Shown here: piece after piece, positions 1-64,000 of the stretch
How the letters are laid out: the number at the start of each line of letters is the position of its first letter
Numbering within the stretch: the stretch's first letter is position 1
Sequence record: KM606994
DNA length: 64,000 bases
From: Escherichia phage RB3
Strand: one strand, 5' to 3'
Position numbers and translations under genes: made by a program
The notes under the pieces: model-generated
Told to the model about the DNA's origin: nothing
Databases searched by the model: none
The model's input: only the letters and a program-made list of their open reading frames with translations

Positions 1-7
1 GAATCAA

Positions 8-625
8 GTGATTATTTCTAAATTTATTAAAGTGAAAATTGTACCATCAAATTTTAAACATTATCAATCAAAGGGTTATAAATTAACACCTCTTGGAGCG
101 GTTAAACATGGATTTAGGTATTATGAAATTGATGTTAAAGTTGAAGACATTAAAGGTAGTACCGCGTATGTAAAATGCCGTTGCGATAAATGTGGAATTG
201 AATATAACCAACGCATTGGAAGAAACACTGATATTTGTCGTGATTGCCGTCATAAAGATAAAATGCGCAATAATTCATATGGTTCCGCGAATAAAGGAAA
301 AACAGTAGAATGTATGCATGGCGTAAATCATCCAAGATGGAACCCAAATAAATCTGAAATGCGTGAATATATTTCATTGGTATATAAAGAAACTCGTAAG
401 CATAAGAAAATTTGGTCAAAATGGCCAAATGCTGATAAAATAGGAGTGTGTGGTACAAAAGGCGCTTACCAACTTGATCATAAGGTATCTATCAAATACG
501 GTTTTGATAATTTAATTCCTGCTAAAATAATTGGCGGTATTAATAATTTAGAAATAATCACTTGGGAATCTAACCGAGAAAAATCAAAAAGAAATAGTGT
601 AGATCTTTGGGATTTACTAGAATGA
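8..625 (+). CDS. HNH-family endonuclease, putative free-standing homing endonuclease; start uncertain, frame is open to window edge
   Basis: Zn-finger CxxC..CxxC pairs then HNH-like motif (QLDHKVSIKYG...NNLEIITWESNREK); GTG at 8 is only the ORF-finder start. Confidence 0.6.
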   Translation: MIISKFIKVKIVPSNFKHYQSKGYKLTPLGAVKHGFRYYEIDVKVEDIKGSTAYVKCRCDKCGIEYNQRIGRNTDICRDCRHKDKMRNNSYGSANKGKTVECMHGVNHPRWNPNKSEMREYISLVYKETRKHKKIWSKWPNADKIGVCGTKGAYQLDHKVSIKYGFDNLIPAKIIGGINNLEIITWESNREKSKRNSVDLWDLLE

Positions 626-632
626 TTCTAAA

Positions 633-650
633 GGCCTGTTTCGGCAGGCC
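633..650 (+). other. GC-rich hairpin downstream of HNH ORF
   Basis: GGCCTG-TTTCGG-CAGGCC; no T-run, possible RNA stability element. Confidence 0.4.
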
Positions 651-651
651 A

Positions 652-659
652 TATAAATA
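652..659 (+). promoter_or_regulatory. Late promoter TATAAATA (gene 19, distal)
   Basis: Exact TATAAATA. Confidence 0.6.
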
Positions 660-710
660 CACTATATCCTTAATTCTTTAATTCTATATGCCCTAGGTTA
701 AACATAGGGA

Positions 711-718
711 TATAAATA
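711..718 (+). promoter_or_regulatory. Late promoter TATAAATA (gene 19, proximal)
   Basis: Exact TATAAATA 15 nt before gene 19 ATG. Confidence 0.7.
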
Positions 719-732
719 CTACAGAGGCTAAT

Positions 733-1224
733 ATGTTTGTAGATGATGTAACACGAGCGTTTGAATCTGGTGATTTTGCTCGACCTAACTTATTCCAAGT
801 AGAAATTTCTTATCTTGGACAAAATTTTACGTTTCAATGTAAAGCTACTGCTTTACCAGCTGGTATTGTAGAAAAAATTCCAGTCGGATTTATGAACCGT
901 AAAATTAACGTAGCAGGCGATCGTACATTCGATGACTGGACTGTTACAGTAATGAACGATGAAGCTCATGATGCTCGCCAGAAGTTCGTTGATTGGCAAA
1001 GCATTGCTGCGGGGCAAGGAAACGAAATTACTGGTGGAAAACCTGCAGAGTATAAAAAGAGCGCTATCGTTCGTCAATATGCTCGTGACGCTAAAACAGT
1101 AACAAAAGAAATTGAAATTAAAGGTCTGTGGCCTACTAACGTGGGTGAACTTCAGTTAGATTGGGATTCAAACAATGAAATCCAAACATTTGAAGTAACT
1201 CTTGCTCTCGATTATTGGGAATAA
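733..1224 (+). CDS. 19: Tail tube protein gp19
   Basis: 163-aa ORF recognised as T4 gp19; two TATAAATA late promoters upstream; position before gene 20. Confidence 0.92.
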   Translation: MFVDDVTRAFESGDFARPNLFQVEISYLGQNFTFQCKATALPAGIVEKIPVGFMNRKINVAGDRTFDDWTVTVMNDEAHDARQKFVDWQSIAAGQGNEITGGKPAEYKKSAIVRQYARDAKTVTKEIEIKGLWPTNVGELQLDWDSNNEIQTFEVTLALDYWE

Positions 1225-1229
1225 AATGA

Positions 1230-2881
<1,652 letters not shown>

Positions 2882-2882
<1 letters not shown>

Positions 2883-3127
2883 TGGAAGGTTTAATTGAAG
2901 CTATTAAATCAAACGACCTCGTAGCCGCTCGTAAATTATTTGCTGAAGCCATGGCTGCAAGAACGATTGATTTAATTAAAGAAGAAAAAATCGCTATCGC
3001 TCGTAATTTCTTAATCGAAGGTGAAGAACCTGAAGACGAGGATGAAGATGAAGATGATGACGAAGATAGCGATGATAAAGACGACAAAAAAGACAAAGAC
3101 TCTGACGAAGACGAGGATGATGAATAA
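2882..3127 (+). CDS. 67: Prohead core protein gp67 with poly-acidic C-terminus
   Basis: 81 aa, [20 protein letters not shown]..., D/E-rich tail; position after gene 20. Confidence 0.85.
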
Positions 3128-3552
3128 TGCTTCTGATCCCTGAAACTCATGAATTAGTTCTCGAGAATGTCGAAGCACTTATTCCTGAAGCACAGGGTCG
3201 CTTTGACGAATTGTCTTCTGCTTTAAATAAAGACGATATAAATACAATTGTCGAGAATATGCTTGATGATGAAACTGACTTAGCGGTTGCATTAGCTTCT
3301 ATTAATGAAAATATGCCGTTAAATGAATTTATCGTTAAACATGTTTCCGCCCGTGGTGAAATTACTCGCACTAAAGATCGCAAAACCCGCGAACGAAATG
3401 CATTTCAAACCACTGGGCTGTCTAAAGCAAAACGTAGACAAATTGCTCGTAAAGCTACCAAAACGAAGATTGCCAATCCAGCAGGTCAATCTCGTGCTCA
3501 GCGTAAGCGTAAAAAAGCTCTTAAACGCCGTAAAGCATTAGGATTAAGCTAA
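3127..3552 (+). CDS. 68: Prohead core protein gp68
   Basis: 141 aa, basic C-terminus; ATGA overlap with gene 67; synteny. Confidence 0.82.
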
Positions 3553-4190
3553 TGAATGAACCCCAATTACTAATTGAAACTTGGGGTCAACCTGGCGAAA
3601 TTATTGATGGCGTGCCAATGCTTGAATCTCATGATGGAAAAGACTTAGGTTTAAAACCGGGTTTATACATCGAAGGAATATTCATGCAAGCGGAAGTCGT
3701 CAATAGAAATAAACGTCTTTATCCAAAACGTATATTAGAAAAAGCGGTAAAAGACTATATTAATGAGCAAGTTTTAACTAAACAAGCTCTCGGAGAATTA
3801 AATCATCCTCCACGCGCTAATGTTGACCCGATGCAAGCCGCTATCATTATAGAAGATATGTGGTGGAAAGGAAATGACGTATACGGACGAGCTCGTGTTA
3901 TTGAAGGTGACCATGGTCCTGGAGATAAATTAGCAGCTAATATTCGTGCCGGATGGATTCCAGGAGTTTCTTCTCGTGGATTAGGTTCATTGACTGACAC
4001 AAATAAAGGTTATCGTATCGTAAACGAAGGATTCAAATTAACTGTAGGTGTTGATGCGGTATGGGGTCCAAGTGCTCCAGATGCATGGGTAACTCCTAAG
4101 GAAATTACCGAATCACAGACGGCGGAAGCCGATACAAGTGCCGATGACGCCTATATGGCTCTCGCAGAGGCCATGAAAAAAGCGTTATAA
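3552..4190 (+). CDS. 21: Prohead core protease gp21
   Basis: 212 aa, same length and position as T4 gp21; start overlaps gene 68 stop. Confidence 0.9.
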   Translation: MNEPQLLIETWGQPGEIIDGVPMLESHDGKDLGLKPGLYIEGIFMQAEVVNRNKRLYPKRILEKAVKDYINEQVLTKQALGELNHPPRANVDPMQAAIIIEDMWWKGNDVYGRARVIEGDHGPGDKLAANIRAGWIPGVSSRGLGSLTDTNKGYRIVNEGFKLTVGVDAVWGPSAPDAWVTPKEITESQTAEADTSADDAYMALAEAMKKAL

Positions 4191-4193
4191 ATA
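4186..4193 (+). promoter_or_regulatory. Late promoter TATAAATA (gene 22)
   Basis: Exact TATAAATA overlapping gene 21 stop. Confidence 0.7.
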
Positions 4194-4220
4194 TTATTAT
4201 CTAAACAACAGGACTACAAA

Positions 4221-5030
4221 ATGCTTAAAGAACAACTGATTGCCGAAGCGCAGAAAATTGATGCTTCCGTTGCTCTTGATAGTATTTTCGAATCAGTTAA
4301 TATTTCTCCGGAAGCAAAAGAAACTTTCGGCACTGTATTCGAAGCTACCGTCAAGCAGCACGCCGTTAAATTAGCTGAATCTCATATCGCTAAAATTGCT
4401 GAAAAAGCAGAAGAAGAAGTAGAAAAAAATAAAGAAGAAGCCGAAGAAAAAGCTGAGAAGAAAATCGCTGAGCAAGCTTCTAAATTCATTGACCATCTTG
4501 CGAAAGAATGGCTCGCTGAAAATAAATTAGCAGTTGATAAAGGCATCAAAGCCGAACTGTTTGAATCCATGCTTGGTGGATTAAAAGAGCTCTTTGTTGA
4601 ACACAACGTTGTTGTTCCAGAAGAATCAGTTGATGTTGTAGCTGAAATGGAAGAAGAGCTGCAAGAACATAAAGAAGAATCAGCTCGTCTGTTCGAAGAA
4701 CTCAATATGCGCGACGCATATATCAATTATGTGCAGCGTGAAGTGGCATTGAGCGAAAGTACTAAAGATCTGACTGAGTCTCAAAAAGAAAAAGTCTCTG
4801 CTCTGGTCGAAGGTATGGATTATTCAGATGCATTCTCAAGTAAATTGAGTGCAATCGTAGAAATGGTGAAGAAATCTAATAAAGATGAAAGCACTATTAC
4901 TGAGAGTATAAATACTCCTGATACTGAAGCAGCCGGACTGAATTTCGTCACTGAAGCTGTAGAAGATAAAGCTGCACAAGGTGCAGAAGATATTGTAAGT
5001 GTATATGCGAAAGTCGCATCTCGTTTCTAA
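4221..5030 (+). CDS. 22: Prohead scaffold protein gp22
   Basis: 269 aa, highly charged coiled-coil-like E/K-rich sequence; late promoter at 4186-4193. Confidence 0.9.
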   Translation: MLKEQLIAEAQKIDASVALDSIFESVNISPEAKETFGTVFEATVKQHAVKLAESHIAKIAEKAEEEVEKNKEEAEEKAEKKIAEQASKFIDHLAKEWLAENKLAVDKGIKAELFESMLGGLKELFVEHNVVVPEESVDVVAEMEEELQEHKEESARLFEELNMRDAYINYVQREVALSESTKDLTESQKEKVSALVEGMDYSDAFSSKLSAIVEMVKKSNKDESTITESINTPDTEAAGLNFVTEAVEDKAAQGAEDIVSVYAKVASRF

Positions 5031-5048
5031 TTTTAAAGGTTAACACAA

Positions 5049-6614
5049 ATGACTATCAAAACTAAAGCTGAACTTTTGAACAAATGGAAGCCATTACTGG
5101 AAGGTGAAGGTTTACCGGAAATTGCTAATAGCAAACAAGCGATTATCGCTAAAATCTTTGAAAACCAGGAAAAAGATTTCCAGACAGCTCCAGAATACAA
5201 AGACGAAAAAATTGCTCAGGCATTTGGTTCTTTCTTAACAGAAGCTGAAATCGGTGGTGACCACGGTTACAATGCTACTAACATCGCTGCAGGTCAGACT
5301 TCTGGCGCAGTAACTCAGATTGGCCCAGCTGTTATGGGTATGGTACGTCGTGCTATTCCTAACCTGATTGCTTTCGATATTTGTGGTGTTCAGCCGATGA
5401 ACAGACCGACTGGCCAGGTATTCGCACTGCGTGCAGTATATGGTAAAGATCCGGTGGCTGCTGGTGCTAAAGAAGCTTTCCACCCAATGTATGGTCCAGA
5501 TGCAATGTTCTCTGGTCAGGGTGCTGCTAAGAAATTCCCAGCTCTGGCTGCTAGCACACAAACCGTTGTAGGTGATATCTATACTCACTTCTTCCAGGAA
5601 ACTGGTACTGTGTATCTGCAAGCTTCCGCTGTAGTAACAATCGATGCTGGTGCGACTGATGCTGCTAAATTAGATGCTGAAATTAAGAAACAAATGGAAG
5701 CTGGTGCACTGGTAGAAATCGCTGAAGGTATGGCTACTTCTATCGCTGAACTCCAGGAAGGTTTCAACGGTTCTACCGATAACCCATGGAATGAAATGGG
5801 CTTCCGTATCGATAAGCAAGTTATTGAAGCTAAATCTCGCCAGCTGAAAGCTGCTTACTCTATCGAATTAGCACAGGACCTCCGCGCTGTTCACGGTATG
5901 GATGCTGATGCTGAACTGTCCAGTATTCTGGCTACAGAAATCATGCTGGAAATCAACCGTGAAGTTGTTGATTGGATTAACTACTCAGCTCAGGTTGGTA
6001 AATCTGGTATGACCCTGACTCCGGGTTCTAAAGCTGGTGTATTTGACTTCCAGGATCCAATCGATATTCGTGGTGCTCGCTGGGCAGGTGAATCCTTTAA
6101 AGCTCTGTTGTTCCAGATTGACAAAGAAGCAGTTGAAATTGCTCGTCAGACTGGTCGTGGTGAAGGTAACTTCATTATCGCTTCCCGTAACGTAGTTAAC
6201 GTTCTGGCTTCAGTTGATACCGGAATTTCTTATGCTGCACAGGGTCTGGCTACCGGCTTTAACACTGATACTACCAAGTCAGTATTTGCTGGTGTTCTGG
6301 GTGGTAAATACCGTGTATATATCGACCAGTATGCTAAACAGGATTATTTCACTGTAGGTTATAAAGGTCCGAACGAAATGGATGCTGGTATTTACTACGC
6401 TCCATATGTAGCTCTGACTCCGCTGCGTGGTTCCGATCCGAAGAACTTCCAACCGGTAATGGGATTCAAAACTCGTTACGGTATCGGTATCAACCCATTT
6501 GCAGAATCCGCTGCTCAGGCTCCGGCTTCTCGCATCCAGAGCGGTATGCCTTCTATTCTGAATAGCCTTGGTAAAAACGCTTACTTCCGCCGTGTATATG
6601 TTAAAGGTATCTAA
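5049..6614 (+). CDS. 23: Major capsid protein gp23
   Basis: 521 aa, MTIKTKAELLNKWKPLLEGEG...; followed by GGGACC-UUCG-GGUCCC terminator. Confidence 0.95.
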   Translation: MTIKTKAELLNKWKPLLEGEGLPEIANSKQAIIAKIFENQEKDFQTAPEYKDEKIAQAFGSFLTEAEIGGDHGYNATNIAAGQTSGAVTQIGPAVMGMVRRAIPNLIAFDICGVQPMNRPTGQVFALRAVYGKDPVAAGAKEAFHPMYGPDAMFSGQGAAKKFPALAASTQTVVGDIYTHFFQETGTVYLQASAVVTIDAGATDAAKLDAEIKKQMEAGALVEIAEGMATSIAELQEGFNGSTDNPWNEMGFRIDKQVIEAKSRQLKAAYSIELAQDLRAVHGMDADAELSSILATEIMLEINREVVDWINYSAQVGKSGMTLTPGSKAGVFDFQDPIDIRGARWAGESFKALLFQIDKEAVEIARQTGRGEGNFIIASRNVVNVLASVDTGISYAAQGLATGFNTDTTKSVFAGVLGGKYRVYIDQYAKQDYFTVGYKGPNEMDAGIYYAPYVALTPLRGSDPKNFQPVMGFKTRYGIGINPFAESAAQAPASRIQSGMPSILNSLGKNAYFRRVYVKGI

Positions 6615-6629
6615 TCTTTGACGATTTAA

Positions 6630-6657
6630 GGGACCTTCGGGTCCCTTTAGTTGTTTT
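6630..6657 (+). terminator. Rho-independent terminator after gene 23
   Basis: GGGACC-UUCG-GGUCCC followed by T-rich tract. Confidence 0.8.
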
Positions 6658-6662
6658 TATGG

Positions 6663-6670
6663 TATAAATA
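6663..6670 (+). promoter_or_regulatory. Late promoter TATAAATA (gene 24)
   Basis: Exact TATAAATA after the gene 23 terminator. Confidence 0.7.
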
Positions 6671-6697
6671 AATCATATAAACCAAAAGGAAAGCGCA

Positions 6698-7981
6698 ATG
6701 GCTAAAATCAACGAACTTCTGCGCGAATCAACCACAACGAATAGCAACTCAATCGGTCGCCCAAATCTCGTTGCTTTGACTCGCGCTACCACTAAATTAA
6801 TATATTCTGACATTGTAGCAACGCAAAGAACTAATCAACCTGTTGCTGCTTTTTATGGTATCAAATACCTTAACCCAGACAATGAATTTACATTTAAAAC
6901 TGGTGCTACTTATGCTGGCGAAGCTGGATATGTAGACCGAGAACAAATCACAGAATTAACAGAAGAGTCTAAATTAACTCTCAATAAAGGCGATTTATTC
7001 AAATATAATAACATCGTTTATAAAGTATTAGAAGATACACCATTTGCTGATATTGAAGAAAGCGATTTAGAATTAGCTCTTCAGATTGCAATTGTTCTTT
7101 TAAAGGTTCGTCTATTTTCTGACGCAGCGTCAACAAGCAAATTTGAAAGCTCTGATAGCGAAATTGCGGATGCTAGATTCCAGATTAATAAATGGCAAAC
7201 CGCAGTTAAATCTCGTAAACTTAAAACTGGCATCACAGTTGAATTAGCGCAAGATTTAGAAGCAAACGGATTCGATGCTCCTAATTTCTTGGAAGATTTG
7301 CTTGCAACTGAAATGGCAGATGAAATCAATAAAGATATTCTGCAGTCTTTGATTACAGTATCAAAACGTTATAAAGTTACAGGAATTACTGATACTGGAT
7401 TCATTGATTTGAGTTATGCATCTGCACCTGAAGCTGGTCGTTCATTATACCGAATGGTATGTGAAATGGTTTCGCATATCCAAAAAGAATCAACTTATAC
7501 AGCAACGTTCTGTGTTGCTTCAGCTCGTGCTGCTGCGATTCTTGCTGCATCAGGTTGGTTAAAACATAAACCAGAAGATGATAAATATCTTTCACAAAAT
7601 GCCTATGGGTTCTTAGCTAATGGTTTACCGCTTTATTGCGATACTAACAGCCCATTAGATTATGTAATCGTTGGCGTAGTAGAAAATATCGGTGAAAAAG
7701 AAATTGTTGGATCAATTTTCTATGCTCCGTATACAGAAGGTCTCGACTTAGATGACCCTGAACATGTAGGTGCATTTAAAGTTGTTGTTGATCCAGAAAG
7801 CTTACAACCGTCTATCGGTTTATTAGTTAGATATGCTTTATCAGCAAATCCTTATACCGTAGCAAAAGATGAAAAAGAAGCAAGAATAATTGACGGTGGA
7901 GACATGGATAAAATGGCGGGTCGTTCAGATTTGTCTGTTTTATTAGGTGTTAAATTACCAAAAATTATTATTGATGAATAA
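6698..7981 (+). CDS. 24: Capsid vertex protein gp24
   Basis: 427 aa, paralogous to gp23 region; late promoter at 6663-6670. Confidence 0.92.
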   Translation: MAKINELLRESTTTNSNSIGRPNLVALTRATTKLIYSDIVATQRTNQPVAAFYGIKYLNPDNEFTFKTGATYAGEAGYVDREQITELTEESKLTLNKGDLFKYNNIVYKVLEDTPFADIEESDLELALQIAIVLLKVRLFSDAASTSKFESSDSEIADARFQINKWQTAVKSRKLKTGITVELAQDLEANGFDAPNFLEDLLATEMADEINKDILQSLITVSKRYKVTGITDTGFIDLSYASAPEAGRSLYRMVCEMVSHIQKESTYTATFCVASARAAAILAASGWLKHKPEDDKYLSQNAYGFLANGLPLYCDTNSPLDYVIVGVVENIGEKEIVGSIFYAPYTEGLDLDDPEHVGAFKVVVDPESLQPSIGLLVRYALSANPYTVAKDEKEARIIDGGDMDKMAGRSDLSVLLGVKLPKIIIDE

Positions 7982-7987
7982 AGCAAA

Positions 7988-8012
7988 GGGACCGAAAGGT
8001 CCCTTTTTATTT
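7988..8012. terminator. Bidirectional terminator between gene 24 and rnlB
   Basis: GGGACC-GAAA-GGTCCC followed by TTTTTATTT. Confidence 0.75.
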
Positions 8013-9015
8013 AGCTCACCAACTCAATCCAAGCTGGACGAAGTACATCTTGTACCATTTTAACTAATTCCTTTTTAATCAAAGAAGGATTATCTGCTTG
8101 AGTTAGAGTAATACCTTCACGAGAAGTTTCTTCCAAAATATCTTGAACAGTTAGCCCCATCACCTTTCCAAAATCTTTAGGACCAATTTCGCCAATTTTA
8201 GAAATAACGTTATTTACTCGGTTCAGTGTAACGTAACAAGCTAAAATTCCCACCAATTTGTTATCAGCTTCTGATAGTTCAACTTTAGCTTTAATAGGCT
8301 TATCAGACTTTTTCTTTTCACTAAATTTGGAATTCTTGCATTTAATCGCTACACGATTTCCATTACGAAGCCAAGAAGGATAACAAGGTTTCAATACATA
8401 TCCTTCAGCGGTAAATACTTCGCCTTTTGCTTCGGCATTCCAAACGCATTTATTTGCATCAACTAATCCAGCATGGTCTACTGTAAAATTATAATCTTGG
8501 ACGACAGAATCTAAATCATTTGGCAATTTAATAAGCTCTTCAAATTTACCGCGACCTAAAAGTGGAGCCATTTTAAATTTAAATGTATTGCAGAATGATT
8601 CCATCATATAATCATCGACATAAGTCACATCACCACTTTCTGTAGTAACAATAATGTCAAATACATAAAAATCTTTATCGCCATAATCAACATTCTTCTG
8701 AATGCCAGGTCCAGCGAATTCGCCAAAGACTTGATAAGATACAACTGCTGAAGTTTCCATAATATCTTGTACTGCTTTAATGGAATCAGCGTAATTCTTT
8801 AAAATAATTTCATACCCAAAGAAATCTTCAGCAGGAAGAATAGGACCAGTACGTTTAGCGCAAGTTACTTTATCACGCTCAATAATCAATGAGAAATTTG
8901 TGCCGTGAATTTTTTCACGAGCTACCCATTCGCCGCCAGTCAATCCCAGGCTATAAAGTTTTTCAATAAATTTAGAGTTGTAATGATTTTCAAGACTGCT
9001 ATACTTTTTAAACAT
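8011..9015 (-). CDS. rnlB: RNA ligase 2
   Basis: 334 aa; nucleotidyltransferase KxxG motif (EKIHGTN); T4 position after gene 24. Confidence 0.9.
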
Positions 9016-9024
9016 AATTAATCC

Positions 9025-9303
9025 TCAAAATGTAATTTCTAACCAATCACCATCACGCTGATCACTATTGACTTTAAAGCTAAATCCTTCTTTTCTCAGC
9101 CAATCACCAATTTCTTCAGTAATCAATTTATCACGAGCAATACAATAATAATTAAAATGTGTTTTACCTTGTTCAGCTGCTTTATTAGCAAGTTCCGAAA
9201 AATCTTTAATAAAACACTCTAGCTTAAACTGTTTACTTTTAAATGCTTTTTCGCGTAATTGATTAGCAAAAGATTCATTTTCATAAAGATCATACTGTTC
9301 CAT
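9025..9303 (-). CDS. Hypothetical protein (T4 24.2 position)
   Basis: 92-aa ORF, synteny only. Confidence 0.5.
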   Translation of the reverse strand: MEQYDLYENESFANQLREKAFKSKQFKLECFIKDFSELANKAAEQGKTHFNYYCIARDKLITEEIGDWLRKEGFSFKVNSDQRDGDWLEITF

Positions 9304-9505
9304 TTTTCACCTTTTTATTGATATGTCTTTTTCTATAGACAACTTTTTCTCGAGTTTCAAATTTATTCTTAGCAGTCATAGCTCGAGCCCATAATACAGC
9401 CACTTCTTTTGCCTGCAAGTTTAATTCACGAGCAATTTCAATGAATGACTTTCCAGACTCATGAAGAGTAAACACCACAATCTCAGTTCTCATAATCAAT
9501 CTCAT
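9290..9505 (-). CDS. Hypothetical protein (T4 24.3 position)
   Basis: 71-aa ORF, synteny only. Confidence 0.5.
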   Translation of the reverse strand: MRLIMRTEIVVFTLHESGKSFIEIARELNLQAKEVAVLWARAMTAKNKFETREKVVYRKRHINKKVKNGTV

Positions 9506-9559
9506 GTTATCGAGTTGGTGCCATTATATACATCATTTTCTGATTGTGTTTTTGTGTGC

Positions 9560-9589
9560 TTTCAAAATGAAGAAAGGGGCCGAAGCCCC
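9560..9589 (-). terminator. Terminator after hoc
   Basis: Minus strand GGGGC-UUCG-GCCCC followed by UUUCUUCAUUUU. Confidence 0.7.
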
Positions 9590-9595
9590 TTATGA

Positions 9596-10726
9596 TTATG
9601 GATAGGTATAGATGATACCAGTTTCTAAAGCAGTTTTGTGAATGATGTATCCATTACGCGATTCTTGGACATCAACTTCTGGATAATCTTTCATCATCTT
9701 CTGAAGAGTGTAACGATGCAGGTAGTATTTACTATCTGGATCTTCAGTTTTCCAATCTTTACCTTCTTCAGTCATTTTTTGGATTTCATCCATAACCCAC
9801 CAACCGCACCAGATGTAAGCTGAAGTACGATGTGGAAGAGGATGAACATAAGGTAATTCACCTTCTGGTTCCGGAGCAACTTTATCAGTTACCTGAACTT
9901 GACCTTCTGCCGTAATAGTTTTGCTATCATAATCAGCAGCAGTAACAGTTGCAGTAACTTCAATAGTTTGACTTCCAATAGATGAGGTATCAACGGTATA
10001 TACATTAGTTGACCCTTCTACAGGAGAAGAATCTTTCTTCCATGAATACGCAATTTGCGCTTCTTCTGGAGCATTAGTGACATTAGCGGTAAATGTAGCC
10101 GAAGCATCTTGCTGCACGTTAATAGAAGGAGGAGTCAATGTAACCTGTGGATTCATTGTCTTCTTATTAACCGTTAATGATACTTCATTCGAAGTAACTT
10201 CCTTTTCATTGTAATTTTCAGCAGTTACTTGGGCTACGCATTTAATTCTTTTTACTCCACTTGTAGTTGGAGTATAGCTAAATGTAGAGTTAGTTTCTCC
10301 ACCAACTTGTGAATCATCTACATACCACTGATACGTAGCAGACGCTCCAACGGGTTGAGAAGCTAAGGCAGCAGTAAATTGAACTGGGGTTCCAATTACT
10401 CCAGCTGAAGGACTATCAGGAGTTACTGCCAAGGTAGTTGTCTGTGTCTTATTTTGAACTGTGATAGTTGTACTAATTTCAGCTGTTTCAGCTTCAGAAT
10501 CAGGAATAGTATTTGTTGCAACTACCTTAATAGTTTTTTGACCAGCAGGTCCTTTTAATACATAATCAAAAGTTGCTGCTGATCCTTCTTGGGGAGCATT
10601 ATCTACGCTCCAAGCATAGGTAATAGTTCCACCTCCAGTTTCACCACTGGGTGTAGCAGTAAACTGCTTGGTTTCATCAATAACCCCTGTTGGTGTTTTA
10701 GGAGTTATATCAACTGTAAAAGCCAT
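9596..10726 (-). CDS. hoc: Highly immunogenic outer capsid protein Hoc
   Basis: 376 aa; repeated Ig-like T/S/V-rich segments; followed by hairpin terminator. Confidence 0.9.
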   Translation of the reverse strand: MAFTVDITPKTPTGVIDETKQFTATPSGETGGGTITYAWSVDNAPQEGSAATFDYVLKGPAGQKTIKVVATNTIPDSEAETAEISTTITVQNKTQTTTLAVTPDSPSAGVIGTPVQFTAALASQPVGASATYQWYVDDSQVGGETNSTFSYTPTTSGVKRIKCVAQVTAENYNEKEVTSNEVSLTVNKKTMNPQVTLTPPSINVQQDASATFTANVTNAPEEAQIAYSWKKDSSPVEGSTNVYTVDTSSIGSQTIEVTATVTAADYDSKTITAEGQVQVTDKVAPEPEGELPYVHPLPHRTSAYIWCGWWVMDEIQKMTEEGKDWKTEDPDSKYYLHRYTLQKMMKDYPEVDVQESRNGYIIHKTALETGIIYTYP

Positions 10727-10735
10727 AAGTTATCC

Positions 10736-11416
10736 TTATTTTAATGTTACGAAAGAAGAATTGCGTGTTTCACGAATTAGAACTGATCCATCACGATTAA
10801 TGTAGTAAATTAAGCTAAATAAAGTTTGGTGTGCCGACGCGTGTTCAAAACTAGTTGGGTGAGATTTCCAATCCGGAGTTTCAGCAATCCACTGGTAAAT
10901 CCACCAAGGAACCGTGCAGAATCCTGGATTTTTTCCAATCAGCTGAAGATTCGGACTAAAGTTTTCCGGAAGAGTAAATACAGACGGCTTTTCAGATTCA
11001 ACAATCTCAGCTACAGCCTGTTCGAATTTTTCTTCAACAAAAGGAGTATCTTCAATCAAAACTGAGGTATTTTCAGGAATTTTATCCGTTTCTACTACTT
11101 CAATTTTAATGTCAGATTTAACCGGAGAATCAATCAGAAGTGCTGCTTCTGGATTGACTTCTTCATCGTCATATTTTAATCCCTCTGCGGCATCAGCAGC
11201 ATCAATTAGGTCTTTAATAGATAACCCATCAGTCTCAGGCATAGGTTCACTAGCGAGCTTCTGGAGGGCTTCTTCAATATCAACAACGATATTATCAAAA
11301 GATTTATTCTTTTTGACCTTTATACCAAACTGTTCAGCATATTCAGCTAATTTAGCTTTAGCTTCTTTATTATCATCAAGAGCCTTCAGCTCTGCAATAT
11401 AATCTTTATCTATCAT
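10736..11416 (-). CDS. inh: Inh, inhibitor of prohead protease
   Basis: 226 aa; position between hoc and segE as in T4. Confidence 0.82.
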   Translation of the reverse strand: MIDKDYIAELKALDDNKEAKAKLAEYAEQFGIKVKKNKSFDNIVVDIEEALQKLASEPMPETDGLSIKDLIDAADAAEGLKYDDEEVNPEAALLIDSPVKSDIKIEVVETDKIPENTSVLIEDTPFVEEKFEQAVAEIVESEKPSVFTLPENFSPNLQLIGKNPGFCTVPWWIYQWIAETPDWKSHPTSFEHASAHQTLFSLIYYINRDGSVLIRETRNSSFVTLK

Positions 11417-11439
11417 AATATTTCCTCAGTATAAATATA

Positions 11440-11447
11440 GATATATT
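11440..11447 (+). promoter_or_regulatory. Late promoter TATAAATA (segE/uvsW)
   Basis: Exact TATAAATA in the inh-segE intergenic region. Confidence 0.6.
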
Positions 11448-11465
11448 TATTACTCGGAAAATAGT

Positions 11466-12083
11466 ATGTACCACTTTGTATATGAAACAACAAATCTAAT
11501 AAATGGTAAAAAGTATATAGGAAAACACTCTACTGATGACTTGAATGATGGTTACCTTGGTTCCGGTAAGGCAATTCAGCAGGCTATAAAGAAATATGGT
11601 GAAAACAATTTCTCTAGAACAATACTAAAAGAGTTTAAAACTTCCGAAGAAGCGTACATGTATGAAGAAGAAATTATAACTCCTGAACTAATAAAAAGCA
11701 AAAATTATTATAATATGAAACCTGGTGGAATTGGTGGAATTGTTATGACTACAGAGGTTATAGCAAAGATGAAAGAATCTTCCGCTAAAAGATTTGAAAA
11801 CTCACCAGGCACGGTATTAGGTAAAACTTGTTACACTAATGGAACTAAAAATATTTTTATTAAACCTGGAGAACTTGTTCCAGAAGGATTTGTAAAAGGG
11901 ATGGTTCATCCTAATAGAAAGTCCAGAAAAGGATGTAAAGTCAAACCGACTACCACAGGAACTTTTTGGGTCAATAATGGCGCAATAAATAAATTAATAC
12001 AACCAGACGGTATTATTCCCGACGGATTTATTAAAGGTCGTCTCATGAAAAGAGATTCTAAAGGCAAATTTAGTAAGGCATAA
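11466..12083 (+). CDS. segE: GIY-YIG homing endonuclease SegE
   Basis: 205 aa; GIY-YIG motif (HFVYETTN...KYIGKH); between inh and uvsW; late promoter at 11440-11447. Confidence 0.85.
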   Translation: MYHFVYETTNLINGKKYIGKHSTDDLNDGYLGSGKAIQQAIKKYGENNFSRTILKEFKTSEEAYMYEEEIITPELIKSKNYYNMKPGGIGGIVMTTEVIAKMKESSAKRFENSPGTVLGKTCYTNGTKNIFIKPGELVPEGFVKGMVHPNRKSRKGCKVKPTTTGTFWVNNGAINKLIQPDGIIPDGFIKGRLMKRDSKGKFSKA

Positions 12084-12085
12084 TT

Positions 12086-13594
12086 ATGGATATTAAAGTA
12101 CATTTTCACGACTTCAGTCATGTACGCATCGATTGTGAAGAGAGCACGTTCCACGAATTAAGAGATTTCTTTTCGTTTGAGGCCGATGGATATAGATTTA
12201 ACCCTCGCTTCAGATATGGCAACTGGGATGGACGAATCCGTCTGTTAGATTATAATCGTCTTCTTCCATTCGGCTTAGTCGGGCAAATTAAAAAGTTCTG
12301 TGATAACTTTGGCTATAAAGCTTGGATTGACCCGCAAATTAACGAAAAAGAAGAATTATCAAGAAAAGATTTTGATGAATGGCTTTCTAAATTAGAAATC
12401 TATTCAGGAAATAAAAGAATTGAACCGCACTGGTATCAAAAAGATGCAGTGTTCGAAGGATTAGTTAATCGTCGTAGAATTCTTAATCTTCCAACATCTG
12501 CAGGTAAATCTTTAATTCAAGCTTTGCTTGCGCGATATTATTTGGAAAATTATGAAGGTAAAATTCTTATCATTGTTCCAACAACTGCTTTAACAACTCA
12601 GATGGCTGATGACTTCGTTGACTATCGTTTATTCAGTCATGCAATGATAAAGAAAATCGGCGGCGGAGCATCAAAAGATGATAAATATAAAAATGATGCA
12701 CCAGTCGTTGTTGGTACATGGCAAACTGTAGTAAAACAACCAAAAGAATGGTTCTCACAATTTGGAATGATGATGAATGATGAATGTCATCTTGCTACAG
12801 GAAAAAGTATTTCATCTATCATATCAGGTTTAAATAACTGCATGTTCAAATTTGGTCTATCGGGTTCATTACGTGATGGCAAAGCCAATATCATGCAGTA
12901 TGTTGGAATGTTTGGTGAAATATTTAAACCAGTAACGACTTCTAAATTAATGGAAGATGGACAAGTAACTGAGCTAAAAATTAATAGTATTTTTCTTCGC
13001 TATCCCGATGAGTTCACTACTAAATTAAAGGGAAAAACTTACCAAGAAGAAATAAAAATTATTACTGGGCTTAGTAAAAGAAATAAATGGATCGCTAAAT
13101 TAGCTATTAAGCTTGCACAAAAAGATGAAAACGCTTTTGTCATGTTTAAACATGTATCGCATGGTAAAGCTATTTTCGATTTAATTAAAAATGAATACGA
13201 TAAAGTTTATTACGTATCAGGGGAAGTTGATACCGAAACCCGCAACGTAATGAAAACCTTAGCTGAAAATGGTAAAGGAATAATTATAGTAGCTAGTTAT
13301 GGTGTATTTTCTACTGGTATTTCAGTTAAAAATCTGCATCACGTTGTTTTAGCGCACGGTGTTAAATCTAAAATTATTGTATTGCAAACAATCGGTCGTG
13401 TATTACGTAAGCATGGTTCTAAAACAATCGCAACAGTCTGGGACCTCATAGATGATTGTGGTGTTAAGCCAAAATCTGCTAATACTAAAAAGAAATATGT
13501 TCATTTGAACTATCTTTTAAAACACGGCATTGATCGTATTCAGCGCTACGCAGATGAAAAATTTAATTACGTAATGAAAACAGTTAATTTATAA
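12086..13594 (+). CDS. uvsW: UvsW SF2 DNA/RNA helicase
   Basis: 502 aa; Walker A (PTSAGKS) and DECH box. Confidence 0.93.
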   Translation: MDIKVHFHDFSHVRIDCEESTFHELRDFFSFEADGYRFNPRFRYGNWDGRIRLLDYNRLLPFGLVGQIKKFCDNFGYKAWIDPQINEKEELSRKDFDEWLSKLEIYSGNKRIEPHWYQKDAVFEGLVNRRRILNLPTSAGKSLIQALLARYYLENYEGKILIIVPTTALTTQMADDFVDYRLFSHAMIKKIGGGASKDDKYKNDAPVVVGTWQTVVKQPKEWFSQFGMMMNDECHLATGKSISSIISGLNNCMFKFGLSGSLRDGKANIMQYVGMFGEIFKPVTTSKLMEDGQVTELKINSIFLRYPDEFTTKLKGKTYQEEIKIITGLSKRNKWIAKLAIKLAQKDENAFVMFKHVSHGKAIFDLIKNEYDKVYYVSGEVDTETRNVMKTLAENGKGIIIVASYGVFSTGISVKNLHHVVLAHGVKSKIIVLQTIGRVLRKHGSKTIATVWDLIDDCGVKPKSANTKKKYVHLNYLLKHGIDRIQRYADEKFNYVMKTVNL

Positions 13595-13619
13595 GGGCTT
13601 CGGCCCTTTGGAGAAAAAG

Positions 13620-13850
13620 ATGTTACTAGAATTTAAACAATTTCTTTATGAAGCTTCTATTGATGAATTTATGGGTAAAATTGCCTCTTGCCAAACATTA
13701 GAAGGTCTAGAAGAACTTGAAGCTTATTATAAGAAAAGAGTTAAAGAAACTGAATTAAAAGATACTGATGACATCTCTGTGAGAGATGCTTTGGCAGGAA
13801 AAAGAGCTGAATTAGAAGATTCAGACGATGAAGTAGAAGAAAGCTTTTAA
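13620..13850 (+). CDS. uvsW.1: UvsW.1 small protein
   Basis: 76 aa from the ATG at 13620 (ORF-track start at 13608 is TTG); SD GGAG upstream. Confidence 0.78.
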   Translation: MLLEFKQFLYEASIDEFMGKIASCQTLEGLEELEAYYKKRVKETELKDTDDISVRDALAGKRAELEDSDDEVEESF

Positions 13851-13852
13851 AT

Positions 13853-13882
13853 TAAAAAAGGCCCAACCAAAAAGGAAGGGCC
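13853..13882 (-). terminator. Terminator at the end of the uvsY operon, convergent with uvsW.1
   Basis: Minus strand GGCCC...GGGCC hairpin (13-nt loop) followed by TTTTTTAAT. Confidence 0.5.
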
Positions 13883-13905
13883 AAAACTATAGACTAAAGG
13901 TCACA

Positions 13906-14073
13906 CTATAGCAAAAGTTGTGTTTCATTTAATTGTTCTTCCGAACTTTCTGAAACTGGTAGTTCTTTAATGTAATTATAGCAAGGCCCAGGATGTACAG
14001 GACCTTTGTCTGTTTCAACAACCAATGCAGAATCGATTGGAGTTTTACAGACAACACAAATCTTATCTGACAT
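13906..14073 (-). CDS. Small cysteine-containing protein (uvsY.-2 position)
   Basis: 55-aa ORF (MSDKICVVCKTPIDS...) found by hand, below ORF-track size cutoff. Confidence 0.5.
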   Translation of the reverse strand: MSDKICVVCKTPIDSALVVETDKGPVHPGPCYNYIKELPVSESSEEQLNETQLLL

Positions 14074-14101
14074 GATTGTCTCCTCTGAATTATATATCTA
14101 T

Positions 14102-14326
14102 TTATACAACTCTCATATGCATATCAATGCCCATATCTTTAGAATAAAAATATTCATCAAGATATCCGGAAAATTTTCCTTTAATATAAAGGACATCTTC
14201 ACCACACGGGTGGTCGGCCAGGATACGAATATCCTGACGCTTAAGATTATGCTTTTTCATTAAGAATTGAATTTCCGTTTCAAATTCTTCTTCATAATTA
14301 AAAGCATCATCAATGCTATATCTCAT
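14102..14326 (-). CDS. Hypothetical protein (uvsY.-1 position)
   Basis: 74-aa ORF immediately downstream of uvsY. Confidence 0.6.
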   Translation of the reverse strand: MRYSIDDAFNYEEEFETEIQFLMKKHNLKRQDIRILADHPCGEDVLYIKGKFSGYLDEYFYSKDMGIDMHMRVV

Positions 14327-14739
14327 TATTTTCCAGCCTCAAATGCTCGCATGTCTTGAATATGCTTAATAGCAAATCCACGTGATTTGATAGCATCAAG
14401 AGCTCCGCTACAGAAATCTAATAAAATTCCCCAATATTGTAATGAAGTATCAACCTTTAAAACATCCTTATCAGCTGATAGAACTGTCTTCATTTCTGAT
14501 TTCTCGTAACGATCCATACTAAATTCATCACCATCTCCTCGTCCCGAGTAGTAGTCTAATCTAGCTTTAAGAGCAACTTTTTTCTGTGCTTCAATTCTAA
14601 GCATTTCCTTTTTAATACTTGAATGCTTATTAAGCCATTTACTATATAACATCACATTATTAGCTGCTTCATACTGTAATTTAGTCGAATCTATAAACAC
14701 ATCTTTCTTCAATTCTTCTTGAAGATCTTCTAATCTCAT
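14326..14739 (-). CDS. uvsY: UvsY recombination mediator
   Basis: 137 aa; T4 position; MotA-type middle promoter upstream. Confidence 0.9.
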   Translation of the reverse strand: MRLEDLQEELKKDVFIDSTKLQYEAANNVMLYSKWLNKHSSIKKEMLRIEAQKKVALKARLDYYSGRGDGDEFSMDRYEKSEMKTVLSADKDVLKVDTSLQYWGILLDFCSGALDAIKSRGFAIKHIQDMRAFEAGK

Positions 14740-14779
14740 ATTGTTCTCTATTCAATTGTTATTGGATGGACTTAGATTC

Positions 14780-14806
14780 ATTATACCACGTTTATACGTG
14801 AAGCAT
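14780..14806 (-). promoter_or_regulatory. MotA-dependent middle promoter for uvsY
   Basis: MotA box TGCTTCA about 12 nt from -10 TATAAT on minus strand. Confidence 0.55.
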
Positions 14807-15204
14807 TATACTCTATTACTAGAAGCCAATTGCAGTTTTATCTGCTCAATATCATCGGGGTTATCGATGACCGAAAAGCGTATTTCTACTATCAGAGTAT
14901 AATCATCATAAACGGGTATCACATTAACTGATAATTTATCAATACGCGGCTCATAGTTTCTTACTGCGCTTTCGATATTGCGCTCAACTGTATCAGCAGT
15001 AAGAGGAGTCATATTTTCAAAAAGCTGGTCTGATAAATCACATCCAAATTCAGGGTCAAACGGTCTTGAACCTTTTCTTGTTGTAATAATTCCCAAAAGA
15101 CTGTTTTTAATTGACCTTAATCCAAGTGATCTGGAAACATCTTTGTTCCAATCCATTTTCATTTCCGGGTCAATATCAGAATAAAGCTTATTAATATTTG
15201 CCAT
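14806..15204 (-). CDS. 25: Baseplate wedge protein gp25
   Basis: 132 aa; synteny. Confidence 0.9.
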   Translation of the reverse strand: MANINKLYSDIDPEMKMDWNKDVSRSLGLRSIKNSLLGIITTRKGSRPFDPEFGCDLSDQLFENMTPLTADTVERNIESAVRNYEPRIDKLSVNVIPVYDDYTLIVEIRFSVIDNPDDIEQIKLQLASSNRV

Positions 15205-15830
15205 TATAGTAACTCAAAGAACTCTTTGAGGCCTCTTATTACGTGAGCATGGGTTTTTCCACACTCTGGACACTTAATTGGAACAGCCAAATAAACGGTA
15301 GGCTTTAAAAGCATATCTTTTATAGCTACAATATCTGACTCTGTGATGATAGAATATAAATCTTCTAGTTCCTTTTCATTTAAGTCTTCAACTGGAATGC
15401 TTTCCCCGTTAGCATGAATCGTTTCTATACATGATACTATCATGTGGGCTATATTTTTATCATCAAAAATTTTAGGGTATCGGAATTTAATTTTAATGTC
15501 ACCCAGTGTATACCAGAGGTCTTCTGGCGCATCTATTTGTGTGTGTAATAGATTTATATGGGTTGGTATTTCAGTTCCACAGGTGCACTTCCAGGAGTTT
15601 TCGTGATTAACTTCGCCGAGAGAATGTGCCCATAAATGAATCAACAATAGTTCTGATTCTTGGCGGTTTAAATCTTTTGCATTTGTGCAGTCTTTGATTA
15701 GCTTTTTAACAATTACTTCTACAGAACCATTATTTTTGGCAGTAATAAGTTCTAGATATTCTTTAAGCGTGAATGCGCGACAATTGATTATTTTAGAACC
15801 AACTCTCACATCAAATTTGTATTCATACAT
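15204..15830 (-). CDS. 26: Baseplate hub protein gp26
   Basis: 208 aa; divergent late promoter shared with gene 51. Confidence 0.85.
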
Positions 15831-15851
15831 ATTTAGCTCCTTTATTTATCA

Positions 15852-15863
15852 TATTTATAAATA
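15852..15863. promoter_or_regulatory. Overlapping divergent late promoters (minus: gene 26; plus: gene 51)
   Basis: TATTTATAAATA contains TATAAATA on both strands, offset by 4 nt. Confidence 0.7.
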
Positions 15864-15880
15864 GAATAAAAGGAGCATCT

Positions 15881-16630
15881 ATGGCAAACATTATTCGTTG
15901 TAAATTACCAGATGGTGTTCATCGTTTTAAACCATTTACGGTAGAAGATTATCGAGATTTTTTGTTAGTTCGAAACGATATAGAACATCGGTCACCACAA
16001 GAACAAAAAGAAATAATTACTGATTTAATTGATGATTATTTTGGAGACTATCCGAAGACTTGGCAACCATTTATATTTTTGCAGGTATTTGTAGGGTCAA
16101 TAGGTAAAACTAAAGTACCAGTCACATTCGTATGTCCAAAATGTAAAAAAGAAAAGACAGTTCCATTTGAAATATATCAAAAAGAATTAAAGGAACCTGT
16201 TTTTGATGTAGCTAATGTTAAAATTAAATTAAAGTTTCCTTCTGAGTTTTATGAAAATAAAGCAAAGATGATTACTGAAAATATTCATTCTGTTCAAGTA
16301 GATGAAATATGGTATGATTGGAAGGAAATTAGCGAGTCCAGTCAAATAGAACTAGTTGACGCCATCGAGATAGAAACATTAGAAAAAATTCTCGATGCAA
16401 TGAATCCTATTAATTTAACTCTACATATGTCATGCTGTAATAAGTACATTAAAAAATACACTGATATAGTAGACGTGTTTAAGCTATTAGTTAACCCAGA
16501 TGAGATATTTACTTTTTATCAAATTAATCACACACTCGTAAAAAGTAATTATAGCTTAAATTCAATAATGAAAATGATTCCTGCTGAGCGCGGATTCGTA
16601 TTAAAACTGATTGAGAAGGATAAACAATAA
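15881..16630 (+). CDS. 51: Baseplate hub assembly protein gp51
   Basis: 249 aa; late promoter at 15856-15863. Confidence 0.85.
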
Positions 16631-17805
16631 TGAGTATGTTGCAACGCCCCGGATATCCAAATCTCAGCGTTAAATTATTTGATAGCTACGACGCTTGGAG
16701 TAATAATAGATTTGTTGAATTAGCTGCTACTATTACCACATTAACTATGCGGGATTCTCTTTATGGACGAAATGAAGGAATGCTGCAGTTTTATGATTCT
16801 AAAAACATCCATACAAAAATGGATGGAAATGAAATAATTCAGATTTCTGTAGCTAATGCAAATGATATTAATAATGTTAAAACACGAATTTATGGATGTA
16901 AGCATTTTTCCGTGTCAGTAGATTCAAAAGGTGATAACATCATTGCTATTGAATTGGGAACTATTCATTCTATAGAAAATCTTAAATTTGGTAGACCATT
17001 TTTCCCTGATGCAGGTGAATCTATAAAAGAAATGCTTGGTGTCATTTATCAGGATCGCACATTATTAACTCCAGCAATAAATGCTATAAATGCTTATGTT
17101 CCTGATATTCCATGGACTAGCACATTTGAAAACTATTTGTCATATGTAAGAGAAGTTGCTCTAGCTGTAGGAAGCGACAAATTTGTATTTGTGTGGCAAG
17201 ACATCATGGGAGTTAACATGATGGACTATGATATGATGATAAATCAAGAACCATATCCAATGATTGTCGGTGAGCCATCTTTAATAGGTCAATTCATCCA
17301 AGAATTAAAATATCCATTAGCATATGATTTTGTTTGGTTGACTAAATCGAATCCTCACAAACGTGACCCAATGAAAAATGCTACTATCTATGCTCATTCA
17401 TTTTTAGATTCTTCATTGCCAATGATTACTACAGGAAAGGGCGAAAACTCTATTGTAGTGTCAAGGTCAGGTGCTTATTCTGAAATGACTTATAGGAATG
17501 GATATGAAGAAGCTATTCGTCTTCAAACTATGGCACAATATGACGGCTATGCTAAATGTTCTACTGTCGGTAATTTTAACTTGACTCCTGGCGTTAAAAT
17601 TATTTTTAATGATAGTAAAAACCAATTTAAAACAGAATTTTACGTTGATGAAGTTATCCATGAATTATCCAATAATAATTCAGTAACTCATCTATATATG
17701 TTCACTAATGCAACGAAACTGGAAACAATAGACCCAGTTAAGGTTAAAAATGAATTTAAATCTGATACTACCACTGAAGAAAGTAGTTCTTCCAATAAGC
17801 AATAA
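16630..17805 (+). CDS. 27: Baseplate hub protein gp27
   Basis: 391 aa; synteny. Confidence 0.9.
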
Positions 17806-18283
17806 AGAAGTTTCTATTCCTAAAATGGGTCTTAAACATTATAACATTTTAAAAGATGTTAAAGGTCCTGATGAAAATTTAAAACTTCTTATTGATTCTA
17901 TTTGTCCGAATTTATCACCGGCAGAAGTTGATTTCGTTTCTATTCATTTATTGGAATTTAATGGAAAGATTAAATCTCGTAAAGAAATAGATGGCTATAC
18001 TTATGACATTAATGATGTTTATGTGTGCCAAAGATTAGAGTTTCAATACCAAGGAAATACATTTTATTTTAGACCTCCTGGAAAATTTGAACAATTTTTA
18101 ACAGTGAGCGATATGTTATCTAAATGCTTACTTAAGGTCAATGATGAAGTTAAAGAAATTAATTTTCTTGAGATGCCAGCATTCGTTTTAAAATGGGCAA
18201 ATGATATTTTTACAACTTTAGCAATTCCTGGCCCTAATGGTCCAATAACTGGAATTGGCAATATTATTGGATTATTTGAATGA
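17750..18283 (+). CDS. 28: Baseplate hub distal subunit gp28
   Basis: 177 aa; overlaps gp27 3' end; synteny. Confidence 0.8.
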
Positions 18284-20052
18284 AAAAGCCACAAGAAATG
18301 CAAACGATGCGTAGAAAAGTTATTTCAGATAATAAACCAACACAGGAAGCGGCTAAATCCGCTTCTAACACTTTATCTGGACTTAATGATATATCTACGA
18401 AATTGGATGATGCTCAAGCTGCTTCTGAATTAATAGCTCAAACTGTCGAAGAAAAATCGAATGAAATAGTTGGAGCAATTGGTAACGTAGAAAGCGCAGT
18501 GAGTGATACTACTGCTGGTTCTGAGTTAATTGCTGAAACTGTCGAAATTGGCAATAATATTAATAAAGAAATCGGTGAATCGCTCGGAAGCAAATTAGAT
18601 AAATTAACAAGTTTACTAGAGCAAAAAATCCAGACAGCTGGAATTCAACAGACTGGAACTAGTTTAGCCACTGTTGAAAGCGCTATTCCTGTTAAAGTCG
18701 TTGAGGATGATACTGCTGAATCTGTGGGTCCTTTATTACCAGCTCCTGAAGCAGTTAATAATGATCCTGACGCTGATTTTTTCCCTACCCCTCAGCCAGT
18801 TGAACCCAAACAAGAATCACCAGAAGAAAAACAGAAAAAAGAAGCATTTAACTTAAAATTATCTCAAGCTTTAGATAAATTAACAAAGACTGTTGATTTT
18901 GGATTTAAGAAATCCATTTCAATTAGTGATAAAATATCAAGCATGTTATTTAAGTACACCATCAGTGCTGCTATTGAAGCCGCTAAAATGACTGCAATGA
19001 TATTGGCTGTTGTTGTTGGAATAGACCTGTTGATGGTTCATTTTAAATACTGGTCAGATAAATTTTCAAAAGCCTGGGATTTATTTAATACTGACTTTAC
19101 TAAATTCTCTAGCGAAACCGGAACATGGGGTCCTTTATTACAGAGCATCTTTGATTCTATTGATAAAATTAAACAACTTTGGGAAGCGGGAGATTGGGGT
19201 GGATTGACAGCAGCTATTGTTGAAGGACTCGGAAGTGTTCTTTTTAATTTAGGTGAACTTATTCAATTAGGTATGGCTAAATTATCTGCAGCAATTCTTC
19301 GAGTCATTCCTGGTATGAAGGATACTGCTGATGAAGTAGAAGGAAGAGCATTAGAAAATTTCCAAAATTCTACTGGAGCATCTCTCAATAAAGAAGACCA
19401 AGAAAAAGTTGCAAATTATCAAGATAAACGAATGAACGGAGACCTTGGTCCGATAGCAAAAGGATTAGATAAAATTGCTAATTGGAAAACTCGTGCATCT
19501 AATTGGATTCGCGGGGTTGATAATAAAGAAGCACTAACTACCGACGAAGAACGTGCAGCAGAAGAAGAAAAATTAAAGCAACTTTCACCGGAAGAAAGAA
19601 AAAATGCTTTAATGAAGGCTAATGAAGCTCGTGCTGCGATGATTCGTTTTGAAAAATATGCCGATTCAGCTGATATGAGTAAAGACTCAACAGTTAAATC
19701 AGTTGAATCTGCCTATGAAGACCTTAAAAAACGGATGGATGACCCGGATTTAAATAATTCACCGGCAGTTAAAAAAGAACTTGCTGCTAGATTTTCTAAA
19801 ATTGATGCTACTTATCAAGAGCTCAAGAAAAATCAGCCTAATGCCAAACCTGAAACTTCTGCTAAATCGCCAGAAGCGAAACAAGTCCAGGTTATTGAAA
19901 AGAACAAAGCACAGCAAGCTCCTGTTCAACAAGCATCTCCTTCAATCAATAATACTAATAATGTTATTAAGAAAAATACTGTCGTTCATAATATGACACC
20001 TGTTACGAGTACAACTGCTCCTGGTGTATTTGGCGCGACTGGAGTTAATTAA
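18280..20052 (+). CDS. 29: Tail-length tape measure / baseplate hub protein gp29
   Basis: 590 aa; synteny. Confidence 0.9.
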   Translation: MKKPQEMQTMRRKVISDNKPTQEAAKSASNTLSGLNDISTKLDDAQAASELIAQTVEEKSNEIVGAIGNVESAVSDTTAGSELIAETVEIGNNINKEIGESLGSKLDKLTSLLEQKIQTAGIQQTGTSLATVESAIPVKVVEDDTAESVGPLLPAPEAVNNDPDADFFPTPQPVEPKQESPEEKQKKEAFNLKLSQALDKLTKTVDFGFKKSISISDKISSMLFKYTISAAIEAAKMTAMILAVVVGIDLLMVHFKYWSDKFSKAWDLFNTDFTKFSSETGTWGPLLQSIFDSIDKIKQLWEAGDWGGLTAAIVEGLGSVLFNLGELIQLGMAKLSAAILRVIPGMKDTADEVEGRALENFQNSTGASLNKEDQEKVANYQDKRMNGDLGPIAKGLDKIANWKTRASNWIRGVDNKEALTTDEERAAEEEKLKQLSPEERKNALMKANEARAAMIRFEKYADSADMSKDSTVKSVESAYEDLKKRMDDPDLNNSPAVKKELAARFSKIDATYQELKKNQPNAKPETSAKSPEAKQVQVIEKNKAQQAPVQQASPSINNTNNVIKKNTVVHNMTPVTSTTAPGVFGATGVN

Positions 20053-20060
20053 GGAATAAT

Positions 20061-21155
20061 ATGGCAATTGTTAAAGAAATAACTGCTGATTTAATTAAAA
20101 AGTCCGGTGAGAAAATTTCAGCCGGACAGAGCACTAAATCAGAAGTAGTAACTAAAACATACACTGCCCAGTTTCCAACTGGGCGTGCTAGTGGTAATGA
20201 CACTACAGGGGACTTCCAGGTAACAGATCTATATAAGAATGGATTATTATTTACTGCATACAATATGTCATCTAGGGATTCTGGAAGTCTTAGATCGATG
20301 AGATCTAACTACTCTTCTTCATCTTCGAGTATTTTAAGTACAGCCAGAAACACTATTAGTAGTACAGTATCAAAACTATCAAATGGATTAATATCAAATA
20401 ATAATTCAGGAACAATAAGTAAAGCTCCTGTCGCAAACATTCTTTTACCGAGATCTAAATCTGATGTTGATACATCATCACATAGATTTAATGATGTTCA
20501 AGAAAGCCTTATCAGTAGAGGCGGAGGTACTGCTACTGGTGTGCTAAGTAATATTGCTTCAACCGCAGTATTTGGGGCACTGGAAAGTATAACACAAGGT
20601 ATAATGGCTGATAATAATGAGCAGATTTATACGACAGCCAGAAGTATGTACGGTGGCGCTGAAAATAGAACTAAAGTGTTTACATGGGATTTGACTCCAC
20701 GTTCCACAGAAGATTTAATGGCTATTATTAATATCTATCAATATTTTAACTATTTTTCTTATGGTGAAACGGGTAAATCTCAATATGCTGCTGAAATAAA
20801 GGGATATTTAGATGATTGGTATCGTTCTACGTTAATTGAACCTTTATCTCCGGAAGACGCAGCTAAAAATAAAACACTATTTGAGAAAATGACATCGAGT
20901 TTAACTAACGTTCTAGTAGTTTCAAACCCGACAATTTGGATGGTGAAAAACTTTGGTGCAACATCTAAGTTTGATGGAAAAACTGAAATATTTGGTCCAT
21001 GCCAAATTCAAAATATCAGATTTGATAAAACACCTAATGGTAACTTTAACGGATTAGCTATTGCTCCAAACCTCCCTAGTACATTTACTCTCGAGATTAC
21101 TATGAGAGAAATTATCACGTTAAACCGTGCTTCTTTATATGCGGGGACTTTTTAA
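20061..21155 (+). CDS. 48: Baseplate tail-tube junction protein gp48
   Basis: 364 aa; synteny. Confidence 0.9.
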   Translation: MAIVKEITADLIKKSGEKISAGQSTKSEVVTKTYTAQFPTGRASGNDTTGDFQVTDLYKNGLLFTAYNMSSRDSGSLRSMRSNYSSSSSSILSTARNTISSTVSKLSNGLISNNNSGTISKAPVANILLPRSKSDVDTSSHRFNDVQESLISRGGGTATGVLSNIASTAVFGALESITQGIMADNNEQIYTTARSMYGGAENRTKVFTWDLTPRSTEDLMAIINIYQYFNYFSYGETGKSQYAAEIKGYLDDWYRSTLIEPLSPEDAAKNKTLFEKMTSSLTNVLVVSNPTIWMVKNFGATSKFDGKTEIFGPCQIQNIRFDKTPNGNFNGLAIAPNLPSTFTLEITMREIITLNRASLYAGTF

Positions 21156-22120
21156 TGTATTCTTTAGAGGAATTTAATAATCAAGCAATAAACGCAGATT
21201 TCCAACGTAATAATATGTTTAGCTGCGTTTTTGCAACAACTCCATCAACTAAAAGCTCTTCGTTGATAAGTTCAATTAGCAACTTTTCTTATAATAACTT
21301 GGGCCTAAATTCAGATTGGCTAGGATTAACTCAAGGTGATATTAATCAGGGAATTACCACGCTAATTACAGCTGGCACACAAAAACTGATAAGAAAATCA
21401 GGGGTTAGTAAATATCTTATTGGTGCCATGAGTCAACGTACAGTTCAAAGTTTATTAGGCTCATTCACAGTTGGTACATATTTAATTGACTTCTTTAACA
21501 TGGCATATAACTCATCTGGATTGATGATATATTCTGTAAAAATGCCAGAGAACAGATTATCCTATGAAACTGACTGGAACTATAATTCTCCTAATATTCG
21601 TATAACCGGAAGAGAATTAGACCCTTTGGTTATTTCATTTAGAATGGATTCAGAAGCTTGTAACTATCGTGCAATGCAAGACTGGGTTAACGCTGTTCAA
21701 GACCCAGTAACTGGATTACGTGCTTTGCCACAAGATGTCGAGGCAGATATTCAGGTTAATCTTCATGCTCGTAATGGATTACCTCATACTGCGGTGATGT
21801 TCACCGGATGCATTCCAATATCAGTGAGCGCTCCTGAGTTATCATATGATGGAGATAACCAAATAACTACATTTGACGTTACTTTTGCGTATAGAGTGAT
21901 GCAGGCTGGAGCAGTTGATAGGCAAGCTGCGCTTGAATGGCTTGAATCTGCTGCTATAAATGGTATTCAAAGCGTTCTCGGAAATAGTGGAGGTGTTACT
22001 GGACTATCTAATTCGCTTTCACGACTCAGTAGATTAGGAGGAACTGCGGGGAGCATTTCAAACATTAATACTATGACAGGAATTGTCAATTCGCAAAGTA
22101 AAATATTAGGAGCAATATAA
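21155..22120 (+). CDS. 54: Baseplate tail-tube initiator gp54
   Basis: 321 aa; followed by GGGGACC-GAAA-GGUCCCC terminator. Confidence 0.9.
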   Translation: MYSLEEFNNQAINADFQRNNMFSCVFATTPSTKSSSLISSISNFSYNNLGLNSDWLGLTQGDINQGITTLITAGTQKLIRKSGVSKYLIGAMSQRTVQSLLGSFTVGTYLIDFFNMAYNSSGLMIYSVKMPENRLSYETDWNYNSPNIRITGRELDPLVISFRMDSEACNYRAMQDWVNAVQDPVTGLRALPQDVEADIQVNLHARNGLPHTAVMFTGCIPISVSAPELSYDGDNQITTFDVTFAYRVMQAGAVDRQAALEWLESAAINGIQSVLGNSGGVTGLSNSLSRLSRLGGTAGSISNINTMTGIVNSQSKILGAI

Positions 22121-22124
22121 CAAT

Positions 22125-22153
22125 GGGGACCGAAAGGTCCCCATATTTTTATT
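22125..22153. terminator. Terminator between gene 54 and alt.-3 (convergent)
   Basis: GGGGACC-GAAA-GGTCCCC followed by ATATTTTTATTT. Confidence 0.75.
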
Positions 22154-22439
22154 TACGGAATGAAATGAAAGCAGAAACTGAAGCAACTAAACTGTCTTCA
22201 ATATAAACTTCAATTTTTACCGGAGCTTCTGACTCAAATTTACCTGTTACTACACTCTGAAAAATACTTTCAGACTGTTCTGGCTTTGAAAAATTTTCAG
22301 AAGGAAAAATTCCAAACTTTTTATCTGTTCCAAAAATTTTAATAAATTCATCGTAAACTGCTTCATTAAAAGCATTATCAGCAGGAATAACGCCTTCAAC
22401 TACAAGTTCTTGACCTAAAAAGCGCAAAGAAGATTTCAT
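22149..22439 (-). CDS. Hypothetical protein (alt.-3 position)
   Basis: 96-aa ORF; early-type promoter cassette upstream. Confidence 0.5.
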   Translation of the reverse strand: MKSSLRFLGQELVVEGVIPADNAFNEAVYDEFIKIFGTDKKFGIFPSENFSKPEQSESIFQSVVTGKFESEAPVKIEVYIEDSLVASVSAFISFRK

Positions 22440-22446
22440 TTTGTGT

Positions 22447-22500
22447 TCCTCATGTTATGTCAGTAAGTCTACTATAACACAACACGAGGGACTTGTAAAC
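22447..22500 (-). repeat. 54-bp early promoter/leader cassette, copy A
   Basis: Hand alignment: 52 of 54 nt identical to 37922-37975. Confidence 0.85.
22471..22500 (-). promoter_or_regulatory. Early-type promoter (GTTTAC -35, TATAGT -10) upstream of alt.-3
   Basis: GTTTAC-18 nt-TATAGT on minus strand; part of a 54-bp repeat. Confidence 0.6.
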
Positions 22501-24557
22501 TACATTTTGAACTTTTTAGACATTCCGTTGATGTTAACCAAAGAAGCTAATATTTGAGAAACTTCGTTTTCCTCTTCTTTTGATTCTTCTACAAGGAATT
22601 GATTAAATCCAGCCATTGGACGAACTTCACCAGTTTCCATTAAATGGTCTCCATCATATACTGATTCTTCTAATTGTTCAGAAGGAGGAACGATTGTACC
22701 TTCGATTAGATACTTGTTATAAGCAGTTTCTTTCATAAAGTACGTACTTACTTTATTAATCTTCAGTAAAATTCCGCGCGGTAGAATAACTTCAGCTTCT
22801 GATGGAAATCCTGATAAATGACCTGGAACGATAACTTTGATTCGCTCAGCTCCTTTAATTACCATACCCACGCTAGTTTCAGCATCTTCATTAGCATATG
22901 TAGAATGACTACCCATATGCATCAAATCTTCTGCATCAACGGAACCTTCTCCTTCACCAGAAAATACTGCGCCGGAATCATCTAGAGCCATATAGTTTTT
23001 ACCATGCTCACCGAAGATATTTGGTTTAAGCGATGTGGATACGAAGTTCTTGAAATAGAACATTTTGTTTTCAATGTTATGACGCAAAGTTTTAAAGGTA
23101 ACTTCTTGTCCACGATAAAGCGTAGTTCCTGGAGGAAGAACTGAACCTTTAGCGAATGCAGAATCAAGCGTCTCAATATGTTTAATAGCTCGTTCCATAT
23201 ATTCTTCACGGGTAGAATCTGGTTTACCCAAAAGGAACGAGTTCATTTCAACATATGAATCTGCACAATAATCTTCAATTACATCAGATTCAGCTTGAGT
23301 TAATCCTTTTGGAGTTACTTCGGTGCTTGCGTATTCATATGCCTGGGCAGCAGATTCATTAATCAATTTATAAATGCCATTCATGACAAATTGAATAATA
23401 GCTGTCTTTTCATCTGGCGTAGCTTTAGAACCTTTAACTAAATCATTAATAATTTTCTTAATAACATCAAAGCTATTAGAAATATTAATGTCAGCAAGAT
23501 CGCTTAAAATTTTATCAGTTTTATAATCAAAGAATTCTTTATTCTTTAAATATTCTTGAGAACCTTGATACGATATATCGCTCTGCAACTTGATAGATGG
23601 ATCACGTAAACGTGCATGGGCTAATGCAATATGATTTCGGAAACTTTCTAGTTCATAATCGTTAGATTTAAAACGAGAAGCACTTCTCATACCACCGATA
23701 GCTCCTTTGCCGAAGTTTGAACCAATCTGAATAACGCCAGAGTTCATTGGTCCTTCTGCTTTATATACCGGAACTTTAGATTCAAACTCTTGATATTTCT
23801 TGGCAGCGAAGCTATCACCCTGAAGTGAAGCATCGACAGTAGAATATTGAGCTTGTGCTGCTAATCGACGACTAATTTTAGTTTTTTGAATAACAGCTTG
23901 ATCCGTGCGCTTATCATTTTCTAAAGCAATAGAAGCAGCAACAGCGACAGCTTTAGGAACAGCATTACCTGTTTTAACATCTACATAAACATCACCGACC
24001 TTTGATTCAACTTTTGTGAATAACTCAGTTGAAATAGGAGGTACACCTGGAATGTCTTCTAAATTGGCATTTTTACGGTAAACCATAATATATGCATACT
24101 TTTTATCATAGTCCCAGATTTCCTTTAAAAGAACATATCGACCTGCTCCTTTAGTACGTACTAAACGGTCAGCAATAACTTGCATTTGACGAGCAGCGCC
24201 ATTTGTTTTACTTTTTAGTACGCGGAATAGGCATGCGTCAATTTTATACTGTTTCATTGTTTGAAGAGCAGTATCAAAAACAGCATTAATGACGCCAATT
24301 GGATTTCCACCCAAGTTTCTAAGCTTAACCAGCGATAATTTCTCGTTGACACCTATCATTACGATATGCATCATTTTATCGCCTGGCTTAACGTTTTTAT
24401 TCGTATCACCACCAGAGGTGTATGTACAAAATCTAAATCCAGGAAGCACGCTTTCTTCGCCGGCTTGAATAGCAAAAATTTGTGGTATTTTATGCTTAGG
24501 ATTTAAGTTAACAACCGGCGCCGAAGCGCCGTCAAATAATTCTGTAATAAGTTCCAT
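22500..24557 (-). CDS. Alt-like ADP-ribosyltransferase paralogue (downstream copy)
   Basis: 685 aa; N-terminus MELITELFD... close to the upstream copy; R-S-E ART motifs (LYRGQ, FVSTSL, EAEVILPRG); start 3 nt after the upstream copy's stop. Confidence 0.8.
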   Translation of the reverse strand: MELITELFDGASAPVVNLNPKHKIPQIFAIQAGEESVLPGFRFCTYTSGGDTNKNVKPGDKMMHIVMIGVNEKLSLVKLRNLGGNPIGVINAVFDTALQTMKQYKIDACLFRVLKSKTNGAARQMQVIADRLVRTKGAGRYVLLKEIWDYDKKYAYIMVYRKNANLEDIPGVPPISTELFTKVESKVGDVYVDVKTGNAVPKAVAVAASIALENDKRTDQAVIQKTKISRRLAAQAQYSTVDASLQGDSFAAKKYQEFESKVPVYKAEGPMNSGVIQIGSNFGKGAIGGMRSASRFKSNDYELESFRNHIALAHARLRDPSIKLQSDISYQGSQEYLKNKEFFDYKTDKILSDLADINISNSFDVIKKIINDLVKGSKATPDEKTAIIQFVMNGIYKLINESAAQAYEYASTEVTPKGLTQAESDVIEDYCADSYVEMNSFLLGKPDSTREEYMERAIKHIETLDSAFAKGSVLPPGTTLYRGQEVTFKTLRHNIENKMFYFKNFVSTSLKPNIFGEHGKNYMALDDSGAVFSGEGEGSVDAEDLMHMGSHSTYANEDAETSVGMVIKGAERIKVIVPGHLSGFPSEAEVILPRGILLKINKVSTYFMKETAYNKYLIEGTIVPPSEQLEESVYDGDHLMETGEVRPMAGFNQFLVEESKEEENEVSQILASLVNINGMSKKFKM

Positions 24558-24560
24558 GAT

Positions 24561-26654
24561 TTATCCTTGAACGAACTTGTAAGGCATGTTTGTAATATCT
24601 ATGCAAGACGCAATAATTCCAAGAGATGATTCTGCTTTCTGTTTAACGTTTGATGAAACAAATGATGCAAAGTCAACTCTGTCTTCTATTTCAATATCAC
24701 CTGTCATTGCAACTACTTCACCGGTTTCCATTAAATGGTCTCCGTCATAGATTACCGATTCGGTGAGTTCTTCGGTGGTCATAACTTCAGCTTGAATGAG
24801 TTTTGTATTATTAGATGTTGTTCCGTCATTATTAGAAGCATCAGTTATTTTATTAACTTTGACCATCAATCCACGCGGTAGAATAACTTCAGCTTCTGTT
24901 GCTATTCCGAGACTTCCTGGATATACAACATTAACTTTATGAGCTCCATCAATTGCCCATCCTATTTGAACTTTAACGTATTCAGGATTTTCTTTATACG
25001 CTCTTATTTCGTTTGGATTAATAGTTATTCCTTCTTCATTTTTATCAACTGTTAATTCATTGCGAGCTTCTGGTTCTAAAAGACCAATACCAGCATGTGT
25101 AATTCCAAAACGTCCAAAAATGATAGGAGTTAAAGAAGTAGATACAAAATTTCTGAAATAGAACACTTTATTTTTAACTAGTGCTTCGTATATAGGAGCA
25201 GTCATACTTTGAGCACGATAAACTGTAATGCCTTCTGGTATACGGTCACCATTTTCAAAAGCTGAATCTAAATTATTTATCGCAGATTCAATTTCTTTTT
25301 CACTCATTACATCATATCGTTCTGGATTGTAGCGGCCTAAAAGAAGATTATTGATGTCAGTATATCCTGATCCACAATACTCTCTAATACCGCGCTTTTG
25401 CGATGGAGTATATTTAGAACCATCACGGGCAATAGTAATATCAATCATTGGACCTGCACCAATTCCAGAAAAACTATAAATCATTCGTTTGAGGAATTTA
25501 GTTTTTGCTGAGTTCCAAGAATTTTTAGTTATTTCTTCCCAGACTTCATCTGGCTGCCCTTTACGAGTTTTATTATGTTTATCAAGCCAATTATCTTTAT
25601 ATTCTTCAAAGAATTGATTAACAGCTGCTGCGTATTTCTCTAAACATTTTATTGAAGTAGTTGGTTCATTTTTAATCGCATTAAGAATTACATCTTTAAT
25701 TTTTTCAGAAACTTCATTAACCTCACTTTTTGAAAAGAATTTATAGTCATAGTGAAGTTCATCTGCGGTTCCTTCGGCAATGATTTTTGCTGCCTTAGTT
25801 TTAGAAGCTAATGAATTAATTCCAAGCTTCATTTCTTCTGCTTCGGGAATTAAAGGAGCAGTAGCAGGTTTATTGAAATTAGCTGCGGTAGATTCATACT
25901 TCTGGAATAATTCACTTTCAAATCTAGAAGACTCTAACGATTGACTTTGTGCAATTGCTCTACGTGAAATTTTAACTTTAACGATTACAGCTTGGTCAGA
26001 ACGTTTATCATTTTCTTGCGCAATAGATGCTGCAATTGCCTCATTTTTAGTTACTTGGGCTCCAGTATCTTTATTGATATAAACATCACCGACCTTCGAT
26101 TCAACTTTAGTAAAGAGCTCAGTACTAATTTCCGGAACTCCCGGAATGTCTTCTAGTGATACATTTTTGCGATGTATAAGAATATATGCATACTTTTTAT
26201 CGTAATCCCAGAGTTCCTTAAGAAGGACGTATCTGCCACCTGAACGACTGCGGATGAGTCTATCAGCAATAAGTTGAATTTGTCGAGCTTGACCGGCGGT
26301 TTTAGACTTAAGAATACGAAGCATGCAGGCATCAATTTTATACTGACGCATTGTTTGCATTGCAACAGTAAAAACCGAATTGATATAATTAATTGGGCTT
26401 GGACCAAGACCTTTCAATTTAGCAATTGAACCTTTAGCGGTTAATGTAAAAGGAACAATATGCATCATTTTATCGCCCATTTTTAAATCGCGATTAGTAT
26501 CACCTCCAGATGTATAGGTACATAAACGAAAGCCTGGTTGTTCAATTGCATCATCAACATGAACTGAAAAAATTTGCGGTATTTTCTTCTTTGGATTTAA
26601 GTTTGTAATCGGAAGAGTAGTATCTTCGTCAAATAATTCTGTAATAAGTTCCAT
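24561..26654 (-). CDS. alt: Alt ADP-ribosyltransferase (head-packaged, injected)
   Basis: 697 aa from second Met; R-S-E motifs (VYRAQ, FVSTSL, EAEVILPRG); late promoter upstream; adjacent to alt.1 and gene 30. Confidence 0.85.
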   Translation of the reverse strand: MELITELFDEDTTLPITNLNPKKKIPQIFSVHVDDAIEQPGFRLCTYTSGGDTNRDLKMGDKMMHIVPFTLTAKGSIAKLKGLGPSPINYINSVFTVAMQTMRQYKIDACMLRILKSKTAGQARQIQLIADRLIRSRSGGRYVLLKELWDYDKKYAYILIHRKNVSLEDIPGVPEISTELFTKVESKVGDVYINKDTGAQVTKNEAIAASIAQENDKRSDQAVIVKVKISRRAIAQSQSLESSRFESELFQKYESTAANFNKPATAPLIPEAEEMKLGINSLASKTKAAKIIAEGTADELHYDYKFFSKSEVNEVSEKIKDVILNAIKNEPTTSIKCLEKYAAAVNQFFEEYKDNWLDKHNKTRKGQPDEVWEEITKNSWNSAKTKFLKRMIYSFSGIGAGPMIDITIARDGSKYTPSQKRGIREYCGSGYTDINNLLLGRYNPERYDVMSEKEIESAINNLDSAFENGDRIPEGITVYRAQSMTAPIYEALVKNKVFYFRNFVSTSLTPIIFGRFGITHAGIGLLEPEARNELTVDKNEEGITINPNEIRAYKENPEYVKVQIGWAIDGAHKVNVVYPGSLGIATEAEVILPRGLMVKVNKITDASNNDGTTSNNTKLIQAEVMTTEELTESVIYDGDHLMETGEVVAMTGDIEIEDRVDFASFVSSNVKQKAESSLGIIASCIDITNMPYKFVQG

Positions 26655-26677
26655 CATAGCCTCTCTAGTGTTTATTC

Positions 26678-26685
26678 TATTTATA
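26678..26685 (-). promoter_or_regulatory. Late promoter TATAAATA (alt)
   Basis: Exact TATAAATA on minus strand about 20 nt upstream of alt start. Confidence 0.65.
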
Positions 26686-26706
26686 AAATTAAAGGCCCGA
26701 AGGCCT
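26685..26706 (-). terminator. Terminator/hairpin after alt.1
   Basis: Minus strand AGGCC-UUCG-GGCCU directly after stop, then U-rich. Confidence 0.6.
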
Positions 26707-26895
26707 TTAGTAATCTAGTGGTAAGAGAGTACGATATATTTCAAACTTCGGTCCTTTTTCATAGGCATCAAATGTTTCTGTAAATTTGTTATAAGCGTAT
26801 GCATCTACAAATTCGAGAATGACTTGTGATACAGAAGTAGAAACATCTCCACCTTCTTTTTGAGCAATGACAATTGTTTCTAAGTAAGCTTTCAT
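26707..26895 (-). CDS. Hypothetical small protein (alt.1 position)
   Basis: 62-aa ORF between gene 30 and alt; followed by UUCG hairpin. Confidence 0.5.
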   Translation of the reverse strand: MKAYLETIVIAQKEGGDVSTSVSQVILEFVDAYAYNKFTETFDAYEKGPKFEIYRTLLPLDY

Positions 26896-28355
26896 AGACC
26901 AGTTACCTCATGAAAATCACCAAATACATCCTCGAATGTATTAGCTTTAGTTTTATCTTCACGTAAACGAATCGCAATCGGAAGAAATAATTTAACGTAA
27001 TCAGTGCGGCCATCAGATTTTAACCAACCGTTGCATTCGCACTCTAGAATTTTTCCAATATAATAATTTTGGTTTTCCATAATGCGAGTACGGTCAAGTT
27101 CATGCGATTTTACACCGGCTTTATCTTTTAAGCCTGAACCAGCATTTACTTTAATTTTTCCACACTCTGACTCAAGAATAAATCCACCTGCTTTAGTAGG
27201 GTCTTTACGGTGAGGATAAATTCCTACAATTTTTAAATCAACATCAATTACTTCTTTAAATTTATAGAGATTTTTTGAACGAGCATTTTCCCATAATCCA
27301 TCGATATTTTTGAGAATAATACCTTCAAGACCTTGGTCAATATACTTTTTATAAATTACCTTAGCTTCATCTAAGTTATTTACTACTTGGTTTTCAATTA
27401 AAATTACTTTATCATATCCTGATGTCATTTGTTCTAGTTTAGAAAAACGTACATCATATTTCAAACGAAATGCAGGAAGACCGTATATTTCTACCAACGG
27501 TACATAATCCCAGACCTGAAACTTCATGCACTGTGCTTCTTTTTCAGAAATGGTTCCCTTTAAAGATTTATTGGCGATGCCATTAGATGCAGTACGTGAT
27601 TCAGCTACTTCGGCGAATTCTTTAGCTTTACTAATTTCAGGATAAGCATCAAAAAGAAAATCTAGGCCTTCTGGCTCCTTTTTAACTTGCTCATGGTATA
27701 CCAATTCGCCATCAATTAACACACCTTCTGGATGAATCTGGCGGGCTTCAGCGGTCATTTTGATTAACTCTTCCTTAAGAAGATCTAATCCTAGATATTC
27801 ATTACCAGCTCGTGATAAAAGACGAACATCATCTAATTCATCACCTCTAACTTCAGCAAAACACCGAGCTCCATCAGCTTTTAACTGGGCAAAAGCTGGA
27901 AATTTGATATTCTTATTAATGCCTTTTTCATCATAAGAACTTGCAAGCATTTGAGGTTGTTCAGGAATTAAACCTGGCCAAACTTTGTTTGCAATAGATA
28001 CCGAAGCACCGCATTCAAGGTCTCGCATCATCACCCGACGCAAAACTTCAACATCATCTTTTTTACCGTCAGTAATATATCCAGTTAATTCCTCAATTGC
28101 CGCATTTCCAGTCAATTTCCGAGTAGCTAACGTGAATTCAATGAAGTCAAGCATATCGGTAAGAGTCAACATTCCAAAACTCTGGGTAGCAATACCAGGT
28201 TTAGGCCATTTCTTGATATAATACTGTAACCCACGAGAATAAGTCAGACGATATACCCGTTTAAGCAATTCATTATCTTTATTCTTTTCAAGAATTGCTT
28301 GCTTCTGCTTAGTTGAACCAATAGATGCTATTTCGTTCAGAATTTTAAGAATCAT
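26892..28355 (-). CDS. 30: ATP-dependent DNA ligase gp30
   Basis: 487 aa; ligase motif I KADGAR. Confidence 0.93.
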   Translation of the reverse strand: MILKILNEIASIGSTKQKQAILEKNKDNELLKRVYRLTYSRGLQYYIKKWPKPGIATQSFGMLTLTDMLDFIEFTLATRKLTGNAAIEELTGYITDGKKDDVEVLRRVMMRDLECGASVSIANKVWPGLIPEQPQMLASSYDEKGINKNIKFPAFAQLKADGARCFAEVRGDELDDVRLLSRAGNEYLGLDLLKEELIKMTAEARQIHPEGVLIDGELVYHEQVKKEPEGLDFLFDAYPEISKAKEFAEVAESRTASNGIANKSLKGTISEKEAQCMKFQVWDYVPLVEIYGLPAFRLKYDVRFSKLEQMTSGYDKVILIENQVVNNLDEAKVIYKKYIDQGLEGIILKNIDGLWENARSKNLYKFKEVIDVDLKIVGIYPHRKDPTKAGGFILESECGKIKVNAGSGLKDKAGVKSHELDRTRIMENQNYYIGKILECECNGWLKSDGRTDYVKLFLPIAIRLREDKTKANTFEDVFGDFHEVTGL

Positions 28356-28621
28356 TGTTCATCCTTTAGAGTTTGGTTTACAGCTCTATTATAAATCAAT
28401 TCATCATTAAGCTCAGTCAAAGACCTGTGGTACGTGGTTCTAACTTTATTTCCTTGCATCCAGTGCTTGACGTAAATGAAACCTTGCTCTACACATTTTT
28501 TAAAAATTCGTTCGTCTTTTTGAGCTCGGAATTCTGGATTGCATCTAAAAAATTGATTTACGTGACCGTAATCACGTGTAGTATTACCTTCATTTTCATA
28601 AATAGTATGAACAACAAACAT
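28352..28621 (-). CDS. Hypothetical protein (30.1 position)
   Basis: 89-aa ORF, synteny. Confidence 0.5.
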   Translation of the reverse strand: MFVVHTIYENEGNTTRDYGHVNQFFRCNPEFRAQKDERIFKKCVEQGFIYVKHWMQGNKVRTTYHRSLTELNDELIYNRAVNQTLKDEQ

Positions 28622-29460
28622 TAGAATGCTCCTTGGAAAATATTATCACCACTAGTAGGTCTATTATACAAATACCCTATGCCGCCAGGTTTAATATAGT
28701 TCCATGTCTGAAACGGATGTGTCTGATATGGATGATATAGATGATTATAAGGATTAAACCCAGGAGTTCTCCAGGTAGTGTTCCAAGGAAAAGAATCGTT
28801 TTTGATCATCTTCTCAATTACATCTTTTATAACTTTTTCACTATCAAAACTTTCTTTATTTTCCTTCGATGGAAAAAGCTTATTCTCTACATCATTCCAT
28901 GTATAAACTCGCTGTGCAGTTTTTGGAATACTGTCACGCTCCCCTCGAACCATCCAATAAACAGGAACATTTAATATTTCACTCGCGTGATCGCAATGGT
29001 GAGCGAGATCGTCAATATAACAAATTACGTTATATTTCTCTTTTGCCTTTTTGAACAACTCTTCTTTTGAAGAATCATGACTACACATCAGTACTTCTGA
29101 GAAGGCACCAGGAAAAAGAGCATTCAAATTAAATTGACGATTCAGCAGAGCGTCAATAGAATCACCCAATGCTGTAACAGCTACAAAATTATAATCTTCT
29201 TTTAATTTGTTAATTACACACAGGGCATCTTTATATGGAGACAAGTAACGAATAAAATCTGAACGATTGTATTTTTCAATTAACTTGACGCCAAGTTCTT
29301 CATCACAATTAAAGAGTTTACCAGGAGAAATAAATTTCTCATCTTGGATCATTTTTAAAATATGTTCTAACGGAAGATTATATTTCTGAGCAAAATAAGG
29401 AAGGCCTGATTGCCAGCTTAAACATACTCCATCAATATCAGTTAAAATAGTAGGCTTCAT
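28621..29460 (-). CDS. HAD-superfamily hydrolase-like protein (30.2 position)
   Basis: 279 aa; N-terminal HAD motif I (ILTDIDGV). Confidence 0.6.
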   Translation of the reverse strand: MKPTILTDIDGVCLSWQSGLPYFAQKYNLPLEHILKMIQDEKFISPGKLFNCDEELGVKLIEKYNRSDFIRYLSPYKDALCVINKLKEDYNFVAVTALGDSIDALLNRQFNLNALFPGAFSEVLMCSHDSSKEELFKKAKEKYNVICYIDDLAHHCDHASEILNVPVYWMVRGERDSIPKTAQRVYTWNDVENKLFPSKENKESFDSEKVIKDVIEKMIKNDSFPWNTTWRTPGFNPYNHLYHPYQTHPFQTWNYIKPGGIGYLYNRPTSGDNIFQGAF

Positions 29461-29921
29461 AGAGAGTCTCTTAATAGGTTTAACACATCAATAAATTCAG
29501 CTTCAGTTAGTATTGTATCATCTTTTGTTAGACCACTAGCCATGCTGTGCTTCAAAACTTTTCCTTTCGAGGCTTGTAATGCATCACGAAAGCCCTTGTT
29601 TTGGATCGCTGCTTCAAAATATGCATTTGTATACAGCTCTTTCCACGCCGGGGAGTATCTTGAAAACGGAACTCCAATCCAGAAGAGGGTCCCACGGTCC
29701 TGAGCTCTAGCATAAGACCTTCCAGCTTGTTGGGCGGCAAGCCCGGATAACCCAAATATACGACGTTGTTGTTCAACATTTTTCACCTTGCATCCTTGGA
29801 GGAATCCTTCAAGACCTCCAAATTGAATACCATCCATAACGAAAGGCCATTGGGCGAAATTACTTAATGCACATGATGGCCACCTAAAATTGTTTCTAAT
29901 CTCTAACTCAGACATTTTCAA
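29457..29921 (-). CDS. NADAR (YbiA/DUF1768)-family protein (30.3 position)
   Basis: 154 aa; WPSCALSNFAQWPFVMDG...F pattern parallels E. coli YbiA FSNFAAWPIKVDG. Confidence 0.65.
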   Translation of the reverse strand: MKMSELEIRNNFRWPSCALSNFAQWPFVMDGIQFGGLEGFLQGCKVKNVEQQRRIFGLSGLAAQQAGRSYARAQDRGTLFWIGVPFSRYSPAWKELYTNAYFEAAIQNKGFRDALQASKGKVLKHSMASGLTKDDTILTEAEFIDVLNLLRDSL

Positions 29922-30114
29922 TGCTTATAATTTCAACATCAGCCCAATGACCATAGCAAGGAAGACGAAATTCAACTGGCCAGTTAGGGTCCTTTTCTAA
30001 TATAATAGACTTAACTTGTGGTTCTTCATGTTCATCAGTATATGGATTTTTATCTGTTACTTTATATGTGACCTTAATGTACTGAATTCCAAAAATCTTA
30101 TTAATTATATTCAT
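29908..30114 (-). CDS. Hypothetical small protein
   Basis: 68-aa ORF in 30.x operon. Confidence 0.45.
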   Translation of the reverse strand: MNIINKIFGIQYIKVTYKVTDKNPYTDEHEEPQVKSIILEKDPNWPVEFRLPCYGHWADVEIISIENV

Positions 30115-30308
30115 ACTAGTTCCTTTAATCCGTAAATAGGAGATAATTCATCACCCATACGAAGGTCTTCATTTCCATCTACCCAGGAAACAATATAAGC
30201 CTCTTTTATTTGAACACCACTCCATTTAAATGGAGGTAGAACCTTAGAAATTAATCCAGGTATACCAACTCCCTTTAATTCAACAGTTTGACCTAAAAAG
30301 AATTTCAT
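30111..30308 (-). CDS. Hypothetical small protein
   Basis: 65-aa ORF in 30.x operon. Confidence 0.45.
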   Translation of the reverse strand: MKFFLGQTVELKGVGIPGLISKVLPPFKWSGVQIKEAYIVSWVDGNEDLRMGDELSPIYGLKELV

Positions 30309-30595
30309 TAGAACCTCATCTGAAAACCGTGCGATTTAACATTACCGCCACCAATATCAGAGATATTAATTTCGCGCGCAATTGAAGGGTCAATGTCAAT
30401 TTCGCGATTGAGTTTAGTGATAGCTAAAGTATCGCGCCCATTTACAGTACGAAACTCTAAAGGACAAACCACATCAACATAGTTTTTAATCGATTCGCTA
30501 GTAGGTTGCAAATGTGCAGGAAGGTCTTTAGGCGCCTTTGAGAAAACTACTTCGCAGAAGTTTTTACGGGTATCAAAATAAGTAGTCATAAACAT
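30308..30595 (-). CDS. Hypothetical protein; start placed at internal Met
   Basis: ORF-track start at 30646 would place a GC hairpin inside the coding region; the ATG at 30595 has SD GAGGAAAA. Confidence 0.4.
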   Translation of the reverse strand: MFMTTYFDTRKNFCEVVFSKAPKDLPAHLQPTSESIKNYVDVVCPLEFRTVNGRDTLAITKLNREIDIDPSIAREINISDIGGGNVKSHGFQMRF

Positions 30596-30635
30596 AACAT
30601 TTTCCTCAGTAAGGGGCCAAAGCCCCTCATTTATT

Positions 30636-31013
30636 TTAAATATCAAATTCGTTAAGAACTACATCAAAGATTGCTTCAAGATGCTCAGGTTTAGCTCTGT
30701 TACTCAGAATATGACGAATCCAAGTTTTAACCAAAAGCTTGCGATTAGCACCATTCCAGCAAGGATGAGTCCCTAAATCACGTTGACGAAAATCATCATC
30801 CAGAGCGATTTTGAAGTTTGAACCTTCCATTGTGATTGAAACCGTGATGCCATTTTCAAATCGCATATAAACGTAGTTAGGAGTCATATACTGTTCAATT
30901 TCGCATACTGATCCATTTTGATGTTTCCAAAGGCAGATGGTATCAATAGAACCTGCAATACCATTAGAAACATATTTACGTTCAAAGTTGATGTAGTTCA
31001 TTTTATTCTCCAA
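30636..31013 (-). CDS. Hypothetical protein
   Basis: 125-aa ORF with early promoter upstream. Confidence 0.5.
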   Translation of the reverse strand: MENKMNYINFERKYVSNGIAGSIDTICLWKHQNGSVCEIEQYMTPNYVYMRFENGITVSITMEGSNFKIALDDDFRQRDLGTHPCWNGANRKLLVKTWIRHILSNRAKPEHLEAIFDVVLNEFDI

Positions 31014-31037
31014 GATGTTTAATTGCGGTACAGGTAT

Positions 31038-31066
31038 ATAATATCATATCCTGCACCAAAGTAAAC
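31038..31066 (-). promoter_or_regulatory. Early promoter upstream of ORF 30636-31013
   Basis: GTTTAC-17 nt-TATTAT on minus strand. Confidence 0.6.
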
Positions 31067-31068
31067 AA

Positions 31069-31401
31069 TTATTTTACTACTTTCCAATGCTGCATGTCAA
31101 GTTTACCAACTTTTTTCATCTTCTCAATTAAGCGTTCGGCACGTTGGCGAGCTGTAACATAATACCATTCACCTAATTCATTTTGTTCAATTTTTCCAAC
31201 GATTACTGTATTTAATTCATAAATCCAACCAGTAAAGAAATTATGAACTTGAATTGTAAAGGTGAAATCTGTTCCCATACCTTCTGTTGTTTCTACTTCA
31301 ATAATATCACCTTCAACTGCCATTAAGAACCACATAGTTTCATCATATTTACCATTGAAGCATTTAGTTTTAACTGCAGCGTTCAGATTAATCGTTTTCA
31401 T
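31069..31401 (-). CDS. Hypothetical protein
   Basis: 110-aa ORF with early promoter and SD GGAGAATAAA upstream. Confidence 0.5.
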   Translation of the reverse strand: MKTINLNAAVKTKCFNGKYDETMWFLMAVEGDIIEVETTEGMGTDFTFTIQVHNFFTGWIYELNTVIVGKIEQNELGEWYYVTARQRAERLIEKMKKVGKLDMQHWKVVK

Positions 31402-31428
31402 TTTATTCTCCTTTGTTTGTGTAAGATA

Positions 31429-31458
31429 ATACTATCACAAAGGAGCTATACTGTAAAC
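31429..31458 (-). promoter_or_regulatory. Early promoter upstream of ORF 31069-31401
   Basis: GTTTAC-18 nt-TAGTAT on minus strand. Confidence 0.55.
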
Positions 31459-31511
31459 AACTTTATGCAATCTTTGGAAAATAAAAAAGGACTCCCGAAG
31501 GAGTCCTCAAC

Positions 31512-31688
31512 TTATGCTTTCTGCTTACCAAAACGAGAAGCATCATCTCGAAGAACCGCACGCGCTCGGCGCATGATCTTCTCAACAGTTTGATTGATAC
31601 GAGAGTTCGACCCACGCTTGTAGCCAGCGCGTTTAGAATCACCAACTTTCTTTTCAACTGCTTTCTTTGCTTTAACTTGTTTTGCCAT
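31512..31688 (-). CDS. Small basic protein (30.9 position)
   Basis: 58 aa from MAKQVKAKK...; lysine/arginine rich. Confidence 0.45.
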   Translation of the reverse strand: MAKQVKAKKAVEKKVGDSKRAGYKRGSNSRINQTVEKIMRRARAVLRDDASRFGKQKA

Positions 31689-31933
31689 TATAAATTCTCT
31701 TTTAAATGAAAATGCAGGACTTATTGGCATTGCCTGCGCAAGCCCTCAAGGGGAACATAGGTTTTTGGATATTTAACGACCAGGATAACCATAAACCCGT
31801 CATCATTCACATTCAAGAGGTACACCGTAAAACTGCCGAGGTCTTAAAACTATAATGATTCGCAAATCATTAATCAGACAGTTCGACGGCTCCTCGATTT
31901 TAGCTCACACTAAGGTAGTGAATCTCCAATAAA

Positions 31934-32182
31934 TTACTTCAATGTTACCACAAAGTGACGAACTGCTTTTCGTGCAGCAGAAGCCAGAGGCTTAGCATAT
32001 TTAAGTTCATCTTTTTCCTGAAGCTCAGCAGCTAATGCAGTTTGAGCAGGATTCAGATGTTTGAAATAACGCAGGATTTCAAGAGCTTCGGCTTCAACAT
32101 CAATAGATGCGCCATAGTTTTCGTGACCATTATTCCATGCGTTTCGTTGCAGTTCAAGAGCGTGTTGTAATTGTTTAATCAT
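31934..32182 (-). CDS. rIII: rIII lysis inhibition accessory protein
   Basis: 82 aa, MIKQLQHALELQRNAWNNGHENYG... Confidence 0.88.
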   Translation of the reverse strand: MIKQLQHALELQRNAWNNGHENYGASIDVEAEALEILRYFKHLNPAQTALAAELQEKDELKYAKPLASAARKAVRHFVVTLK

Positions 32183-32329
32183 TTAAAAATTCTCGTTAGA
32201 GATTAAAACTCGGTAGTCACGTTCTTCTGAATTTCATCTTCTTTCGACAGATCTCTCAGTTGTAGACTACCACATAGAATTGTTCGGTTAACTTATTATT
32301 CCGACACCCAATTCATATTATTATTTATA

Positions 32330-32665
32330 TCACTTATAAAGACATGGAATAGCTTTATAGTGGCAAGTGACGAATTTTTGTTTAATTTCTTTTGGCTGCT
32401 TAAGACCCAGAGCTACAAAAGGATGCGGAACGTTTCGAATTTGACCAACTGGAAGAGAAGTCAAATCACCAACTTCGCAGAAACCTTCAGGAACATCAGG
32501 ACCAACAGAGTGAACTACACACAGTTCAGGAACTTCACCTTGAACACGTTTACCGATAATAAGTCCTGATTCTGTAACTTCTTCATCACCAGCTTGTGCA
32601 GGTTCAGAAACTAAAATAACATATTCACCGACAGCACGAATTGGTAGCTGTTGTACTTCAGACAT
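32330..32665 (-). CDS. 31: gp31 co-chaperonin (GroES functional analogue)
   Basis: 111 aa, [24 protein letters not shown]...; MotA-type promoter upstream. Confidence 0.9.
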
Positions 32666-32695
32666 CGTTTTTCCTTTTTGTTAACAGATGAATTA

Positions 32696-32723
32696 ATAAT
32701 AACAAATAATTCTTAAAGCATTT
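32696..32723 (-). promoter_or_regulatory. MotA-type middle promoter for gene 31
   Basis: AATGCTTTA MotA box, 12-nt spacer, TATTAT -10 on minus strand. Confidence 0.5.
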
Positions 32724-33030
32724 ATTTACCAATAAATTGGAGTAAATGCTCAACTTTCATACCATTAACAGAAATCAATTTGTCAATAGAAAAACCTCGC
32801 CATGCACCAAGCTCAACATCAAATACTGGAATCATGTCAGTAGATTCTTTCCGAGTAGATTCAGTCAATTTGCCAGTTTGCATGGTTGGCATAAAGTCTG
32901 CATCACGAGTACCTTTCATAACACGAATAGTACCATCAGACTTTTCAAAAACTACGTTTGAAACACCCATGGACAATTTAGTTTTCAAAATTTCGCGAAT
33001 TGCTACTTTTTGTTCAGTCGTCAGTTTCAT
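32722..33030 (-). CDS. Hypothetical protein (31.1 position)
   Basis: 102-aa ORF. Confidence 0.5.
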   Translation of the reverse strand: MKLTTEQKVAIREILKTKLSMGVSNVVFEKSDGTIRVMKGTRDADFMPTMQTGKLTESTRKESTDMIPVFDVELGAWRGFSIDKLISVNGMKVEHLLQFIGK

Positions 33031-33267
33031 TTATTTACCTATTACAGTTTTAATATGAGTTGTTCCACGTTCTTTAAGGGTGGAAAGTAATTTTTGGCAT
33101 TTTTCTAAATCAGATTTCCAACTATACGGTCTATCAATACTAGTCCAATCAGTTTTATAATACTGTTTCCATTTAGAGAAAAAATATTTCTTATACTCTA
33201 CAGCAAATGAGATGTTCTCGTTAGAATAAGAACTAATTGCTGTGAGCTTTACCAAACGAAATTTCAT
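33031..33267 (-). CDS. Hypothetical protein (31.2 position)
   Basis: 78-aa ORF. Confidence 0.5.
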   Translation of the reverse strand: MKFRLVKLTAISSYSNENISFAVEYKKYFFSKWKQYYKTDWTSIDRPYSWKSDLEKCQKLLSTLKERGTTHIKTVIGK

Positions 33268-33848
33268 TATTCACCACAGAATTCGTTGATATTTTCCCAG
33301 TTTAACTTATTCAAGTTTTTCTTAGGAACATTAAACACTTCAATACCTGCATTTCGCAGAATATCATCCCAACCAGGTTTATTTTTGTCGTATGTTTCGC
33401 AATAAACCAGTTTTTTAATTCCAGATTGAGCTATCGCTTTTGCGCAATCCGGACATGGAGAAAGTGTTACATACATAGTAGCACCTTCAATAGAAGAACC
33501 ATTTCGTGCAGCAAACAAAATTGCATTTAGTTCAGCATGAATTTCATTTTTAGATGACCATTCCGAGTGAGCACTACGGTGTTCTTTCGCCAAAACAAAA
33601 CGATCAGTTGAACCAAATGATACGCATTCAGGCTTATGACCTTGAATGATAGTATGTTTAGGCTTATTCAACAACCAACCTCGCTCAGCAGCATAATCAC
33701 AACAGTTCACACCTCCTGCGGGTGAACCATTATACCCAGTAGAAATAATACGTCCATTCTTTTCAATTACTGCTCCTACCTTCCAGGAGCAACATTTTGA
33801 TTCCTGTGATACTAAATATGCAATTTGAAGTACTGTACTCGCTTTCAT
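33267..33848 (-). CDS. cd: dCMP deaminase
   Basis: 193 aa; cytidine/dCMP deaminase Zn motifs (HAELNAI...PCPDCA). Confidence 0.9.
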   Translation of the reverse strand: MKASTVLQIAYLVSQESKCCSWKVGAVIEKNGRIISTGYNGSPAGGVNCCDYAAERGWLLNKPKHTIIQGHKPECVSFGSTDRFVLAKEHRSAHSEWSSKNEIHAELNAILFAARNGSSIEGATMYVTLSPCPDCAKAIAQSGIKKLVYCETYDKNKPGWDDILRNAGIEVFNVPKKNLNKLNWENINEFCGE

Positions 33849-34183
33849 TTCATAATCACCAGATAAGCAGATTTAGCAGTTTCAACACGATAAATTTCGT
33901 GACGAAGTTTAGTTATACTTTTAATAACAGAACTAATTATATTCTGCCCATCTTTAAAGCGGTTTTTCTTATCAATAAAAACTGCGCCAGTCATCTTTTT
34001 GTGAAGCTCAACTGGATACTTCGTCACAATAATCGCATCATACACAGAAGGATGAATACTATTCACCAGAGTATCATTCATTAAAGTTATTCTAATGAAC
34101 TGTGCTGTTTCAGAATCAAGCGCTCTATGATCGCCAGTATCATTTTCAAGACAATTATCAATTATATCAGTTAAATTCATCAT
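33845..34183 (-). CDS. Hypothetical protein (cd.1 position)
   Basis: 112-aa ORF. Confidence 0.45.
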   Translation of the reverse strand: MMNLTDIIDNCLENDTGDHRALDSETAQFIRITLMNDTLVNSIHPSVYDAIIVTKYPVELHKKMTGAVFIDKKNRFKDGQNIISSVIKSITKLRHEIYRVETAKSAYLVIMK

Positions 34184-34416
34184 AGTACGCCATACACCCT
34201 TTGTGCTTCAACTAATCCATCAAAATCCAGTTTAAGATGCGATATTTGATCGCCATCACCTGGATTCACAATTACTAATACTGAACGAGGAGTTTCGGTA
34301 ATAACACGAACCGATGTTTCAGGAAATCGTTCAGAAACCTTATTTACTAATTCCTGTGCAAATAGTTTAACTTTTTCTTGGAATTCTTTAACAGTAATTG
34401 GTTTTTCACTTAGCAT
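34180..34416 (-). CDS. Hypothetical protein (cd.2 position)
   Basis: 78-aa ORF. Confidence 0.45.
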   Translation of the reverse strand: MLSEKPITVKEFQEKVKLFAQELVNKVSERFPETSVRVITETPRSVLVIVNPGDGDQISHLKLDFDGLVEAQRVYGVL

Positions 34417-34937
34417 GTTGATCCCAGCTCCTTACTTTCAACGTTTTTAACTAATTTGACAGAAACTAATTCAGCATCTTGGGTAATCATTACCGGACCT
34501 TCTTCATACTCTTCAAGATATTCTAGAGCTTTCTTTTTAGCTTCTTCCTTCGTATCAGTTTGAGCATAGATATAGAACATACAACCAGTAATACCTACTA
34601 CTTTCCACTTAATTTCTTTATCAGTTTTAATTTCAAATTTACTTACAGAATCATCTTTTTGAACTTCTTCGAAAAAAGAATATTCTAACATATAAGCAAT
34701 TGAAAATAACGGGCTAACTTTATAGGATTCACCCATTACATCAACAGCTTTATACCAGCAGTCATCAATTTCGCGTTTAATGCTAATAACATTTTTCGCA
34801 GGATCTATTTTTACTTTAAATGAATTTTCCCCAATAAACTGGGCAATTCGTTTATTAGCCCCGCAAGTTTCATTAAAAATATCTTTATATCCAGCTTTAA
34901 AGCGATAAACCTTATCTTCTTCAAACCATTCGCTCAT
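34410..34937 (-). CDS. Hypothetical protein (cd.3 position)
   Basis: 175-aa ORF; early promoter upstream. Confidence 0.5.
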   Translation of the reverse strand: MSEWFEEDKVYRFKAGYKDIFNETCGANKRIAQFIGENSFKVKIDPAKNVISIKREIDDCWYKAVDVMGESYKVSPLFSIAYMLEYSFFEEVQKDDSVSKFEIKTDKEIKWKVVGITGCMFYIYAQTDTKEEAKKKALEYLEEYEEGPVMITQDAELVSVKLVKNVESKELGSTC

Positions 34938-34967
34938 TTCAATTTCCTCATTTGTTTTGGTAGAGCT

Positions 34968-34997
34968 ATAATATCACAACTCTACCGTAAAGTAAAC
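34968..34997 (-). promoter_or_regulatory. Early promoter upstream of cd.3-position ORF
   Basis: GTTTAC-18 nt-TATTAT on minus strand. Confidence 0.6.
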
Positions 34998-34999
34998 CA

Positions 35000-35275
35000 T
35001 TAAATCGCTTTGAATTCCGCAGTTTGAGATTCAAAACGAATGTCGCCTTTGATAACTAGCTCAGCATCAAGACCAAATACGACAATGATATGCGCGGAAC
35101 CTGGATACAACGTGATGGCAACAGAATCCACCTGGTCTGGAAGCAAAGTATTCAATACATGAGTTACTTGAGCGTGGATTCGAAGCTCAGCTGCATTATC
35201 AAGTTTTTCAAACATATTATTAGCTATAATTTGGCTAAACACTACTTCTACGATTTTAGAGTAAGTCGGAAACAT
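35000..35275 (-). CDS. Hypothetical protein (cd.4 position)
   Basis: 91-aa ORF. Confidence 0.45.
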   Translation of the reverse strand: MFPTYSKIVEVVFSQIIANNMFEKLDNAAELRIHAQVTHVLNTLLPDQVDSVAITLYPGSAHIIVVFGLDAELVIKGDIRFESQTAEFKAI

Positions 35276-35339
35276 ATTTACCTCACATAATTTTCTTCAA
35301 GCCAATTAATAATATCCCAAGTTTCATGGTGCAAAGCCA

Positions 35340-36543
<1,204 letters not shown>

Positions 36544-36547
<4 letters not shown>

Positions 36548-36780
36548 TTATTTTTCTCAACCAATGATTGAATATAATCATGCAGGTCTTTAGATGCTTT
36601 ACCCCACTTATTTTGATATTCATTTTTGAGATTAGCACGTGATTGAGCTAATAAAACATCATTAGTTGGAGGTAAAGATTCTAATCGTTGAATCTGGCGA
36701 CCATAAATCATTGCAGCCATCTCGGATTCATAAATCAATTCTTTGAGATGTTCAAATTGATGCCATGAAATCATTTGCAT
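36544..36780 (-). CDS. Hypothetical protein
   Basis: 78-aa ORF. Confidence 0.45.
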
Positions 36781-37070
36781 TTATCCTCTTTTAGCTCTTG
36801 ACGATAATAACATATCATAGTTTTTTGGTCATGTACATATCGTTTTACATCATTAAGCCAAATACGAAATTCCTGGGAATCTTCAAATGGCATACCGACC
36901 CAAGCTTTACCATCAATAACTTTAACTTTCCAAGATAGTTTAGCTTCATCATATGACTTTATTTGCACAGGCCAATTAGGATGAACTGTTTCTTTCTTTA
37001 CTTCTAGAGGCTTTGTCGAACAACCAACTAGAAGACCAATAGATAATATTACTGCTGATAGTTTAATCAT
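36771..37070 (-). CDS. Outer-membrane lipoprotein spanin (o-spanin; T4 pseT.2-type)
   Basis: 99 aa; signal peptide with lipobox LLVGC; C-terminal cysteines; 4-nt overlap with upstream i-spanin. Confidence 0.65.
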   Translation of the reverse strand: MIKLSAVILSIGLLVGCSTKPLEVKKETVHPNWPVQIKSYDEAKLSWKVKVIDGKAWVGMPFEDSQEFRIWLNDVKRYVHDQKTMICYYRQELKEDKCK

Positions 37071-37420
37071 TTAGAAAGGTCCTGGATGTCTTCTGCGAAC
37101 TTGTTGAAGGAGTTGTTGATTTGTTTTTCAACCAATCCTGGCTTATGAGCCACCACATCCGCCTTCTTTGCATCTTTGCGCAGTTTTTCATTTTCACGCT
37201 CAATAGCAGCAATTGCCTCACGATTTTTATTATTCATCGCATCAATATAATTATACTGAATTCGCAAATTATTTAATGCTAAAGCGTTTTCATTGGCCGT
37301 TTTTGTAATTTCAGTAACTGATGTTTCTAATCTTTCTACCTTATTTTTTAAAATAATAGATGTTCCGCCAAATGCTATTACAAGTAATAGCAATCCAGCT
37401 GTAAAATTACTTACATGCAT
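37067..37420 (-). CDS. Inner-membrane spanin (i-spanin; T4 pseT.3-type)
   Basis: 117 aa; N-terminal TM helix (AGLLLLVIAFGGTSIIL) then charged coiled-coil. Confidence 0.65.
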   Translation of the reverse strand: MHVSNFTAGLLLLVIAFGGTSIILKNKVERLETSVTEITKTANENALALNNLRIQYNYIDAMNNKNREAIAAIERENEKLRKDAKKADVVAHKPGLVEKQINNSFNKFAEDIQDLSK

Positions 37421-37914
37421 AAAGTTTTAATAACCTCTATAATATCGTCTTGAGAAAGACCGTTAATTAAAATATGATGTTCAGCTGGAGATTTAGAAAT
37501 TTTAAAGCATGCCTCAACATCTTCTGCCATATCCGATGCACTACGATTTGGATTACTAATACCAAGGCGGTGTTTTCCCGTCAAAGGATTAACGATGATA
37601 TAGCATTTGCAGTTATTGATATGAACATTGGGTTGAGTCTGATTAATGAACACTTCACAATCATACTTAGCGAGTTGATTTTCTAAAAAGACTTTCATCT
37701 CTTCAACCGCATCAGGAAGCATATCACGGGCTTGCTCAAGACGACGATTTCGATATTCTTTAATGGTCGTTTTCCGCTTGACTTGCTTAGCTAAATCTTT
37801 CTTAAGATCAGTGATATATCCAACTCGACGATTTCCTTTGAATACAGAAATCCCATCTGTAGTATCACCGTATGCTTCAACGACCATTTCAGTAGTAATA
37901 AGTTGTAAATCCAT
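37411..37914 (-). CDS. alc: Alc, inhibitor of host transcription
   Basis: 167 aa from second Met; position between pseT.3 and rnlA. Confidence 0.85.
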   Translation of the reverse strand: MDLQLITTEMVVEAYGDTTDGISVFKGNRRVGYITDLKKDLAKQVKRKTTIKEYRNRRLEQARDMLPDAVEEMKVFLENQLAKYDCEVFINQTQPNVHINNCKCYIIVNPLTGKHRLGISNPNRSASDMAEDVEACFKISKSPAEHHILINGLSQDDIIEVIKTLCM

Positions 37915-37921
37915 CATAAAG

Positions 37922-37975
37922 TCCTCATGTTATGTCAGTAAGACTACTGTAACACAACACGAGGGACTTGTAAAC
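37922..37975 (-). repeat. 54-bp early promoter/leader cassette, copy B
   Basis: Hand alignment: 52 of 54 nt identical to 22447-22500; the two mismatches lie in the -10 and start region. Confidence 0.85.
37946..37975 (-). promoter_or_regulatory. Early-type promoter (GTTTAC -35, TACAGT -10) upstream of alc
   Basis: GTTTAC-18 nt-TACAGT on minus strand; part of a 54-bp repeat. Confidence 0.55.
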
Positions 37976-37978
37976 AGC

Positions 37979-39566
<1,588 letters not shown>

Positions 39567-39593
39567 AATAAAATGGGCCTTGCGGCCCACTCC

Positions 39594-40096
39594 TTAAAAG
39601 TATTTTTTAAAACTCATCATAACTTTATCATCAACATCATTATCAATCTGTGCAACAAGGTAAGATGACAGTTCTACTTCTTGTGGCGCGGATTGAACAT
39701 TATCAGAATTAAGATATTCACGAATCCAAGGATATGGATGTTTAACCGGAGCATCGGTAATTGGGCATGGAAGACCACACTGTTTCATACGAGATACAGT
39801 TAAGTAATCAATAAAGCTCCACATGCTATTTGTATTTAATCCAGGAACATCGCCATCTTTAAATAAATGAACTGCCCAATCTTTTTCTTGGCGGTTAACT
39901 TCCATGAAAATATCAACTGCTTCTTGTTCACACTCTTGAGCAATTTTAACCCATTCATCACCATCAGTACCGGATTGAAGTTGACGAATAATATATTGAG
40001 TGCCTTTAAGGTGAAGCTGTTCATCGCGTGCAATGAACTTCATAATCTTGGCATTACCTTCCATGATTTCCATGTTCTTATGGAAGTTAAAGGTAC
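39594..40096 (-). CDS. nrdB: Ribonucleotide reductase small subunit NrdB, exon 2
   Basis: Reads ...FNFHKNMEIMEGNAK..., aligning with E. coli NrdB FAFAERELMEGNAK; 3' splice site inferred after an intron-terminal G. Confidence 0.8.
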
Positions 40097-41187
40097 CGTT
40101 ATGTTCGATTGAGCTCGCTAATTCTCAACCCGTTCTCTTATGAACTGCTACATATTACTATGCAGACCAGACTATATCACAATCCCAGAGGGATTCTCCC
40201 CATTTCGAGTCGCTTGACCCTACGTCCGAAGACTAGTCGTTGAACCTTGCTTTGCAATTGTCGCCGTGCCATCGTTTATATGTTGATGGTGATAAATCTT
40301 TCTTATCACAATATGGACAATTCAATTGAATTCTATTTGGATTTAATTTACATCTGTCATTATGTTTTAGATAAAATCCAGGACCTTTACCAATGTGACC
40401 GCAGAAATCACATGTGATTTCTTTTTGTGCAGGATGGGTCCCGTTCTTAACCATTTCTAATGTTTTTGCTGATGTTCTTTTCTTATGGTCTTCTGACAAG
40501 AAATGATGTGAACCGTCATTTACCCGTTTTGATTGAGTTTCTGACTGCATTTTACCACCGCAAAATACATGAGTACCTTCTTTTATAGCTGCAATATTGC
40601 GTTCTTTAACTTTTGCAATATGCTCAGCTTGTTGAAAATTATGTATACCTAATGCAACTCTATTTAAATTAGATTTACGCTGTATTTCACCGTCTAAAAG
40701 ATGAAATGTACCATTTTCTATCTTAGATTTAATAGAGGCAATATTTTTAGCTCGTACTTCAGGGATATTAAAAATCTGGATTTCTCTAGATTTTGCGGCT
40801 TTAGAAGCTAATTCAGAAATTTCTTCAGGAGAATATTTCATTCTAAGCTTTATAGCATGACAAGCCTGGTAATCTTTTTGAGCTAAATGTATATCATAAT
40901 GTTCCTGTATAGAAAGGCACATCAAATTATCTAAATCATTATTTTCACGGTTACCGTCTTTATGATGGATTTCGTCTGTTCTTCCATCAGAATCTTTAGG
41001 TATAGGTCCGTTAGCATCTATCCAAATTTTTCTATAGTTCAATTGTGCATCCTCTTAAAAGTATAATCATATTTATATTATACTAATTAAAGGTGCAAGC
41101 AAAACCTTGGCTGCTAGTTTTCCTATAAAGGACTTTCCAGCAATTAAAGGAGTTTTCGATAAACGTTACCGTTTAAAGGCGCATTTT
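40097..41187 (-). mobile_element. Group I self-splicing intron in nrdB, about 1.09 kb, carrying I-TevIII
   Basis: Interrupts nrdB between FYVSFA and CTFNFHK; 3' core shares GTAGGGTCAAGYGACTCGAAA and GATATAGTCTG with the td intron; boundaries inferred, +/- a few nt. Confidence 0.8.
40233..41042 (-). CDS. Intron-encoded HNH homing endonuclease I-TevIII, full length
   Basis: 269 aa; HNH motif (EIHHKDGNRENNDLDNLMCLSIQEHYDIH); inside nrdB intron. Confidence 0.85.
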   Translation of the reverse strand: MNYRKIWIDANGPIPKDSDGRTDEIHHKDGNRENNDLDNLMCLSIQEHYDIHLAQKDYQACHAIKLRMKYSPEEISELASKAAKSREIQIFNIPEVRAKNIASIKSKIENGTFHLLDGEIQRKSNLNRVALGIHNFQQAEHIAKVKERNIAAIKEGTHVFCGGKMQSETQSKRVNDGSHHFLSEDHKKRTSAKTLEMVKNGTHPAQKEITCDFCGHIGKGPGFYLKHNDRCKLNPNRIQLNCPYCDKKDLSPSTYKRWHGDNCKARFND

Positions 41188-41863
41188 ACGCAAAAGATAC
41201 ATAAAAACGAATAGCTTCTAAGGCATTAATAACGTGCAAACAGAGGTAAAGAGATTTCATTAAAGCACGTTTAGCTTCGGCTTCTTGCTTAATAGCTCGG
41301 TTTAAACGAAAGTCGGCATCAGGAGATTCTTTAGCTAGTTCTACAAATTCTTTAGCATTTTCCCATTCACGGGTTTTAATCAGAACATCATCATAATAGC
41401 GACCGATAGATTCAGCGCGTTTCATAATAGCTTCATCTAATACAATCTCATCAAACACCTTTGACGGATCAGTATAAAGATTTCGCATGATATGTGTATA
41501 TGAACGACTGTGAATAGTTTCACTAAAAGTCCATGTAGCAACCCATGTATCAAGACTTGGGTCTGAAATTAATGACATAAGTACAGCAGATGGCGCACGA
41601 CCCTGAATGCTATCCAAAAGTGATTGATACTTCAGATTATTAGTAAAAATATTTTGCTGATACTGAGGAAGCTTATTAAACTGTGCAGCATCCATCATTA
41701 AGTTTACTTCTTCCGGGCGCCAGAAGAATGACAATTGCTTTTCGGTCAAATCTTCAAAAACTTTATGGCGTTGAATATCATAACGCGCAATACCAAGACC
41801 TGAACCAAAAAACATGGGTTCTTTTAAAACATCAACTGGATTTGTATTAAAAACTGTAGACAT
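41188..41863 (-). CDS. nrdB: Ribonucleotide reductase small subunit NrdB, exon 1
   Basis: Starts MSTVFNTNPVDVLKEPMFFGSG; ATG overlaps mobE stop (TAATG); exon ends ...RFYVSFA + split Cys codon. Confidence 0.8.
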
Positions 41864-42594
41864 TAATTTTTCCTCTTTAAAATTCTGCCGCGTTTCCAAC
41901 CTGGCGGTATAATATCATCTTTACCTATAAGCGTGCATTCACTTCCATTATTAATCCATTTCTTACCGCGGATTCCTTTATAATCTCTTGGTTGTATTTT
42001 ATCAAACTTTGCATCAAGTTGATATGACCATCTAAATCCATAGGCATATTGAAATTTACCCTCAGCACAATATTTGATATTTGACCCGTTTCCATTAACT
42101 GACCTGGACGCTGCCGCAATAGAGTGAAAGGTTTCTATGAAATCCCCATCTAATGAGAATTTATGTATTTCGATAGATGGGCATGCATACCTATTCACGT
42201 TTGATACATGTTGTTTAGTTTCGTTTTTATGATGCTTGCCTAACATTCCTCTAGGATGAGGATTATTTTTCCAATATTTCTTAAAGAAATCAGAATTAGC
42301 TTTAGCAAATAATTTTCTGTGCAAGCTATACAATCTGTTATTAATTCTATTACCAGCTTTATCTGTTGCCATTAACGTTAACGCAGAGGCAAGCCCAAAA
42401 TGGCCTTCATTTATCTTACATAGTAATAGATGCGCTATAAAATGTTCTCTAGCTGTTAATTCAACTAAATTTTCTTTATCATCAGAACCTCCCATGCATT
42501 TAGGGACTATATGATGTGTCTCTTTATATTCAGATAAAGGTTCCCGAGCCTGAGCTCGGGAAATTAGGTCATTATAGATTTTTTGATAATTCAT
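41863..42594 (-). CDS. mobE: HNH homing endonuclease MobE
   Basis: 243 aa; HNH motif (HHIVPKCMGGSDDKENLVELTAREHFIAH); between nrdA and nrdB. Confidence 0.75.
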   Translation of the reverse strand: MNYQKIYNDLISRAQAREPLSEYKETHHIVPKCMGGSDDKENLVELTAREHFIAHLLLCKINEGHFGLASALTLMATDKAGNRINNRLYSLHRKLFAKANSDFFKKYWKNNPHPRGMLGKHHKNETKQHVSNVNRYACPSIEIHKFSLDGDFIETFHSIAAASRSVNGNGSNIKYCAEGKFQYAYGFRWSYQLDAKFDKIQPRDYKGIRGKKWINNGSECTLIGKDDIIPPGWKRGRILKRKN

Positions 42595-44858
42595 TACAAT
42601 TTACACGCTGCACAATCGTCGGCTTTAGGAGTTTCTATTTCATAATCATCAGTACCAGAACCATCACGGGTATTATGATAATAGAAATTTTTAATGCCAT
42701 AATACCATCCGTATAGCATGTCATCAATCATTATTGACATTGGAACCTTTCCTTTTGGAAAAATCTGCGGGTCATAATATGTATTCGCTGAAGCTGATTG
42801 ACATACCCATTTCAGCATAATAGCTACTTGCGTAAGATAAGGTTTATTACCTTTCTTAGCTAATTTCCATGTATAATCATAGAGGTCTATGTTATGCTCA
42901 ATATTGGGCACGACCTGATTAAAGGAGCCCTCTTTTGATTCTTTAACAGAGACTGGTCCACGTGGAGGCTCGATACCGTTTGTACTGTTAGAAACTTGGG
43001 AAGATGACTCACATGGCATAAGTGCTGATAATGTGCTATTACGGATGCCAAAGAGCTTAAGGTCTTCCCGCAGCGCCGACCAGTCACAAACGTATTTTGG
43101 AGCTGCGATTTGGTCAATCTTTTTATTGTACCAGTCGATAGGTAATTCGCCTCGAGACCAACGAGTGTCTGAATAATATTCACAAGGTCCTTTTTCTTTG
43201 GCGAGCTTAATGGATGCTTTAATGAGTCCATACTGTAATCTCTCAAATAGTTCATGTGTTAAATCGTTAGCATCTTCATAAGAAGCAAAGTTACTTGCCA
43301 GCCAAGCTGCATAGTTGGTAACACCTACACCGAGGTTACGACGCTTTTTAGCTTTTTCTGCTTCAGGAACTGGATATCCTTGGTAATCCAAAAGATTATC
43401 AAGAGCACGAACTTGAACTTCTGCCAATTCATTAATTTTATCTTGGTCTTGCCAGTCAAAATTATCTAGTACGAATGCAGATAACGTGCACAAGCCAATT
43501 TCAGCATCAGGACTATTCACATCATTTGTTGGAATAGCAATTTCACAGCACAAGTTACTCTGACGAATAGGTGCCTTTTCACGAATAAACGGAGTATAGT
43601 TATTCGTATTATCAATGAACTGTACATAAATCCTTGCTGTTCCTGAACGTTCAGTCATGAGCAATTCAAATAGTTCACGGGCTTTAATACGCTTTTTACG
43701 AATATTAGGGTCTTTTTCTGCTGCTTCGTATAATTCACGGAAACGGTCTTGGTCTTTAAAATAAGAATAATAAAGCTCTCCACCCATTTCATGCGGACTG
43801 AACAAAGTAATGTAATCGTTCTTTCCGAATCGTTCCATCATCAAATCATTCAGTTGAACACCATAATCCATATGACGAATGCGGTTTTCTTCTACGCCTT
43901 TGTTATTTTTCAAAACGAGAAGATTTTCAACTTCCAAATGCCAAATAGGATAATAAGCAGTAGCAGCGCCGCCACGAATTCCACCCTGTGAACATGATTT
44001 AACTGCAGTCTGAAAATGTTTCCAAAAAGGAATAACACCAGTATGGCGTACTTCACCCATGCCAATCTTAGAACCTTCGGCACGAATCATACCAACGTTA
44101 ATACCAATTCCAGCGCGTTTAGAGATATATTCTACAATCGAAGCGGAAGCCTTATTGATAGACTTCAATGAATCACCTGCCTCAATAACAACGCATGAAC
44201 TAAACTGCCGAGTTGGAGTACGGCAACCAGCCATAATAGGAGTTGGTAATGAAATCTGTCGAGTAGATACTGCTTCATAAAAACGAATAACGTGTTTTAG
44301 TCTATCAACAGGTTCATCTTGATGCAATGCCATTCCAATAGTCATAAATGCAAACTGCGGAGTTTCATAAATTTGACCAGTGGTTTTATCTTTAACTAGA
44401 TATTTTTCTTTTAATTGCATCGCTCCGGAATAAGTAAATTCCATATCCCGCTCGTGCTTAATTTTTGATTCTAAAAATGTAATTTCTTCTGCAGAATATT
44501 TTGACAACAATTCAGGGTCGTATTTACCTTCATTTACACAGTAAGAAATATGGTCAATAAATGAACGTGGTTCATATTGTCCGTAAACATGCTTACGAAG
44601 AGCAAACATTAAACAGCGCGCAGCCACGTATTGATAATCAGGCTCTTCAACTGAAATAGAATTCGCAGCAGCCTTAATTACAATGGTTTGAATGTCATCA
44701 GTGGTCATTCCATCACGGAGATATGATTTAATATTTTCATATAATTCATAAGGATCTACAGATGTTCCTTCAGCTGCCCAAGATAAAACTTTAATAATTT
44801 TTTGCGGGTCAAAGCTCTGAGAAACACCACTACTTTTGATAACATTAATTAATTGCAT
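42594..44858 (-). CDS. nrdA: Ribonucleotide reductase large subunit NrdA
   Basis: 754 aa; class I RNR alpha subunit recognised. Confidence 0.95.
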   Translation of the reverse strand: MQLINVIKSSGVSQSFDPQKIIKVLSWAAEGTSVDPYELYENIKSYLRDGMTTDDIQTIVIKAAANSISVEEPDYQYVAARCLMFALRKHVYGQYEPRSFIDHISYCVNEGKYDPELLSKYSAEEITFLESKIKHERDMEFTYSGAMQLKEKYLVKDKTTGQIYETPQFAFMTIGMALHQDEPVDRLKHVIRFYEAVSTRQISLPTPIMAGCRTPTRQFSSCVVIEAGDSLKSINKASASIVEYISKRAGIGINVGMIRAEGSKIGMGEVRHTGVIPFWKHFQTAVKSCSQGGIRGGAATAYYPIWHLEVENLLVLKNNKGVEENRIRHMDYGVQLNDLMMERFGKNDYITLFSPHEMGGELYYSYFKDQDRFRELYEAAEKDPNIRKKRIKARELFELLMTERSGTARIYVQFIDNTNNYTPFIREKAPIRQSNLCCEIAIPTNDVNSPDAEIGLCTLSAFVLDNFDWQDQDKINELAEVQVRALDNLLDYQGYPVPEAEKAKKRRNLGVGVTNYAAWLASNFASYEDANDLTHELFERLQYGLIKASIKLAKEKGPCEYYSDTRWSRGELPIDWYNKKIDQIAAPKYVCDWSALREDLKLFGIRNSTLSALMPCESSSQVSNSTNGIEPPRGPVSVKESKEGSFNQVVPNIEHNIDLYDYTWKLAKKGNKPYLTQVAIMLKWVCQSASANTYYDPQIFPKGKVPMSIMIDDMLYGWYYGIKNFYYHNTRDGSGTDDYEIETPKADDCAACKL

Positions 44859-45175
44859 AAGTCCTCAACTTGAAAATCGTCTTTAAACAATCGGTTAACT
44901 ATATGAGCTATTATATCACCATGACACGGCTTTGGTTTACATGTGCATCCTAGCCTCATTCCACGTAAAGGCTCTAAATGTGCTTTAGTTATTTCTCCGG
45001 ATTTAATTCGACGTATAAAATCTTTTTTGAATAATTCAATGGCAGCCTCCCGGCTGCCAGCATCTTTACCGACGTAATTTCCCCAAAATGTACCGCGGTG
45101 AATATTAACATCAAAGTCGGATTTATATTTATTCACTACCTGGCATAGACGGCCCGCGCGGTGATAATTCGTCAT
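44849..45175 (-). CDS. Hypothetical Cys/His-cluster protein (nrdA.1 position)
   Basis: 108 aa; C-terminal [14 protein letters not shown] motif. Confidence 0.5.
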
Positions 45176-45404
45176 ATTGTTTTTCCGTTAAAACAGTAAT
45201 ATCATAGTAACAATCTGAAGAAGTTTTAACTGTAGAAATTTTATTATCAAAATACTCACGAGTCATTTTATGAGTATAATATTTTTTGCCATAAATGATA
45301 ATAGGCTGATTTGGTCCTGGAACTTCTAACTCGCTTGGATTAGGAAGTGTAAAAAGAACTACACCAGAAGTATCTTTAAATCGTAAAATCATATATCCTC
45401 GCAA
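45129..45404 (-). CDS. Hypothetical protein (nrdA.2 position)
   Basis: 91-aa ORF. Confidence 0.5.
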
Positions 45405-45415
45405 TTAAATTAAAA

Positions 45416-45727
45416 TTATACCGCCATTTTTCCTTTCAAGACACCGTGGGACTGATAATCTTTGAGAACGAAATCTTTAGGCCTGAGTTTAAGAATGTAT
45501 TCCAATTGTTCTTTAGTAGAAAGATAGCGGAATTTATAAGGCAATCCGCCTATTACCAGTTCACAAAGCTCTTTAGGTTCACGACGCAAAATTTCTTTAC
45601 ATTGTTCTACGTGATTCATATAGATATGAGTATTACCGCCAGAAAATATCAAATCTCCAGGAATAAGATTACACATCTTAGCTACAATATGAACTAACGT
45701 AGCATATGATGCAATATTAAATGGTAG
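45416..45727 (-). CDS. td: Thymidylate synthase, exon 2
   Basis: Exon begins CTACCATTT (LPFNIASYATLVH...) right after intron-terminal ...CATAATG. Confidence 0.92.
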   Translation of the reverse strand, partial: LPFNIASYATLVHIVAKMCNLIPGDLIFSGGNTHIYMNHVEQCKEILRREPKELCELVIGGLPYKFRYLSTKEQLEYILKLRPKDFVLKDYQSHGVLKGKMAV

Positions 45728-46743
45728 CATTATGTTCAGATAAGGTCGTTAATCTTACCCCGGAATTATATCCAGCTGCATGTCACCATGCAGATCAGAC
45801 TATATCTCCAACTTGTTAAAGCAAGTTGTCTATCGTTTCGAGTCACTTGACCCTACTCCCCAAAGGGATAGTCGTTAGGCATTTATGTAGAACCAATTCC
45901 ATTTATCAGATTTTACACGATAAGTAACTAATCCAGACGAAATTTTAAAATGTCTAGCTGCATCTGCTGCACAATCAAAAATAACCCCATCACATGAAAT
46001 CTTTTTAATATTACTAGGCTTTTTACCTTTCATCTTTTCTGATATTTTAGATTTAGTTATGTCTGAATGCTTATGATTAAAGAATGAATTATTTTCACCT
46101 GAACGATTTCTGCATTTACTACAAGTATAAGCAGAAGTTTGTATGCGAACACCGCACTTACAAAACTTATGGGTTTCTGGATTCCAACGCCCGTTTTTAC
46201 TTCCGGGTTTACTGTAAAGAGCTTTCCGACCATCAGGTCCAAGTTTAAGCATCTTAGCTTTAACAGTTTCAGAACGTTTCTTAATAATTTCTTCTTTTAA
46301 TGGATGCGTAGAACATGTATCACCAAACGTTGCATCAGCAATATTGTATCCATTAATTTTAGAATTAAGCTCTTTAATCCAAAAATTTTCTCGTTCAATA
46401 ATCAAATCTTTCTCATATGGAATTTCTTCCAAAATAGAACATTCAAACACATTACCATGTTTGTTAAAAGACCTCTGAAGTTTTATAGAAGAATGGCATC
46501 CTTTTTCTAAATCTTTAAAATGCCTCTTCCATCTCTTTTCAAAATCTTTAGCACTTCCTACATATACTTTATTGTTTAAAGTATTTTTAATCTGATAAAT
46601 TCCGCTTTTCATAAATACCTCTTTAAATATAGAAGTATTTATTAAAGGGCAGTCCTACAATTTAGCACGGGATTGTCTACTAGAGAGGTTCCCCGTTTAG
46701 ATAGATTACAAGTATAAGTCACCTTATACTCAGGCCTCAATTA
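45728..46743 (-). mobile_element. Group I self-splicing intron in td (1016 nt) carrying I-TevI
   Basis: 5' end TAATTGAGGCCTGAGTATAAGGTG after exon ...TTGGGT; 3' end ...CATAATG; length equals the T4 td intron. Confidence 0.92.
45875..46612 (-). CDS. Intron-encoded GIY-YIG homing endonuclease I-TevI
   Basis: 245 aa; MKSGIYQIKNTLNNKVYVGSAK... Confidence 0.93.
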   Translation of the reverse strand: MKSGIYQIKNTLNNKVYVGSAKDFEKRWKRHFKDLEKGCHSSIKLQRSFNKHGNVFECSILEEIPYEKDLIIERENFWIKELNSKINGYNIADATFGDTCSTHPLKEEIIKKRSETVKAKMLKLGPDGRKALYSKPGSKNGRWNPETHKFCKCGVRIQTSAYTCSKCRNRSGENNSFFNHKHSDITKSKISEKMKGKKPSNIKKISCDGVIFDCAADAARHFKISSGLVTYRVKSDKWNWFYINA

Positions 46744-47292
46744 ACCCAAGAAAACATCTACTGATCGTTGATACCACTGCAAATCCAAATAGCCATTACG
46801 CACATTAAACTGATAGAACATATGACAAGGCGGTAATGCCATATATTTAAGTTCAGCTGGATTCCACGCAGAAACAATTTGTCGCCTATCATTCGGCAGT
46901 TTTTTAATACGATCAATAACTTCTACAATTTGGTCTACACCGCCAAAATCACGCCATTGTTTTCCATAAATTGGACCAAGTTCACCGCTATGGTATCCTA
47001 AATCTTTTGCTTGATTTTCGTAATTTTCATCCCAGACTGTTTTGCCTTGGATTAACGAATCATGCTGAATTAATCGTAAATCATTTACGTTAGTACTTCC
47101 TGATAAGAACCAAAGTAGCTCAGCAATGCAAGCTTTCCAAGCGAGCTTTTTAGTTGTTACTGCAGGAAAACCTTTACTTAAATCCCAGCGTAATTTAGTA
47201 CCGAACAAAGCAATTGTTCCTGTGCCCGTTCGGTCATCGGTTTCATAGCCATTTTCAAAAATGTCTTTAATTAAATCTTGGTATTGTTTCAT
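46744..47292 (-). CDS. td: Thymidylate synthase, exon 1
   Basis: MKQYQDLIKDIFENGYETDDRTGTGT...; exons sum to 286 codons. Confidence 0.92.
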
Positions 47293-47336
47293 TTAGTACC
47301 TTATATAAATTATAATACATTTTATGAAGCTAATAA

Positions 47337-48533
<1,197 letters not shown>

Positions 48534-48554
48534 ATTACCTCCTATTAAAAAGGA

Positions 48555-48878
48555 TCAGGAAACATATCCACTAGATTTAATCATTTTAATTAATGTTAAC
48601 ATTCCTTTATTAACTGCTCGTGAGATTTCATCAAAAACTTCATCGCTAAAAAGTTCTAACACGCCATACTGAACTTTTAATTTACAGCCAGCAATTTCGT
48701 TTTCGCCTATAGTAAATTCGTTTCCGCCAATTCCACCGAAAAACTTAATCACGCCAGTTAACTGTCTTCCACGAGAATATGGGTCGTGTGATAAAGTAAT
48801 ATGAGTCACCCCAGGTACAGTTTTAAATTGGCAGCGAATGTTTACTTGGGAAATTCCAGTTACATGAATGTCAGACAT
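48555..48878 (-). CDS. Hypothetical protein
   Basis: 107-aa ORF. Confidence 0.45.
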   Translation of the reverse strand: MSDIHVTGISQVNIRCQFKTVPGVTHITLSHDPYSRGRQLTGVIKFFGGIGGNEFTIGENEIAGCKLKVQYGVLELFSDEVFDEISRAVNKGMLTLIKMIKSSGYVS

Positions 48879-48888
48879 AATATTTTCC

Positions 48889-49131
48889 TCAGACGGACTT
48901 TTTCACAATTTTCCAATCGGCTTTAAACTGTTCAACGTCAGAGTGGTAAATCCAGAATCCTGCGCTTTCTCCATCTTCATAAAGAGGACATCCATCGCAT
49001 TCATCTTCCCATCCCATATCACGCAAAAGACGTTCAGCTTTTTCAACAAGTTCAGAATCTTTACCGATGATATTAAAATACCATTTACCTCTAACTTCTG
49101 AATCTTTGATGCTCTGGCGTTGTAATCTCAT
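48889..49131 (-). CDS. Hypothetical protein
   Basis: 80-aa ORF; early promoter and SD GGAGAATAAA upstream. Confidence 0.5.
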   Translation of the reverse strand: MRLQRQSIKDSEVRGKWYFNIIGKDSELVEKAERLLRDMGWEDECDGCPLYEDGESAGFWIYHSDVEQFKADWKIVKKSV

Positions 49132-49156
49132 TTTATTCTCCTTAGTTGATAGGGTA

Positions 49157-49186
49157 ATAGTATCACACTACTACCCTTCTGTAAAC
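49157..49186 (-). promoter_or_regulatory. Early promoter upstream of ORF 48889-49131
   Basis: GTTTAC-18 nt-TACTAT on minus strand. Confidence 0.55.
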
Positions 49187-49551
49187 TACTTTTTGAAAGT
49201 TTTTCGCAAAAGTTCAATGATTTCATCTACATTGTTTTCGTCTACAATGCAGTGAATTTTTGTTACGCCAGAAATCTTGTCTTCGACTTCGTCTTCTTCA
49301 GAAGTCGGTTCTTTATACTCACGAAAACAATGAAATTCGTCTTCGCAGACGTTGAAGTAAAAATGCTTTCCATTTGCGCATTCAATGTGTTTTATTACTC
49401 TAAATCCATCAGCAGAGAAAGCTTCTTTAACTTCAAACCATCCGCCATTTTCTTGAATAATTTTAACTATTGATGAATTAGAACGTGGGCGATAATTAAT
49501 AAATGTATTAATAAGTCTTGGAACAAACTCATACTTTTTGCCAATATACAT
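49186..49551 (-). CDS. Hypothetical protein
   Basis: 121-aa ORF. Confidence 0.45.
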   Translation of the reverse strand: MYIGKKYEFVPRLINTFINYRPRSNSSIVKIIQENGGWFEVKEAFSADGFRVIKHIECANGKHFYFNVCEDEFHCFREYKEPTSEEDEVEDKISGVTKIHCIVDENNVDEIIELLRKTFKK

Positions 49552-49595
49552 TACGTTTTCCTCATTTTAACGGGGCTATTACAGCCCCTTGATAA

Positions 49596-49823
49596 TTATT
49601 GTTCGATCAGTCCCATGTAAAATTCTGTGTCTTCAGAATCCATGCCATCACAATATTCATTAGCCATAAAGCGGGTAAGGTCTTCAAGAGGACCTTCAAT
49701 GACAATAGAAAAATTGCAATAATTGGGATCATCATGAATACTTGTGATACTAAGTTCAGGATAACGATTACGAATAATTTCTTCAATATATTCAAAATCA
49801 ACGATGTCAATATCAACTTTAGC
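49596..49823 (-). CDS. Hypothetical small acidic protein
   Basis: 75 aa from [11 protein letters not shown]...; SD AAAGAGGAAAA. Confidence 0.4.
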
Positions 49824-49920
49824 CATATTATTTTCCTCTTTAATTATCAACAGTATTGCCGATAGTTGTATAGTACCATGGAAGGACAAGGATGTAAACC
49901 GTTTTGTGAAAAAATTTTTG

Positions 49921-49949
49921 AAATAAAAAAGGGGACCTCTAGGGTCCCC
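49921..49949 (-). terminator. Terminator after gene 32
   Basis: Minus strand GGGGACC-CUAGA-GGUCCCC followed by UUUUUUAUUU. Confidence 0.8.
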
Positions 49950-49971
49950 AATTAATTAGTAATATAATCTA

Positions 49972-50877
49972 TTAAAGGTCATTCAAAAGGTCATCTAGGT
50001 CCGTGTCATCAGCACTAGATGAACTGCCAGAGCTTGAGCTCATAAAATCATCTTCAGTTTTTGTATTGAAGTCATCAACATTGAATGCATCCAAATCATC
50101 AGCAACTTTATCAGCTTTCTTAGCAGCAGTCGCTGCGGCACCACCCATTGCAGCAGTTCCCATAACTTGACTGAACTTAGTGCTCAGTTCTTCAAACGAT
50201 TTGAATTTATCTTTAGAAGTCATTTCAGAAAGGTCAACCATTTGTTCGAACAGTTCTTTCTGGAAAGATTCATCGTCAATGTTTGGAATCGCAGATTGAT
50301 TCAGGAATTTAGATTCGTCGTAGTTACTAAATCCAGAAACCTGTTTAACTTTCAGTACAAAGTTAGCACCTTCCCACGGACAAGTTACATCAACTGGAGT
50401 TTCACCCATTTCAACATCAACCGCAATCATCGCGTTGATTTTATCCCAGATTTTCTTACCGAAACGGTATTTAAATACTTTACCTTCATTTTCTGGAGCA
50501 GCTGGGTCTTTTACAACAAGAATGTTAGCCCAGTAAGAAGTTTTACGTTTAACAAGACTATACTCTTTATTGTCAGTGTTGTACAGATCATTTTTACTGA
50601 TGTATTGACATACTGGGCAAGAATCGTAATCACCATGGGTAGATGAACATGTTTCAATATACCATTTACCATTTTTCTTGAAACCGTGATTTACAAGAAT
50701 TGCGAATGGTGCTTGTTCATCATTTTTAGACGGAAGAAAACGAATTACTGCTTGACCGTTACCCGCATTATCGAGTTTCAGTTTCCACTCGCCTTTATCT
50801 TCAGAAGAAAAACCTTTATTGCCATTCAGTTTAGCCATTTGTGCAGCAAGTTCAGCAGTAGATTTACGTTTAAACAT
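49972..50877 (-). CDS. 32: Single-stranded DNA-binding protein gp32
   Basis: 301 aa; Zn-binding Cys/His cluster; acidic C-terminus; terminator downstream. Confidence 0.95.
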
Positions 50878-50935
50878 TTTATTTCCTTTTTAACTTAATT
50901 TAATTAACAGTTGGTGCTATGACACTTTACCTCAT
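50878..50935 (-). promoter_or_regulatory. Gene 32 translational operator (autoregulatory 5' leader)
   Basis: Leader ...GTGTCATAGCACCAACTG then AU-rich UUAAUUAAAUUAAGUUAAAAAGGAAAUAAAAUG, matching the remembered T4 gene 32 operator architecture. Confidence 0.55.
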
Positions 50936-51564
50936 AGCTGGCATAATTTGCAATACTCTGGGTCTTCGAGAGGTATCCAACCTGAGTTGAAATACTTTAC
51001 CATCGATTTAGCAGTTGTATCAGTTATATTTATATTACCTTTAACTCTTCGCCATCCAGGAGTTTTACCGTACAGATTAGAGGATAATAATAACACATAA
51101 TTCTCGTAAGCAATATGAGATAATTTCCAAGACTCTATATTAGCTCGTGATGTTTTCCAAGGTCTAAAATCGTCACGGTTCATATAATTAGCCAATCTCA
51201 TATGCTCTCTAACTTCCGGGTCTTTGGCTGGATGAGTTTCACCACTCACACCAAATCCACCACCAGCATATACCAGATTAAAATAGTCTGGATTATCTCT
51301 GGCATTTACTTCAAGTTGGTATTTTCGTTCTGCTTCAATAACATCCAAGTCATCATCAATTTGAATTATTTTAACGCTCGGTTTTTGAAGCATTAGCGCA
51401 TTCAAAAATCTTTTTTGTTTACATGAGCTCCAGTATTCCTTTCCGGAAGAGTCATATATTATTCCATTCTCAAATGAGCAATTTAATTTACTACCGATAT
51501 AGTAGTATGGCGGAGTCTTATTTTTGACACGGTCTTCAAATGTAAACCAATATACTATATTCAT
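50932..51564 (-). CDS. segG: GIY-YIG homing endonuclease SegG-like
   Basis: 210 aa; GIY-YIG-like (IVYWFTF...PYYYIGSK); between gene 32 and 59. Confidence 0.72.
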   Translation of the reverse strand: MNIVYWFTFEDRVKNKTPPYYYIGSKLNCSFENGIIYDSSGKEYWSSCKQKRFLNALMLQKPSVKIIQIDDDLDVIEAERKYQLEVNARDNPDYFNLVYAGGGFGVSGETHPAKDPEVREHMRLANYMNRDDFRPWKTSRANIESWKLSHIAYENYVLLLSSNLYGKTPGWRRVKGNINITDTTAKSMVKYFNSGWIPLEDPEYCKLCQL

Positions 51565-51565
51565 A

Positions 51566-52219
51566 TCAATACTTACAAGATTTCACAGTTTCAATGAAAA
51601 CATTTTTAGCTTTCTGTGAATCAATATTTAAAATTTTTCTATAAGCCTTTAACTTTATAGAATAATTATTCCAGACTAAATTATCAGTCTGTTCATCGTG
51701 TTTATCAATTATATTTAAAAACGAATCAAGCAAGATAAACGTCTCAAACGAAATTATGTTCGATTGCAGAAGTTTAAAAATATAACTTGACTGAACCTTT
51801 GGATTATATTCAAAGATTTCTTTAAAAGCAGAAACTTCAACTTTTTTACTAAAATAATAAATGTTGCGAATATCTTCTTCAAACTTAAATTTAATTTGCT
51901 TTAAGCGTCCGATATATTCACGATAAAACACAAGCGCATCAGCGTCAGAGATGTCGCCAATCCAAGCATCTTGGTTAGCAACCAAATTACTTATAAAGAT
52001 TAAAGCAAGTTCCTTTAATTTATATTTTTCTGATAACTTCTGGAAAAAATACTTATCCCTTCGCTTTTGATAAGCGGCATCAGACACCCGCATGCACCAA
52101 TTATACTTAATTACATCATACTTTCCATTCATATGCTGTTTTATCATTAAGTATAATTTATAAACTGATTTACCATCAATGTATCTTTCACCACCAGCAG
52201 GCATGCGGAGTTTAATCAT
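51566..52219 (-). CDS. 59: Helicase loader gp59
   Basis: 217 aa; synteny. Confidence 0.9.
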   Translation of the reverse strand: MIKLRMPAGGERYIDGKSVYKLYLMIKQHMNGKYDVIKYNWCMRVSDAAYQKRRDKYFFQKLSEKYKLKELALIFISNLVANQDAWIGDISDADALVFYREYIGRLKQIKFKFEEDIRNIYYFSKKVEVSAFKEIFEYNPKVQSSYIFKLLQSNIISFETFILLDSFLNIIDKHDEQTDNLVWNNYSIKLKAYRKILNIDSQKAKNVFIETVKSCKY

Positions 52220-52554
52220 AGCAGAAAATCTAATGTATTAGTTTTTTCACAACGAACAACAGAAGGACGTAAAAGATTTTCGTCAATAGCTTCTGACTGA
52301 ATTTTTTCAATTATACCCGAAGGAATAAATTTAGCAAATTGAGTTTCAGGAATAGAATTTTCTTCTAAGAATGCTGTTGTAGCTTCAAGATAACTCATTC
52401 CAAACTCTTCTACCATTTTTTCAATAATAAATCCATTTTCTTGACGATCAAGAAGCTTTGCTATTTCATCCTTTTCTTTCTTAATTGAAAGTTCTTTTTC
52501 TGAAAGACCGGTCTCATCGACCGGACGAATATCATTTAGAGAAAACTGTGTCAT
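52216..52554 (-). CDS. 33: Late transcription co-activator gp33
   Basis: 112 aa from MTQFSLNDIRPVDE... Confidence 0.85.
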   Translation of the reverse strand: MTQFSLNDIRPVDETGLSEKELSIKKEKDEIAKLLDRQENGFIIEKMVEEFGMSYLEATTAFLEENSIPETQFAKFIPSGIIEKIQSEAIDENLLRPSVVRCEKTNTLDFLL

Positions 52555-52801
52555 AAAGTTCAACTACCTCTTCAGTTTCAGCTTCAAACACATCACGGTT
52601 ATCTTTATGATACAAAGCTAATAGACGATTAAACATCTTACCATCAACGCCAAGTTCATCTTTGGCACGAATTCGAATATCTTTAATCAGTTCATTATAA
52701 CCGGAAATTTTCAGTTTATGATCAGATGCTTCTTTAATAAATTTAGCCAAGTCTTCGCCATGGATAGCTTCATCAAATTCAACCATTTCTTTTTTAGCCA
52801 T
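52532..52801 (-). CDS. dsbA: Double-stranded DNA-binding protein DsbA
   Basis: 89 aa; synteny. Confidence 0.85.
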   Translation of the reverse strand: MAKKEMVEFDEAIHGEDLAKFIKEASDHKLKISGYNELIKDIRIRAKDELGVDGKMFNRLLALYHKDNRDVFEAETEEVVELYDTVFSK

Positions 52802-52809
52802 TATTCACC

Positions 52810-53727
52810 TCAAAATTCATTAATACTATTAGTTAATTTAGAAAGACCCGCTTTTACAAAATATGAATAAATTTTGCCACGCGGTGGTAATTTATATGAA
52901 TTATAGTAATTCACAATGTTTGAAGCAATATTATCAGGAATATAATCAAAATCAATTAGAACTAAATTTTCTTTATAACGATTATATTCAGATTCTGTGA
53001 GAAGCACCTTAGCTTGCTCACGGTCATTAGCAATAGCTTCAACGATTGAAGTTTTCATTGAAGGAGTCCGTTCACCTTCAACTCTGGTAAACCAAAAGTC
53101 AGAACGTACTTTAACTGAAGCAACGTTATCCTTTTTGTCACCCTTAAGAATTTTAGTCATACAATCAATTTCAGCAGAACCGCTTTTAATTTTAACCCAT
53201 TTCTTGTGCATCGGTGACCATTGCTTAACATTTGGATATTTGTGAAGTTGAGTAAAGTCACCGTCCGATGAAATGATTAAAATCTTATGTCCTTCTAAAG
53301 AGAACTTTTTAACAAGAACAGCAATGTGGTCATCTGCTTCATACTTATCAATATCCATAACAATGTATGGCATATAAGCTTTCAATTCATCTATAACTTT
53401 ATGACTGGATTCAAAATAACCTTCCCAGTCCCAAGTAGATTCTTCTCGTGCTTTTCCACGGTTTTTCTTATAATAATAAGCGAAATCACGACGCCAGTAT
53501 CCAGATTTCGCGTTATCAATACACAGTACAATTTTAGTGTATCCAAGCGTTTTTGCTTTTTTGACATTAAACTTAATTGAGTTCAATATCAAATGACGAA
53601 CCATTGATAAATTAATTTTTTCTTTATCTGGGAAGTTTACCAGAGCAGTTGAAAGCGCAATTTGACTAAAGTCAATAAAGCAAATTCCTTCTTTGTAATC
53701 TTCATCCAGCATCATTTCTAAATCCAT
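52810..53727 (-). CDS. rnh: RNase H (FEN-family 5'-3' exonuclease)
   Basis: 305 aa from MDLEMMLDEDYKEG...; early promoter upstream. Confidence 0.9.
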   Translation of the reverse strand: MDLEMMLDEDYKEGICFIDFSQIALSTALVNFPDKEKINLSMVRHLILNSIKFNVKKAKTLGYTKIVLCIDNAKSGYWRRDFAYYYKKNRGKAREESTWDWEGYFESSHKVIDELKAYMPYIVMDIDKYEADDHIAVLVKKFSLEGHKILIISSDGDFTQLHKYPNVKQWSPMHKKWVKIKSGSAEIDCMTKILKGDKKDNVASVKVRSDFWFTRVEGERTPSMKTSIVEAIANDREQAKVLLTESEYNRYKENLVLIDFDYIPDNIASNIVNYYNSYKLPPRGKIYSYFVKAGLSKLTNSINEF

Positions 53728-53756
53728 ATGAACCTCGTTCAATTAGTGAGATTTCT

Positions 53757-53786
53757 ATTATATACTATCTAAATCTTAAAGTAAAC
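53757..53786 (-). promoter_or_regulatory. Early promoter upstream of rnh
   Basis: GTTTAC-18 nt-TATAAT on minus strand, back-to-back with the gene 34 late promoter. Confidence 0.65.
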
Positions 53787-53789
53787 AGG

Positions 53790-53797
53790 TATAAATA
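53790..53797 (+). promoter_or_regulatory. Late promoter TATAAATA (gene 34)
   Basis: Exact TATAAATA upstream of gp34. Confidence 0.7.
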
Positions 53798-53831
53798 CTT
53801 ATTATTGAAAACACAATAGGAGCCCGGGAGA

Positions 53832-56800
53832 ATGGCCGAGATTAAAAGAAAGTTCAGAGCAGAAGATGGTCTGGACGCAGGTGGCGATAAAATAATCAAC
53901 GTAGCTTTAGCTGATCGTACCGTAGGAACTGACGGTGTTAACGTTGATTACTTAATTCAAGAAAACACAGTTCAGCAATATGATCCAACTCGTGGATATT
54001 TAAAAGATTTTGTAATCATTTATAATAATCGTTTTTGGGCAGCAACGGATAATATTCCAAAACCTGCTGGAAATTTTAATAGAATTCGTTGGAAAGCATT
54101 ACGTACTGATGCCGTATATACAACCGTATCATCTGGACCATATCAATTAAAATCCGGAGAAGCAATTTCAGTAGATACATCAGTTGGCAATGACATTGAG
54201 TTTACTTTACCACCTTCTCCGCTTGATGGAGAAACCGTAATAATTCAAGATATCGGTGGAAAACCTGGCATAAATCAGGTTAAAATAAATTCTTCAAATC
54301 AGAGTATTGTCAATTTTAGAGGTGAACAGGTACGTTCAGTTTTAATGACTCATCCAAAGTCACAGATGGTATTCATTTTTAATAATCGTTTGTGGCAAAT
54401 GTATATTGCTGATTATAGCAGAGAAGCTGCGATTGTTACTCCATCGACTGCATATCAAGCACAATCTAATGATTTTATCGTACGTAGATTTACTTCTGCC
54501 GCACCGATTAATGTTAAACTTCCAAGATTTGCCAATCATGGAGATATCATTAATTTCGTTGATTTAGATAAATTAAATCCACTTTATCATACAATTGTTA
54601 CGACATATGATGAAACAACGTCAGTACAAGAAGTTGGAACTCATTCCATTGAAGGTCGTACATCGATTGACGGTTTCTTGATGTTTGATGATAATGAGAA
54701 ATTGTGGAGATTGTTTGATGGGGATAGTAAAGCACGTTTACGCATTATAACAACTAATTCTAATATTCGTCCAAATGAAGAAGTCATGGTATTTGGCGCG
54801 AATAATGGAACAACCCAAACAATTGAACTTCAGCTTCCGACTGATATTTCTGTTGGTGATACTGTCAAAATTTCCATGAATTACATGAGAAAAGGACAAA
54901 CGGTTAAAATCAAAGCTGCAGGTGAAGATAAAATTGCTTCTTCAGTTCAATTGCTGCAATTCCCAAAACGCTCAGAATATCCACCTGAAGCTGAGTGGGT
55001 TACAGTTCAAGAATTAGTTTTTAACGGTGAAACTAATTATGTTCCAGTTTTGGAGCTTGCTTATATTGAAGATTCTGATGGAAAATATTGGGTTGTACAG
55101 CAAAACGTTCCAACTGTAGAAAGAGTAGATTCTTTAAATGATTCTACTAGAGCAAGATTAGGGGTAATTGCTTTAGCTACACAAGCTCAAGCTAATGCTG
55201 ATTTAGAAAATTCTCCACAAAAAGAATTGGCAATTACTCCAGAAACGTTAGCTAATCGTACTGCTACAGAAACTCGTAGAGGTATTGCAAGAATAGCAAC
55301 TACTGCTCAAGTTAACCAGGATACTACATTCTCTTTTGCTGATGATATTATCATCACTCCTAAAAAGCTGAATGAAAGAACAGCTACTGAAACTCGCAGA
55401 GGTGTTGCTGAAATTGCTACACAGCAAGAAACTAATACAGGAACCGATGATACTACAATCATCACTCCTAAAAAGCTTCAAGCTCGACAAGGTTCTGAAT
55501 CATTATCTGGTATTGTAACTTTTGTATCTACTGCAGGTGCTACTCCAGCTTCTAGCCGTGAATTAAATGGTACGAATGTTTATAATAAAAACACTAATAA
55601 TTTAGTTGTTTCACCTAAAGCTTTGGATCAGTATAAAGCTACTCCAACACAGCAAGGTGCAGTAATTTTAGCAGTTGAAAGTGAAGTAATTGCTGGACAA
55701 AGTCAGGAAGGATGGGCAAATGCGGTTGTAACACCAGAAACGTTACATAAAAAGACATCAACTGATGGAAGAATTGGTTTAATTGAAATTGCTACGCAAA
55801 GTGAAGTTAACACAGGAACTGATTATACTCGTGCAGTCACTCCTAAAACTTTAAATGACCGTAGAGCAACTGAAAGTTTAAGTGGTATAGCTGAAATTGC
55901 TACGCAAGTTGAATTCGACGCAGGCGTCGACGATACTCGTATCTCTACACCATTAAAAATTAAAACCAGATTTAATAGTACTGATCGTACTTCTGTTGTT
56001 GCTCTATCTGGATTAGTTGAATCAGGAACTCTCTGGGACCATTATACCCTCAATATTCTTGAAGCAAATGAGACACAACGTGGTACACTTCGTGTAGCTA
56101 CACAAGTTGAAGCTGCTGCAGGAACATTAGATAATGTTTTAATAACTCCTAAAAAGCTTTTAGGTACTAAATCTACTGAAGCGCAAGAAGGTGTTATTAA
56201 AGTTGCAACTCAGTCTGAAACTGTGACTGGAACATCAGCAAATACTGCTGTATCTCCAAAAAATTTAAAATGGATCGTGCAGAGCGAACCTACTTGGGCA
56301 GCAACTACTGCAGTAAGAGGCTTTGTTAAAACTTCATCTGGTTCAATTACATTCGTTGGTAATGATACGGTAGGTTCAACACAGCCATTAGAATCATATG
56401 AGAAAAATAGCTATGCAGTATCACCATATGAATTAAACCGTGTATTAGCAAATTATCTGCCGTTAAAAGCAAAAGCTGTAGATAGTAATTTATTGGATGG
56501 TCTAGATTCATCTCAGTTCATTCGTAGGGATATTGCGCAGACGGTTAATGGTTCACTAACCTTAACCCAACAAACGAATCTGAGTGCCCCTCTTGTATCA
56601 TCTAGTACTGCTACGTTTGGTGGTTCAGTTACGGCAAATAGTGTACTAACTATTTCTAATACTGGAACAGAAACTCATCTGATTTTTGAGAAAGGACCTC
56701 AAACTGGAACTAACCAAGCACAGACGGTGACTATTAGAGTGTGGGGTAATCAATTTAGTGGGGAATCAGATACAACACGTTCTACTGTATTTGAAGTTGG

Positions 56801-57701
56801 TGATGAAACGTCTAATCACTTTTATTCTCAGCGCAATAAAGCTGGAAATATAACATTTAATATCAACGGTACAGTAACACCTATAAATGTTAATGCTTCA
56901 GGAACATTGAATGCAAATGGTGTAGCAACATTTGGTAATTCAGTCACTGCAACTGGTGAAATTATTTCTCGAAGCGCAAATGCTTTCCGTGCTATTAACG
57001 GAAATTATGGTTTCATTGTTCGCAATGATGGATCAGTAACGAATTTTATGCTTACTGCATCGGGTGATCAGACTGGCGGATTTAATGGATTACGTCCTTT
57101 AGCTATTAATAATGCATCTGGCCAAGTAACGATTGGTGAAAGCTTAATCATTGCAAAAGGTGCTACTATAAGTTCGGGTGGTTTGACTGTTAACTCGAGA
57201 ATTCGTTCTCAGGGTACTAAAACCTCTGATTTATATACCCGTGCGCCAACATCTGATACAGTAGGATTCTGGTCAATCGATATTAATGATTCAGCCACTT
57301 ATAACCAGTTTCCGGGTTATTTTAAAATGGTTGAAAAAACTAATGAAGTGACTGGACTTCCATACTTAGAACGTGGTGAAGAAGTTAAATCTCCTGGTAC
57401 ATTGACTCAGTTTGGTAACACACTTGATTCACTTTACCAAGATTGGATTACTTATCCAACGACCCCAGAAGCACGTACCACTCGCTGGACGCGTACATGG
57501 CAGAAAACTAAAAATTCTTGGTCAAGTTTTGTTCAGGTATTTGATGGAGGTAACCCTCCTCAACCTTCGGATATAGGAGCAATCCCATCTGATAATGGAA
57601 TAATAGGTAATCTTACTATTCGTGATTTCTTACGAATTGGTAATGTTCGCATTATTCCTGACCCAGTGAATAAAACTGTTAAATTTGAATGGGTTGAATA
57701 A
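53832..57701 (+). CDS. 34: Long tail fibre proximal subunit gp34
   Basis: 1289 aa; late promoter at 53790-53797. Confidence 0.93.
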   Translation: MAEIKRKFRAEDGLDAGGDKIINVALADRTVGTDGVNVDYLIQENTVQQYDPTRGYLKDFVIIYNNRFWAATDNIPKPAGNFNRIRWKALRTDAVYTTVSSGPYQLKSGEAISVDTSVGNDIEFTLPPSPLDGETVIIQDIGGKPGINQVKINSSNQSIVNFRGEQVRSVLMTHPKSQMVFIFNNRLWQMYIADYSREAAIVTPSTAYQAQSNDFIVRRFTSAAPINVKLPRFANHGDIINFVDLDKLNPLYHTIVTTYDETTSVQEVGTHSIEGRTSIDGFLMFDDNEKLWRLFDGDSKARLRIITTNSNIRPNEEVMVFGANNGTTQTIELQLPTDISVGDTVKISMNYMRKGQTVKIKAAGEDKIASSVQLLQFPKRSEYPPEAEWVTVQELVFNGETNYVPVLELAYIEDSDGKYWVVQQNVPTVERVDSLNDSTRARLGVIALATQAQANADLENSPQKELAITPETLANRTATETRRGIARIATTAQVNQDTTFSFADDIIITPKKLNERTATETRRGVAEIATQQETNTGTDDTTIITPKKLQARQGSESLSGIVTFVSTAGATPASSRELNGTNVYNKNTNNLVVSPKALDQYKATPTQQGAVILAVESEVIAGQSQEGWANAVVTPETLHKKTSTDGRIGLIEIATQSEVNTGTDYTRAVTPKTLNDRRATESLSGIAEIATQVEFDAGVDDTRISTPLKIKTRFNSTDRTSVVALSGLVESGTLWDHYTLNILEANETQRGTLRVATQVEAAAGTLDNVLITPKKLLGTKSTEAQEGVIKVATQSETVTGTSANTAVSPKNLKWIVQSEPTWAATTAVRGFVKTSSGSITFVGNDTVGSTQPLESYEKNSYAVSPYELNRVLANYLPLKAKAVDSNLLDGLDSSQFIRRDIAQTVNGSLTLTQQTNLSAPLVSSSTATFGGSVTANSVLTISNTGTETHLIFEKGPQTGTNQAQTVTIRVWGNQFSGESDTTRSTVFEVGDETSNHFYSQRNKAGNITFNINGTVTPINVNASGTLNANGVATFGNSVTATGEIISRSANAFRAINGNYGFIVRNDGSVTNFMLTASGDQTGGFNGLRPLAINNASGQVTIGESLIIAKGATISSGGLTVNSRIRSQGTKTSDLYTRAPTSDTVGFWSIDINDSATYNQFPGYFKMVEKTNEVTGLPYLERGEEVKSPGTLTQFGNTLDSLYQDWITYPTTPEARTTRWTRTWQKTKNSWSSFVQVFDGGNPPQPSDIGAIPSDNGIIGNLTIRDFLRIGNVRIIPDPVNKTVKFEWVE

Positions 57702-57709
57702 GAGGTATT

Positions 57710-58825
57710 ATGGAAAAATTTATGGCAGAGTTTGGACAAGGATATGTCCAAACGCCATTTTTATCGGAAAGCAATTCAGTAAGATATAAAATAAGCATAG
57801 CGGGTTCTTGCCCGCTTTCTACTGCGGGGCCATATGTTAAATTTCAGGATAATCCCGTTGGAAATCAAACATTTAGTGCAGGTCTTCATTTAAGAGTTTT
57901 TGACCCTTCTACAGGAGCATTAGTTGATAGTAAGTCATATGCTTTTTCTGCTTCAAACAATACAACATCTACCGCTTTTGTCAGTTTCATGAATTCTTTG
58001 TCAAACAATAGACTTGTTGCTATATTAACTAGCGGAAAGGTTAATTTTCCTCCTGAAGTGGTATCTTGGTTAAGGGGAGCAGGAACTTCAGTTTTTCCAT
58101 CAGATTCAGTATTGTCAAGATTTGACGTGTCATATGCTGCTTTTTACACTTCTTCTAAAAGAGCTATCGCATTAGAGCATGTTAAACTAAGTAATAGAAA
58201 AAGCACAGATGACTATCAAACTATGTTAGATGTTGTATTTGATAGTTTAGAAGACGTCGGAGCTACAGGATTTCCTAAAAGAACATACGAAAGCGTTGAG
58301 CAATTTATGTCTGCGGTTGGTGGAACTAATAACGAAATTGCGCGATTGCCAACTTCAGCTGCTATAAGTAAACTTTCTGACTACAATTTAATTCCTGGTG
58401 ATGTTCTTTATCTTAAAGCACAACTATATGCTGATGCTGATTTACTTGATCTTGGAACTGCAAATATATCTATTCGTTTTTATGATGCATCAAATGGATA
58501 TATTTCCTCGACCCAAGCTGAGTTTACTGGGCAAGCTGGGTCTTGGGAATTAAAAGAAGATTATGTAGTTGTTCCTGAAAATGCAGTAGGATTTACGATA
58601 TATGCACAAAGAACTGCCCAAGCAGGTCAAGGCGGCATGAGAAATTTAAGCTTTTCTGAAGTATCAAGAAATGGCGGAATTTCGAAACCTGCTGAATTTG
58701 GTGTCAATGGCATTCGTGTTAATTATATCGGTGAATCCTCTTCACCTCCAGATATAATGGTACTTCCTACACAGGCATCGTCTAAAACTGGTAAAGTGTT
58801 TGGACAGGAATTTAGAGAAGTTTAA
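57710..58825 (+). CDS. 35: Long tail fibre hinge protein gp35
   Basis: 371 aa; terminator downstream. Confidence 0.9.
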   Translation: MEKFMAEFGQGYVQTPFLSESNSVRYKISIAGSCPLSTAGPYVKFQDNPVGNQTFSAGLHLRVFDPSTGALVDSKSYAFSASNNTTSTAFVSFMNSLSNNRLVAILTSGKVNFPPEVVSWLRGAGTSVFPSDSVLSRFDVSYAAFYTSSKRAIALEHVKLSNRKSTDDYQTMLDVVFDSLEDVGATGFPKRTYESVEQFMSAVGGTNNEIARLPTSAAISKLSDYNLIPGDVLYLKAQLYADADLLDLGTANISIRFYDASNGYISSTQAEFTGQAGSWELKEDYVVVPENAVGFTIYAQRTAQAGQGGMRNLSFSEVSRNGGISKPAEFGVNGIRVNYIGESSSPPDIMVLPTQASSKTGKVFGQEFREV

Positions 58826-58831
58826 ACTGAG

Positions 58832-58855
58832 GGAGCCTTCGGGTTCCTTTTTTCT
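58832..58855 (+). terminator. Terminator after gene 35
   Basis: GGAGCC-UUCG-GGUUCC (one G-U pair) followed by TTTTTTC. Confidence 0.75.
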
Positions 58856-58856
58856 T

Positions 58857-58864
58857 TATAAATA
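58857..58864 (+). promoter_or_regulatory. Late promoter TATAAATA (gene 36)
   Basis: Exact TATAAATA after the gene 35 terminator. Confidence 0.7.
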
Positions 58865-58887
58865 ATATTAAAATAAAGGGGCATACA

Positions 58888-59538
58888 ATGGCTGATTTAA
58901 AAGTAGGTTCAACTGTTGGTGGATCTGTCATTTGGCATCAAGGAAATTTTCCATTGAATTCAGCCGGTGACGATGTACTCTACAAATCATTTAAAATATA
59001 TTCAGAATATAATAAACCGCAGGCAGCTGATAATGATTTCGTTTCTAAAGCTAATGGTGGTACTTACACCGGTCCAATTACTATTAATTACGGGGTAAAT
59101 AGTTATCTTCAATTAAGTAATAATGAAACCCCCATCCGAATTCGTTCTGGTGGCGGCACTGGTAATACTCTTGTAGTTGGTGGCTCTTCTGGCGGTATTA
59201 GTTTTAGACCAGCAGGTAGTGAAATCACTACTGGACAAATTACTATTACGCCAGAAGGTTTGACAACATTTACCAAAGCTGTAACGGCTCCATCTGTAAC
59301 TGTCACATCTACTCCTTCCGCAGCATCAGATGCTACTCGTAAAGATTATGTTGATGGAGCAATAAATACTGTTACAGCAAATGCAAACTCTAGGGTATTA
59401 CGCTCTGGAGACACTATGACAGGAAATTTAACTGCGCCAAACCTTTTTTCACAGAATCCTGCATCTCAACCTTCACACGTTCCACGATTTGACCAAATCG
59501 TAATTAAGGATTCTGTTCAAGATTTCGGCTATTATTAA
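58888..59538 (+). CDS. 36: Long tail fibre distal connector gp36
   Basis: 216 aa; late promoter at 58857-58864. Confidence 0.9.
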
Positions 59539-59546
59539 GAGGACTT

Positions 59547-62500
59547 ATGGCTACTTTAAAACAAATACAATTTAAAAGAAGCAAAACCGCAGGTCAACGT
59601 CCTGCTGCTTCAGTATTAGCCGAAGGTGAATTGGCTATAAACTTAAAAGATAAAACAATTTTCACAAAAGATGACTCAGGTAGTGTTATAGAATTAGGTT
59701 TAAAATATGGAGGAACAATTGATGGTTCTTTAACTGTTAATGGAAGCATAATTGGAAATTTAACAGGTAACGCTGCAACCGCAACGAAATTAAAAACAGC
59801 ACGAAAGATTAATGGTATATCTTTTGATGGGTCAAAGGACATTACCCTAACTCCATCTGACATAAATGTAAATAGTACAACATTTATAAAAAATAATGGT
59901 GAATTACCTACTGATGCTAATTTAGATACGTATGGGCCCATTGAAGAATATCTTGGTGTTTGGTCGAAATCTACTTCAACAAATGCGCAACCAGCAAATA
60001 AATTCCCAGAAGAAAATGCCGTAGGTGTACTAGAAGTATTTGTGGCCGGCCAATTTGCTGGCACTCAGCGTTATACTGTAAGATCTGGTAACGTCTATAT
60101 TCGTTCCTTATCTGCTAAATGGAATGGCGTCGATGGTCCATGGGGTCCGTGGCGCAATATTCAAACTGGCACACGCCCACTATCAACTACGCTAGACTTG
60201 AATACTTTAGGTGATGCTTCTCATTTTGGGTTATGGCGAAATAGTTCAAGTTCCATTGCATCATTTTCTCGAAATTACCCAGAAGAAGGTGGTCTCGCGC
60301 AAGGTCTTTTAGAAATTTATGAAGGTGGTAACTATTCTCGCACGCAACGTTATACTACCCGAATGGGTGTTGTATATGTTCGTTGTCTTGCTAGTGCATG
60401 GGATCCAGAAGCTCCGAATTGGGGACCGTGGCAACAAGTAGGTATGGTTACTCCAAACACATTCTATGACGGGGATCTTAATAATTTTCGTTCTCCTGGC
60501 TTGTATAACATTTTAGGGACTGATGCCGTTATTAACCGTCCAGTTGCAGAAGGTGTTCCGGTTGAGATGACCGGATTGCTTGAGGTTAAACAGCGTGCTT
60601 CCGGTGGCGCTATTTTCCAACGTTTCACTACCGCAGGAACGGGTGCAACTACGCGATCTCGCGTGTTTGAACGTGCGATGACAAATAACATCTGGGGAAA
60701 TTGGTACGAAGTATATACGTCCTATTCTATGCCGATCACTCTGGGTATGGGTGGTGTTAAATCTCAATTAGCGGAGCTAGACTGGCAAACCTTTGATTTT
60801 GTCCCTGGTAGTATGTTTAGTGTTCCTTTGAACAAAATAAAGAACATGCCAGCAAATATGGATTGGGGTGCGATTGACGGAAACTTGGTTATGTTTTCTG
60901 TCGGTCCTAGCGAACACACTAGCACAGGGCGTACTGTTCAGGTTTGGCGTGGTACTGTATCCCAGACAAACTACCGTTATTTTGTCGTTCGTGTGTTCGG
61001 TAATTCTGGAAATATAACTTGTACAGTTCGACGCGTTGTTCTTGAAGATGGTAGCCACAAATGGACAGCGCAACAAGATTTTAATGGTGCAGTTAACTTC
61101 GGTGCTCCTACCAATTTTAACTCTACTGTTAACCTTAATAACACTACCACATTTAAAACAGAAGTTAAATTCCGCTCGTTGAATGCATTCCGTATGTATG
61201 GCGGAAAATTTGGTGCATTTTTACGTAATGATGGAGAGAGTCTTTATATTCTTTCCACCGACGAAAATGATCAAGATGGAAACTTTAATACAAATAGACC
61301 TTTCCGTTATGAATTAAGAACTGGTGATGTTACTTTGGGTGGTACTAGTGGTGCTAACGTTTTAAAATTAAAACGTGATTCTCTCACCGCATTTTTTGGT
61401 GGTGATATTAACATGAAAGGCTTGATGACTTTTGACGCCGGGCGTTTAGGATCACGAGATTATTTTAAATTTAACCATTGGGGTGATAGTAATAATGGTC
61501 GTGATAACATCATTCAGTTAGAAGATAGTCAAGGCGCTCATTTTTCCACTGAACGTACTTTAGCGACAGGTGCAATTAAAACTCGTTTCTTTGGCGAAAC
61601 ATTCACTGATGGTACATTATACCTAAATCAGATGAATAATAGTTCTGAACGATTCTCTATTAATAATTGGGGAAATTCAGAAGTTGGTCGCCCGGCAGTG
61701 TTGGAAGTCGGTGATTCTAAAGGTTATCACTTCTATACGGAACGCAGGACAGATAACAGTTTGATGTTTGATGTTGCTGGCGATTTTACTGCGCATGGAC
61801 CTTCCGGGATTACTATCAAAACCTCTACTGGTGCTCGCCATATCTGGTTTAGAGATGATAGCGATGCAGAAAAGGCTGTTATCTGGGCTACAGATGAGGG
61901 TATTTTACATATACGAAATAATCATGGTGGTTCATTTAGTCATCACTTCCAGGGTGCAATGATTAAAGCGGGAGAGCGTGTTCCTTATGCCGGAGATCAA
62001 GGGCTTATTCGCGGTGAAGTTTCTGGTGGTGCTTATGTGAATTGGAGAGACCGCCCTGCTGGTTTGTTGCTTGACTGTCAACAAAGCGTTGATAGTGCTC
62101 ATGCTATTTGGAAAGCGGTTGATTGGGGGCGTAACTTCATCGCTGCTTTGGACGTTCATTGTCCCGGTGATAGTAATAATACTGCGGCAGCGATTCTCCA
62201 TGTTCAGTCTGCTGATTATCAATTCCATGCAAGTGGAGAATTTCATGCCACTGGTAACGGAAACTTTAACGATGTTTATATTCGATCAGACCGTCGCCTC
62301 AAAGAAAACATCGAAGATTATATAGGAAATGCGTTAAGTTTGATTGGCAAACTGAAAGTGAAAACTTACGATAAAGTTAAATCTCTTAAGGACCGTGAAA
62401 TTATCGGTCATGAGATCGGCATTATCGCACAGGATTTACAGGAAATATTACCAGAAGCTGTAAAATCTTCAAAGGTTGGCAATCTTGATAATCCAGACGA

Positions 62501-62639
62501 TGTTCTGACAATTTCTAACTCTGCTGTGAATGCTCTTTTAATTAAGGCTATTCAGGAAATGAGTGAAGAAATTAAAGAATTGAAAACGCCTCTCTTTACT
62601 AAAATTATTCGCAAAATTAGTAAATATTTTAAATTCTAA
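59547..62639 (+). CDS. 37: Long tail fibre distal subunit gp37 with C-terminal S74-like intramolecular chaperone domain
   Basis: 1030 aa; C-terminal [12 protein letters not shown]...(Ser914, last 117 aa) matches the autocleaving chaperone Ser/Lys motif. Confidence 0.9.
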
Positions 62640-62645
62640 CAACAA

Positions 62646-62663
62646 GGGGGAAATGCCCCCTTT
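62646..62663 (+). terminator. Hairpin/attenuator between genes 37 and 38
   Basis: GGGGG-AAATG-CCCCC followed by TTT, then gp38 SD. Confidence 0.5.
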
Positions 62664-62673
62664 GGAGAAAATT

Positions 62674-63456
62674 ATGGCAGTAGTTGGTGTTCCTGGTTGG
62701 ATTGGTAGTTCATCCGTAAATGAAACAGGACAACGATGGATGAGTCAAGCAGCTGGTCAATTAAGATTAGGTGTTCCTTGCTGGATGAGTCAATTTGCAG
62801 GTCGCTCAAGAGAAATTATTCATACACTTGGAGCAGACCATAACTTCAATGGTCAATGGTTCCGAGATAGGTGTTTTGAGGCAGGTAGTGCACCTATAGT
62901 GTTTAATATCACTGGAGATTTAGTATCATATTCTAAAGATGTTCCTTTATTCTTCATGTATGGAGATACACCGAATGAATATGTTCAGTTGAATATACAC
63001 GGCGTAACGATGTATGGACGTGGCGGTAATGGCGGTAGCAATAGTCCTGGTTCAGCTGGAGGTCATTGTATTCAAAACGATATTGGTGGGAGACTAAGAA
63101 TTAATAATGGTGGAGCTATTGCTGGAGGTGGCGGCGGTGGCGGCGGCGGATATTATTCTCCTTTTTCACAAATGAGATTGACTTTTGGAGGTGGCGGCGG
63201 GCGTCCGTTTGGCGCACCGGGCGGATCTATTGATATGCAATCAGGAGCAACTGCTGGTACTATTTCTGCGCCTGGCGCAGGGTCTGTGAACGGTATCTAT
63301 AGCGGCGGTGGCGGTGGCGAAGTTGGCTCCGCAGGAGGTAGATGTAATATTCGTGGTCAAGGATCTGAATACGATGGCGGAGCTGCTGGTTATGCCGTCA
63401 TAGGGTCTACACCGACATGGCAAAACGTTGGAGCAATATATGGTCCAAGAGTATAA
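62674..63456 (+). CDS. 38: gp38 receptor-binding adhesin, T2-type with glycine-rich motifs
   Basis: 260 aa from [13 protein letters not shown]; conserved N-terminal domain then poly-Gly motifs separating variable loops. Confidence 0.85.
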
Positions 63457-63486
63457 TTTGAATAAATATCCTTAAAAGGAGGGTCT

Positions 63487-64000
63487 ATGGCAGCACCTAG
63501 AATATCATTTTCGCCCTCTGATATTCTGTTGGGTGTTCTAGATCGCTTGTTCAAAGATAACGCTACCGGGAAGGTTCTTGCTTCCCGAGTAGCTGTCGTA
63601 ATTCTTTTATTTATGATGGCGATTGTTTGGTATAGGGGAGATAGTTTCTTTGAGTACTATAAGCAATCAAAGTATGAAACATACAGTGAAATTATTGAAA
63701 AGGAAAGAAATGCACGCTTTGAATCTGTCGTCCTGGAACAACTCCAGATAGTTCATATATCATCTGAGGCAGACTTTAGTGCGGTGTATTCTTTCCGCCC
63801 TAAAAACTTAAACTATTTTGTTGATATTATAGCATACGAAGGAAAATTACCTTCAACAATAAGTGAAAAATCACTTGGAGGATATCCTGTTGATAAAACT
63901 ATGGATGAATATACAGTTCATTTAAATGGACGTCATTATTATTCCAACTCAAAATTTGCTTTTTTACCAACTAAAAAGCCTACTCCCGAAATAAACTACA
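63487..64000 (+). CDS. t: Holin t, 5' partial (runs off window end)
   Basis: MAAPRISFSPSDILLGVLDRLFKDNATGKVLASR... with TM segment VAVVILLFMMAIVWY; no stop within window. Confidence 0.88.
   Translation, partial: MAAPRISFSPSDILLGVLDRLFKDNATGKVLASRVAVVILLFMMAIVWYRGDSFFEYYKQSKYETYSEIIEKERNARFESVVLEQLQIVHISSEADFSAVYSFRPKNLNYFVDIIAYEGKLPSTISEKSLGGYPVDKTMDEYTVHLNGRHYYSNSKFAFLPTKKPTPEINY

Follow-up and report, generated by a model that had tools for sequence, protein, structure and literature searches.

The window analyzed here, a stretch of 64,000 nt from Escherichia phage RB3 (KM606994), begins within the tail module and contains, immediately upstream of the tail tube gene, a complete ORF of 205 amino acids that starts with a GTG codon at position 8 and ends with TGA at positions 623-625 (Table 1). 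Its family is already on record as ORF19.1 of phage T6, the name used hereafter, and has never been assigned a function. The first-pass annotation of this DNA had described an ORF of about 200 residues with paired CxxC motifs and an HNH-like core, all of which are present as quoted, and had suspected that its 5' end might lie beyond the window; the 5' end is in fact inside, and only the leader extends outside. Positions 1-732 are 100% identical in phages RB5, RB6, RB7, RB9, RB10, and KRT47 and correspond to positions 95993-96724 of KM606995.1, and the sequence further upstream was taken from the identical phage KRT47 (L001, where window position 1 is position 3001). In KRT47, gene 18 ends with a TAA codon located 38 nt upstream of the GTG and in a different frame, followed in order by TTGATAT, a GGGGC-UUCG-GCCCC hairpin (-11.7 kcal/mol, z -2.9 in the fold calculation), TATTCTC, a GAGG Shine-Dalgarno sequence ending at window position 1, 6 nt ahead of the start codon, and the GTG itself. 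Given this stop codon, the change of frame, and a ribosome-binding site of its own, the ORF is complete and free-standing, and the possibility that it was merely the in-frame 3' end of a larger upstream gene did not survive the upstream extension. An in-frame ATG exists 11 codons upstream of the GTG, within the leader hairpin, and it is not conserved, since other carriers have GTG (Ptacy1496/N2) or AAG (ECO07P1) at that position. The GTG is favored over it because the PHROG profile phrog_5104 (function unknown), which matches the ORF with an E value of 1e-90, begins at the GTG, because most homologs start with M-I-I-S/T-K, and because of this replacement of the ATG. Translation from an upstream start or as an extension of gene 18 was rejected on these grounds. 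We also rejected a leader fold that would hide the ribosome-binding site, as it is not significant (z -0.8).

Table 1. Features of the gene 18-19 region at the beginning of the window
Feature	Position	Strand	Details
End of the ORF19.1 5' leader	1..7	+	Last G of the Shine-Dalgarno sequence and 6-nt spacer; identical or near-identical phages
ORF19.1-type gene, allele type A	8..625	+	205 aa; putative free-standing HNH-type homing endonuclease
N-terminal domain (about residues 1-90)	8..277	+	Beta strands and zinc ribbon; putative DNA-recognition module
Zinc-ribbon cysteines	182..247	+	C59-x2-C62 ... C77-x2-C80; homolog alignment
Predicted C-terminal catalytic domain (about residues 105-205)	320..622	+	Domain model pLDDT 86, pTM 0.73
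HNH (H-N-N type) core, residues 153-192	464..583	+	AYQLDH(158)KVSIKYGF...N(180)LEIITWESN(189)REK(192)
Right edge of the insertion	625..626		Sequence from here (ATTCTAAAGGCC...) common to empty-site phages
Resident hairpin	633..650	+	GGCCUGU-UUCG-GCAGGCC; -12.8 kcal/mol, z -3.7
T4 late-promoter motif for gene 19	652..659	+	TATAAATA; resident, outside the insertion
Second late-promoter motif upstream of gene 19	711..718	+	TATAAATA
Gene 19 (tail tube)	733..1224	+	Conserved downstream neighbor; gene 20 next

The spacer between genes 18 and 19 measures 116 nt in T4 and 763 nt here, and at the place occupied by the ORF, T4 has only TACGGTGC(A) and no homolog, as the first-pass annotation had anticipated. 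Its proposal to compare this junction in related phages proved informative, since the comparison revealed a precise presence/absence of the gene between identical flanks. T4, T2, G28, EC121, QOTSP, and Sf21 share an empty site in which the gene 18 TAA is followed by TAC(G/A)GTGCA and then by TTCTAAAGG (also by TTCTAAAGGCC), and in carriers 645-657 bp replace 8-9 nt of this site, with the ORF stop codon abutting or overlapping the right insertion junction. The resulting cassette of ~650 bp is self-contained (UUCG hairpin, Shine-Dalgarno sequence, and ORF) and is flanked precisely, on the left by the stop codon of gene 18 and on the right by resident features, namely a hairpin, which in empty-site phages directly follows gene 18, and the gene 19 late promoters. 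Besides one copy inside the coding region of gene 68, the TATAAATA motif is found in front of genes 18, 19, and 20 only; a motif scan found none before ORF19.1, and scans for sigma-70 promoters and terminators detected nothing above chance in the cassette. Considering the absence of a late-promoter motif in front of it, the ORF probably depends for its expression on late transcription of gene 18 that reads through into the cassette. Hairpins with UUCG tetraloops flank the cassette on both sides, its own behind the stop codon of gene 18 and the resident one at the other end, so the insertion appears to restore, at about the same distance after gene 18, a 3' hairpin of the kind that it displaced. 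By analogy with the PeSL idea, in which stem-loops act as recombination joints (PMC2839356), these bracketing structures may have played a similar role.

Among ~500 Tequatrovirus-level records, ~116 (~23%) carry the gene, 46 of them as allele type A, that of the window, and 70 as type B, which includes T6 and PST; ~77% are without it, and the Mosigvirus-type records sampled have the empty site. ORF19.1 is therefore an optional gene, precisely present or absent in otherwise near-identical genomes. Seventeen partial type A matches were considered as a third allele and discarded, as they correspond to boundary matches of type B. The two alleles are near-identical at their ends, over the leader and the initial ~18 codons on one side and ~205 bp on the other, whereas the ~390 bp in the middle, encoding the zinc-ribbon domain and the linker, are ~45% identical. 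At the protein level, this translates into 35% identity for the N-terminal part (~90-130 residues) and 87% for the C-terminal part. T6 ORF19.1 (allele B), found at the same locus with the same leader and GTG start, is an allele of the window gene, 87% identical over the C-terminal 70 residues and only 35% over the N-terminal 130. Comparison of T6 with KRT47 (type A) gave 99% identity for both gp18 and gp19 and 53% for ORF19.1 (35% for the N-domain, 87% for the C-domain); the corresponding values for gp18, gp19, and ORF19.1 were 77%, 77%, and 63% for Salmonella phage S16, and 64%, 70%, and 62% for Shewanella phage Thanatos-2, both against KRT47. The phylogeny of ORF19.1 is discordant with those of the flanking genes 18 and 19.

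The N-terminal domain was modeled by AF2 as beta strands around a four-ligand zinc ribbon (residues 1-90), of which C59, C62, and C77 are invariant in 29 homologs, the fourth ligand being C except in one clade that has H. Matches to the treble-clef zinc finger Pfam DUF4379 were found in 8 of the 29 homologs and in 23 of 148 relatives. This domain is the putative DNA-recognition module. The C-terminal domain is composed of a G-x-N-H-P-R-W-N-P-N-K stretch, a long helix, and a beta-beta-alpha core. The stretch (residues 105-115, nt 320-352), situated between the two domains and with G105 and W111 invariant, equals the catalytic motif in its degree of conservation, and no role has been assigned to it. 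In the core, D157, H158, N180, L181, N189, and K192 are invariant in the 29 homologs and reach at least 90% conservation among 148 cluster representatives, and the spacing (N180 22 residues after H158, N189 9 residues after N180) places the catalytic residues of the HNH/His-Me finger superfamily at canonical distances. AF2 models (pLDDT 84 for the whole protein, and 86 with pTM 0.73 for residues 96-205) predict a beta-beta-alpha-metal fold made of beta(154-158), beta(181-185), and alpha(186-191), in which D-H ends one strand, N180-L starts the next, and N189 is located in the following helix.

Despite these characteristics, ORF19.1 belongs to no curated HNH family. The window protein had no match at E <= 1 to any of the HNH models searched (Pfam HNH and HNH_2-5, NCBIfam); searches of Pfam, NCBIfam, and PDB sequences with the single protein and with family profiles yielded zinc-finger noise only; and Foldseek against the PDB found nothing. 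When 148 members were scanned singly, 17 matched Pfam HNH_4 (best E value 3.5e-4) and 7 matched Pfam HNH, all with sub-threshold scores (the best among relatives being 20.9 bits for HNH_4, cutoff 22, and 13.9 bits for HNH, cutoff 21.4), and the HNH matches fell on the YQLDH...NL motif in all ten members inspected individually. An hhalign comparison of the family profile with the HNH domain of SpCas9, whose sequence was checked against the PDB, gave a P value of 0.0035 with a probability of 9%, and paired D157-H158 with D839-H840 and N189-R-x-K with N863-R-G-K of SpCas9. The structural and profile matches that do appear are almost exclusively to HNH nucleases, the structural scores being weak. 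HNH identity thus relies on several weak lines that agree, namely the residues, the predicted fold, the sub-threshold Pfam HNH matches, and relatives carrying the NUMOD3 module (see below), and on this basis the protein very probably has the His-Me fold. Mobility is better supported than HNH identity.

The family to which ORF19.1 belongs is large. A tblastn search retrieved relatives in 235 phage records, the family forms 37 clusters at 90% identity, and a profile search of 1.84 billion proteins (E <= 1e-3) detected 6,295 representatives at 50% identity. In these relatives, the same catalytic module is preceded by other N-terminal modules, including NUMOD3 repeats, helix-turn-helix (HTH) domains, DUF7487, and C2H2 or other zinc fingers. 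NUMOD3 is a DNA-binding module typical of homing endonucleases, and such a separable DNA-binding module subject to shuffling is characteristic of genes of the seg/mob type. In all 12 contexts examined for full-length homologs and closer relatives, the gene directly follows the sheath gene; these contexts represent seven genera or groups (Tequatrovirus, Gaprivervirus, Gelderlandvirus, Dhakavirus, the Acinetobacter Twarogvirinae, Shewanella phage Thanatos-2, and Sinorhizobium phage phiM7), with examples in VR7, S16, Bp7, Acinetobacter phage Melin, Ptacy1496, and T6. A homing element that remains attached to its target gene would account for this constancy, and so, equally, would long vertical residence with repeated loss. 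In IMG/VR contigs, the catalytic module occurs between sheath and tube genes (L029 and L030), directly after the Gp23 major capsid gene (L031 and L032), and between gp47-like (Metallophos) and gp46-like (SMC_N) genes (L039, 2572-3165, and L042, 2566-3171). In the last two contigs, whose gp47- and gp46-like neighbors are recombination nuclease genes, a helix-turn-helix replaces the zinc ribbon at the N-terminus. The metagenomic T4-like contig L032 carries tandem endonuclease genes (2524-3739), a family member followed by a bona fide HNH_3 gene (E value 1.4e-10), and L035 (2416-4065) encodes a 549-aa protein in which a DUF4379 zinc finger and the catalytic module are followed by ~300 C-terminal residues without any Pfam match.

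The sequences flanking the cassette were compared in a small sample of related genomes, 15 of them carriers (7 of type A and 8 of type B, not phylogenetically independent) and 6 of them empty. Eight fixed differences between A and B carriers were found in gene 18, all concentrated between positions -85 and -61 from the end of the stop codon, and none in the -800 to -86 region or in 680 nt downstream (15 genomes). One of them changes gp18 from ...YITL... in type A to ...YIQL... in type B (Thr to Gln). The linkage between allele and patch holds in all 15 of these related genomes (7/0 against 0/8, Fisher p = 1.6e-4), and further upstream, two carriers that share an allele resemble each other no more than two carriers with different alleles do. 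The empty genomes have three versions of the patch, h1 (T2, EC121, and QOTSP), h2 (G28), and the densely synonymous h3 (T4 and Sf21). A search for SNPs that tell occupied sites apart from empty ones, over 1,980 nt of gene 18 and 1,283 nt downstream, found none, so that immunity of the empty genomes with h1 or h2 is conceivable, as is simple linkage of the patch. That the A and B alleles differ in both their putative recognition domain and this 25-nt patch is, judging from the sequences, the most interesting lead provided by the locus. Separately, some carriers possess a very different segment of the portal gene ~300-660 nt into gene 20 (offsets 900-1260 of the extracted segments), where mean pairwise divergence reached 14-20% among the first 8 carrier genomes sampled and 1.5-2% among the 6 empty ones.

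Considering the precise presence/absence, the discordant phylogeny, the allele-specific patch, the modular relatives, and the HNH-like motif and predicted fold, we think it likely that this ORF encodes, as a free-standing gene, a homing endonuclease and that it belongs to a divergent HNH (His-Me finger) family without a curated model, the T-even ORF19.1 family; this upholds the original suggestion of such an element in the tail module. The C-terminal beta-beta-alpha domain would cut DNA in a metal-dependent manner, with D157 and N189 as metal ligands and H158 as the general base. During mixed infection, the enzyme would attack a co-infecting genome lacking the cassette or bearing the other allele, the cut being expected at the 18/19 junction or close to where gene 18 ends, and recombinational repair from the carrier genome would then copy the cassette, together with a flank of at most 100 nt, into the cut genome. 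The carrier itself would be protected by the disruption of the junction between TAA and TACGGTGCA upon insertion, by the allele-specific patch located 61-85 nt before the end of gene 18, or by both.

ORF19.1 could instead be an old resident accessory gene of the tail/late module, not actively mobile, transmitted vertically after the sheath gene and repeatedly lost, and encoding a nuclease or DNA-binding protein beneficial to the phage by excluding competitors, degrading host or parasite DNA, or counteracting defense systems. The position of homologs immediately after the sheath gene as far as Sinorhizobium phage phiM7 would agree with such a history, as would the identity of ORF19.1 in S16 and Thanatos-2 (62-63%), close to that of gp18 (64-77%), and the lack of frameshifted or decayed copies among the 116 Tequatrovirus records; domestication of homing endonuclease genes is, moreover, known (PMC10448857). 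By contrast, genomes with 99% identity in gp18 and gp19 harbor two alleles whose N-domains share only 35% identity, ~77% of close relatives lack the gene and show a clean empty site, the flanking patch is allele-specific, and the same module is found at unrelated junctions behind other DNA-binding modules, all of which make a purely resident gene rather unlikely. Residence and homing are not mutually exclusive.

The activity of the protein and its process of action also admit other explanations. The protein might be a catalytically dead zinc-ribbon regulator that binds DNA or RNA, in which the HNH-like motif is only structural or a chance resemblance, as could be argued from the absence of any curated HNH model above threshold, the weak structural scores, and the asparagine replacing the canonical last histidine. 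Nevertheless, H-N-N variants are active in Cas9 and I-HmuI, conservation of the D-H, N, and N residues reaches at least 90% in 148 representatives taken from the 6,295 of the family, the matches are almost exclusively to HNH nucleases, and relatives carry the NUMOD3 module of homing endonucleases; we judge a dead protein improbable. Still less credible, to the point of being very hard to sustain, is an accessory HNH protein working with terminase in DNA packaging, like HK97 gp74 and the GVE2 and Geobacter HNH proteins. Packaging in T4-type phages is of the headful type and uses the nuclease of gp17 itself, T4, T2, and most Tequatrovirus phages package their DNA without ORF19.1, which is optional and does not qualify as a terminase-associated HNH protein of the HK97 gp74 type, gene 18 separates the ORF from gene 17, and relatives occur at junctions unrelated to terminase.

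As a probable homing endonuclease gene, ORF19.1 can be compared with several known systems. Like T4 MobA-E, I-TevIII, and I-HmuI (HNH_3), it is a free-standing or optional gene between conserved phage genes, it combines a predicted HNH-type nuclease with a zinc- or DNA-binding module, and the second half of its motif is similar to theirs (NLE-x-x-T-x-x-x-N). Elements of the Mob/I-HmuI type home by repair of a double-strand break or a nick (PMC2988022), and by analogy the same may be expected for ORF19.1. The domain order is reversed in ORF19.1, with the DNA-binding domain N-terminal and the catalytic one C-terminal, and the spacing between H and the first N is of 22 residues, with two short inserted helices. 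It does not belong to HNH_3 (PF13392), which matched neither the window protein nor any member in the family scans, the positive control being the HNH_3 gene adjacent to the family member in L032. The nearest active-site sequence is that of the Cas9 HNH domain (Pfam HNH_4, PF13395), a likeness of fold and active site only, with all scores below threshold, and in contrast with Cas9, ORF19.1 has no RuvC domain, guide RNA, or CRISPR context. A parallel to its allelic diversity is provided by SegH/Hef and other cases of allelic replacement among homing endonuclease genes of T4-related phages, where one locus holds different endonuclease versions in closely related phages (Sandegren et al. 2005, as cited in PMC2988022). 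Different versions likewise share the ORF19.1 locus in close relatives, but here the occupants are homologous, with a common leader, start, and catalytic domain, and the putative recognition domain has been swapped.

A more ambitious joint reading, which we regard as possible though doubtful, is that alleles A and B are "dueling" endonucleases with immune patches and that the family is a major unrecognized clade of HNH homing endonucleases. The two alleles would have kept one catalytic domain and exchanged the recognition domain, each being accompanied by its own immune 25-nt patch in gene 18 and cutting genomes that have the other patch or the T4-type patch. If dueling of this kind took place, it would drive marker exclusion in the region of the tail genes when T-even phages co-infect a cell, and the C-terminal catalytic module would be a portable one, present at sheath-tube, capsid, and gp47-gp46 junctions in T4-like phages of many hosts. 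The pattern of alleles and patches predicts a concrete region of cleavage, and an allele pair with swapped putative recognition domains and matched patches would represent a natural experiment on the co-evolution of specificity and target immunity.

T4-like phages are dense in homing endonuclease genes, which shape recombination boundaries and marker exclusion among T-even phages. In that sense, ORF19.1 is nothing unusual as a class of element and involves no new principle; it comes from a probable HNH family that is uncurated, and it shows a pattern of alleles and putative immunity. The classical catalog (seg, mob, and intron-encoded genes) lists none in the tail module, and a 2010 review of mobile elements in T4-related phages mentions no element between genes 18 and 19 (PMC2988022). 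Our literature search on T-even gp19.1 retrieved no paper, the matches to "gp19.1" concerning phage SPP1, and we found no experimental study of the ORF19.1 family. In the GenBank records of RB5, RB6, RB7, RB9, and RB10, the gene is unannotated and appears as a 763-nt gap between genes 18 and 19. Elsewhere, homologs are annotated as gp19.1 (VR7), hypothetical protein, "holin" (ZCEC14), "putative head morphogenesis protein" (T6 AP018814 and SF2-1), "type II restriction endonuclease" (Klebsiella Roth phages), "HNH endonuclease", or "homing endonuclease". Considering these omissions and mislabelings, a proper family model would correct hundreds of phage annotations.

Individual records contain additional particularities in this region. 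That of phage S16 (L006, 2501-3121) annotates only the last 321 nt of the gene (gp100.1), and as the tblastn match covers all 205 residues, with 62% identity and a GTG start, this is probably a truncation of the annotation and not a decayed gene. Bp7 (L009) has a second annotated HNH endonuclease gene between genes 19 and 20 (3769-4350). Its portal gene is annotated as two CDSs (4408-5630), a split also found in Ptacy1496 (L004, 3789-5353). This could be due to a further mobile element or to frameshifts where gene 20 begins.

Follow-up and report, generated by a model that had tools for sequence, protein, structure and literature searches.

Homing endonuclease genes of the window

The part of the T-even phage genome extending from gene 18 as far as gene t raises the question of how it came by its particular set of homing endonuclease genes, and how far this set departs from those of related phages. 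Patchy homing endonuclease content is textbook knowledge for T-even phages. The window, by which we mean the whole 64,000-nucleotide stretch of Escherichia phage RB3 DNA analysed here, spans this part of the genome and contains six selfish nuclease genes, each at a site of its own; the sixth is a probable, unannotated member between genes 18 and 19. Gene identities, the occupancy of the sites and module boundaries can be read directly in the window:

8-625, + strand: 18/19 ORF, probable free-standing HNH endonuclease, 205 aa, GTG start, between genes 18 and 19
6615-6697, + strand: segD-less gap between genes 23 and 24, site empty; segD lies here in T4 and T6
11466-12083, + strand: segE, free-standing GIY-YIG homing endonuclease, between inh and uvsW
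39156-39590, - strand: denA (endonuclease II), GIY-YIG nuclease, no homing gene
40097-41187 (boundaries +/-2 nt), - strand: nrdB group I intron, about 1091 nt, carries I-TevIII
40233-41042, - strand: I-TevIII, intact intron-encoded HNH homing endonuclease, 269 aa, TTG start
41863-42594, - strand: mobE, RB3 allele, free-standing HNH endonuclease gene, 243 aa, between nrdA and nrdB
45728-46743, - strand: td group I intron, 1016 nt, carries I-TevI
45875-46612, - strand: I-TevI, intron-encoded GIY-YIG homing endonuclease
50932-51564, - strand: segG, free-standing GIY-YIG homing endonuclease, between genes 32 and 59

Two of the six selfish genes, I-TevI in td and I-TevIII in nrdB, lie within self-splicing group I introns, and the other four (the 18/19 ORF, segE, mobE and segG) are free-standing intergenic cassettes adjoining conserved genes. 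Together they make up 4149 nt (6.5% of the window), or one gene per 10.7 kb; the equivalent segment of T4 also has six such genes, at equal density. The RB5 genome, inspected up to its last ~8.4 kb, has about 9 homing-type genes against 15 in T4. Searches with these proteins and T4 SegD (phmmer) against all window ORFs of at least 50 aa recovered no further paralogue. The initial annotation had set denA apart from the homing genes, and rightly so: this GIY-YIG nuclease gene (Pfam GIY-YIG, 28.5 bits) is not mobile, is present in all four phages compared (T4, T6, RB14 and the window), and its product matches EndoII at 143 of 144 residues in T4 and at 144 of 144 in T6.

Source of the window

Positions 11000-31000 of the window are 100.0% identical over 100% of their length to positions 106992-126992 of RB5 (KM606995.1), and therefore position 1 of the window corresponds to position 95993 of RB5. 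RB7 is also 100.0% identical over this segment, and RB6, RB9 and RB10, with equal coverage and scores marginally below those of RB5 and RB7, are near-identical. The window is without sequence difference, over the segment checked, from RB3 and the near-identical RB5, RB6, RB7, RB9 and RB10, the genomes of which were described by Yaung et al. 2015 (PMC4293622). These matches assign the window, from gene 18 through gene t, to a T-even phage of the RB3 group (RB5, RB7 and near-identical relatives). Its endonuclease complement is that of published genomes, the checked segment being fully identical to RB5 and RB7, and in this respect the finding is ordinary. The initial annotation had named endonuclease content matching that of one reference genome as evidence against its reading, and RB5 and RB7 show just such content. 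The RB5 annotation holds five of the six selfish nuclease genes; the 18/19 ORF is unannotated in both the RB5 and RB6 records, and RB5 95962-96724 is featureless. The RB5 annotation also lacks the ORF at 48555-48878 of the window.

Genes and sites shared with T4

T4 shares with the window the sites of segE, I-TevI, segG and mobE, together with the position of the nrdB intron. The SegE, I-TevI and SegG proteins of the two are 99.5-100% identical (99.3-100% with the denA product included), with 204 of 205 residues matching in SegE, 209 of 210 in SegG, and all 245 in I-TevI, which is equally identical to that of T6. The segE gene, which is annotated in RB5 and preceded by the late-promoter motif TATAAATA at 11430-11437, matches the Pfam family SegE_GIY-YIG (PF19835) at 36.5 bits (cut-off 25). 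SegG has no Pfam or NCBIfam match of its own (both were searched) and is recovered by phrog_7504 'homing endonuclease' (E=8.5e-134); its gene is missing from T6 and RB14. I-TevI displays the Pfam domains GIY-YIG, I-TevI_ZnF and I-TevI_DNA-bd and matches TIGR01453 with 192 bits. The td intron that houses it begins TAATTGAGGCCTGAG and matches Rfam Intron_gpI (42.5 bits, E=2e-8, under the gathering score), and splicing of exons 47292-46744 and 45727-45416 restores an intact 286-aa Td.

Few stretches of the window resemble T4 more closely than the genes common to both (identity percentiles 93, 99 and 98 among 650-bp windows), whose flanks fall to 85-93% identity. At td, the 969 nt of intron sequence at 45796-46764 have zero mismatches to T4, as against ~80 in 1.3 kb of td exons. 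Such islands fit what recent transfer with short co-converted flanks would leave behind; purifying selection on an intron or gene can likewise produce high identity that is confined to a shared gene and its surroundings.

The nrdB region

Alignment with the intron-less nrdB of T6 places the exons at 41863-41188 and 40096-39594, which when spliced encode an uninterrupted 392-aa NrdB; the intron matches Rfam Intron_gpI with 33.9 bits (E=8e-6), under the gathering score of 50. Its I-TevIII gene is the one deposited for RB3 (X59078; 100% identity), matches Pfam HNH_3 (43.9 bits) and has TATAAATA nearby at 41070-41077 on the minus strand. I-TevIII is intact in the window, whereas T4 lacks the counterpart of 40494-40969 (476 nt) and retains a defective remnant of 97 aa.

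MobE is likewise 100% identical to the RB3 MobE of AY262130.2, a deposit that matches the window exactly for both mobE and nrdA. Only the N-terminal HNH module, about the first 57 aa, is close to T4 MobE, and the remaining C-terminal 185 aa are unrelated to T4 MobE, nrdB.1 and T6 MobE. The HNH match itself (19.3 bits) is under the cut-off of 21.4; NUMOD1 scores 25.9 bits over residues 147-177, the final 32 aa share 50% identity with a C-terminal repeat of SegE, and a terminator-like hairpin (42562-42541) lies in the 5' part of the gene. The gene is a mosaic of a T4-type HNH catalytic module and an unrelated C-terminal region that presumably serves in DNA binding.

Occupied and empty sites among T-even phages

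Between genes 23 and 24, where T4 carries segD (106522-107310), blastn finds ~60 nt in the window. This 83-nt gap holds a terminator-like hairpin (6628-6647) followed by a T-run, and TATAAATA at 6663-6670; no segD remnant is found in it, and its length equals that of the RB14 intergenic region. The initial report that segD is absent, and that a terminator and a late promoter alone occupy the gap, is thus borne out. The gene 18/19 site shows the reverse pattern, being occupied in the window and empty in T4.

The complements of T4 (segD, segE, a defective I-TevIII, mobE, I-TevI and segG), T6 (ORF160, segD, segE, a mob-like ORF inside uvsW, mobE and I-TevI), RB14 (segE only) and the window are each different. 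The claim that the window's set is shuffled relative to T4 holds and reaches beyond the differences first listed, to the 18/19 and 23/24 sites, I-TevIII and the mobE allele. Against a backdrop of about 512 phage records that match a 20-kb backbone segment at at least 90% identity, segE recurs in 157 phage records (at least 95% identity), segG in 140, I-TevI in 175, full-length I-TevIII in 83, RB3-type mobE in 53, the window allele of the 18/19 ORF in 46 and segD in 55.

The 18/19 ORF and its relatives

The 18/19 ORF, its GTG start preceded by GAGGAA, lies between the tail-sheath gene 18 and the tail-tube gene 19 and forms a clean cassette of ~655 nt where T4, which lacks the ORF, has 9 nt. Besides a 4-Cys zinc finger (C59, C62, C77, C80), its product has an N-terminal domain and, towards the C-terminus, a DH...N...N...K domain in which D157, H158, N180, N189 and K192 are invariant across 50 remote relatives. 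No Pfam or NCBIfam model matches at E<=0.01; phrog_5104, of unknown function, does (E=1.3e-91), and matches in the BFVD viral-structure set bear HNH or homing endonuclease names (E=1.5e-6 to 2e-4). The HNH identity given to this ORF in the initial annotation is thus good as a motif reading and lacks a significant Pfam or NCBIfam model, and the ORF lies outside the 11466-51564 interval described there. Its HNH nature is probable, read from the motif and not from a database family, and we predict it to be an active nuclease and a mobile gene. The small HNH proteins of Geobacter Gme (4h9d) and phage GVE2 (5h0o) are merely 11-14% identical to it, a sequence-profile match to either was not found, and the ORF product differs from both by its additional N-terminal domain and 4-Cys finger and by an HNH core without cysteine pairs. 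Small HNH proteins of this nicking or terminase-associated type are dispensable for T4-type packaging.

The uncharacterised T6ORF160 (phrog_5104), of T6-type and other T4-like phages, is of the same family, site and strand. Its 3' third is 82-90% identical to that of the 18/19 ORF, as against ~45% nucleotide identity over nt 7-415 (the 5' two-thirds) and 50% for the whole protein. The RB5 and T6 versions are two alleles with the N-terminal half swapped between flanks that are 97-100% identical, and the ORF is a mosaic whose HNH domain is common with the T6 allele and whose N-terminal half has strongly diverged.

This gene could conceivably be a resident accessory gene that is inherited vertically and repeatedly lost. 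Its product would then be either a nuclease or a DNA-binding protein with a zinc finger, and its function would be linked to the sheath and tube genes as a pair or to competing with hosts or with other phages. Consistent with this, full-length relatives lie directly 3' of the sheath gene on the same strand in 8/8 loci examined (Tequatrovirus, Dhakavirus, Klebsiella, Shewanella and Sinorhizobium phages, and metagenome contigs), their divergence broadly tracks that of the host phages, and no curated homing endonuclease model matches. A fixed site is, however, also expected from site-specific homing, and the ORF is absent from T4 and RB14 despite near-identical flanks, and the cassette has clean edges. 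The swapped alleles, and the pairing, in remote relatives, of the C-terminal domain with NUMOD3, HTH or zinc-ribbon modules, the usual modularity of homing endonucleases, further speak against a resident gene, and we consider this alternative unlikely. Less favourable to homing, among the four genomes compared no polymorphism in gene 18 or 19 convincingly splits phages with the ORF from those without it: gene 18 offers none, and two isolated positions fall near or in gene 19.

Origin of the patchwork

The T4 complement of homing endonucleases (seg, mob, I-TevI and I-TevIII) was described by Edgell, Gibb and Belfort 2010 (PMC2988022), and the homing mechanism in that work and by Wilson and Edgell 2009 (PMC2790892). 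In a mixed infection, the nuclease cuts or nicks the nuclease-free allele of a related phage, and recombinational repair copies the nuclease gene, along with part of its flanks, into the broken genome; occupied sites are later emptied or decay, and therefore close relatives differ in the sites occupied. Homing spread of six selfish genes combined with site loss in an RB3-group phage very probably accounts for the window's patchwork relative to T4, T6 and RB14, the direction of each difference, gain or loss, being inferred.

That the differences from T4 arose by deletion and decay only, in either lineage (segD lost by the RB3 lineage, an internal part of I-TevIII deleted in T4) and with no recent horizontal homing, is improbable. 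The T4 version of I-TevIII clearly derives from a deletion, with 476 nt of the RB3-type gene missing, and presence or absence by itself gives no direction. On the other hand, the 23/24 gap has the RB14 length and no trace of segD, segE and segG sit in identity islands like that of the mismatch-free td intron, and homing of segE, segG, mobE and the introns has been shown experimentally in crosses (PMC2988022, PMC2790892). An assembly or annotation artefact such as a chimeric contig, for which we found no support even though the RB genomes are short-read de novo assemblies (PMC4293622), is effectively refuted by the older independent RB3 deposits X59078 and AY262130.2, the agreement of five separately deposited RB genomes with the checked segment (100.0% identity), and the same alleles in dozens of other phage isolates.

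Within this picture of homing spread and site loss, the family of sheath-linked ORFs is the sole part of the finding that merits follow-up.

The homing endonuclease complement and its relation to other T-even phages

Position 1 of the window corresponds to position 95993 of RB5 (KM606995.1), and by the RB5 annotation the window starts at the end of the intergenic region between genes 18 and 19 and reaches gene t. In a megablast search with window 11000-31000, RB5 and RB7 match at 100.0% identity and 100% query coverage, and RB6, RB9 and RB10 have equal coverage and score marginally lower; RB3, RB5, RB6, RB7, RB9 and RB10 are reported to be mutually 99.99% similar (Yaung et al. 2015, PMC4293622). 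Every gene named in the initial annotation is present, as judged by domains and by identity to T4 proteins or RB3 deposits:

8-625, + strand (RB5 96000-96617): 18/19 ORF, 205 aa, GTG start after GAGGAA, in the gap that separates the tail sheath gene 18 from the tail tube gene 19
11466-12083, + strand: segE, with a SegE_GIY-YIG domain; 204/205 residues identical to T4 SegE
39156-39590, - strand: denA (counted apart from the six homing-type genes), with a GIY-YIG domain; 143/144 identical to T4 endonuclease II
40233-41042, - strand: I-TevIII, 269 aa, with an HNH_3 domain; 100% identical to the RB3 deposit X59078
41863-42594, - strand: mobE, 243 aa; 100% identical to RB3 MobE (AY262130.2)
45875-46612, - strand: I-TevI, with the full I-TevI domain set; 245/245 identical to T4
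50932-51564, - strand: segG, not matched by Pfam; 209/210 residues shared with T4 SegG; phrog_7504, 'homing endonuclease'

A phmmer search of all window ORFs of at least 50 aa, with these proteins and T4 SegD as queries, recovered no additional paralogues. The six homing-type genes make up 6.5% of the window, a density described initially as high that is in fact equal to that of the equivalent T4 segment, which also has six. Three more homing-type genes are annotated in RB5 outside the window (record positions 1-95992), bringing RB5 to about nine, the last ~8.4 kb of its record excluded, versus fifteen in T4 (PMC2988022); T4 is still the outlier in number.

Site-by-site comparison with T4, T6 and RB14 reveals no two of the four alike, which upholds the view of a complement shuffled relative to T4.

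Occupancy of homing endonuclease sites in T4, T6, RB14 and the window
18/19: T4, empty; T6, ORF160; RB14, empty; window, ORF 8-625
23/24: T4, segD; T6, segD; RB14, empty; window, empty
inh/uvsW: segE in T4, T6, RB14 and the window
inside uvsW: T4, none; T6, mob-like ORF179; RB14, none; window, none
nrdB intron: T4, defective I-TevIII; T6, no intron; RB14, no intron; window, intact I-TevIII
nrdA/nrdB: T4, T4 allele of mobE; T6, T6 allele of mobE; RB14, empty; window, RB3 allele of mobE
td intron: I-TevI in T4, T6 and the window; RB14, no intron
32/59: T4, segG; T6, empty; RB14, empty; window, segG

This occupancy pattern is directly observed, as are the gene identities, the module boundaries and the islands of identity described below; whether each difference arose by gain or by loss is inferred. 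At the 23/24 site, T4 106522-107310 (segD) corresponds to ~60 nt in the window, and the 83-nt gap holds a hairpin with a T-run (6628-6647) and TATAAATA at 6663-6670, in agreement with the terminator and late promoter first noticed there in place of segD. The RB5 gene labeled 'segD' (positions 39715-40449 of L012, the RB5 comparison stretch outside the window) is located between nrdG and nrdD rather than at the 23/24 site; it is probably a SegH-like gene that by position replaces T4 mobC, and its label seems misleading. T6ORF179, annotated as hypothetical (positions 16704-17396 of L010, the T6 comparison stretch), sits inside uvsW, cutting it into two annotated pieces, and over its N-terminal 133 aa it shares 46% identity with window MobE; this likeness and position suggest that it is probably an HNH homing endonuclease insertion.

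Decades of work have dealt with the variable homing endonuclease content of T-even phages and with how it connects to marker exclusion, and the exact sequence has been publicly available since 2015. The expectation that no single reference genome would share the content of the window does not hold, since RB5 and its near-identical relatives carry the same set. Given this identity and the familiarity of T-even mosaicism, the finding as first stated was already known and adds little. As far as we could find, the sole undocumented element is the family of HNH-like ORFs linked to the sheath gene, with its module-swapped alleles.

GIY-YIG homing genes and the td and nrdB introns

SegE and I-TevI both contain an N-terminal GIY-YIG catalytic domain (PF19835 at 36.5 bits, with a cut-off of 25, and PF01541 at 66.8 bits, respectively). 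Residues 4-131 of SegE further match TIGR01453, which models group I intron endonucleases, and SegE has C-terminal repeats in common with MobE. The C-terminal DNA-binding region of I-TevI comprises the Pfam domains I-TevI_ZnF, NUMOD3 and I-TevI_DNA-bd. SegG is recognized by phrog_7504 (E=8.5e-134). All three are 99.5-100% identical to the characterized T4 proteins, for which site-specific cleavage of the allele lacking the gene and over-inheritance in crosses have been reported (PMC2988022, Table 1). Among the genomes compared, segG is missing from T6 and RB14, I-TevI with its intron from RB14, and segD from the window.

The td and nrdB introns are both real: joining exons 47292-46744 and 45727-45416 restores an intact 286-aa Td, and joining 41863-41188 and 40096-39594 an intact 392-aa NrdB. 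Intron-less alleles of both genes occur in RB14, and of nrdB also in T6. Rfam finds no group I intron at its gathering threshold; the two surface only below it, with RF00028 scores of 42.5 bits (E=2e-8) for td and 33.9 bits (E=8e-6) for nrdB against a gathering score of 50, likely because an endonuclease ORF sits in a loop of the intron. I-TevIII, the occupant of the nrdB intron, has an HNH_3 domain (43.9 bits, cut-off 24.8).

A mosaic mobE allele

The window mobE is a different allele from that of T4, of the RB3 type. The two proteins share the site and a closely matching HNH module (residues 1-57 of the window protein) but are not orthologous over their whole length: beyond residue ~60, including the C-terminal region, no similarity to T4 MobE, T4 nrdB.1 or T6 MobE was detected, and at the nucleotide level identity drops from 94-100% to 14-50% some 170-180 nt into the gene. 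The match of the window protein to PF01844 (19.3 bits) is under the cut-off of 21.4; in T4 MobE, function is lost when the HNH motif is deleted (Wilson and Edgell, PMC2790892). The C-terminal region, which we presume to be DNA-binding, contains a NUMOD1 domain (Pfam), and its last 32 aa are 50% identical to a C-terminal repeat of SegE, with the pattern G..W.NNG....I....IP.G...GR. As MobE is an HNH and SegE a GIY-YIG protein, this match points to a short module of DNA-binding type common to both nuclease classes.

The 5' part of mobE contains a terminator-like hairpin (42562-42541) that coincides in position with the conserved mobE terminator reported by Wilson and Edgell (PMC2790892). The same study placed the MobE target region in nrdB exon 1, which in the window (41188-41863) is unusually divergent, being 89% identical to T4 and 81% identical to T6, versus 98% for exon 2 (39594-40096). 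As exon 1 is the reported target, repeated conversion or immunity substitutions may account for this divergence. The label 'mobE' is misleading, in that genes so named in different phages have only the catalytic module in common; hence, equal target specificity should not be assumed.

Identity islands and the probable mechanism of mosaicism

The backbone is far more widespread than the genes it carries: a 20-kb backbone segment is matched at ≥90% identity by about 512 phage records, whereas individual genes are much rarer (I-TevI, 175 records; segE, 157; segG, 140; full-length I-TevIII, 83; T4 segD, 55; RB3-type mobE, 53; the window allele of the 18/19 ORF, 46). Three of these genes form islands of identity to T4, namely segE at 99.4%, I-TevI at 100% and segG at 99.7% (percentiles 93, 99 and 98 of 650-bp windows), and in their flanks identity drops to 85-93%. 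The td intron shows 0 mismatches to T4 over 969 nt, versus ~80 in the exons. Such islands are what one would expect after recent transfer in which short flanks were co-converted, and selection on the intron could contribute to the one at td.

The window is best explained by the established T-even homing scheme (Edgell et al. 2010, PMC2988022). In a mixed infection, each nuclease would cut or nick the allele without its gene; repair would then carry the gene, along with some of the adjoining sequence, into the genome that lacked it, and occupied sites would later decay or be lost. Activity is expected for five of the proteins from their near-identity to characterized T4 or RB3 proteins, and for the sixth, the 18/19 ORF product, is suggested by motif and probable fold.

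Other differences from T4

Three insertions relative to T4 carry one ORF of unknown function each: 34416-34934 (RB5_212, 175 aa), 36246-36540 (RB5_215, 100 aa) and 47296-47699 (RB5_230, 119 aa). A fourth, 48309-48821, contains RB5_232 and a 107-aa ORF (48555-48878, - strand) that matches DUF7247 (E=7e-42) and phrog_3566 and is unannotated in RB5, a gap in that record. No nuclease signature was found in the inserted ORFs (34410-34937, 36245-36547, 47337-47696, 48288-48533 and 48555-48878). T4 cd.4 and cd.5 are missing from the window. In 12086-13850 (+ strand), uvsW (502 aa) and uvsW.1 form two ORFs, with a stop codon, the GGGCTTCGGCCC hairpin and a ribosome-binding site (GGAG) between them; the T4 RefSeq (NC_000866.4) has small indels in this hairpin and encodes a single read-through 587-aa UvsW. 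The alt.-2 gene (22500-24557, - strand) encodes a 685-aa full-length paralogue of the Alt ADP-ribosyltransferase (Pfam ADPrib_exo_Tox); T6 and RB14 have the full-length gene at this position, T4 only short alt.-1 and alt.-2 remnants. Finally, neither gene 38 nor the 3' part of gene 37 is related to T4 (59702-63461). Gene 38 (62653-63456) codes for an adhesin of the T2/T6 type (Pfam GP38), which implies receptor recognition unlike that of T4.

A candidate HNH homing family at the sheath/tube junction

The 18/19 ORF, called the upstream HNH in the initial annotation, lies outside the segE-to-segG interval given there for the endonuclease cluster. Curated models are silent on it: neither Pfam nor NCBIfam gives a match at E<=0.01, and its PHROGs assignment, phrog_5104, is to 'unknown function'. 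Foldseek against the PDB returned nothing, and PDB sequence profiles with the whole family or the C-terminal domain gave only zinc-finger and spurious leucine-rich-repeat matches. When 23 close relatives were scanned singly, weak zinc-finger matches and one to HNH_5 (E=0.22) were obtained. Indirect but concordant evidence points to an HNH enzyme. Among 50 remote relatives, one matches HNH_4 (3.5e-4) and another HNH (3e-3), and Foldseek against BFVD recovers matches titled HNH or homing endonuclease (1.5e-6 to 2e-4). In the alignment of the 23 relatives, C59, C62 and C77 are invariant, C80 is nearly so, and the C-terminal block reads YQLDHKVSIKYGF..N..NLEIITWE.NR.K; D157, H158, N180, N189 and K192 are invariant across the 23 close and 50 remote relatives. 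The predicted structure has a strand (154-158) followed by helices 162-167 and 172-175, then a strand (181-185) and a helix (186-192), and in this model the conserved catalytic residues (D/H-H, N, N/H) fall in a beta-beta-alpha-metal core. We consider it likely that the ORF encodes an HNH nuclease. A terminase-associated role (cf. 5h0o) as its main function was rejected because T4 and RB14 lack the gene.

The distance from the gene 18 stop to the hairpin before the gene 19 late promoter is 9 nt in T4 and ~655 nt in the window, the insert containing its own hairpin, ribosome-binding site and the ORF. T4 and RB14 lack it, and T6 has a second allele, T6ORF160, whose protein is 50% identical. Comparison of RB5 with T6 gives 97-100% identity in the flanks, ~45% in nt 7-415 of the ORF and 82-90% in nt 416-625; with its diverged stretch between conserved parts, the pair of alleles differs by an exchanged N-terminal module. 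The same kind of swap is seen in the RB3 mobE allele at the nrdA/nrdB site. In the 50 remote relatives, too, the N-terminal parts vary and include NUMOD3, helix-turn-helix and zinc-ribbon domains; we presume this module to be DNA-binding.

Relatives are carried by 235 phage records, and an exhaustive profile search retrieved 6311 cluster representatives (50% identity clusters, E<=1e-3). In all eight loci examined (RB5, T6, Bp7, Klebsiella phage HMGUkp2, Sinorhizobium phage phiM12, Shewanella phage Thanatos-2 and two metagenome contigs), full-length relatives lie directly 3' of a sheath gene on the same strand, across T4-superfamily phages that infect Escherichia, Klebsiella, Shewanella and Sinorhizobium. 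This constant location is compatible with site-specific homing, and also with vertical inheritance of an accessory gene. A search for polymorphisms in genes 18 and 19 that track the ORF was uninformative with four genomes (RB5 and T6 versus T4 and RB14). We lean slightly toward the 18/19 ORF being a functional homing element. Separately, a patch of gene 18 just upstream of the window, 52-85 nt before the stop (3378-3411 of L003, the comparison stretch for the gene 18 region), differs among RB5, T6, T4 and RB14 at ~17 of 34 positions, while the rest of the gene is 97-100% conserved; this variation does not match the presence or absence of the downstream ORF.

The literature search turned up no paper on an endonuclease between genes 18 and 19. 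In other phage records the ORF is mostly a 'hypothetical protein'; the labels homing endonuclease and type II restriction endonuclease each occur once. RB5 95962-96724 is featureless, as is the RB6 record under the match, an annotation gap that omits a conserved ORF from both. The chances appear about even that these genes constitute an uncharacterized, very large family of free-standing HNH homing endonucleases, with full-length members confined to the sheath/tube junction, in which the N-terminal module is swapped and the catalytic module and site are kept. As RB5 and T6 are occupied, T4 and RB14 empty, and the flanks nearly identical, the phages offer a cheap homing test for such a new HNH family. 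The 18/19 system would also be suited to asking how exchange of a DNA-binding module alters the target.

Follow-up and report, generated by a model that had tools for sequence, protein, structure and literature searches.

Bacteriophage T4 packages the NAD+--arginine ADP-ribosyltransferase Alt (gpAlt, NP_049811) in its head, with ~40 copies being kept in the mature particle and then ejected. T4 alt is a late gene according to transcriptomics and proteomics, and mass spectrometry revealed that the protein is trimmed at both ends, 6 N-terminal residues (ITE-6) and 63 C-terminal residues (LTE-619) being removed. Alt is non-essential in T4 and is inactive in vivo upon mutation of 'E577'; as a core protein, it has also been ascribed a function that goes beyond catalysis. 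The duplication of the gene was described earlier, in the T4 record's own note and by Nolan et al. (2006).

The T-even internal proteins Ip1-Ip3, a diversified set of anti-defence proteins, resemble Alt as late, non-essential proteins, highly variable between phages, which are targeted to the prohead via a short N-terminal propeptide cut by gp21 and are injected with the DNA. They differ in being small non-enzymatic inhibitors of GmrSD-type restriction, whereas Alt proteins are large enzymes with a C-terminus that is also processed. The ART fold and the Arg / STS / (Q/E)-x-E residues of the Alt proteins are found in C3bot/C3cer, Vis, VIP2, CDTa and iota/CPILE-a, i.e. the R-S-E clade (PF03496). 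Sequence identity to these C3 and binary toxins is 14-20%. Where the Alt proteins have a phage-specific N-domain and a helical region, the toxins have a secretion signal or a degenerate second ART domain; Alt, in contrast, is delivered by capsid packaging and ejection.

Results

Organisation and expression signals of the alt locus

We analysed a window of 64,000 nucleotides from Escherichia phage RB3 (KM606994), which is 100% identical to phages RB5/6/7/9/10. It contains alt, orthologous to T4 alt and at the equivalent locus, followed by a second Alt-family gene. The features of the locus are, in window coordinates:

26690..26709, minus strand: hairpin terminator-like element, AAAGGCC-TTCG-GGCCTTT plus T-run (scan and sequence reading)
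26678..26685, minus strand: TATAAATA, a late promoter box of the T4 type located ~20 nt 5' of the alt start
24561..26654, minus strand: alt, 697 aa plus stop, RB5-type allele
25935..26654, minus strand: alt N-terminal domain, residues 1-240, the first six being the propeptide MELITE
25425..25934, minus strand: alt hypervariable central region, residues ~241-410
24759..25424, minus strand: alt ART domain, residues 411-632, ending at the predicted C-terminal cleavage site
24564..24758, minus strand: alt C-terminal propeptide, 65 aa, acidic, with YDGDHLMETGE
22500..24557, minus strand: second Alt-family gene ('alt.-2' in the RB5/RB32 records), 685 aa plus stop
23838..24557, minus strand: second gene N-terminal domain, residues 1-240
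24210..24218, minus strand: 9-bp direct repeat CTAAAAAGT, upstream copy
23313..23837, minus strand: second gene helical central region, residues 241-415
22665..23312, minus strand: second gene ART domain to LEE-631, residues 416-631
22503..22664, minus strand: C-terminal propeptide of the second gene, 54 aa with YDGDHLMETGE, predicted to be disordered
22511..22519, minus strand: 9-bp direct repeat CTAAAAAGT, downstream copy
22471..22499, minus strand: T4 early-type promoter-like site, GTTTACA-17-TATAGT
22149..22439, minus strand: alt.-3, 96 aa, DUF5498, final gene ahead of the terminator
22123..22144, no strand assigned: bidirectional hairpin terminator between gene 54 (plus) and alt.-3 (minus)

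The pair lies in the order DNA ligase, alt.1, alt, second gene, alt.-3, gene 54, with the late promoter ahead of it; TATAAATA is the sole exact copy of the box on the minus strand within 22400-26800. The hairpin terminator-like element is located 3' of alt.1 and directly upstream of this promoter. Strand scan and sequence reading revealed neither an exact late box nor a terminator between alt and the second gene, which are separated by a spacer of 3 nt (TAA-atc-ATG), and the ribosome-binding site of the second gene, AAGGA, overlaps the final codons of alt. A tandem pair in one late operon, as put forward in the original prediction, agrees with the single T4-type late promoter and the uninterrupted arrangement. 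The terminator at 22123..22144 is likely the 3' end of the late alt transcript; the early-type promoter-like site lies right past the stop codon of the second gene and serves alt.-3. Of the lengths given originally, 685 aa stands and 698 aa probably needs correction: the listed alt ORF (24561..26657, MMELITELFD...) is counted from the first of two adjacent ATGs, and we favour the second, resulting in 697 aa, because of the Shine-Dalgarno spacing (GAGAGG-CTATG-ATG) and the RB5 GenBank annotation.

Two proteins of the same build with divergent central regions

Both proteins show a four-part build, composed of a 6-residue N-terminal propeptide up to ITE-6, a Tevenvirinae Alt-specific N-domain of ~235 residues, a variable helical region with a C3/VIP2-type ART domain, and an acidic C-terminal propeptide of 54-65 residues following L-x-E. 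Pairwise alignment, the check proposed initially, revealed 41% identity over the full length (BLASTP, 463 bits, E 8e-159), well outside what chance would give, and 64% nucleotide identity of the genes in the best-conserved part. The second protein starts with MELITELFD..., nearly identical to the start of Alt, and the N-terminal 240 aa are 66% identical, compared to 12% over the ~175 aa of the central region, 31% in the ART domain and 36% in the C-terminal tail, so that the conserved N-terminal region and the unrelated central regions had both been recognised correctly.

T4 Alt and the window Alt have the late promoter, the R-S-ExE core and the ITE-6 and LTE cleavage sites in common and are 99% identical in the N-domain and 92% in the C-tail, yet represent different alleles with 31% identity in the central region and 61% in the ART domain. 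The second protein shares the whole architecture and PHROG 802 with T4 Alt but is only 37% identical overall and 7% in the central region.

Family membership, catalytic core and fold

The assignment of both proteins as Alt-type ADP-ribosyltransferases with an intact R-S-E triad is backed by domain and family profiles, conserved residues and fold matches. Pfam PF03496 (ADPrib_exo_Tox) scores 128.9 bits for Alt (E 1.9e-37) and 71.8 bits for the second protein (E 6e-20), both above the gathering cut-off of 23.4 bits, and PHROG 802 matches residues 1-696 of Alt (E 5e-273) and 1-685 of the second protein (E 5e-256). PF26846 (Tevenvirinae_ADPRT) is present in the precomputed Pfam annotation of a 99%-identical cluster representative (P0001) and of all full-length homologues; our separate Pfam scan gave no PF26846 match for the window proteins. 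A profile search with the N-domain matched only 73 representative clusters, and the ART domain was found in 58 of the 63 scanned.

The catalytic residues are R480 (VYRAQ), S505-T-S507 (FVSTSL) and E587-A-E589 (EAEVILPRG) in Alt, and R482 (YRGQ), S507-T-S509 and E587-A-E589 in the second protein. In the numbering of the latter, R482, S507, S509, E587 and E589 are invariant across 19 family members and at least 90% conserved across 63 representatives (mean identity 17%), and in the family profile Arg and ExE fall on the corresponding catalytic residues, Arg and Q/E-x-E, of C3cer (4xsg) and CPILE-a (5gtt). This R-S-ExE core suggests both enzymes being of the arginine-specific type. The published E577A is off by one from the ExE motif in RefSeq numbering (E576), a shift for which an upstream ATG in the T4 Alt numbering is the putative source. 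Three residues before ExE, within the ARTT loop that recognises the substrate, the second protein has F, RB5 Alt has I and T4 Alt has S.

The structural model of the second protein, built on shallow alignments (19 and 10 sequences), shows an ART domain matching Vis, C3bot, CDTa and VIP2 (Foldseek E 5e-7 to 1e-4, probability 1.00), a helical central region and a confident alpha/beta N-domain (pLDDT 84), for which the structure search returned no close solved relative and no ART matches. We therefore rejected a binary-toxin enzymatic component with two tandem ART folds (VIP2, iota Ia, CDTa), the N-domain model being without ART matches and the pre-ART region being helical. A MuF-fused phage effector or polymorphic toxin was rejected as well: neither Phage_Mu_F (MuF) nor another Pfam domain was found in residues 1-378 of Alt or 1-415 of the second protein (E <= 0.1), and the likeness of delivery module plus effector is functional only.

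Predicted processing sites

The predicted gp21 sites, ITE-6 and LTE-632 in Alt and ITE-6 and LEE-631 in the second protein, align with those of T4 Alt, and conservation of E6 and E631 is 90% or higher across 63 family representatives. The C-terminal propeptide of Alt aligns with the 63 residues cut from T4 Alt by gp21, and in the model of the second protein a low-confidence tail begins at residue 631. The N-terminal ~250 residues had been proposed as a processing region; this conflicts with the mass spectrometry of T4 Alt, in which only 6 residues are removed at this end. The DGDHLMETGEV motif was placed correctly at both C-termini (DGDHLMETGE is found at residue 637 of Alt and at 635 of its neighbour), but it belongs to the propeptide that gp21 is predicted to remove and would have no place in the mature enzyme. 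In the literature searched, we found no study on the second protein being present in virions, cleaved, injected or enzymatically active.

Remains of the second gene in T4

The T4 record confirms one intact alt of 682 aa. It contradicts the idea of the second copy being an expansion relative to T4: by alignment, the T4 ORFs alt.-1 (61 aa) and alt.-2 (67 aa) are the scar of the second gene, i.e. a truncated pseudogene of which the window carries the intact 685-aa version. In T4, the 5' 350 nt of the gene survive almost unchanged and meet its final ~20 nt at the one CTAAAAAGT copy that is left; an internal segment of 1,699 nt, bounded in the window by the two CTAAAAAGT repeats, is missing, and a further 1-nt deletion shifts the frame. 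The 1,699-nt deletion breaks the gene mid-way through the folded N-domain, and the region downstream is again common to T4 and the window. The T4 remnant families PHROG 23015 and 15247 match the second gene with 1e-40 and 1e-37, compared to 1e-21 and 1e-19 for alt. Insertion of the 1.7-kb segment with a 9-bp target duplication is implausible, because the segment completes a collinear, in-frame Alt homologue.

Distribution, selection and age of the gene pair

The same gene pair, with the same order and 3-nt spacer, is found in T6, RB32 (alt.-2), RB27, Sf22, Sf24 and others at 94-100% nucleotide identity, without any meaningful difference from the window pair. These records annotate pairs of 'Alt-like RNA polymerase ADP-ribosyltransferase', that of Sf24 carrying the note 'distinct from Sf24gp48 and T4 Alt'. 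Both genes occur in at least 355 records, the second effector or deleted segment in ~400 and the T4 scar in 91; the two-gene layout is the majority state. The RB5-type alt allele is present in ~330 records. The pair was to count as conserved rather than novel if T4 carried both full-length genes; T4 does not, but T6, RB32 and hundreds of annotated relatives do, and two Alt-like ADP-ribosyltransferases, listed as such in many RefSeq records, are thus already known. All 7 phages sampled retain an intact second gene, and its dN/dS, 0.044 overall with 0.035 for the ART domain, indicates that it is functional and under strong purifying selection.

The effector of the second gene is nearer to the gene-54-proximal copy of fDHCT2 and to Dhakavirus JS10 than to the neighbouring alt, its central region being 43% identical to that copy in phage fDHCT2, and the second gene has an orthologue at the equivalent position in another genus. 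Our comparisons show that the duplication must be old, predating the Tequatrovirus/Dhakavirus split. At least one phage carries three copies, and PST and ECML-134 possess single hybrid genes that have lost the Alt effector, shown by the same comparisons to be products of repeated unequal crossing-over inside the homologous N-domains. RB5 Alt and alt_3 of fDHCT2 are 95% identical in the ART domain and 45% in the N-domain. New here are the repeated collapse of the pair to single hybrids and the finding that N-domains track the genome and effector modules track the locus position.

Discussion

We consider it highly likely that the locus represents the ancestral two-gene T-even alt locus, composed of alt and the intact form of the gene left in T4 as alt.-1/alt.-2. 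T4 and ~90 relatives have lost the second gene via the 1,699-nt deletion between the 9-bp repeats and a frameshift, and in other phages unequal crossing-over in the N-domains has fused both genes to one hybrid. By analogy to T4 Alt, both proteins would be made late, built into the prohead core and trimmed at both ends by the gp21 prohead protease, to ~70.2 kDa for Alt and ~69.1 kDa for the second protein, and would then be carried in the head, injected with the DNA and mono-ADP-ribosylate host proteins on arginine. It is very probable that both enzymes enter the cell by injection and there modify host proteins, the window Alt being expected to act on RNA polymerase alpha and the other known Alt targets. 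Different substrates, suggested already in the original prediction, are plausible given the divergent central and ART regions, and most likely the second enzyme modifies a different set of host proteins, because its substrate-facing regions are 12-31% identical to those of Alt yet conserved across genera. Phages of the T4 type, without the second gene, and of the PST/ECML-134 type, without the Alt effector, are viable; therefore neither effector is essential, and the two could be partly redundant.

A recent, lineage-specific duplication in descendants of a T4-like ancestor with one copy would account for the one intact alt of T4 and for adjacent paralogues with near-identical starts. However, T4 still contains the two ends of the second gene, with a frameshift and an internal deletion in what remains, and by our reading this scar already refutes the scenario. 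The protein and nucleotide identities of only 41% and 64% argue that the duplication is not recent, and the positional orthologue in another genus and the majority status of the two-gene layout likewise oppose it; we give it almost no credence. That the second gene is a redundant back-up, which shares RNA polymerase alpha and the other targets with Alt and raises dosage or robustness, is unlikely. The enzymes share architecture, the arginine-type ExE motif and the promoter, natural phages thrive with either effector alone (91 T4-type scars; the hybrids), and Alt is dispensable in T4. Nevertheless, each type is conserved across genera under strong purifying selection despite the divergence of central region and ART domain, for which separate functions are a better fit than dosage, and the ARTT-loop residue differs.

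The second protein might also not be injected, but act late in the producing cell or serve as a structural core component with incidental enzymatic activity. The role of Alt beyond catalysis and the absence of proteomic evidence for the second protein in virions would agree with this. Against it, the conserved N-terminal propeptide and both gp21 sites would be pointless in anything but a prohead-core protein, T4 Alt remains part of the mature head at ~40 copies and leaves it by ejection, and invariant catalytic residues with a low ART-domain dN/dS do not suit incidental activity, making this explanation very unlikely.

Starting from the ancestral two-gene locus, a further model is possible, which we propose only tentatively: injected effectors may be organised at the alt locus as cassettes, a genome-specific N-terminal 'delivery' domain being combined with exchangeable ART effectors. 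The N-domain would be alike among the copies within a genome and fitted to that phage's own prohead, the effector modules (central region and ART) would move between phages, and N-domain homology would drive unequal crossing-over resulting in arrays of one, two or three genes and in single-gene hybrids. The second enzyme would ADP-ribosylate a factor of host defence or stress that is not among the Alt targets, much as Alt acts on MazF and as Ip1-3 act on variants of GmrSD. Being absent from T4, the second enzyme is therefore absent from the classical literature as well. If this model is true, presence or absence of the second enzyme would shape host range among Tequatrovirus phages.

The tandem alt genes and their distribution

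The original prediction of a tandem pair of Alt-type ADP-ribosyltransferases (ARTs) is borne out. Two adjacent minus-strand ORFs encode proteins being 41% identical over their full length (BLASTP, E 8e-159), and all the motifs quoted in the prediction are there. The ORF listing gives:

24561..26657, minus strand: alt ORF (698 aa from the first ATG)
22500..24557, minus strand: second-gene ORF (685 aa), here gene 2

The spacer between alt and gene 2 reads TAA-atc-ATG. The alt ORF starts with ATGATG, preceded by a Shine-Dalgarno sequence GAGAGG at a spacing of 2 nt (first ATG) or 5 nt (second ATG); given this spacing and the annotation of the start at the second ATG in the RB5 record, the alt protein most likely has 697 aa and begins with MELITELFD like the gene 2 product. 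The flanks are the same as in T4, i.e. genes 29, 48 and 54 on one side and alt.1, 30 (ligase) and 30.1 on the other. The product of alt.1 (62 aa, window 26707-26895) matches Pfam PF24647 'Phage_blade' (E 1.9e-29) and is mislabelled 'siderophore-interacting protein' in several GenBank records.

The pair as such is already known from RefSeq annotation in many T-even phages. Enterobacteria phages RB5, RB6, RB7, RB9 and RB10 are 100% identical to window 22000-27000, and T6, RB32, RB27, Sf22 and several hundred other Tequatrovirus genomes are 97% identical. Their records name the pair 'alt' and 'alt.-2' or list two 'Alt-like RNA polymerase ADP-ribosyltransferase' genes; the Sf24 record describes the second as 'distinct from Sf24gp48 and T4 Alt'. 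The annotated pairs of T6, RB32 and Sf24 are the same genes as the pair in the window, whereas T4 has an orthologue of the first gene, Alt, and only the wreck of gene 2, alt.-1/alt.-2. About three quarters of the sequenced Tequatrovirus genomes encode the second enzyme.

Records in the phage collection
543 records: match to the 5-kb locus query
355 records: both genes (a single location covering at least 80% of the 5-kb query)
400 records: 1.68-kb segment absent from T4 (at least 94% identity, at least 80% coverage)
91 records: T4-type scar

Both genes are intact in all seven phages compared and evolve under purifying selection, with dN/dS values of 0.053 for alt, 0.044 for gene 2 and 0.035 for the ART domain of gene 2.

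Fold and catalytic core

PHROG 802 covers both proteins over their full length, both score above threshold for PF03496, and the N-terminus of homologues carries PF26846 'Tevenvirinae_ADPRT'; no NCBIfam model matches either protein. Four parts can be distinguished in an AlphaFold model of the gene 2 protein (pLDDT 77):

residues 11-240: alpha/beta N-domain
residues 250-470: confident helical region
residues 470-630: ART fold
from residue 631: disordered tail

The modelled ART part resembles Vis, C3, CDTa, VIP2 and Certhrax. Searching the PDB with the gene 2 protein as a single sequence gave no match at E <= 1, and the family profile was needed to obtain matches, in which the Arg and the E-x-E line up with their catalytic counterparts (Arg and Q/E-x-E) in solved ARTs. 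None of the residues R482, S507/S509 and E587/E589 of the second protein varies among 19 relatives, and across 63 representatives with a mean identity of 17% their conservation is at least 90%. A T4 Alt 'E577A' mutant is inactive in vivo; by RefSeq numbering the T4 motif is E574-M-E576, the published number probably counting from an upstream ATG. The Alt pair is similar to other R-S-E toxins in its chemistry and to the T-even internal proteins in its delivery, and membership tests place it outside both the MuF-fused effectors and the binary-toxin A components.

Processing, expression and proposed function

Mass spectrometry showed the prohead protease gp21 to cut T4 Alt at ITE-6 and LTE-619, so that 63 residues are lost from the C-terminus (Ali et al. 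2017). The corresponding predicted sites are ITE-6 and LTE-632 in the alt protein and ITE-6 and LEE-631 in the second protein, resulting in predicted mature sizes of 70.2 kDa and 69.1 kDa. Every relative compared has (L/I/M)-x-E at these sites, and across the family E6 and E631 belong to a small number of near-invariant columns. The DGDHLMETGEV motif, predicted to be retained alongside the catalytic triad, is indeed present in both C-termini, but the conserved cleavage sites place it outside the mature enzyme, as part of a predicted acidic C-terminal propeptide.

Just past a hairpin terminator, 20 nt upstream of alt, there is an exact copy of the late-promoter box TATAAATA; transcriptomics and proteomics show T4 alt to be a late gene. 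The scan found neither an exact late box nor a terminator between alt and gene 2. Inside alt, where the exact box is absent, variants of TATAAATA with one mismatch are the sole candidates for an internal late promoter that may serve gene 2. Downstream, a T4 early-type promoter (GTTTACA-17-TATAGT, window 22471-22499) begins at the gene 2 stop codon and serves alt.-3 (DUF5498), which is followed by a strong bidirectional hairpin terminator (window 22123-22144) located before gene 54. Across the whole window the exact TATAAATA occurs 18 times. Shuffles predict 9.0 +/- 3.0 copies, with 0 of 100 attaining the observed count, and the excess fits a late-gene-rich T-even segment.

The most likely model is that both genes encode late-made, prohead-packaged, doubly processed and injected arginine mono-ADP-ribosyltransferases, according to which the second protein would be packaged, injected and active like Alt. 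Its substrates may differ from those of Alt, as the original prediction suggested, a reading of sequence divergence by itself. Our literature search turned up no publication addressing what the second gene does.

Loss of the second gene in T4 and age of the duplication

The T4 reference has the order alt (682 aa), alt.-1 (61 aa), alt.-2 (67 aa), alt.-3, and the annotators of the T4 genome record interpret alt.-1/alt.-2 as the first part of alt, duplicated long ago. PHROG families derived from T4 alt.-1 and alt.-2 match gene 2 (E 1e-40 and 1e-37) better than alt (E 1e-21 and 1e-19). The locus alignment shows T4 to have kept the first ~350 nt of gene 2, near-identical except for one A absent from an A-run, the loss of which causes the alt.-1 stop, as well as the last ~20 nt and the downstream sequence. 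The two pieces meet at a single copy of CTAAAAAGT, a 9-mer occurring twice in the window (24218-24210 and 22519-22511, 1,699 nt apart), which is the signature of a deletion. In the model, the junction at ~residue 117 of the gene 2 protein falls within the folded N-domain. The 91 carriers of the T4-type scar include T4 stocks, RB55, RB59 and many wild isolates. T4 is thus the deleted, degenerate state, in which the second gene was lost. Shorter forms of the second protein are represented by P0007 (624 aa, 36 members), P0008 (528 aa) and P0010 (415 aa, 14 contigs), which align with 61-91% of its length at 98-99% identity. Some of these sit on full-length phage contigs. The shortening may reflect either additional, independent inactivations or differences in start calling.

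Compared with its neighbour alt, the gene 2 effector, i.e. central region and ART domain, is nearer to Dhakavirus JS10 and to the gene-54-proximal alt copy of Escherichia phage fDHCT2: identities to the fDHCT2 copy are 43% (central), 52% (ART) and 63% (tail) compared to 12%, 31% and 36% to alt. The duplication is thus older than the separation of these genera. Nolan et al. 2006 had already reported alt paralogues for RB49, 44RR and T4. The original prediction was right that T4 has one intact 682-aa alt, but it missed the gene 2 remnants at the same locus, and its suggestion that the second copy is an expansion is contradicted by the deletion scar in T4 and by the orthology of the gene 2 effector across genera.

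Recurrent collapse of the pair into hybrid genes

Four proteins (P0003-P0006) have an alt-type start and a single switch to the second-gene type, at four different points, and their contigs carry one gene between alt.1 and alt.-3. The same layout is found in the isolates Yersinia phage PST, ECML-134 and SCS4, the breakpoints of the PST and ECML-134 hybrids differing again from those of P0003-P0006. Hybrids with an alt-type N-terminus and the remainder of gene 2 lie at five loci:

L010, 4001-6061: hybrid gene
L011, 4001-6061: hybrid gene
L012, 4001-6055: hybrid gene
L013, 1742-3802: hybrid gene of Yersinia phage PST
L014, 1742-3802: hybrid gene of ECML-134

There are at least five different breakpoints (~residues 45, 100, 150, 180 and 220), the crossovers lying within 8-11 nt of identity inside a region 64% identical between the genes. 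We rejected the possibility of the hybrids being assembly artefacts, given the shortness of this identity compared to the assembler k of 99 for L010 and the recurrence of the layout, with differing breakpoints, in the independently sequenced PST, ECML-134 and SCS4. Unequal crossing-over has thus collapsed the pair on at least five occasions, the effector of the second gene being kept every time.

Modular evolution of the alt locus

At the same locus (L009:495-6755), phage fDHCT2 carries a tandem array of three alt genes (707, 681 and 694 aa) with 3-nt spacers like that of the pair. Gene 2 has its orthologue in the gene-54-proximal copy, and the effector of the middle copy matches neither window gene (central region 18% to alt and 8% to gene 2; ART domain 37% and 35%). 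N-domains cluster by genome, with identities of 66% within RB5, 65-87% within fDHCT2 and 40-45% between these phages, whereas effector modules cluster by locus position across phages, RB5 Alt and fDHCT2 alt_3 being 95% identical in the ART domain and 45% in the N-domain. This pattern points to effector modules being exchanged horizontally and to N-domains subject to gene conversion or co-adaptation. Alt itself is mosaic, since the T4 and RB5 versions share 99% identity in the N-domain and 92% in the C-tail but only 31% in the central region (window 25425-25934) and 61% in the ART domain; T4 locus positions 8276-8697 are left uncovered by blastn matches. About 330 records carry the RB5-type allele.

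The N-domain model (me874e36a7fec; window 23823-24557, minus strand) has fold-level BFVD matches (Foldseek E 1e-7 to 1e-4, TM ~0.45-0.55) in unrelated myoviruses, among them phiEa2809, Vibrio VP-1 and Agrobacterium Atu_ph07. The matched proteins are large and uncharacterised, a few being annotated with Zeta-toxin, cytidine-deaminase or ParB domains. The N-domain may thus be a widespread virion-delivery module also for non-ART cargo. Sequence searches give this no support: with the exhaustive N-domain profile, 58 of 63 representatives are ART proteins, the rest being fragments or lacking a Pfam match, and we therefore treat the fold matches as a lead only.

Implications

The useful correction is one of direction: it is the model phage T4 that is degenerate. 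As a consequence, the classical Alt literature never examined the second enzyme, although it is under strong purifying selection. The biology of the second gene is a conventional question, and the enzyme is a well-defined object for follow-up on targets, host range and counter-defence. Two observations are modestly new and bear on the evolution of injected-effector loci: the pair has collapsed into hybrids repeatedly, and N-domains stay with their genome while effector modules are mobile.

Follow-up and report, generated by a model that had tools for sequence, protein, structure and literature searches.

A 54-bp early-promoter cassette repeated upstream of alt.-3 and alc in Escherichia phage RB3, and its predicted hairpin over the Shine-Dalgarno sequence

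Results

The window analyzed here was a 64,000-nt stretch of the Escherichia phage RB3 genome (sequence record KM606994), and the two copies of the cassette, with the genes they serve, lay on its minus strand. Copy 1 (22447..22500) was located between alt.-2, whose stop codon TAG occupies 22502-22500, and alt.-3 (22149..22439, ATG at 22439), which encodes a DUF5498 protein of 96 aa. Copy 2 (37922..37975) was located between rnlA/gene 63 (stop TAA, 37981-37979) and alc (37411..37914, Pfam ALC, ATG at 37914 or 37917), the first gene served by this copy, whose product terminates host transcription. These gene assignments, already made in an earlier note on this DNA, were correct. The copies were 15.5 kb apart, and each filled its intergenic gap, accounting for 54 of the 60-64 nt and placing GAGGA 8-10 nt before the ATG. 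A terminator scan called a bidirectional terminator-like hairpin (22123..22144) between alt.-3 and gene 54; this hairpin closes a one-gene alt.-3 transcription unit.

Read from 22500 to 22447, copy 1 was GTTTACAAGTCCCTCGTGTTGTGTTATAGTAGACTTACTGACATAACATGAGGA; copy 2 (37975..37922) differed from it at position 27 (T to C) and position 33 (A to T), and alignment bore out the 52/54 identity on the same strand that had been claimed. The 60 nt on each side of the copies matched at only 21/60, so the cassette edges were sharp. The block begins with the G of GTTTAC (in copy 1 this base doubles as the end of the alt.-2 stop TAG) and closes with the final A of GAGGA. A search allowing three mismatches returned these two sites and no others, with no match in 100 dinucleotide shuffles. 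It was conceivable that the likeness reflected promoter consensus or chance only, since GTTTAC, the GTG...TA...T region, and GAGG-type ribosome-binding sites are common to all T4 early promoters. However, among the eight early-promoter-like sites in the window, the other 27 pairs shared 16-34 of 54 nt, and a survey of 149 kb of RB5 with 35 such sites gave a pairwise median of 26/54 and a 99th percentile of 44. The alc/alt.-3 pair ranked first among these 595 pairs, with further cassette sub-families of RB5 reaching up to 49/54. Moreover, the likeness ran through the spacer, -10, leader, and Shine-Dalgarno sequence, with spacer and leader identical in both copies, which upheld the earlier claim that it exceeds promoter consensus. 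The shuffles and the promoter-pair comparisons refuted consensus or chance as the explanation, and we give it practically no weight.

About 500 Tequatrovirus genomes, T4 included, carried both copies, at two places per record. A metagenome scan with a 17-mer gave 36 matches, mostly chance occurrences in unrelated DNA, with about 12 T4-like. Segmental gene duplication was rejected as the origin of the pair: BLASTP of Alt.-3 versus Alc gave no alignment at E <= 100, the proteins belong to different Pfam families, and an "E-x-VVE" motif apparently common to their N-terminal regions was a chance likeness. A third copy in phage G28, considered as a cassette-mediated rearrangement, was a 351-bp tandem duplication with its junction in coding sequence, outside the cassette.

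Based on its motifs, the cassette is predicted to be a sigma-70-dependent T4 early promoter. In copy 1 the -35 hexamer TTTACA (22494..22499), extended by the upstream G that is usual in T4 early promoters (GTTTAC), was followed after a 17-nt spacer by an extended -10, TGT then TATAGT (22471..22479). In copy 2, TTTACA (37969..37974) and a spacer of the same length preceded TGT then TACAGT (37946..37954). The hexamers matched at 10/12 positions in copy 1 and 9/12 in copy 2, with TGn in both. Thus the early type proposed in the earlier note was retained and its hexamers were replaced, the best assignment being TTTACA, 17 nt, and TATAGT or TACAGT with an extended -10 TG. Judging from these motifs, transcription would start at an A 7 nt after the -10, at 22464 in copy 1 and 37939 in copy 2. 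Both copies and 33 other early-gene-strand sites of RB5 had the GTTTAC / GTG.TA...T architecture in common. The 30 nt upstream of each copy were 70% A+T, the other 33 sites ranging from 43 to 87%, and this A/T-rich stretch was coding sequence outside the duplicated block. In time-resolved T4 omics (PMC9697503 supplement), the RNA and the protein of both alt.-3 and alc are assigned to the early class, and the upstream alt, alt.-1/-2, and rnlA fall in other classes. The terminator scan called nothing between either upstream gene and the cassette. The MotA box (TGCTT) was absent from both cassettes, and no middle promoter is listed at T4 123.0 or 136.3 kb. In the literature searched, which excluded Miller 2003 and catalogues of early promoters, neither a mapped transcription start nor a measurement of translation was reported for either site, and a search for T4 cappable-seq or genome-wide start-site data found none.

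RNA folding, which the earlier note had suggested as a check, revealed the main feature of the locus, a predicted sense-strand hairpin of 18-22 bp formed by the whole cassette. The copy 1 hairpin (22448..22489, 18 bp) consisted of a 5' arm at 22489-22470 (spacer and -10), a loop at 22469-22466, and a 3' arm at 22465-22448 (5' UTR and GAGG). The copy 2 hairpin (37919..37969, 22 bp) had its 5' arm at 37969-37945, loop at 37944-37941, and 3' arm at 37940-37919, and its stem reached 3 bp beyond the duplicated block into an alc-specific CTT. Three G.U pairs were present in the cassette stem. The alc copy folded at -29.0 kcal/mol (z -4.25; 0/200 shuffles as stable) and the alt.-3 copy at -23.3 kcal/mol (z -3.17); the antisense strand folded more weakly (z -2.5 and -1.6). 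Both the minimum-energy and the centroid folds of either copy paired GAGG with the CCTC of the spacer. In read-through RNA, the Shine-Dalgarno sequence GAGGA of alt.-3 (22447..22451) would therefore be engaged by spacer CCTC, and that of alc (37922..37926) by CC(C)TC. No stem-loop was found upstream of the -35, as the 80 nt upstream of each copy folded at z near 0.

The position of the promoter within this fold suggested two kinds of RNA. The -10 covers cassette positions 25-30, and transcription is predicted to start at position 37 (A37), within the 3' arm. This arm was exactly the 5' UTR expected for promoter-initiated mRNA. RNA beginning at A37 was unusually unstructured (-2.4 and -4.2 kcal/mol, z +1.8 and +1.0). 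The idea of a shared regulatory RNA element, raised in the earlier note, consequently failed for the mature leader, which is about 18 nt long and unstructured, with no meaningful Rfam match; it survived for the whole cassette as a predicted hairpin element, in read-through transcripts only.

Among 18 distinct Tequatrovirus variants, 97.8% of pair cells kept pairing, 8/9 in-stem transitions were of the kind that preserves it, and the commonest variants, A32 and A33, lay in the loop. An extra G in phage ACG-C40 makes GAGGGACTT a perfect complement of AAGTCCCTC (-35.9 kcal/mol, z -6.3). The common allele A29 breaks a G-C pair yet makes a perfect TATAAT, and the T16 and A12 alleles also perturb the stem. 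Changes within Tequatrovirus were one-sided only, with no double-sided compensatory change, and for this reason a shuffle control on pairing was uninformative.

Between genera, the arms changed on both sides. At the alc locus the spacer paired with the Shine-Dalgarno region in Tequatro-, Dhaka-, Gelderland-, Jiaoda-, and Kanagawavirus (z -3.1 to -5.6), with arm sequences that differed between the five genera at fixed spacer positions L8-L16. Pairs were tabulated by fixed spacer position, a MAFFT alignment of the five genera having left the arms out of register. Despite these differing arms, the 3' arm always ended on the Shine-Dalgarno sequence. The Mosigvirus alc locus had no hairpin and the Tegunavirus alc hairpin stopped short of the Shine-Dalgarno sequence, indicating that masking is dispensable. 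At alt.-3 the hairpin was found in Tequatrovirus only, with z values of -1.3, -0.3, and -1.1 in Dhaka-, Mosig-, and Gelderlandvirus. Since the alt.-3 hairpin is confined to one genus and the alc design occurs in five, and since the alc stem extends 3 bp past the duplicated block, the alt.-3 cassette probably derives from alc. This direction rests on structure and not on sequence, because cross-genus cassette identities (62-79%) overlapped the 55-75% background of unrelated early promoters. For the same reason, a "type A / type B spacer" scheme that derived donor direction from sequence identity was discarded; best-match ranking among the 35 RB5 promoters was ambiguous as well. Separately, Mosigvirus alc tentatively resembled Mosigvirus alt.-3 (79%), without the hairpin.

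Repeated promoters with stem-loops are known from T4-type phages as promoter-early stem-loop (PeSL) cassettes (Arbiol et al. 2010, PMC2839356; Comeau et al. 2014, PMC4122927), which offered another reading of the fold. The cassette might be a plain PeSL-type promoter duplicate in which the stem-loop serves as a terminator or attenuator insulating alc and alt.-3 from transcription of the genes before them, following the proposal of Arbiol et al., or as a 3' stability or processing hairpin of the upstream mRNA, the Shine-Dalgarno pairing being incidental. One PeSL stem-loop lowered lacZ expression to roughly the same extent as the rrnB T1 terminator did (Arbiol et al., PMC2839356), and the Tegunavirus alc hairpin likewise fits this reading. 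So do the early-promoter cassettes of RB5, of which 15/35 folded strongly, about 7 of these 15 enclosing the -10 alone and leaving the Shine-Dalgarno sequence outside. Since about half of these hairpins exclude it, the general role of PeSL-type stem-loops may differ from masking; pairing of the Shine-Dalgarno sequence with sequence upstream of the predicted start was seen in 12/35 cassettes. At the two loci themselves, however, no U-tract followed the stem (alc continues UAUGAUGG and alt.-3 continues AACACAAAAUG), and the terminator scan called nothing at either cassette. The constant end of the alc 3' arm in five genera and the coincidence of this arm with the predicted 5' UTR also argued against this reading. 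We therefore consider insulation or mRNA processing an unlikely main role, with a real but minor chance of being correct, and favor masking of the Shine-Dalgarno sequence in read-through RNA.

A further possibility was that a trans-acting factor, either a phage or host protein or an RNA, recognizes the spacer or leader and keeps the copies identical, making alc and alt.-3 a small regulon. The first rank of the pair among the 595 promoter pairs, the early expression of both genes, and a spacer unusually GC-rich for the genome would all suit such a factor. Yet orthologous cassettes varied at least as much as the coding DNA around them, and other genera conserved only the pairing at these loci, not the sequence. 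The 18-nt mature leader was unstructured and had no Rfam match, and the cassette contained no RegB GGAG motif in addition to lacking the MotA box and a listed middle promoter. Such a factor thus appears very improbable, and the masking hairpin remains the reading that we pursue below.

We further compared the two loci within and between genomes. In 14 genomes the copies differed from each other by 0-6 nt (mean 2.1) and orthologues by 2.1-2.6; with differences of the same size, no difference between the loci is fixed. The loci had five derived alleles in common (16A, 27C, 29A, 32A, and 33A; P = 3e-5 to 7e-3), including an A29+A32 haplotype at both loci in G28 and PP01 and C27 at both in ACG-C40. 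A within-genome permutation gave a P of 0.014, which is inflated in that G28, PP01, and ACG-C40 were picked after targeted searches. Orthologous diversity was 0.036 and 0.049 in the cassettes and 0.019-0.045 in flanking coding sequence; being no lower in the cassettes, it indicated that constraint alone is insufficient to account for the likeness of the copies. Three of the five shared alleles improve the stem or the -10, and these three could have arisen in parallel at both loci. As a whole, the pattern in the 14 genomes suggests occasional gene conversion between the alc and alt.-3 loci.

The earlier note had instead linked the pair to mobile cassettes that drive modular shuffling. An autonomously mobile element, moving by site-specific recombination or as mini-circles, would accord with the PeSL mini-circles detected in RB49 and phi1. 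It would also accord with Mosigvirus JS09, in which the -10-to-ATG part of the alt.-3 copy (37/38 matches plus a 3-nt gap) recurs upstream of ndd.1, within a hyperplastic region that lacks a promoter in T4. Against mobility, about 500 genomes had two copies each and no more, and the genes flanking both copies kept their order in every genus examined. Terminal repeats, target duplications, and an associated recombinase were all absent, and the block edges, GTTTAC and GAGGA, are motifs of all early promoters, which is what short-patch homologous exchange would produce. Loss of the intervening 15.5 kb with its essential genes, genes 30 and 31 among them, would make a crossover between the copies lethal. 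The alt.-3 copy did adjoin the variable alt.-2/alt.-1 region, in which a T4-type deletion ends 19 nt upstream of the cassette. Shuffling by a mobile cassette was therefore not upheld at these loci, and an autonomous element has only the slimmest chance of explaining them. "Copied and occasionally converted" fits the pair better than "mobile".

Discussion

We propose, with moderate confidence, that the 54-bp block is a two-level PeSL-type cassette combining an early promoter with a translation-masking hairpin, ancestral at alc and copied to alt.-3. At the DNA level, the GTTTACA -35, the 17-nt spacer ending in TGn, and the TATAGT or TACAGT -10 would drive sigma-70-dependent early transcription. 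Sense transcripts arriving from the upstream gene (rnlA, or alt/alt.-2) would carry the complete cassette and fold it into the 18-22 bp hairpin, in which the spacer and -10 pair with the 5' UTR and Shine-Dalgarno sequence, and the CCCUC-GAGG pairing would block translation of alc or alt.-3 on this RNA. Transcripts from the cassette's own promoter, starting at A37, would lack the 5' arm, present an open ribosome-binding site, and be translated. With read-through RNA masked and promoter-initiated RNA open, synthesis of Alc and Alt.-3 would be limited to the minutes in which the early promoter is active. The hairpin design may have existed at alc first, its alc version being copied onto the alt.-3 gap in the Tequatrovirus lineage, and the copies may since have been kept alike by common descent, arm complementarity, and occasional gene conversion.

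If this model is true, T4-type phages confine some proteins to the first minutes of infection despite continued read-through from upstream middle and late units, and PeSL stem-loops gain a concrete second function. For one of the two proteins concerned, the C-terminal extensions of Alt.-3 let T4 escape the CmdTAC defence (PMC11618068). As a natural two-copy system, 54 bp long and 15.5 kb apart with lethal crossovers, the pair would also lend itself to measurements of short-homology gene conversion by the recombination machinery of T4. For genome annotation, it means that the promoter spacer and 5' UTR are not independent sequences in these phages. A wider and more tentative idea, which we hold to be somewhat less probable than not, is that an early promoter inside a Shine-Dalgarno-masking hairpin is a general and unrecognized T4-like design rule, an "early-only" translational gate that mirrors the known late-only gate of e, soc, 49, and I-TevI, with cassettes spread and homogenized by short-patch gene conversion and alc/alt.-3 as the youngest and clearest case. 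The pair itself is a clear instance, though a fairly ordinary one, of the repeated regulatory cassettes known from T4-type phages.

Compared with T4 early promoters in general (Hinton 2010, PMC2988021; "UP/-35/TGn/-10"), the cassette has the same GTTTAC -35 region, 17-nt spacer, and extended -10 TGn, and the genes downstream are likewise expressed early. It differs in that the UP element is not duplicated at either copy, the -10 hexamers (TATAGT, TACAGT) are imperfect, and identity between the copies reaches non-consensus positions. The shared polymorphisms, the absence of fixed differences, and the occurrence of the same derived haplotype at both loci within single genomes resemble concerted evolution of dispersed short repeats by gene conversion. 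The putative conversion tract differs from that precedent in its size of <=54 bp, close to the threshold for efficient T4 recombination, which is reportedly about 50 bp of homology. For the internal-protein locus of T4, PMC4122927 cites Repoila et al. (1994) on shuffling bounded by regulatory sequences.

The features of the cassette agree with the PeSL definition in the literature, a result of the comparison that the earlier note had suggested. It has a sigma-70-like early promoter (TTTACA-N17-TATAGT, against a PST/T4 consensus of TTTACW-N17-TAYWAT) and a stable stem-loop overlapping the -10, the most frequent arrangement in PeSLs (PMC2839356), where the -10 sits beside the loop in the 5' arm. 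It ends in a Shine-Dalgarno sequence and ATG, spans the interval from stop codon to ATG, and is repeated within the genome, in copies whose shared derived alleles suggest non-crossover exchange. Unlike PeSLs, it occurs in two copies only, 15.5 kb apart on either side of essential genes and without flanking ORFans, and the alc/alt.-3 pair is not associated with any insertion, deletion, or gene replacement. Its stem contains no poly-G/poly-C and is followed by no U-tract, the A/T-rich part upstream of it is coding sequence outside the repeat, and we read its stem-loop as masking the Shine-Dalgarno sequence instead of terminating transcription.

The predicted fold resembles the hairpins of T4 e, soc, 49, and I-TevI, in which the ribosome-binding site is sequestered and the 5' arm harbors a promoter (Uzan and Miller 2010, PMC3014915, a review that does not list alc or alt.-3). 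In both, the Shine-Dalgarno sequence is held in a helix in transcripts initiated upstream, for the cassette according to the predicted fold. In both, the 5' strand is encoded by DNA that contains the promoter, whose own transcripts lack this strand and can be translated, for the cassette according to its predicted start. The two differ in timing. In e, soc, 49, and I-TevI a late promoter (TATAAATA, gp55-dependent) occupies this internal site and translation is delayed, whereas the late-promoter motif was absent from both cassette copies and their predicted promoter is of the early sigma-70 type. Because the internal promoter is early and not late, the predicted effect of the cassette is reversed, with translation occurring early only, and owing to this opposite temporal logic we do not file the cassette as a member of the e/soc/49/I-TevI group.

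A duplicated early-promoter cassette fills two intergenic gaps

The window was 100% identical to RB5, RB6, RB7, RB9, and RB10 (Tequatrovirus RB3); window coordinates equal KM606995 positions minus 95992, and the minus strand of the window carries the early genes. On that strand, 22500..22447 and 37975..37922 were identical at 52 of 54 nt, differing by T/C at cassette position 27 (inside the -10; numbering from the G of GTTTAC) and A/T at position 33, and identity dropped to 21/60 in the flanks on both sides. The near-identical duplicate described in the earlier note is therefore real. No further site with three or fewer mismatches was found in the window, and 0 of 100 shuffles gave a match. 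Copy 1 (22447-22500) starts within the alt.-2 stop codon, at its last base, and stops 7 nt before the alt.-3 ATG; copy 2 (37922-37975) starts 3 nt past the rnlA stop codon and stops 4-7 nt before the alc ATG, so that each copy occupies nearly the entire intergenic gap. Since the downstream proteins are unrelated (DUF5498 for alt.-3 versus Pfam ALC for alc, with no BLASTP alignment), the duplication is confined to the regulatory block. C-terminal extensions of Alt.-3 let T4 escape the CmdTAC defence, and deletion of alt.-3 is tolerated (PMC11618068); copy 1 thus serves a non-essential accessory gene involved in counter-defence.

Both copies scanned as TTTACA, a 17-nt spacer, and TATAGT or TACAGT with an extended -10 TG, and from this spacing transcription is predicted to start at A37 (window 22464 and 37939). 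Neither a MotA box nor a late TATAAATA was present in the copies, no middle promoter is listed at the two positions, and a terminator scan at both loci found none between cassette and upstream gene. A bidirectional terminator follows alt.-3; it is the hairpin GGGACCGAAAGGTCCC at 22123-22144, between alt.-3 and gene 54, which occurs again at 7988-8013 (repeat family D19). In T4 time-course omics, alt.-3 and alc are early both as RNA and as protein, and alt, alt.-1, alt.-2, and rnlA fall into classes different from theirs (PMC9697503 supplement).

Several other features of the window were observed. An ATG within CATGAGGA opens a 5-codon mini-ORF on the minus strand (MRNTK*, window 22437-22454; MRTL*, 37914-37928), whose TGA stop overlaps the true start codon (ATGA) at alt.-3 and alc. 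In three other genera alt.-3 shows the same layout, as does the promoter at window position 34996. The mini-ORF has no Shine-Dalgarno sequence before it and probably arises incidentally from the conserved distance between SD and ATG. Full-length copies of the paralogues alt and alt.-2 stand in tandem in RB5 (window 22500-26660; repeat families D1, D4, D5, D7, and D11; ~2.1 kb spacing). Most of alt.-2 is lost in T4-type genomes (T4, ACG-C40, and two IMG/VR contigs), the deletion ending 19 nt upstream of the cassette. The RB5 nrdB intron carries a full-length I-TevIII homing endonuclease ORF (window 40233-41042, 810 nt), compared with the truncated 294-nt form in T4. A 52-nt unit (..ATCACTCCTAAAAAGCT..ACTGAA) occurs in four diverged, irregularly spaced copies (55340-56180; repeat family D2), which presumably encode a repeated peptide motif of a tail-fibre gene.

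The pair is the extreme of a family structure among early promoters

All of the RB5 genome except a 19-kb stretch of late genes was searched for GTTTAC-N17-19-TAnnnT on the early-gene strand, yielding 35 sites. Pairwise identity over the same 54-nt span had a median of 26 and a 99th percentile of 44, and the alc/alt.-3 pair ranked first with 52; its identity therefore extends beyond the -35/-10 consensus, as had been proposed. Runners-up reached 49/54 (RB5 50013 with 166073; 24457 with 66938), sites 2447 and 47039 had an identical 30-nt promoter in common, three near-identical promoters lay at internal-protein genes (69285/69651/69982), and a -10 plus leader, GGTACTATACAACTATCAACTAC, was common to eight sites. 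The alc/alt.-3 pair is thus the extreme of a real tail, and T4-type early promoters, judged by sequence, form sub-families with common spacers and leaders; PeSL (promoter-early stem-loop) sub-families with shared sequence were reported by Arbiol et al. (PMC2839356) and Comeau et al. (PMC4122927).

Strong hairpins (z < -2) were found in 15 of the 35 cassettes, the spacer pairing with the downstream leader and the -10 lying in or beside the loop (for example 50013, 60200, 166073, 8159, 13362, and 127450, the last being window 31458; segments L067, L068, the window, and L069). The Shine-Dalgarno paired with sequence upstream of the predicted start in 12 of 35, and 8 of 35 contained a perfect inverted repeat 7 nt or longer, versus 1.6% of mismatched controls.

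The whole cassette is predicted to fold into a hairpin in the sense RNA

A structured RNA element in the shared leader, as suggested in the earlier note, was not borne out: folding the leader alone and 80 nt upstream found no structure, and the hairpin instead spans the whole cassette, to which an inverted-repeat census around the -10 of all 35 promoters had pointed as the structured unit. Folded as sense RNA, the alc copy was predicted to form a hairpin of 22 bp interrupted by two bulges (-29.0 kcal/mol, z -4.25, 0/200 shuffles as stable) and the alt.-3 copy one of 18 bp (-23.3 kcal/mol, z -3.17). Promoter spacer and -10 make up the 5' arm (cassette positions 7 or 12 to 31), positions 32-35 the loop, and the predicted 5' UTR including GAGG the 3' arm (36-53 or 36-57). 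Three G.U pairs in the stem and weaker antisense folds (z -2.5 and -1.6) point to a structure of the sense strand at the RNA level. RNA beginning at A37 was, if anything, less structured than shuffles (z +1.8 and +1.0).

Variation was tabulated for both copies in 14 Tequatrovirus genomes (18 distinct sequences), where 97.8% of pair cells held standard pairs. Seven pairs varied on one side and stayed paired (such as T27.G40 to C-G or U-A, and G16.U49 to A-U), and the commonest variants, A32 and A33, fell in the loop. Three changes were disruptive: A29, which gives the consensus TATAAT, T16, and A12. No pair was changed on both sides among the 18 sequences, so that formal controls were uninformative either way. 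The bulge at the base of the stem is removed in ACG-C40 by one additional G, so that AAGTCCCTC and GAGGGACTT pair perfectly over 9 bp (-35.9 kcal/mol, z -6.3).

The two loci share alleles

Some 500 Tequatrovirus records, including T4, had exactly two copies each at the same two loci. Phage G28 had a third (segment L052, 20176-20580), because 351 bp spanning the end of rnlA, the cassette, and the start of alc are duplicated in tandem there. The junction falls in coding sequence, and a truncated piece of alc results; the duplication may be genuine or may reflect misassembly. Across 14 genomes, the two copies of one genome were 0-6 nt apart (2.07 on average), orthologues 2.12 nt apart at alc and 2.57 at alt.-3, and copies at different loci of different genomes 2.59, with no fixed difference between the loci. 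Orthologous diversity (0.036 at alc, 0.049 at alt.-3) was not below that of flanking coding DNA (0.019-0.045).

Five derived alleles (16A, 27C, 29A, 32A, and 33A) occurred at both loci (hypergeometric P 3e-5, or 7e-3 under a conservative model). In targeted searches, A29+A32, the haplotype typical of alt.-3, turned up at alc in G28, PP01, and KMB40, and C27, typical of alc, at alt.-3 in ACG-C40, KIT06, PTE-Eco15, and PSGBLB0006; G28 and PP01 had A29+A32 at both loci, and ACG-C40 had C27 at both. Three of the five alleles could have arisen by parallel mutation at sites that improve the stem or the -10, and three genomes of the set had been chosen after the targeted searches. The simplest explanation of the shared alleles would be gene conversion without crossover; since a crossover joining the two copies would remove 15.5 kb, genes 30 and 31 among it, only conversions would be survivable.

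Mosigvirus JS09 has, upstream of ndd.1 in the ndd hyperplastic region (L012, 2484-2543), the section of the alt.-3 copy from -10 to ATG (37/38 matches and one gap of 3 nt). It contains ACACAAAATG and is preceded by another -35 and spacer; in T4 and RB5, no promoter precedes ndd.1. The JS09 site suggests that chimeric cassettes may arise through exchange within promoters.

alc is the likely donor

At alc, Dhakavirus (CTCCTCAT/ATGAGGAG), Gelderlandvirus (TCTCCGTTT/AAACGGAGA), Jiaodavirus (TCCTCATCAG/CTGATGAGGA), and Kanagawavirus (CCCATTTTGTT/AACAAAATGGG) all had a hairpin (z -3.1 to -5.0) with the 5' arm directly after GTTTACA and the 3' arm ending on the Shine-Dalgarno, and between genera pair types changed on both sides at fixed spacer positions L8-L16. 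Tegunavirus alc had a strong hairpin around the -10 only, and Mosigvirus moskry alc had none. The alt.-3 early promoters of Dhakavirus, Mosigvirus, and Gelderlandvirus formed no hairpin (z -1.3, -0.3, and -1.1). Because the hairpin is found at alc in four other genera and is absent at alt.-3 in Dhakavirus, Mosigvirus, and Gelderlandvirus, and because the alc stem extends 3 bp beyond the duplicated block into the alc-specific CTT, the cassette was likely copied from alc to alt.-3 in the Tequatrovirus lineage. Cross-genus sequence identity cannot decide the donor, since it overlaps background.

The alc and alt.-3 promoters of Mosigvirus moskry (L050, 1545-1606; L053, 3877-3935) were likewise unusually similar, with 79% global identity and the same AACAC..GGATG spacer, and neither folded into a hairpin. 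A separate replacement running the other way, from alt.-3 to alc, is hinted at, 79% being only slightly above the 55-75% background. In Gaprivervirus VR25 (L061, 17252-17401), alc is immediately preceded by an additional ORF similar to the Alc N-terminus, so that alc itself lacks a promoter, and the annotated alt.-3 start appears to be 33 nt too far upstream, within the promoter.

Comparison with known systems

PeSL elements were originally defined by a stem-loop most commonly between -35 and -10 or over the -10, with SD and ATG at the end (PMC2839356). The cassette fits this definition at the sequence level, its stem-loop including the -10 and SD and ATG lying at its 3' end, and is a new, unusually clean member of this class; an additional function beyond the known class is plausible. 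The interpretation in the earlier note was right in kind. The setting is not that of classic ORFan shuffling, and the stem-loop has no U-tract. In mechanism, the cassette parallels the hairpins that mask translation initiation in e, soc, 49, and I-TevI (PMC3014915), among whose cases alc and alt.-3 are absent. Those hairpins carry a late promoter, whereas the cassette carries an early one and would be predicted to limit alc and alt.-3 translation to the early period.

Follow-up and report, generated by a model that had tools for sequence, protein, structure and literature searches.

Genes 30.3 (adfN) and 30.2 of this T4-type phage are, very probably, adjacent but functionally independent early genes, the one encoding the NADAR protein AdfN and the other a putative HAD phosphatase. 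Both lie within a 64,000-nucleotide stretch of Escherichia phage RB3 DNA (record KM606994), the whole of which is referred to here as the window. A previous sequence-only reading of this DNA had recognized the NADAR and HAD-like proteins, proposed the former as an anti-DarT factor, and gathered both with the nearby DNA ligase and ADP-ribosyltransferases (ARTs) into one functional neighborhood. Both protein families and the anti-DarT role hold up, while a shared function linking AdfN to the HAD protein, ligase and ARTs is not supported.

In the reading that we favor, host DarT1 would ADP-ribosylate phage DNA and block its replication, and AdfN would hydrolyze the N-glycosidic bond between ADP-ribose and guanine in DNA, such that the adducts are removed and the phage can replicate. 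AdfN would act as an orphan antitoxin consisting of a minimal, core-only NADAR, and its catalysis would involve E36 and K43 together with a phage-type His123 at the position of Glu or Asp in other NADARs. Both in the laboratory and against DarTG1, the phage can do without gp30.2, the protein encoded by the adjoining gene. By analogy with HAD enzymes, D8 of gp30.2 would serve as nucleophile and D10 as general acid/base, with T96 and K132 holding the phosphate and D150/D151 holding the metal (Mg2+).

Organization of the Locus

The region from 28300 to 30200 is 100% identical to Enterobacteria phages RB5, RB6, RB7, RB9 and RB10, and shares 95–99% identity with about 400 further T4-type phages. 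The genes, all encoded on the minus strand, are collinear with those of T4: alt, alt.1, 30 (ligase), 30.1, 30.2, 30.3, 30.4 and on to 31, cd and pseT. The coordinates and strand (minus) reported earlier for the two ORFs are correct, and Pfam matches confirm the ligase and the two Alt-type ARTs described beside them. Gene 30, the ATP-dependent DNA ligase (26892..28355, minus strand; PF01068, E = 1.2e-32), is downstream of the HAD gene, and gene 30.1 (28352..28621, minus strand; DUF3045, PF11243, E = 2.9e-64) lies between the two. The Alt orthologue, an ADP-ribosyltransferase of 698 aa, occupies 24561..26657 on the minus strand (PF03496, E = 1.9e-37; 70% identity to T4 Alt) and is followed by a second Alt paralogue of 685 aa (22500..24557, minus strand; PF03496, E = 6e-20; 41% identity to T4 Alt). 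This second copy is intact here, whereas its place in T4 is taken by the fragments alt.-1 and alt.-2 alone. About 6 kb from the gp30.2 gene, at 35340–36248, the phage encodes Pnk with its own HAD 3′-phosphatase domain.

In a consensus scan for terminator-like hairpins the total number of sites was not above chance; we therefore draw, cautiously, on only the two strong UUCG hairpins. One of these, with a T-run, is located at 26690..26709 (minus strand), just past alt.1 and between the 30.x/ligase block and the Alt genes; the other is at 31487–31508 (minus strand). Together they flank the block from 30.7 to alt.1, and the Alt genes fall outside it. A consensus scan for promoters gave 25 sites against 24 expected, which is chance level.

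The mechanical ORF of gene 30.3 (29457–29921) opens at a TTG at 29921 and would encode 154 aa, whereas the T4 annotation and the AdfN literature use the ATG at 29915, giving a protein of 152 aa (29457..29915, minus strand), whose numbering is followed here. This ATG overlaps the stop codon of gene 30.4 (29908..30114, minus strand) in 'ATGTCTGA', and the peptide SNFAQWPFVMDG cited in the sequence-only reading corresponds to residues 18–29 of the 152-aa gp30.3. The 279-aa ORF of gp30.2 (28621–29460) has the N-terminus MKPTILTDIDGV, with DIDGV at residues 8–12. Its start overlaps the stop of 30.3 by 4 bp (ATGA), a tight packing seen in most T4 early genes, and 30.2 and 30.3 are probably co-translated. 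Neither ORF is a chance occurrence, since gp30.3 matches the Pfam family PF08010 and gp30.2 matches phrog_420, with relatives in 1,438 phage records.

AdfN Is a Phage-Type NADAR

The protein encoded by gene 30.3 is identical to T4 AdfN at 149 of 152 positions (98%), in a gap-free alignment that extends over the full length through residue 152. The two differ by three conservative substitutions (N8S, I80L, M125I); they are of equal length, have E36, K43 and H123 in common, and are both encoded between 30.4 and 30.2. Across its full length the protein matches Pfam PF08010 (“Phage_30_3”) with a score of 234 bits, the cut-off being 36 (E = 4.5e-70). In the Pfam scan the general NADAR model, PF08719, gave no direct match to gp30.3; one relative (P0184) matches both models. 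The catalytic residues E36 and K43 and the phage-type H123 are all kept. Among 61 aligned homologues, with identities down to 34%, P13, A16–F20 (the ALSNF motif), E36–Q40, H123 and T134–T137 are invariant, and K43 is conserved in at least 90%.

Structural comparison leads to the same family. A single-sequence search of PDB sequences with gp30.3 yielded nothing significant, and the sole PDB sequence match of the family profile was Escherichia coli YbiA (E = 0.024), in which the SNF...DG...E..FQ segment was aligned. The AF2 model of gp30.3 (pLDDT 93.3, pTM 0.89) places H123 next to the strand at 120–122 and includes a C-terminal helix at 138–151. When this model was compared to PDB structures using Foldseek, the only matches at a probability of at least 0.97 were the three solved NADARs, namely YbiA (2b3w; E = 1.8e-4, TMq 0.65), PnNADAR of Phytophthora (8bau) and the DarG1-type NADAR of Geobacter (8bat); all other PDB matches had a probability of 0.08 or lower. 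Structure comparison, which had been suggested as a check of the NADAR assignment, thus bears it out, and we conclude that gp30.3 has the alpha+beta NADAR fold, in which small beta-hairpins flank a helical core, and is a member of the NADAR superfamily belonging to the phage gp30.3 branch (AdfN). Phage AdfN has the fold, the Glu/Lys catalytic pair and the hydrolysis of guanine-linked ADP-ribose in common with the DarG1/BC4488-type NADAR antitoxins and YbiA (8bat, 8bau, 2b3w). It differs from them, however, in that it consists of the bare core domain and has no partner toxin gene, and its last-strand residue is His, as opposed to Glu in YbiA and Asp in DarG1.

The anti-DarT role of this gene family is already known from work published in 2024–2025 and from an independent transposon screen. 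By phage crosses, gene 30.3 was identified as the source of T-even phage resistance to DarTG1, and it was renamed adfN (Johannesman, Carlson, LeRoux; PMC11257639; Nat Commun 2025). The same study found that adfN is necessary, as T4 and T2 ΔadfN become sensitive to DarTG1, and sufficient, as AdfN supplied in trans rescues RB69; that the E36A and K43A variants are inactive; that purified AdfN strips ADP-ribose from DarT1-modified DNA; and that the DarTG1-sensitive phage RB69 carries a frameshift deleting the last AdfN helix (PMC11257639). In vitro, T4 gp30.3 performs guanine-specific de-ADP-ribosylation, and phage gp30.3 proteins bear the hallmark of a His at the position occupied by Glu/Asp in other NADARs (Cihlova et al., PMC11125620). 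T4 AdfN fails to protect uninfected cells from DarT1 toxicity (PMC11257639, PMC11125620). In the HIDEN-SEQ transposon screen of T4, 30.3 was non-essential on K-12, and insertions in it were lost on DarTG1 hosts (log2FC −7.25, a 150-fold fall, adjusted p ~0; Data S6).

The proposal, made from sequence, that this 154/152-aa protein is a NADAR-superfamily anti-DarT factor therefore describes a protein 98% identical to one whose function has been proven both genetically and biochemically. Since E36, K43 and H123 are kept together with a complete C-terminal helix, we infer from the sequence that the RB5-type allele found here is active, the activity itself having been demonstrated with the proteins of T4 and T2. 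A phage NADAR that undoes the DNA ADP-ribosylation made by DarT is an enzymatic “orphan antitoxin” form of counter-defense and as such is biologically important; the window contributes merely one more allele to this published account.

gp30.2 Is a Predicted HAD Phosphatase With Affinity to NT5C

The neighboring protein, gp30.2, matches phrog_420 (E = 7e-92), which PHROGs places in the category “unknown function.” A full-text literature search for “gp30.2” returned no paper, and most T4-type records list the protein as “hypothetical protein.” Its first 195 residues (28876..29460, minus strand) comprise a predicted HAD phosphatase core with a C1 helical cap. HAD motif I is present as D8-I-D10-G-V12 and is preceded in the model by a strand at residues 4–7; the Asp at its +2 position is as found in phosphatases. 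In an alignment of 64 relatives, D8, D10, G11 and K132 are invariant, while T96, D150 and D151 are conserved in at least 90%, together covering HAD motifs I–IV. When 137 representatives with identities down to about 21% are considered, D8, D10 and K132 are still invariant and D151 is still conserved in at least 90%.

The AlphaFold model of gp30.2 shows a Rossmann-like HAD core and has a pLDDT above 93 for residues 1–195. Inserted directly after motif I is a helical module (residues 16–72) that forms a four-helix C1 cap over the active site. The remainder of the protein (residues 196–279 plus the stop codon, 28621..28875, minus strand) is an aromatic/Pro/Asn-rich C-terminal tail that varies between lineages; pLDDT falls to 40–55 past residue ~220, and residues ~220–279 are predicted to be disordered. 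This tail of about 80 aa is absent or different in most relatives, the median length of which is about 200 aa. Four larger members of the family that could be fusions (P0255, P0308, P0206, P0247) had no recognizable extra Pfam domain.

Pfam and NCBIfam scans of gp30.2, including scans with the HAD domain alone, gave no match at E <= 10, and its relatives match PF00702/PF13419 only below threshold. As no curated HAD model matches, membership in the HAD superfamily rests on motifs and fold, which together with the family profile uphold the earlier suggestion that the 279-aa protein is HAD-like. Motif conservation and the predicted structure argue strongly that gp30.2 is a genuine HAD phosphatase. 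The annotation is not wholly new, because a few GenBank records already name relatives “HAD-like hydrolase” or “putative phosphatase.”

Several lines of comparison connect gp30.2 to the NT5C family of 5′(3′)-deoxyribonucleotidases (PF06941), which includes cdN, mdN and the phage protein PBS1 Dtm. A single-sequence search of PDB sequences found nothing significant, and the sole PDB sequence match of the family profile was mouse cdN (2jao, E = 0.11), with motif I and the W/F-x-SGL segment aligned. The best target-normalized TM scores of the gp30.2 model (0.64–0.70) were obtained with cdN, mdN and the Staphylococcus deoxyribonucleotidase-like protein 3bwv. An exhaustive HMMER search for the gp30.2 family recovered 1,226 cluster representatives, 137 of which were scanned against Pfam, and 36 of these 137 match PF06941 at E <= 1e-3. 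Some distant members exceed the PF06941 cut-off of 24.8 bits (P0300 with 36.4, P0320 with 32.1 and P0346 with 32.3 bits), whereas gp30.2 itself does not match PF06941, falling below every Pfam threshold. The gp30.2 group is therefore a divergent sister group and not a demonstrated member of NT5C. The genomic context of one NT5C-positive member, P0300, is a contig of 789 bp and is uninformative on neighbors.

Like gp30.2, the NT5C enzymes have a HAD core with a four-helix C1 cap, and both are Mg-type phosphatases as judged by their motifs. The DxDGV...SGL segment of NT5C aligns with gp30.2, which has W16 where cdN has Phe. On the other hand, identity to solved NT5C members is only about 17–20%, and gp30.2 adds the disordered tail of about 80 aa. 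A precedent for the family in phages is PBS1 Dtm, a characterized dTMP phosphatase; T4 has no obvious need to destroy a canonical dNMP. From the motifs and the modeled fold, we commit to the prediction that gp30.2 is a Mg2+-dependent phosphomonoesterase of small molecules; a small substrate is indicated by the C1 cap that closes the active site. Since the family grades into the NT5C deoxyribonucleotidases, a nucleoside 5′- or 3′-monophosphate would be the most likely substrate by analogy, a suggestion that we make tentatively and hold at slightly less than an even chance. The protein can be re-annotated with confidence as a predicted NT5C-like HAD phosphatase.

Genetic and Genomic Tests of a Joint Function

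Published screening data allow the contributions of the individual genes to be compared. On DarTG1 hosts, HIDEN-SEQ identified only 30.3 and, weakly, 30.4 (log2FC −1.79) as significant. Because 30.4 is directly upstream and overlaps the start of 30.3, we infer that its signal is a polar effect on 30.3. Insertions in 30.2 (log2FC −0.12, p = 0.61), 30.1 (−0.01), alt (−0.01) and alt.1 (+0.02) were unaffected. On K-12, T4 30.2 tolerated insertions at 72 of 72 sites, and it was not a hit in any defense condition of the screen.

We also surveyed synteny at 79 viral loci with gp30.2 relatives, all from T4-family phages, by searching the ORFs of each locus with neighbor profiles and sequences. Dereplication at 80% identity left 37 lineages, 32 of which had full flanks. 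Fourteen of the 32 have a NADAR gene no more than 6 kb from the HAD gene, in each case immediately upstream; in Aeromonas phage AS4 there are 65 kb between the two, and the NADAR gene sits in a tRNA cluster. Alt is found within 6 kb in 26 of the 32 lineages, in none of them closer than 1 kb, and about 10 lineages (about a third) have it on the opposite strand. Gene 30.1 is present in eight of the 32. As these are all T4-family loci, any arrangement that they share may have been inherited and not selected. At the level of phage records, the HAD gene (1,438) and the NADAR gene (1,509) occur in nearly the same set. Unannotated ORFs beside distant NADAR genes or ligases (L011, 221 aa; L008, 254 aa) were not relatives of gp30.2, with hhalign probabilities below 1%.

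A joint ADP-ribose and end-processing neighborhood of ARTs, ligase, HAD protein and NADAR, as originally envisaged for this locus, is not supported, at least for DarTG1, because AdfN alone suffices, its neighbors are unaffected on DarTG1, only 14 of 32 lineages have the NADAR and HAD genes near each other, and Alt lies beyond a terminator-like hairpin. Narrower versions of the idea fare no better. It is scarcely credible that gp30.2 and AdfN form one anti-DarTG pathway in which gp30.2 would, for example, dispose of the released ADP-ribose or of phosphorylated breakdown products. The 4-bp overlap of the genes, the invariable position of nearby NADAR genes immediately upstream of the HAD gene (14/14) and the nearly coincident sets of phage records (1,438 vs. 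1,509) would fit such a pathway. However, RB69 is rescued by AdfN alone in trans (PMC11257639), the 6 kb around the HAD gene contain no NADAR gene in 18 of the 32 lineages (with 65 kb between the two genes in AS4), and the contrast on DarTG1 between 30.2 (log2FC −0.12, p = 0.61) and 30.3 (−7.25) largely refutes it. Likewise, the NADAR could be an eraser for the ARTs of the phage itself (Alt and its paralogue, ModA/ModB), regulating ADP-ribosylation or RNAylation instead of or besides countering DarT. Two Alt genes are indeed close by, and early-gene NADARs alongside ARTs in T4-like phages have been described (Iyer et al.). Nevertheless, characterized NADARs act on base-linked ADP-ribose (guanine, in some cases cytosine) and not on protein arginine-ADP-ribose, and adfN mutants show no defect in the absence of DarTG1, 27 of 28 sites being tolerated in HIDEN-SEQ. 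Together with the distance of Alt from the HAD gene (over 1 kb throughout), its opposite orientation in about a third of lineages and the terminator-like hairpin in between, this makes an eraser of phage ARTs appear exceedingly improbable.

The HAD Gene and DNA Ligase

Across the same 32 lineages, an ATP-dependent DNA ligase gene is found within 6 kb of the HAD gene in 31 and within 1 kb in 29. It is almost always immediately downstream and on the same strand. The two are directly adjacent in Shewanella phage Thanatos-1, Acinetobacter phage fHyAci03 and Aeromonas phage AS4, are separated by two small ORFs in the Vibrio Schizotequatrovirus phi-Grn1, and are still together on a metagenomic contig with reversed order. 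This pairing persists while NADAR, 30.1 and Alt come and go. As all surveyed loci are from T4-family phages, inherited gene order is the simplest explanation, and we consider it distinctly unlikely that the pairing reflects real functional coupling.

Two other roles for gp30.2 deserve consideration beside that of a nucleoside monophosphatase. One is that it is a polynucleotide end-healing 3′-phosphatase that prepares nicks for the adjacent ligase, as could be suggested by the ligase lying within 1 kb in 29 of the 32 lineages, with distant genera and one rearranged order included, and by a weak match to the PNK phosphatase family phrog_415 (E = 0.003). The C-terminal HAD 3′-phosphatase of T4 Pnk (PseT) does use DxDGT-type HAD chemistry like that predicted for gp30.2, whose sole link to it is this phrog_415 match. 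Polynucleotide phosphatases of the Pnk/Pnkp type are capless and act on polynucleotide ends, whereas a full C1 cap accompanies small substrates. The modeled active site of gp30.2 is covered by a full four-helix C1 cap, and DNA ends are an unlikely target for a HAD enzyme with a cap. Moreover, the phage already encodes Pnk with a HAD 3′-phosphatase domain (35340–36248), the sequence affinity of gp30.2 is to NT5C and not to HAD_PNKP, the ligase is essential whereas 30.2 is fully dispensable, and adjacency to the ligase could be plain inheritance of T4-family gene order. We thus regard end healing by gp30.2 as very unlikely. There is a somewhat better, still minor, chance that the substrate of gp30.2 is some small molecule other than a nucleotide, for instance a sugar phosphate, or that the enzyme eliminates a phosphorylated immune signal as a form of counter-defense. 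Against this, NT5C is the only specific Pfam family that relatives of gp30.2 reach, and 30.2 was not a hit in any of the defense conditions screened with T4. A small-molecule phosphatase, tentatively of nucleoside monophosphates, is the role that we prefer for gp30.2.

If the HAD–ligase pairing were functional after all, gp30.2 may be a nucleotidase, removing a nucleotide that either arises as a by-product of ligation or nick processing or inhibits them. Alternatively, it may be a conditional counter-defense enzyme directed against a nucleotide-based immune signal outside those screened. The one residual lead from the locus is gp30.2 itself, a predicted NT5C-like phosphatase, whose position beside the ligase, both tight and widely conserved, provides a concrete hypothesis for a T4 gene without an assigned function.

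Genomic context of the HAD phosphatase gene

The gene for gp30.2, a 279-aa HAD phosphatase, is closely associated with an ATP-dependent DNA ligase gene across T4-family phages. Among dereplicated lineages of the T4 family, 29 out of 32 have the two genes less than 1 kb apart. The association was observed at window positions 26892-29460 and in the viral loci L002-L006, L014, L015, and L017-L095, and this proximity is seen in phages of Escherichia, Acinetobacter, Aeromonas, Vibrio, and Shewanella. The pair is also retained on one contig with its order reversed, and the presence of the NADAR gene, the small gene 30.1, and Alt around it varies among lineages. The pairing may reflect either inherited synteny or a genuine functional link.

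Most gp30.2 relatives are ~200 aa in length and lack the C-terminal tail found here (residues 196-279; window 28621-28875), which is rich in aromatic residues, Pro, and Asn and predicted to be disordered. This tail, which could be a docking peptide, terminates in the short motif GIGYLYNRPT, comparable to IGTGIEYL.RQPT in other genera.

The surrounding gene block, from 30.7 to alt.1, is flanked on both sides by strong GC-rich hairpins on the minus strand (26690-26709 and 31487-31508), each with a UUCG tetraloop followed by a T-run. The window also encodes two intact, tandem Alt-type ADP-ribosyltransferases (22500-24557 and 24561-26657). Of these, the 698-aa upstream copy is orthologous to T4 Alt, with 70% identity overall, but has a mosaic structure: it is almost identical to T4 over residues 1-245 and far more divergent in its central and catalytic part. 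The second copy (685 aa; 41% identity to T4 Alt) is intact in the window, whereas at this position T4 retains no more than two decayed fragments, alt.-1 and alt.-2.

The NADAR gene and its neighbors

Within adfN (T4 gene 30.3), which encodes the NADAR anti-DarTG1 factor, a 75-aa out-of-frame ORF (29552-29779, minus strand) is open as it is in T4, where the annotation names it 30.3' and describes it as "internal translation in a different reading frame." In the published T4 screen against DarTG1, a toxin-antitoxin defense system, the sole significant gene besides adfN was 30.4 (log2FC -1.79, adjusted p 0.014). Because the stop codon of 30.4 (29908-30114) overlaps the adfN start, this signal is likely a polar or translational-coupling effect; alternatively, 30.4 may be a helper in DarTG1 counter-defense.

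NADARs of the gp30.3 type (PF08010), with ~40% identity, are encoded on two further kinds of contig, both among L008-L012. One kind is jumbo-phage-like, measures 300-424 kb, and has Nudix and Thg1-like genes close to the NADAR gene; the other measures 60-70 kb and also carries a CHAP/PG-binding lysin, a ligase, and a T5-dNMPase-like gene. Thus, the phage NADAR branch extends beyond T4-like phages. In Aeromonas phage AS4 (L016, PV831792.1 31288-31737), a gp30.3-type NADAR gene is situated inside a tRNA gene cluster, flanked by tRNA-Met and tRNA-Arg and distant from the ligase region.
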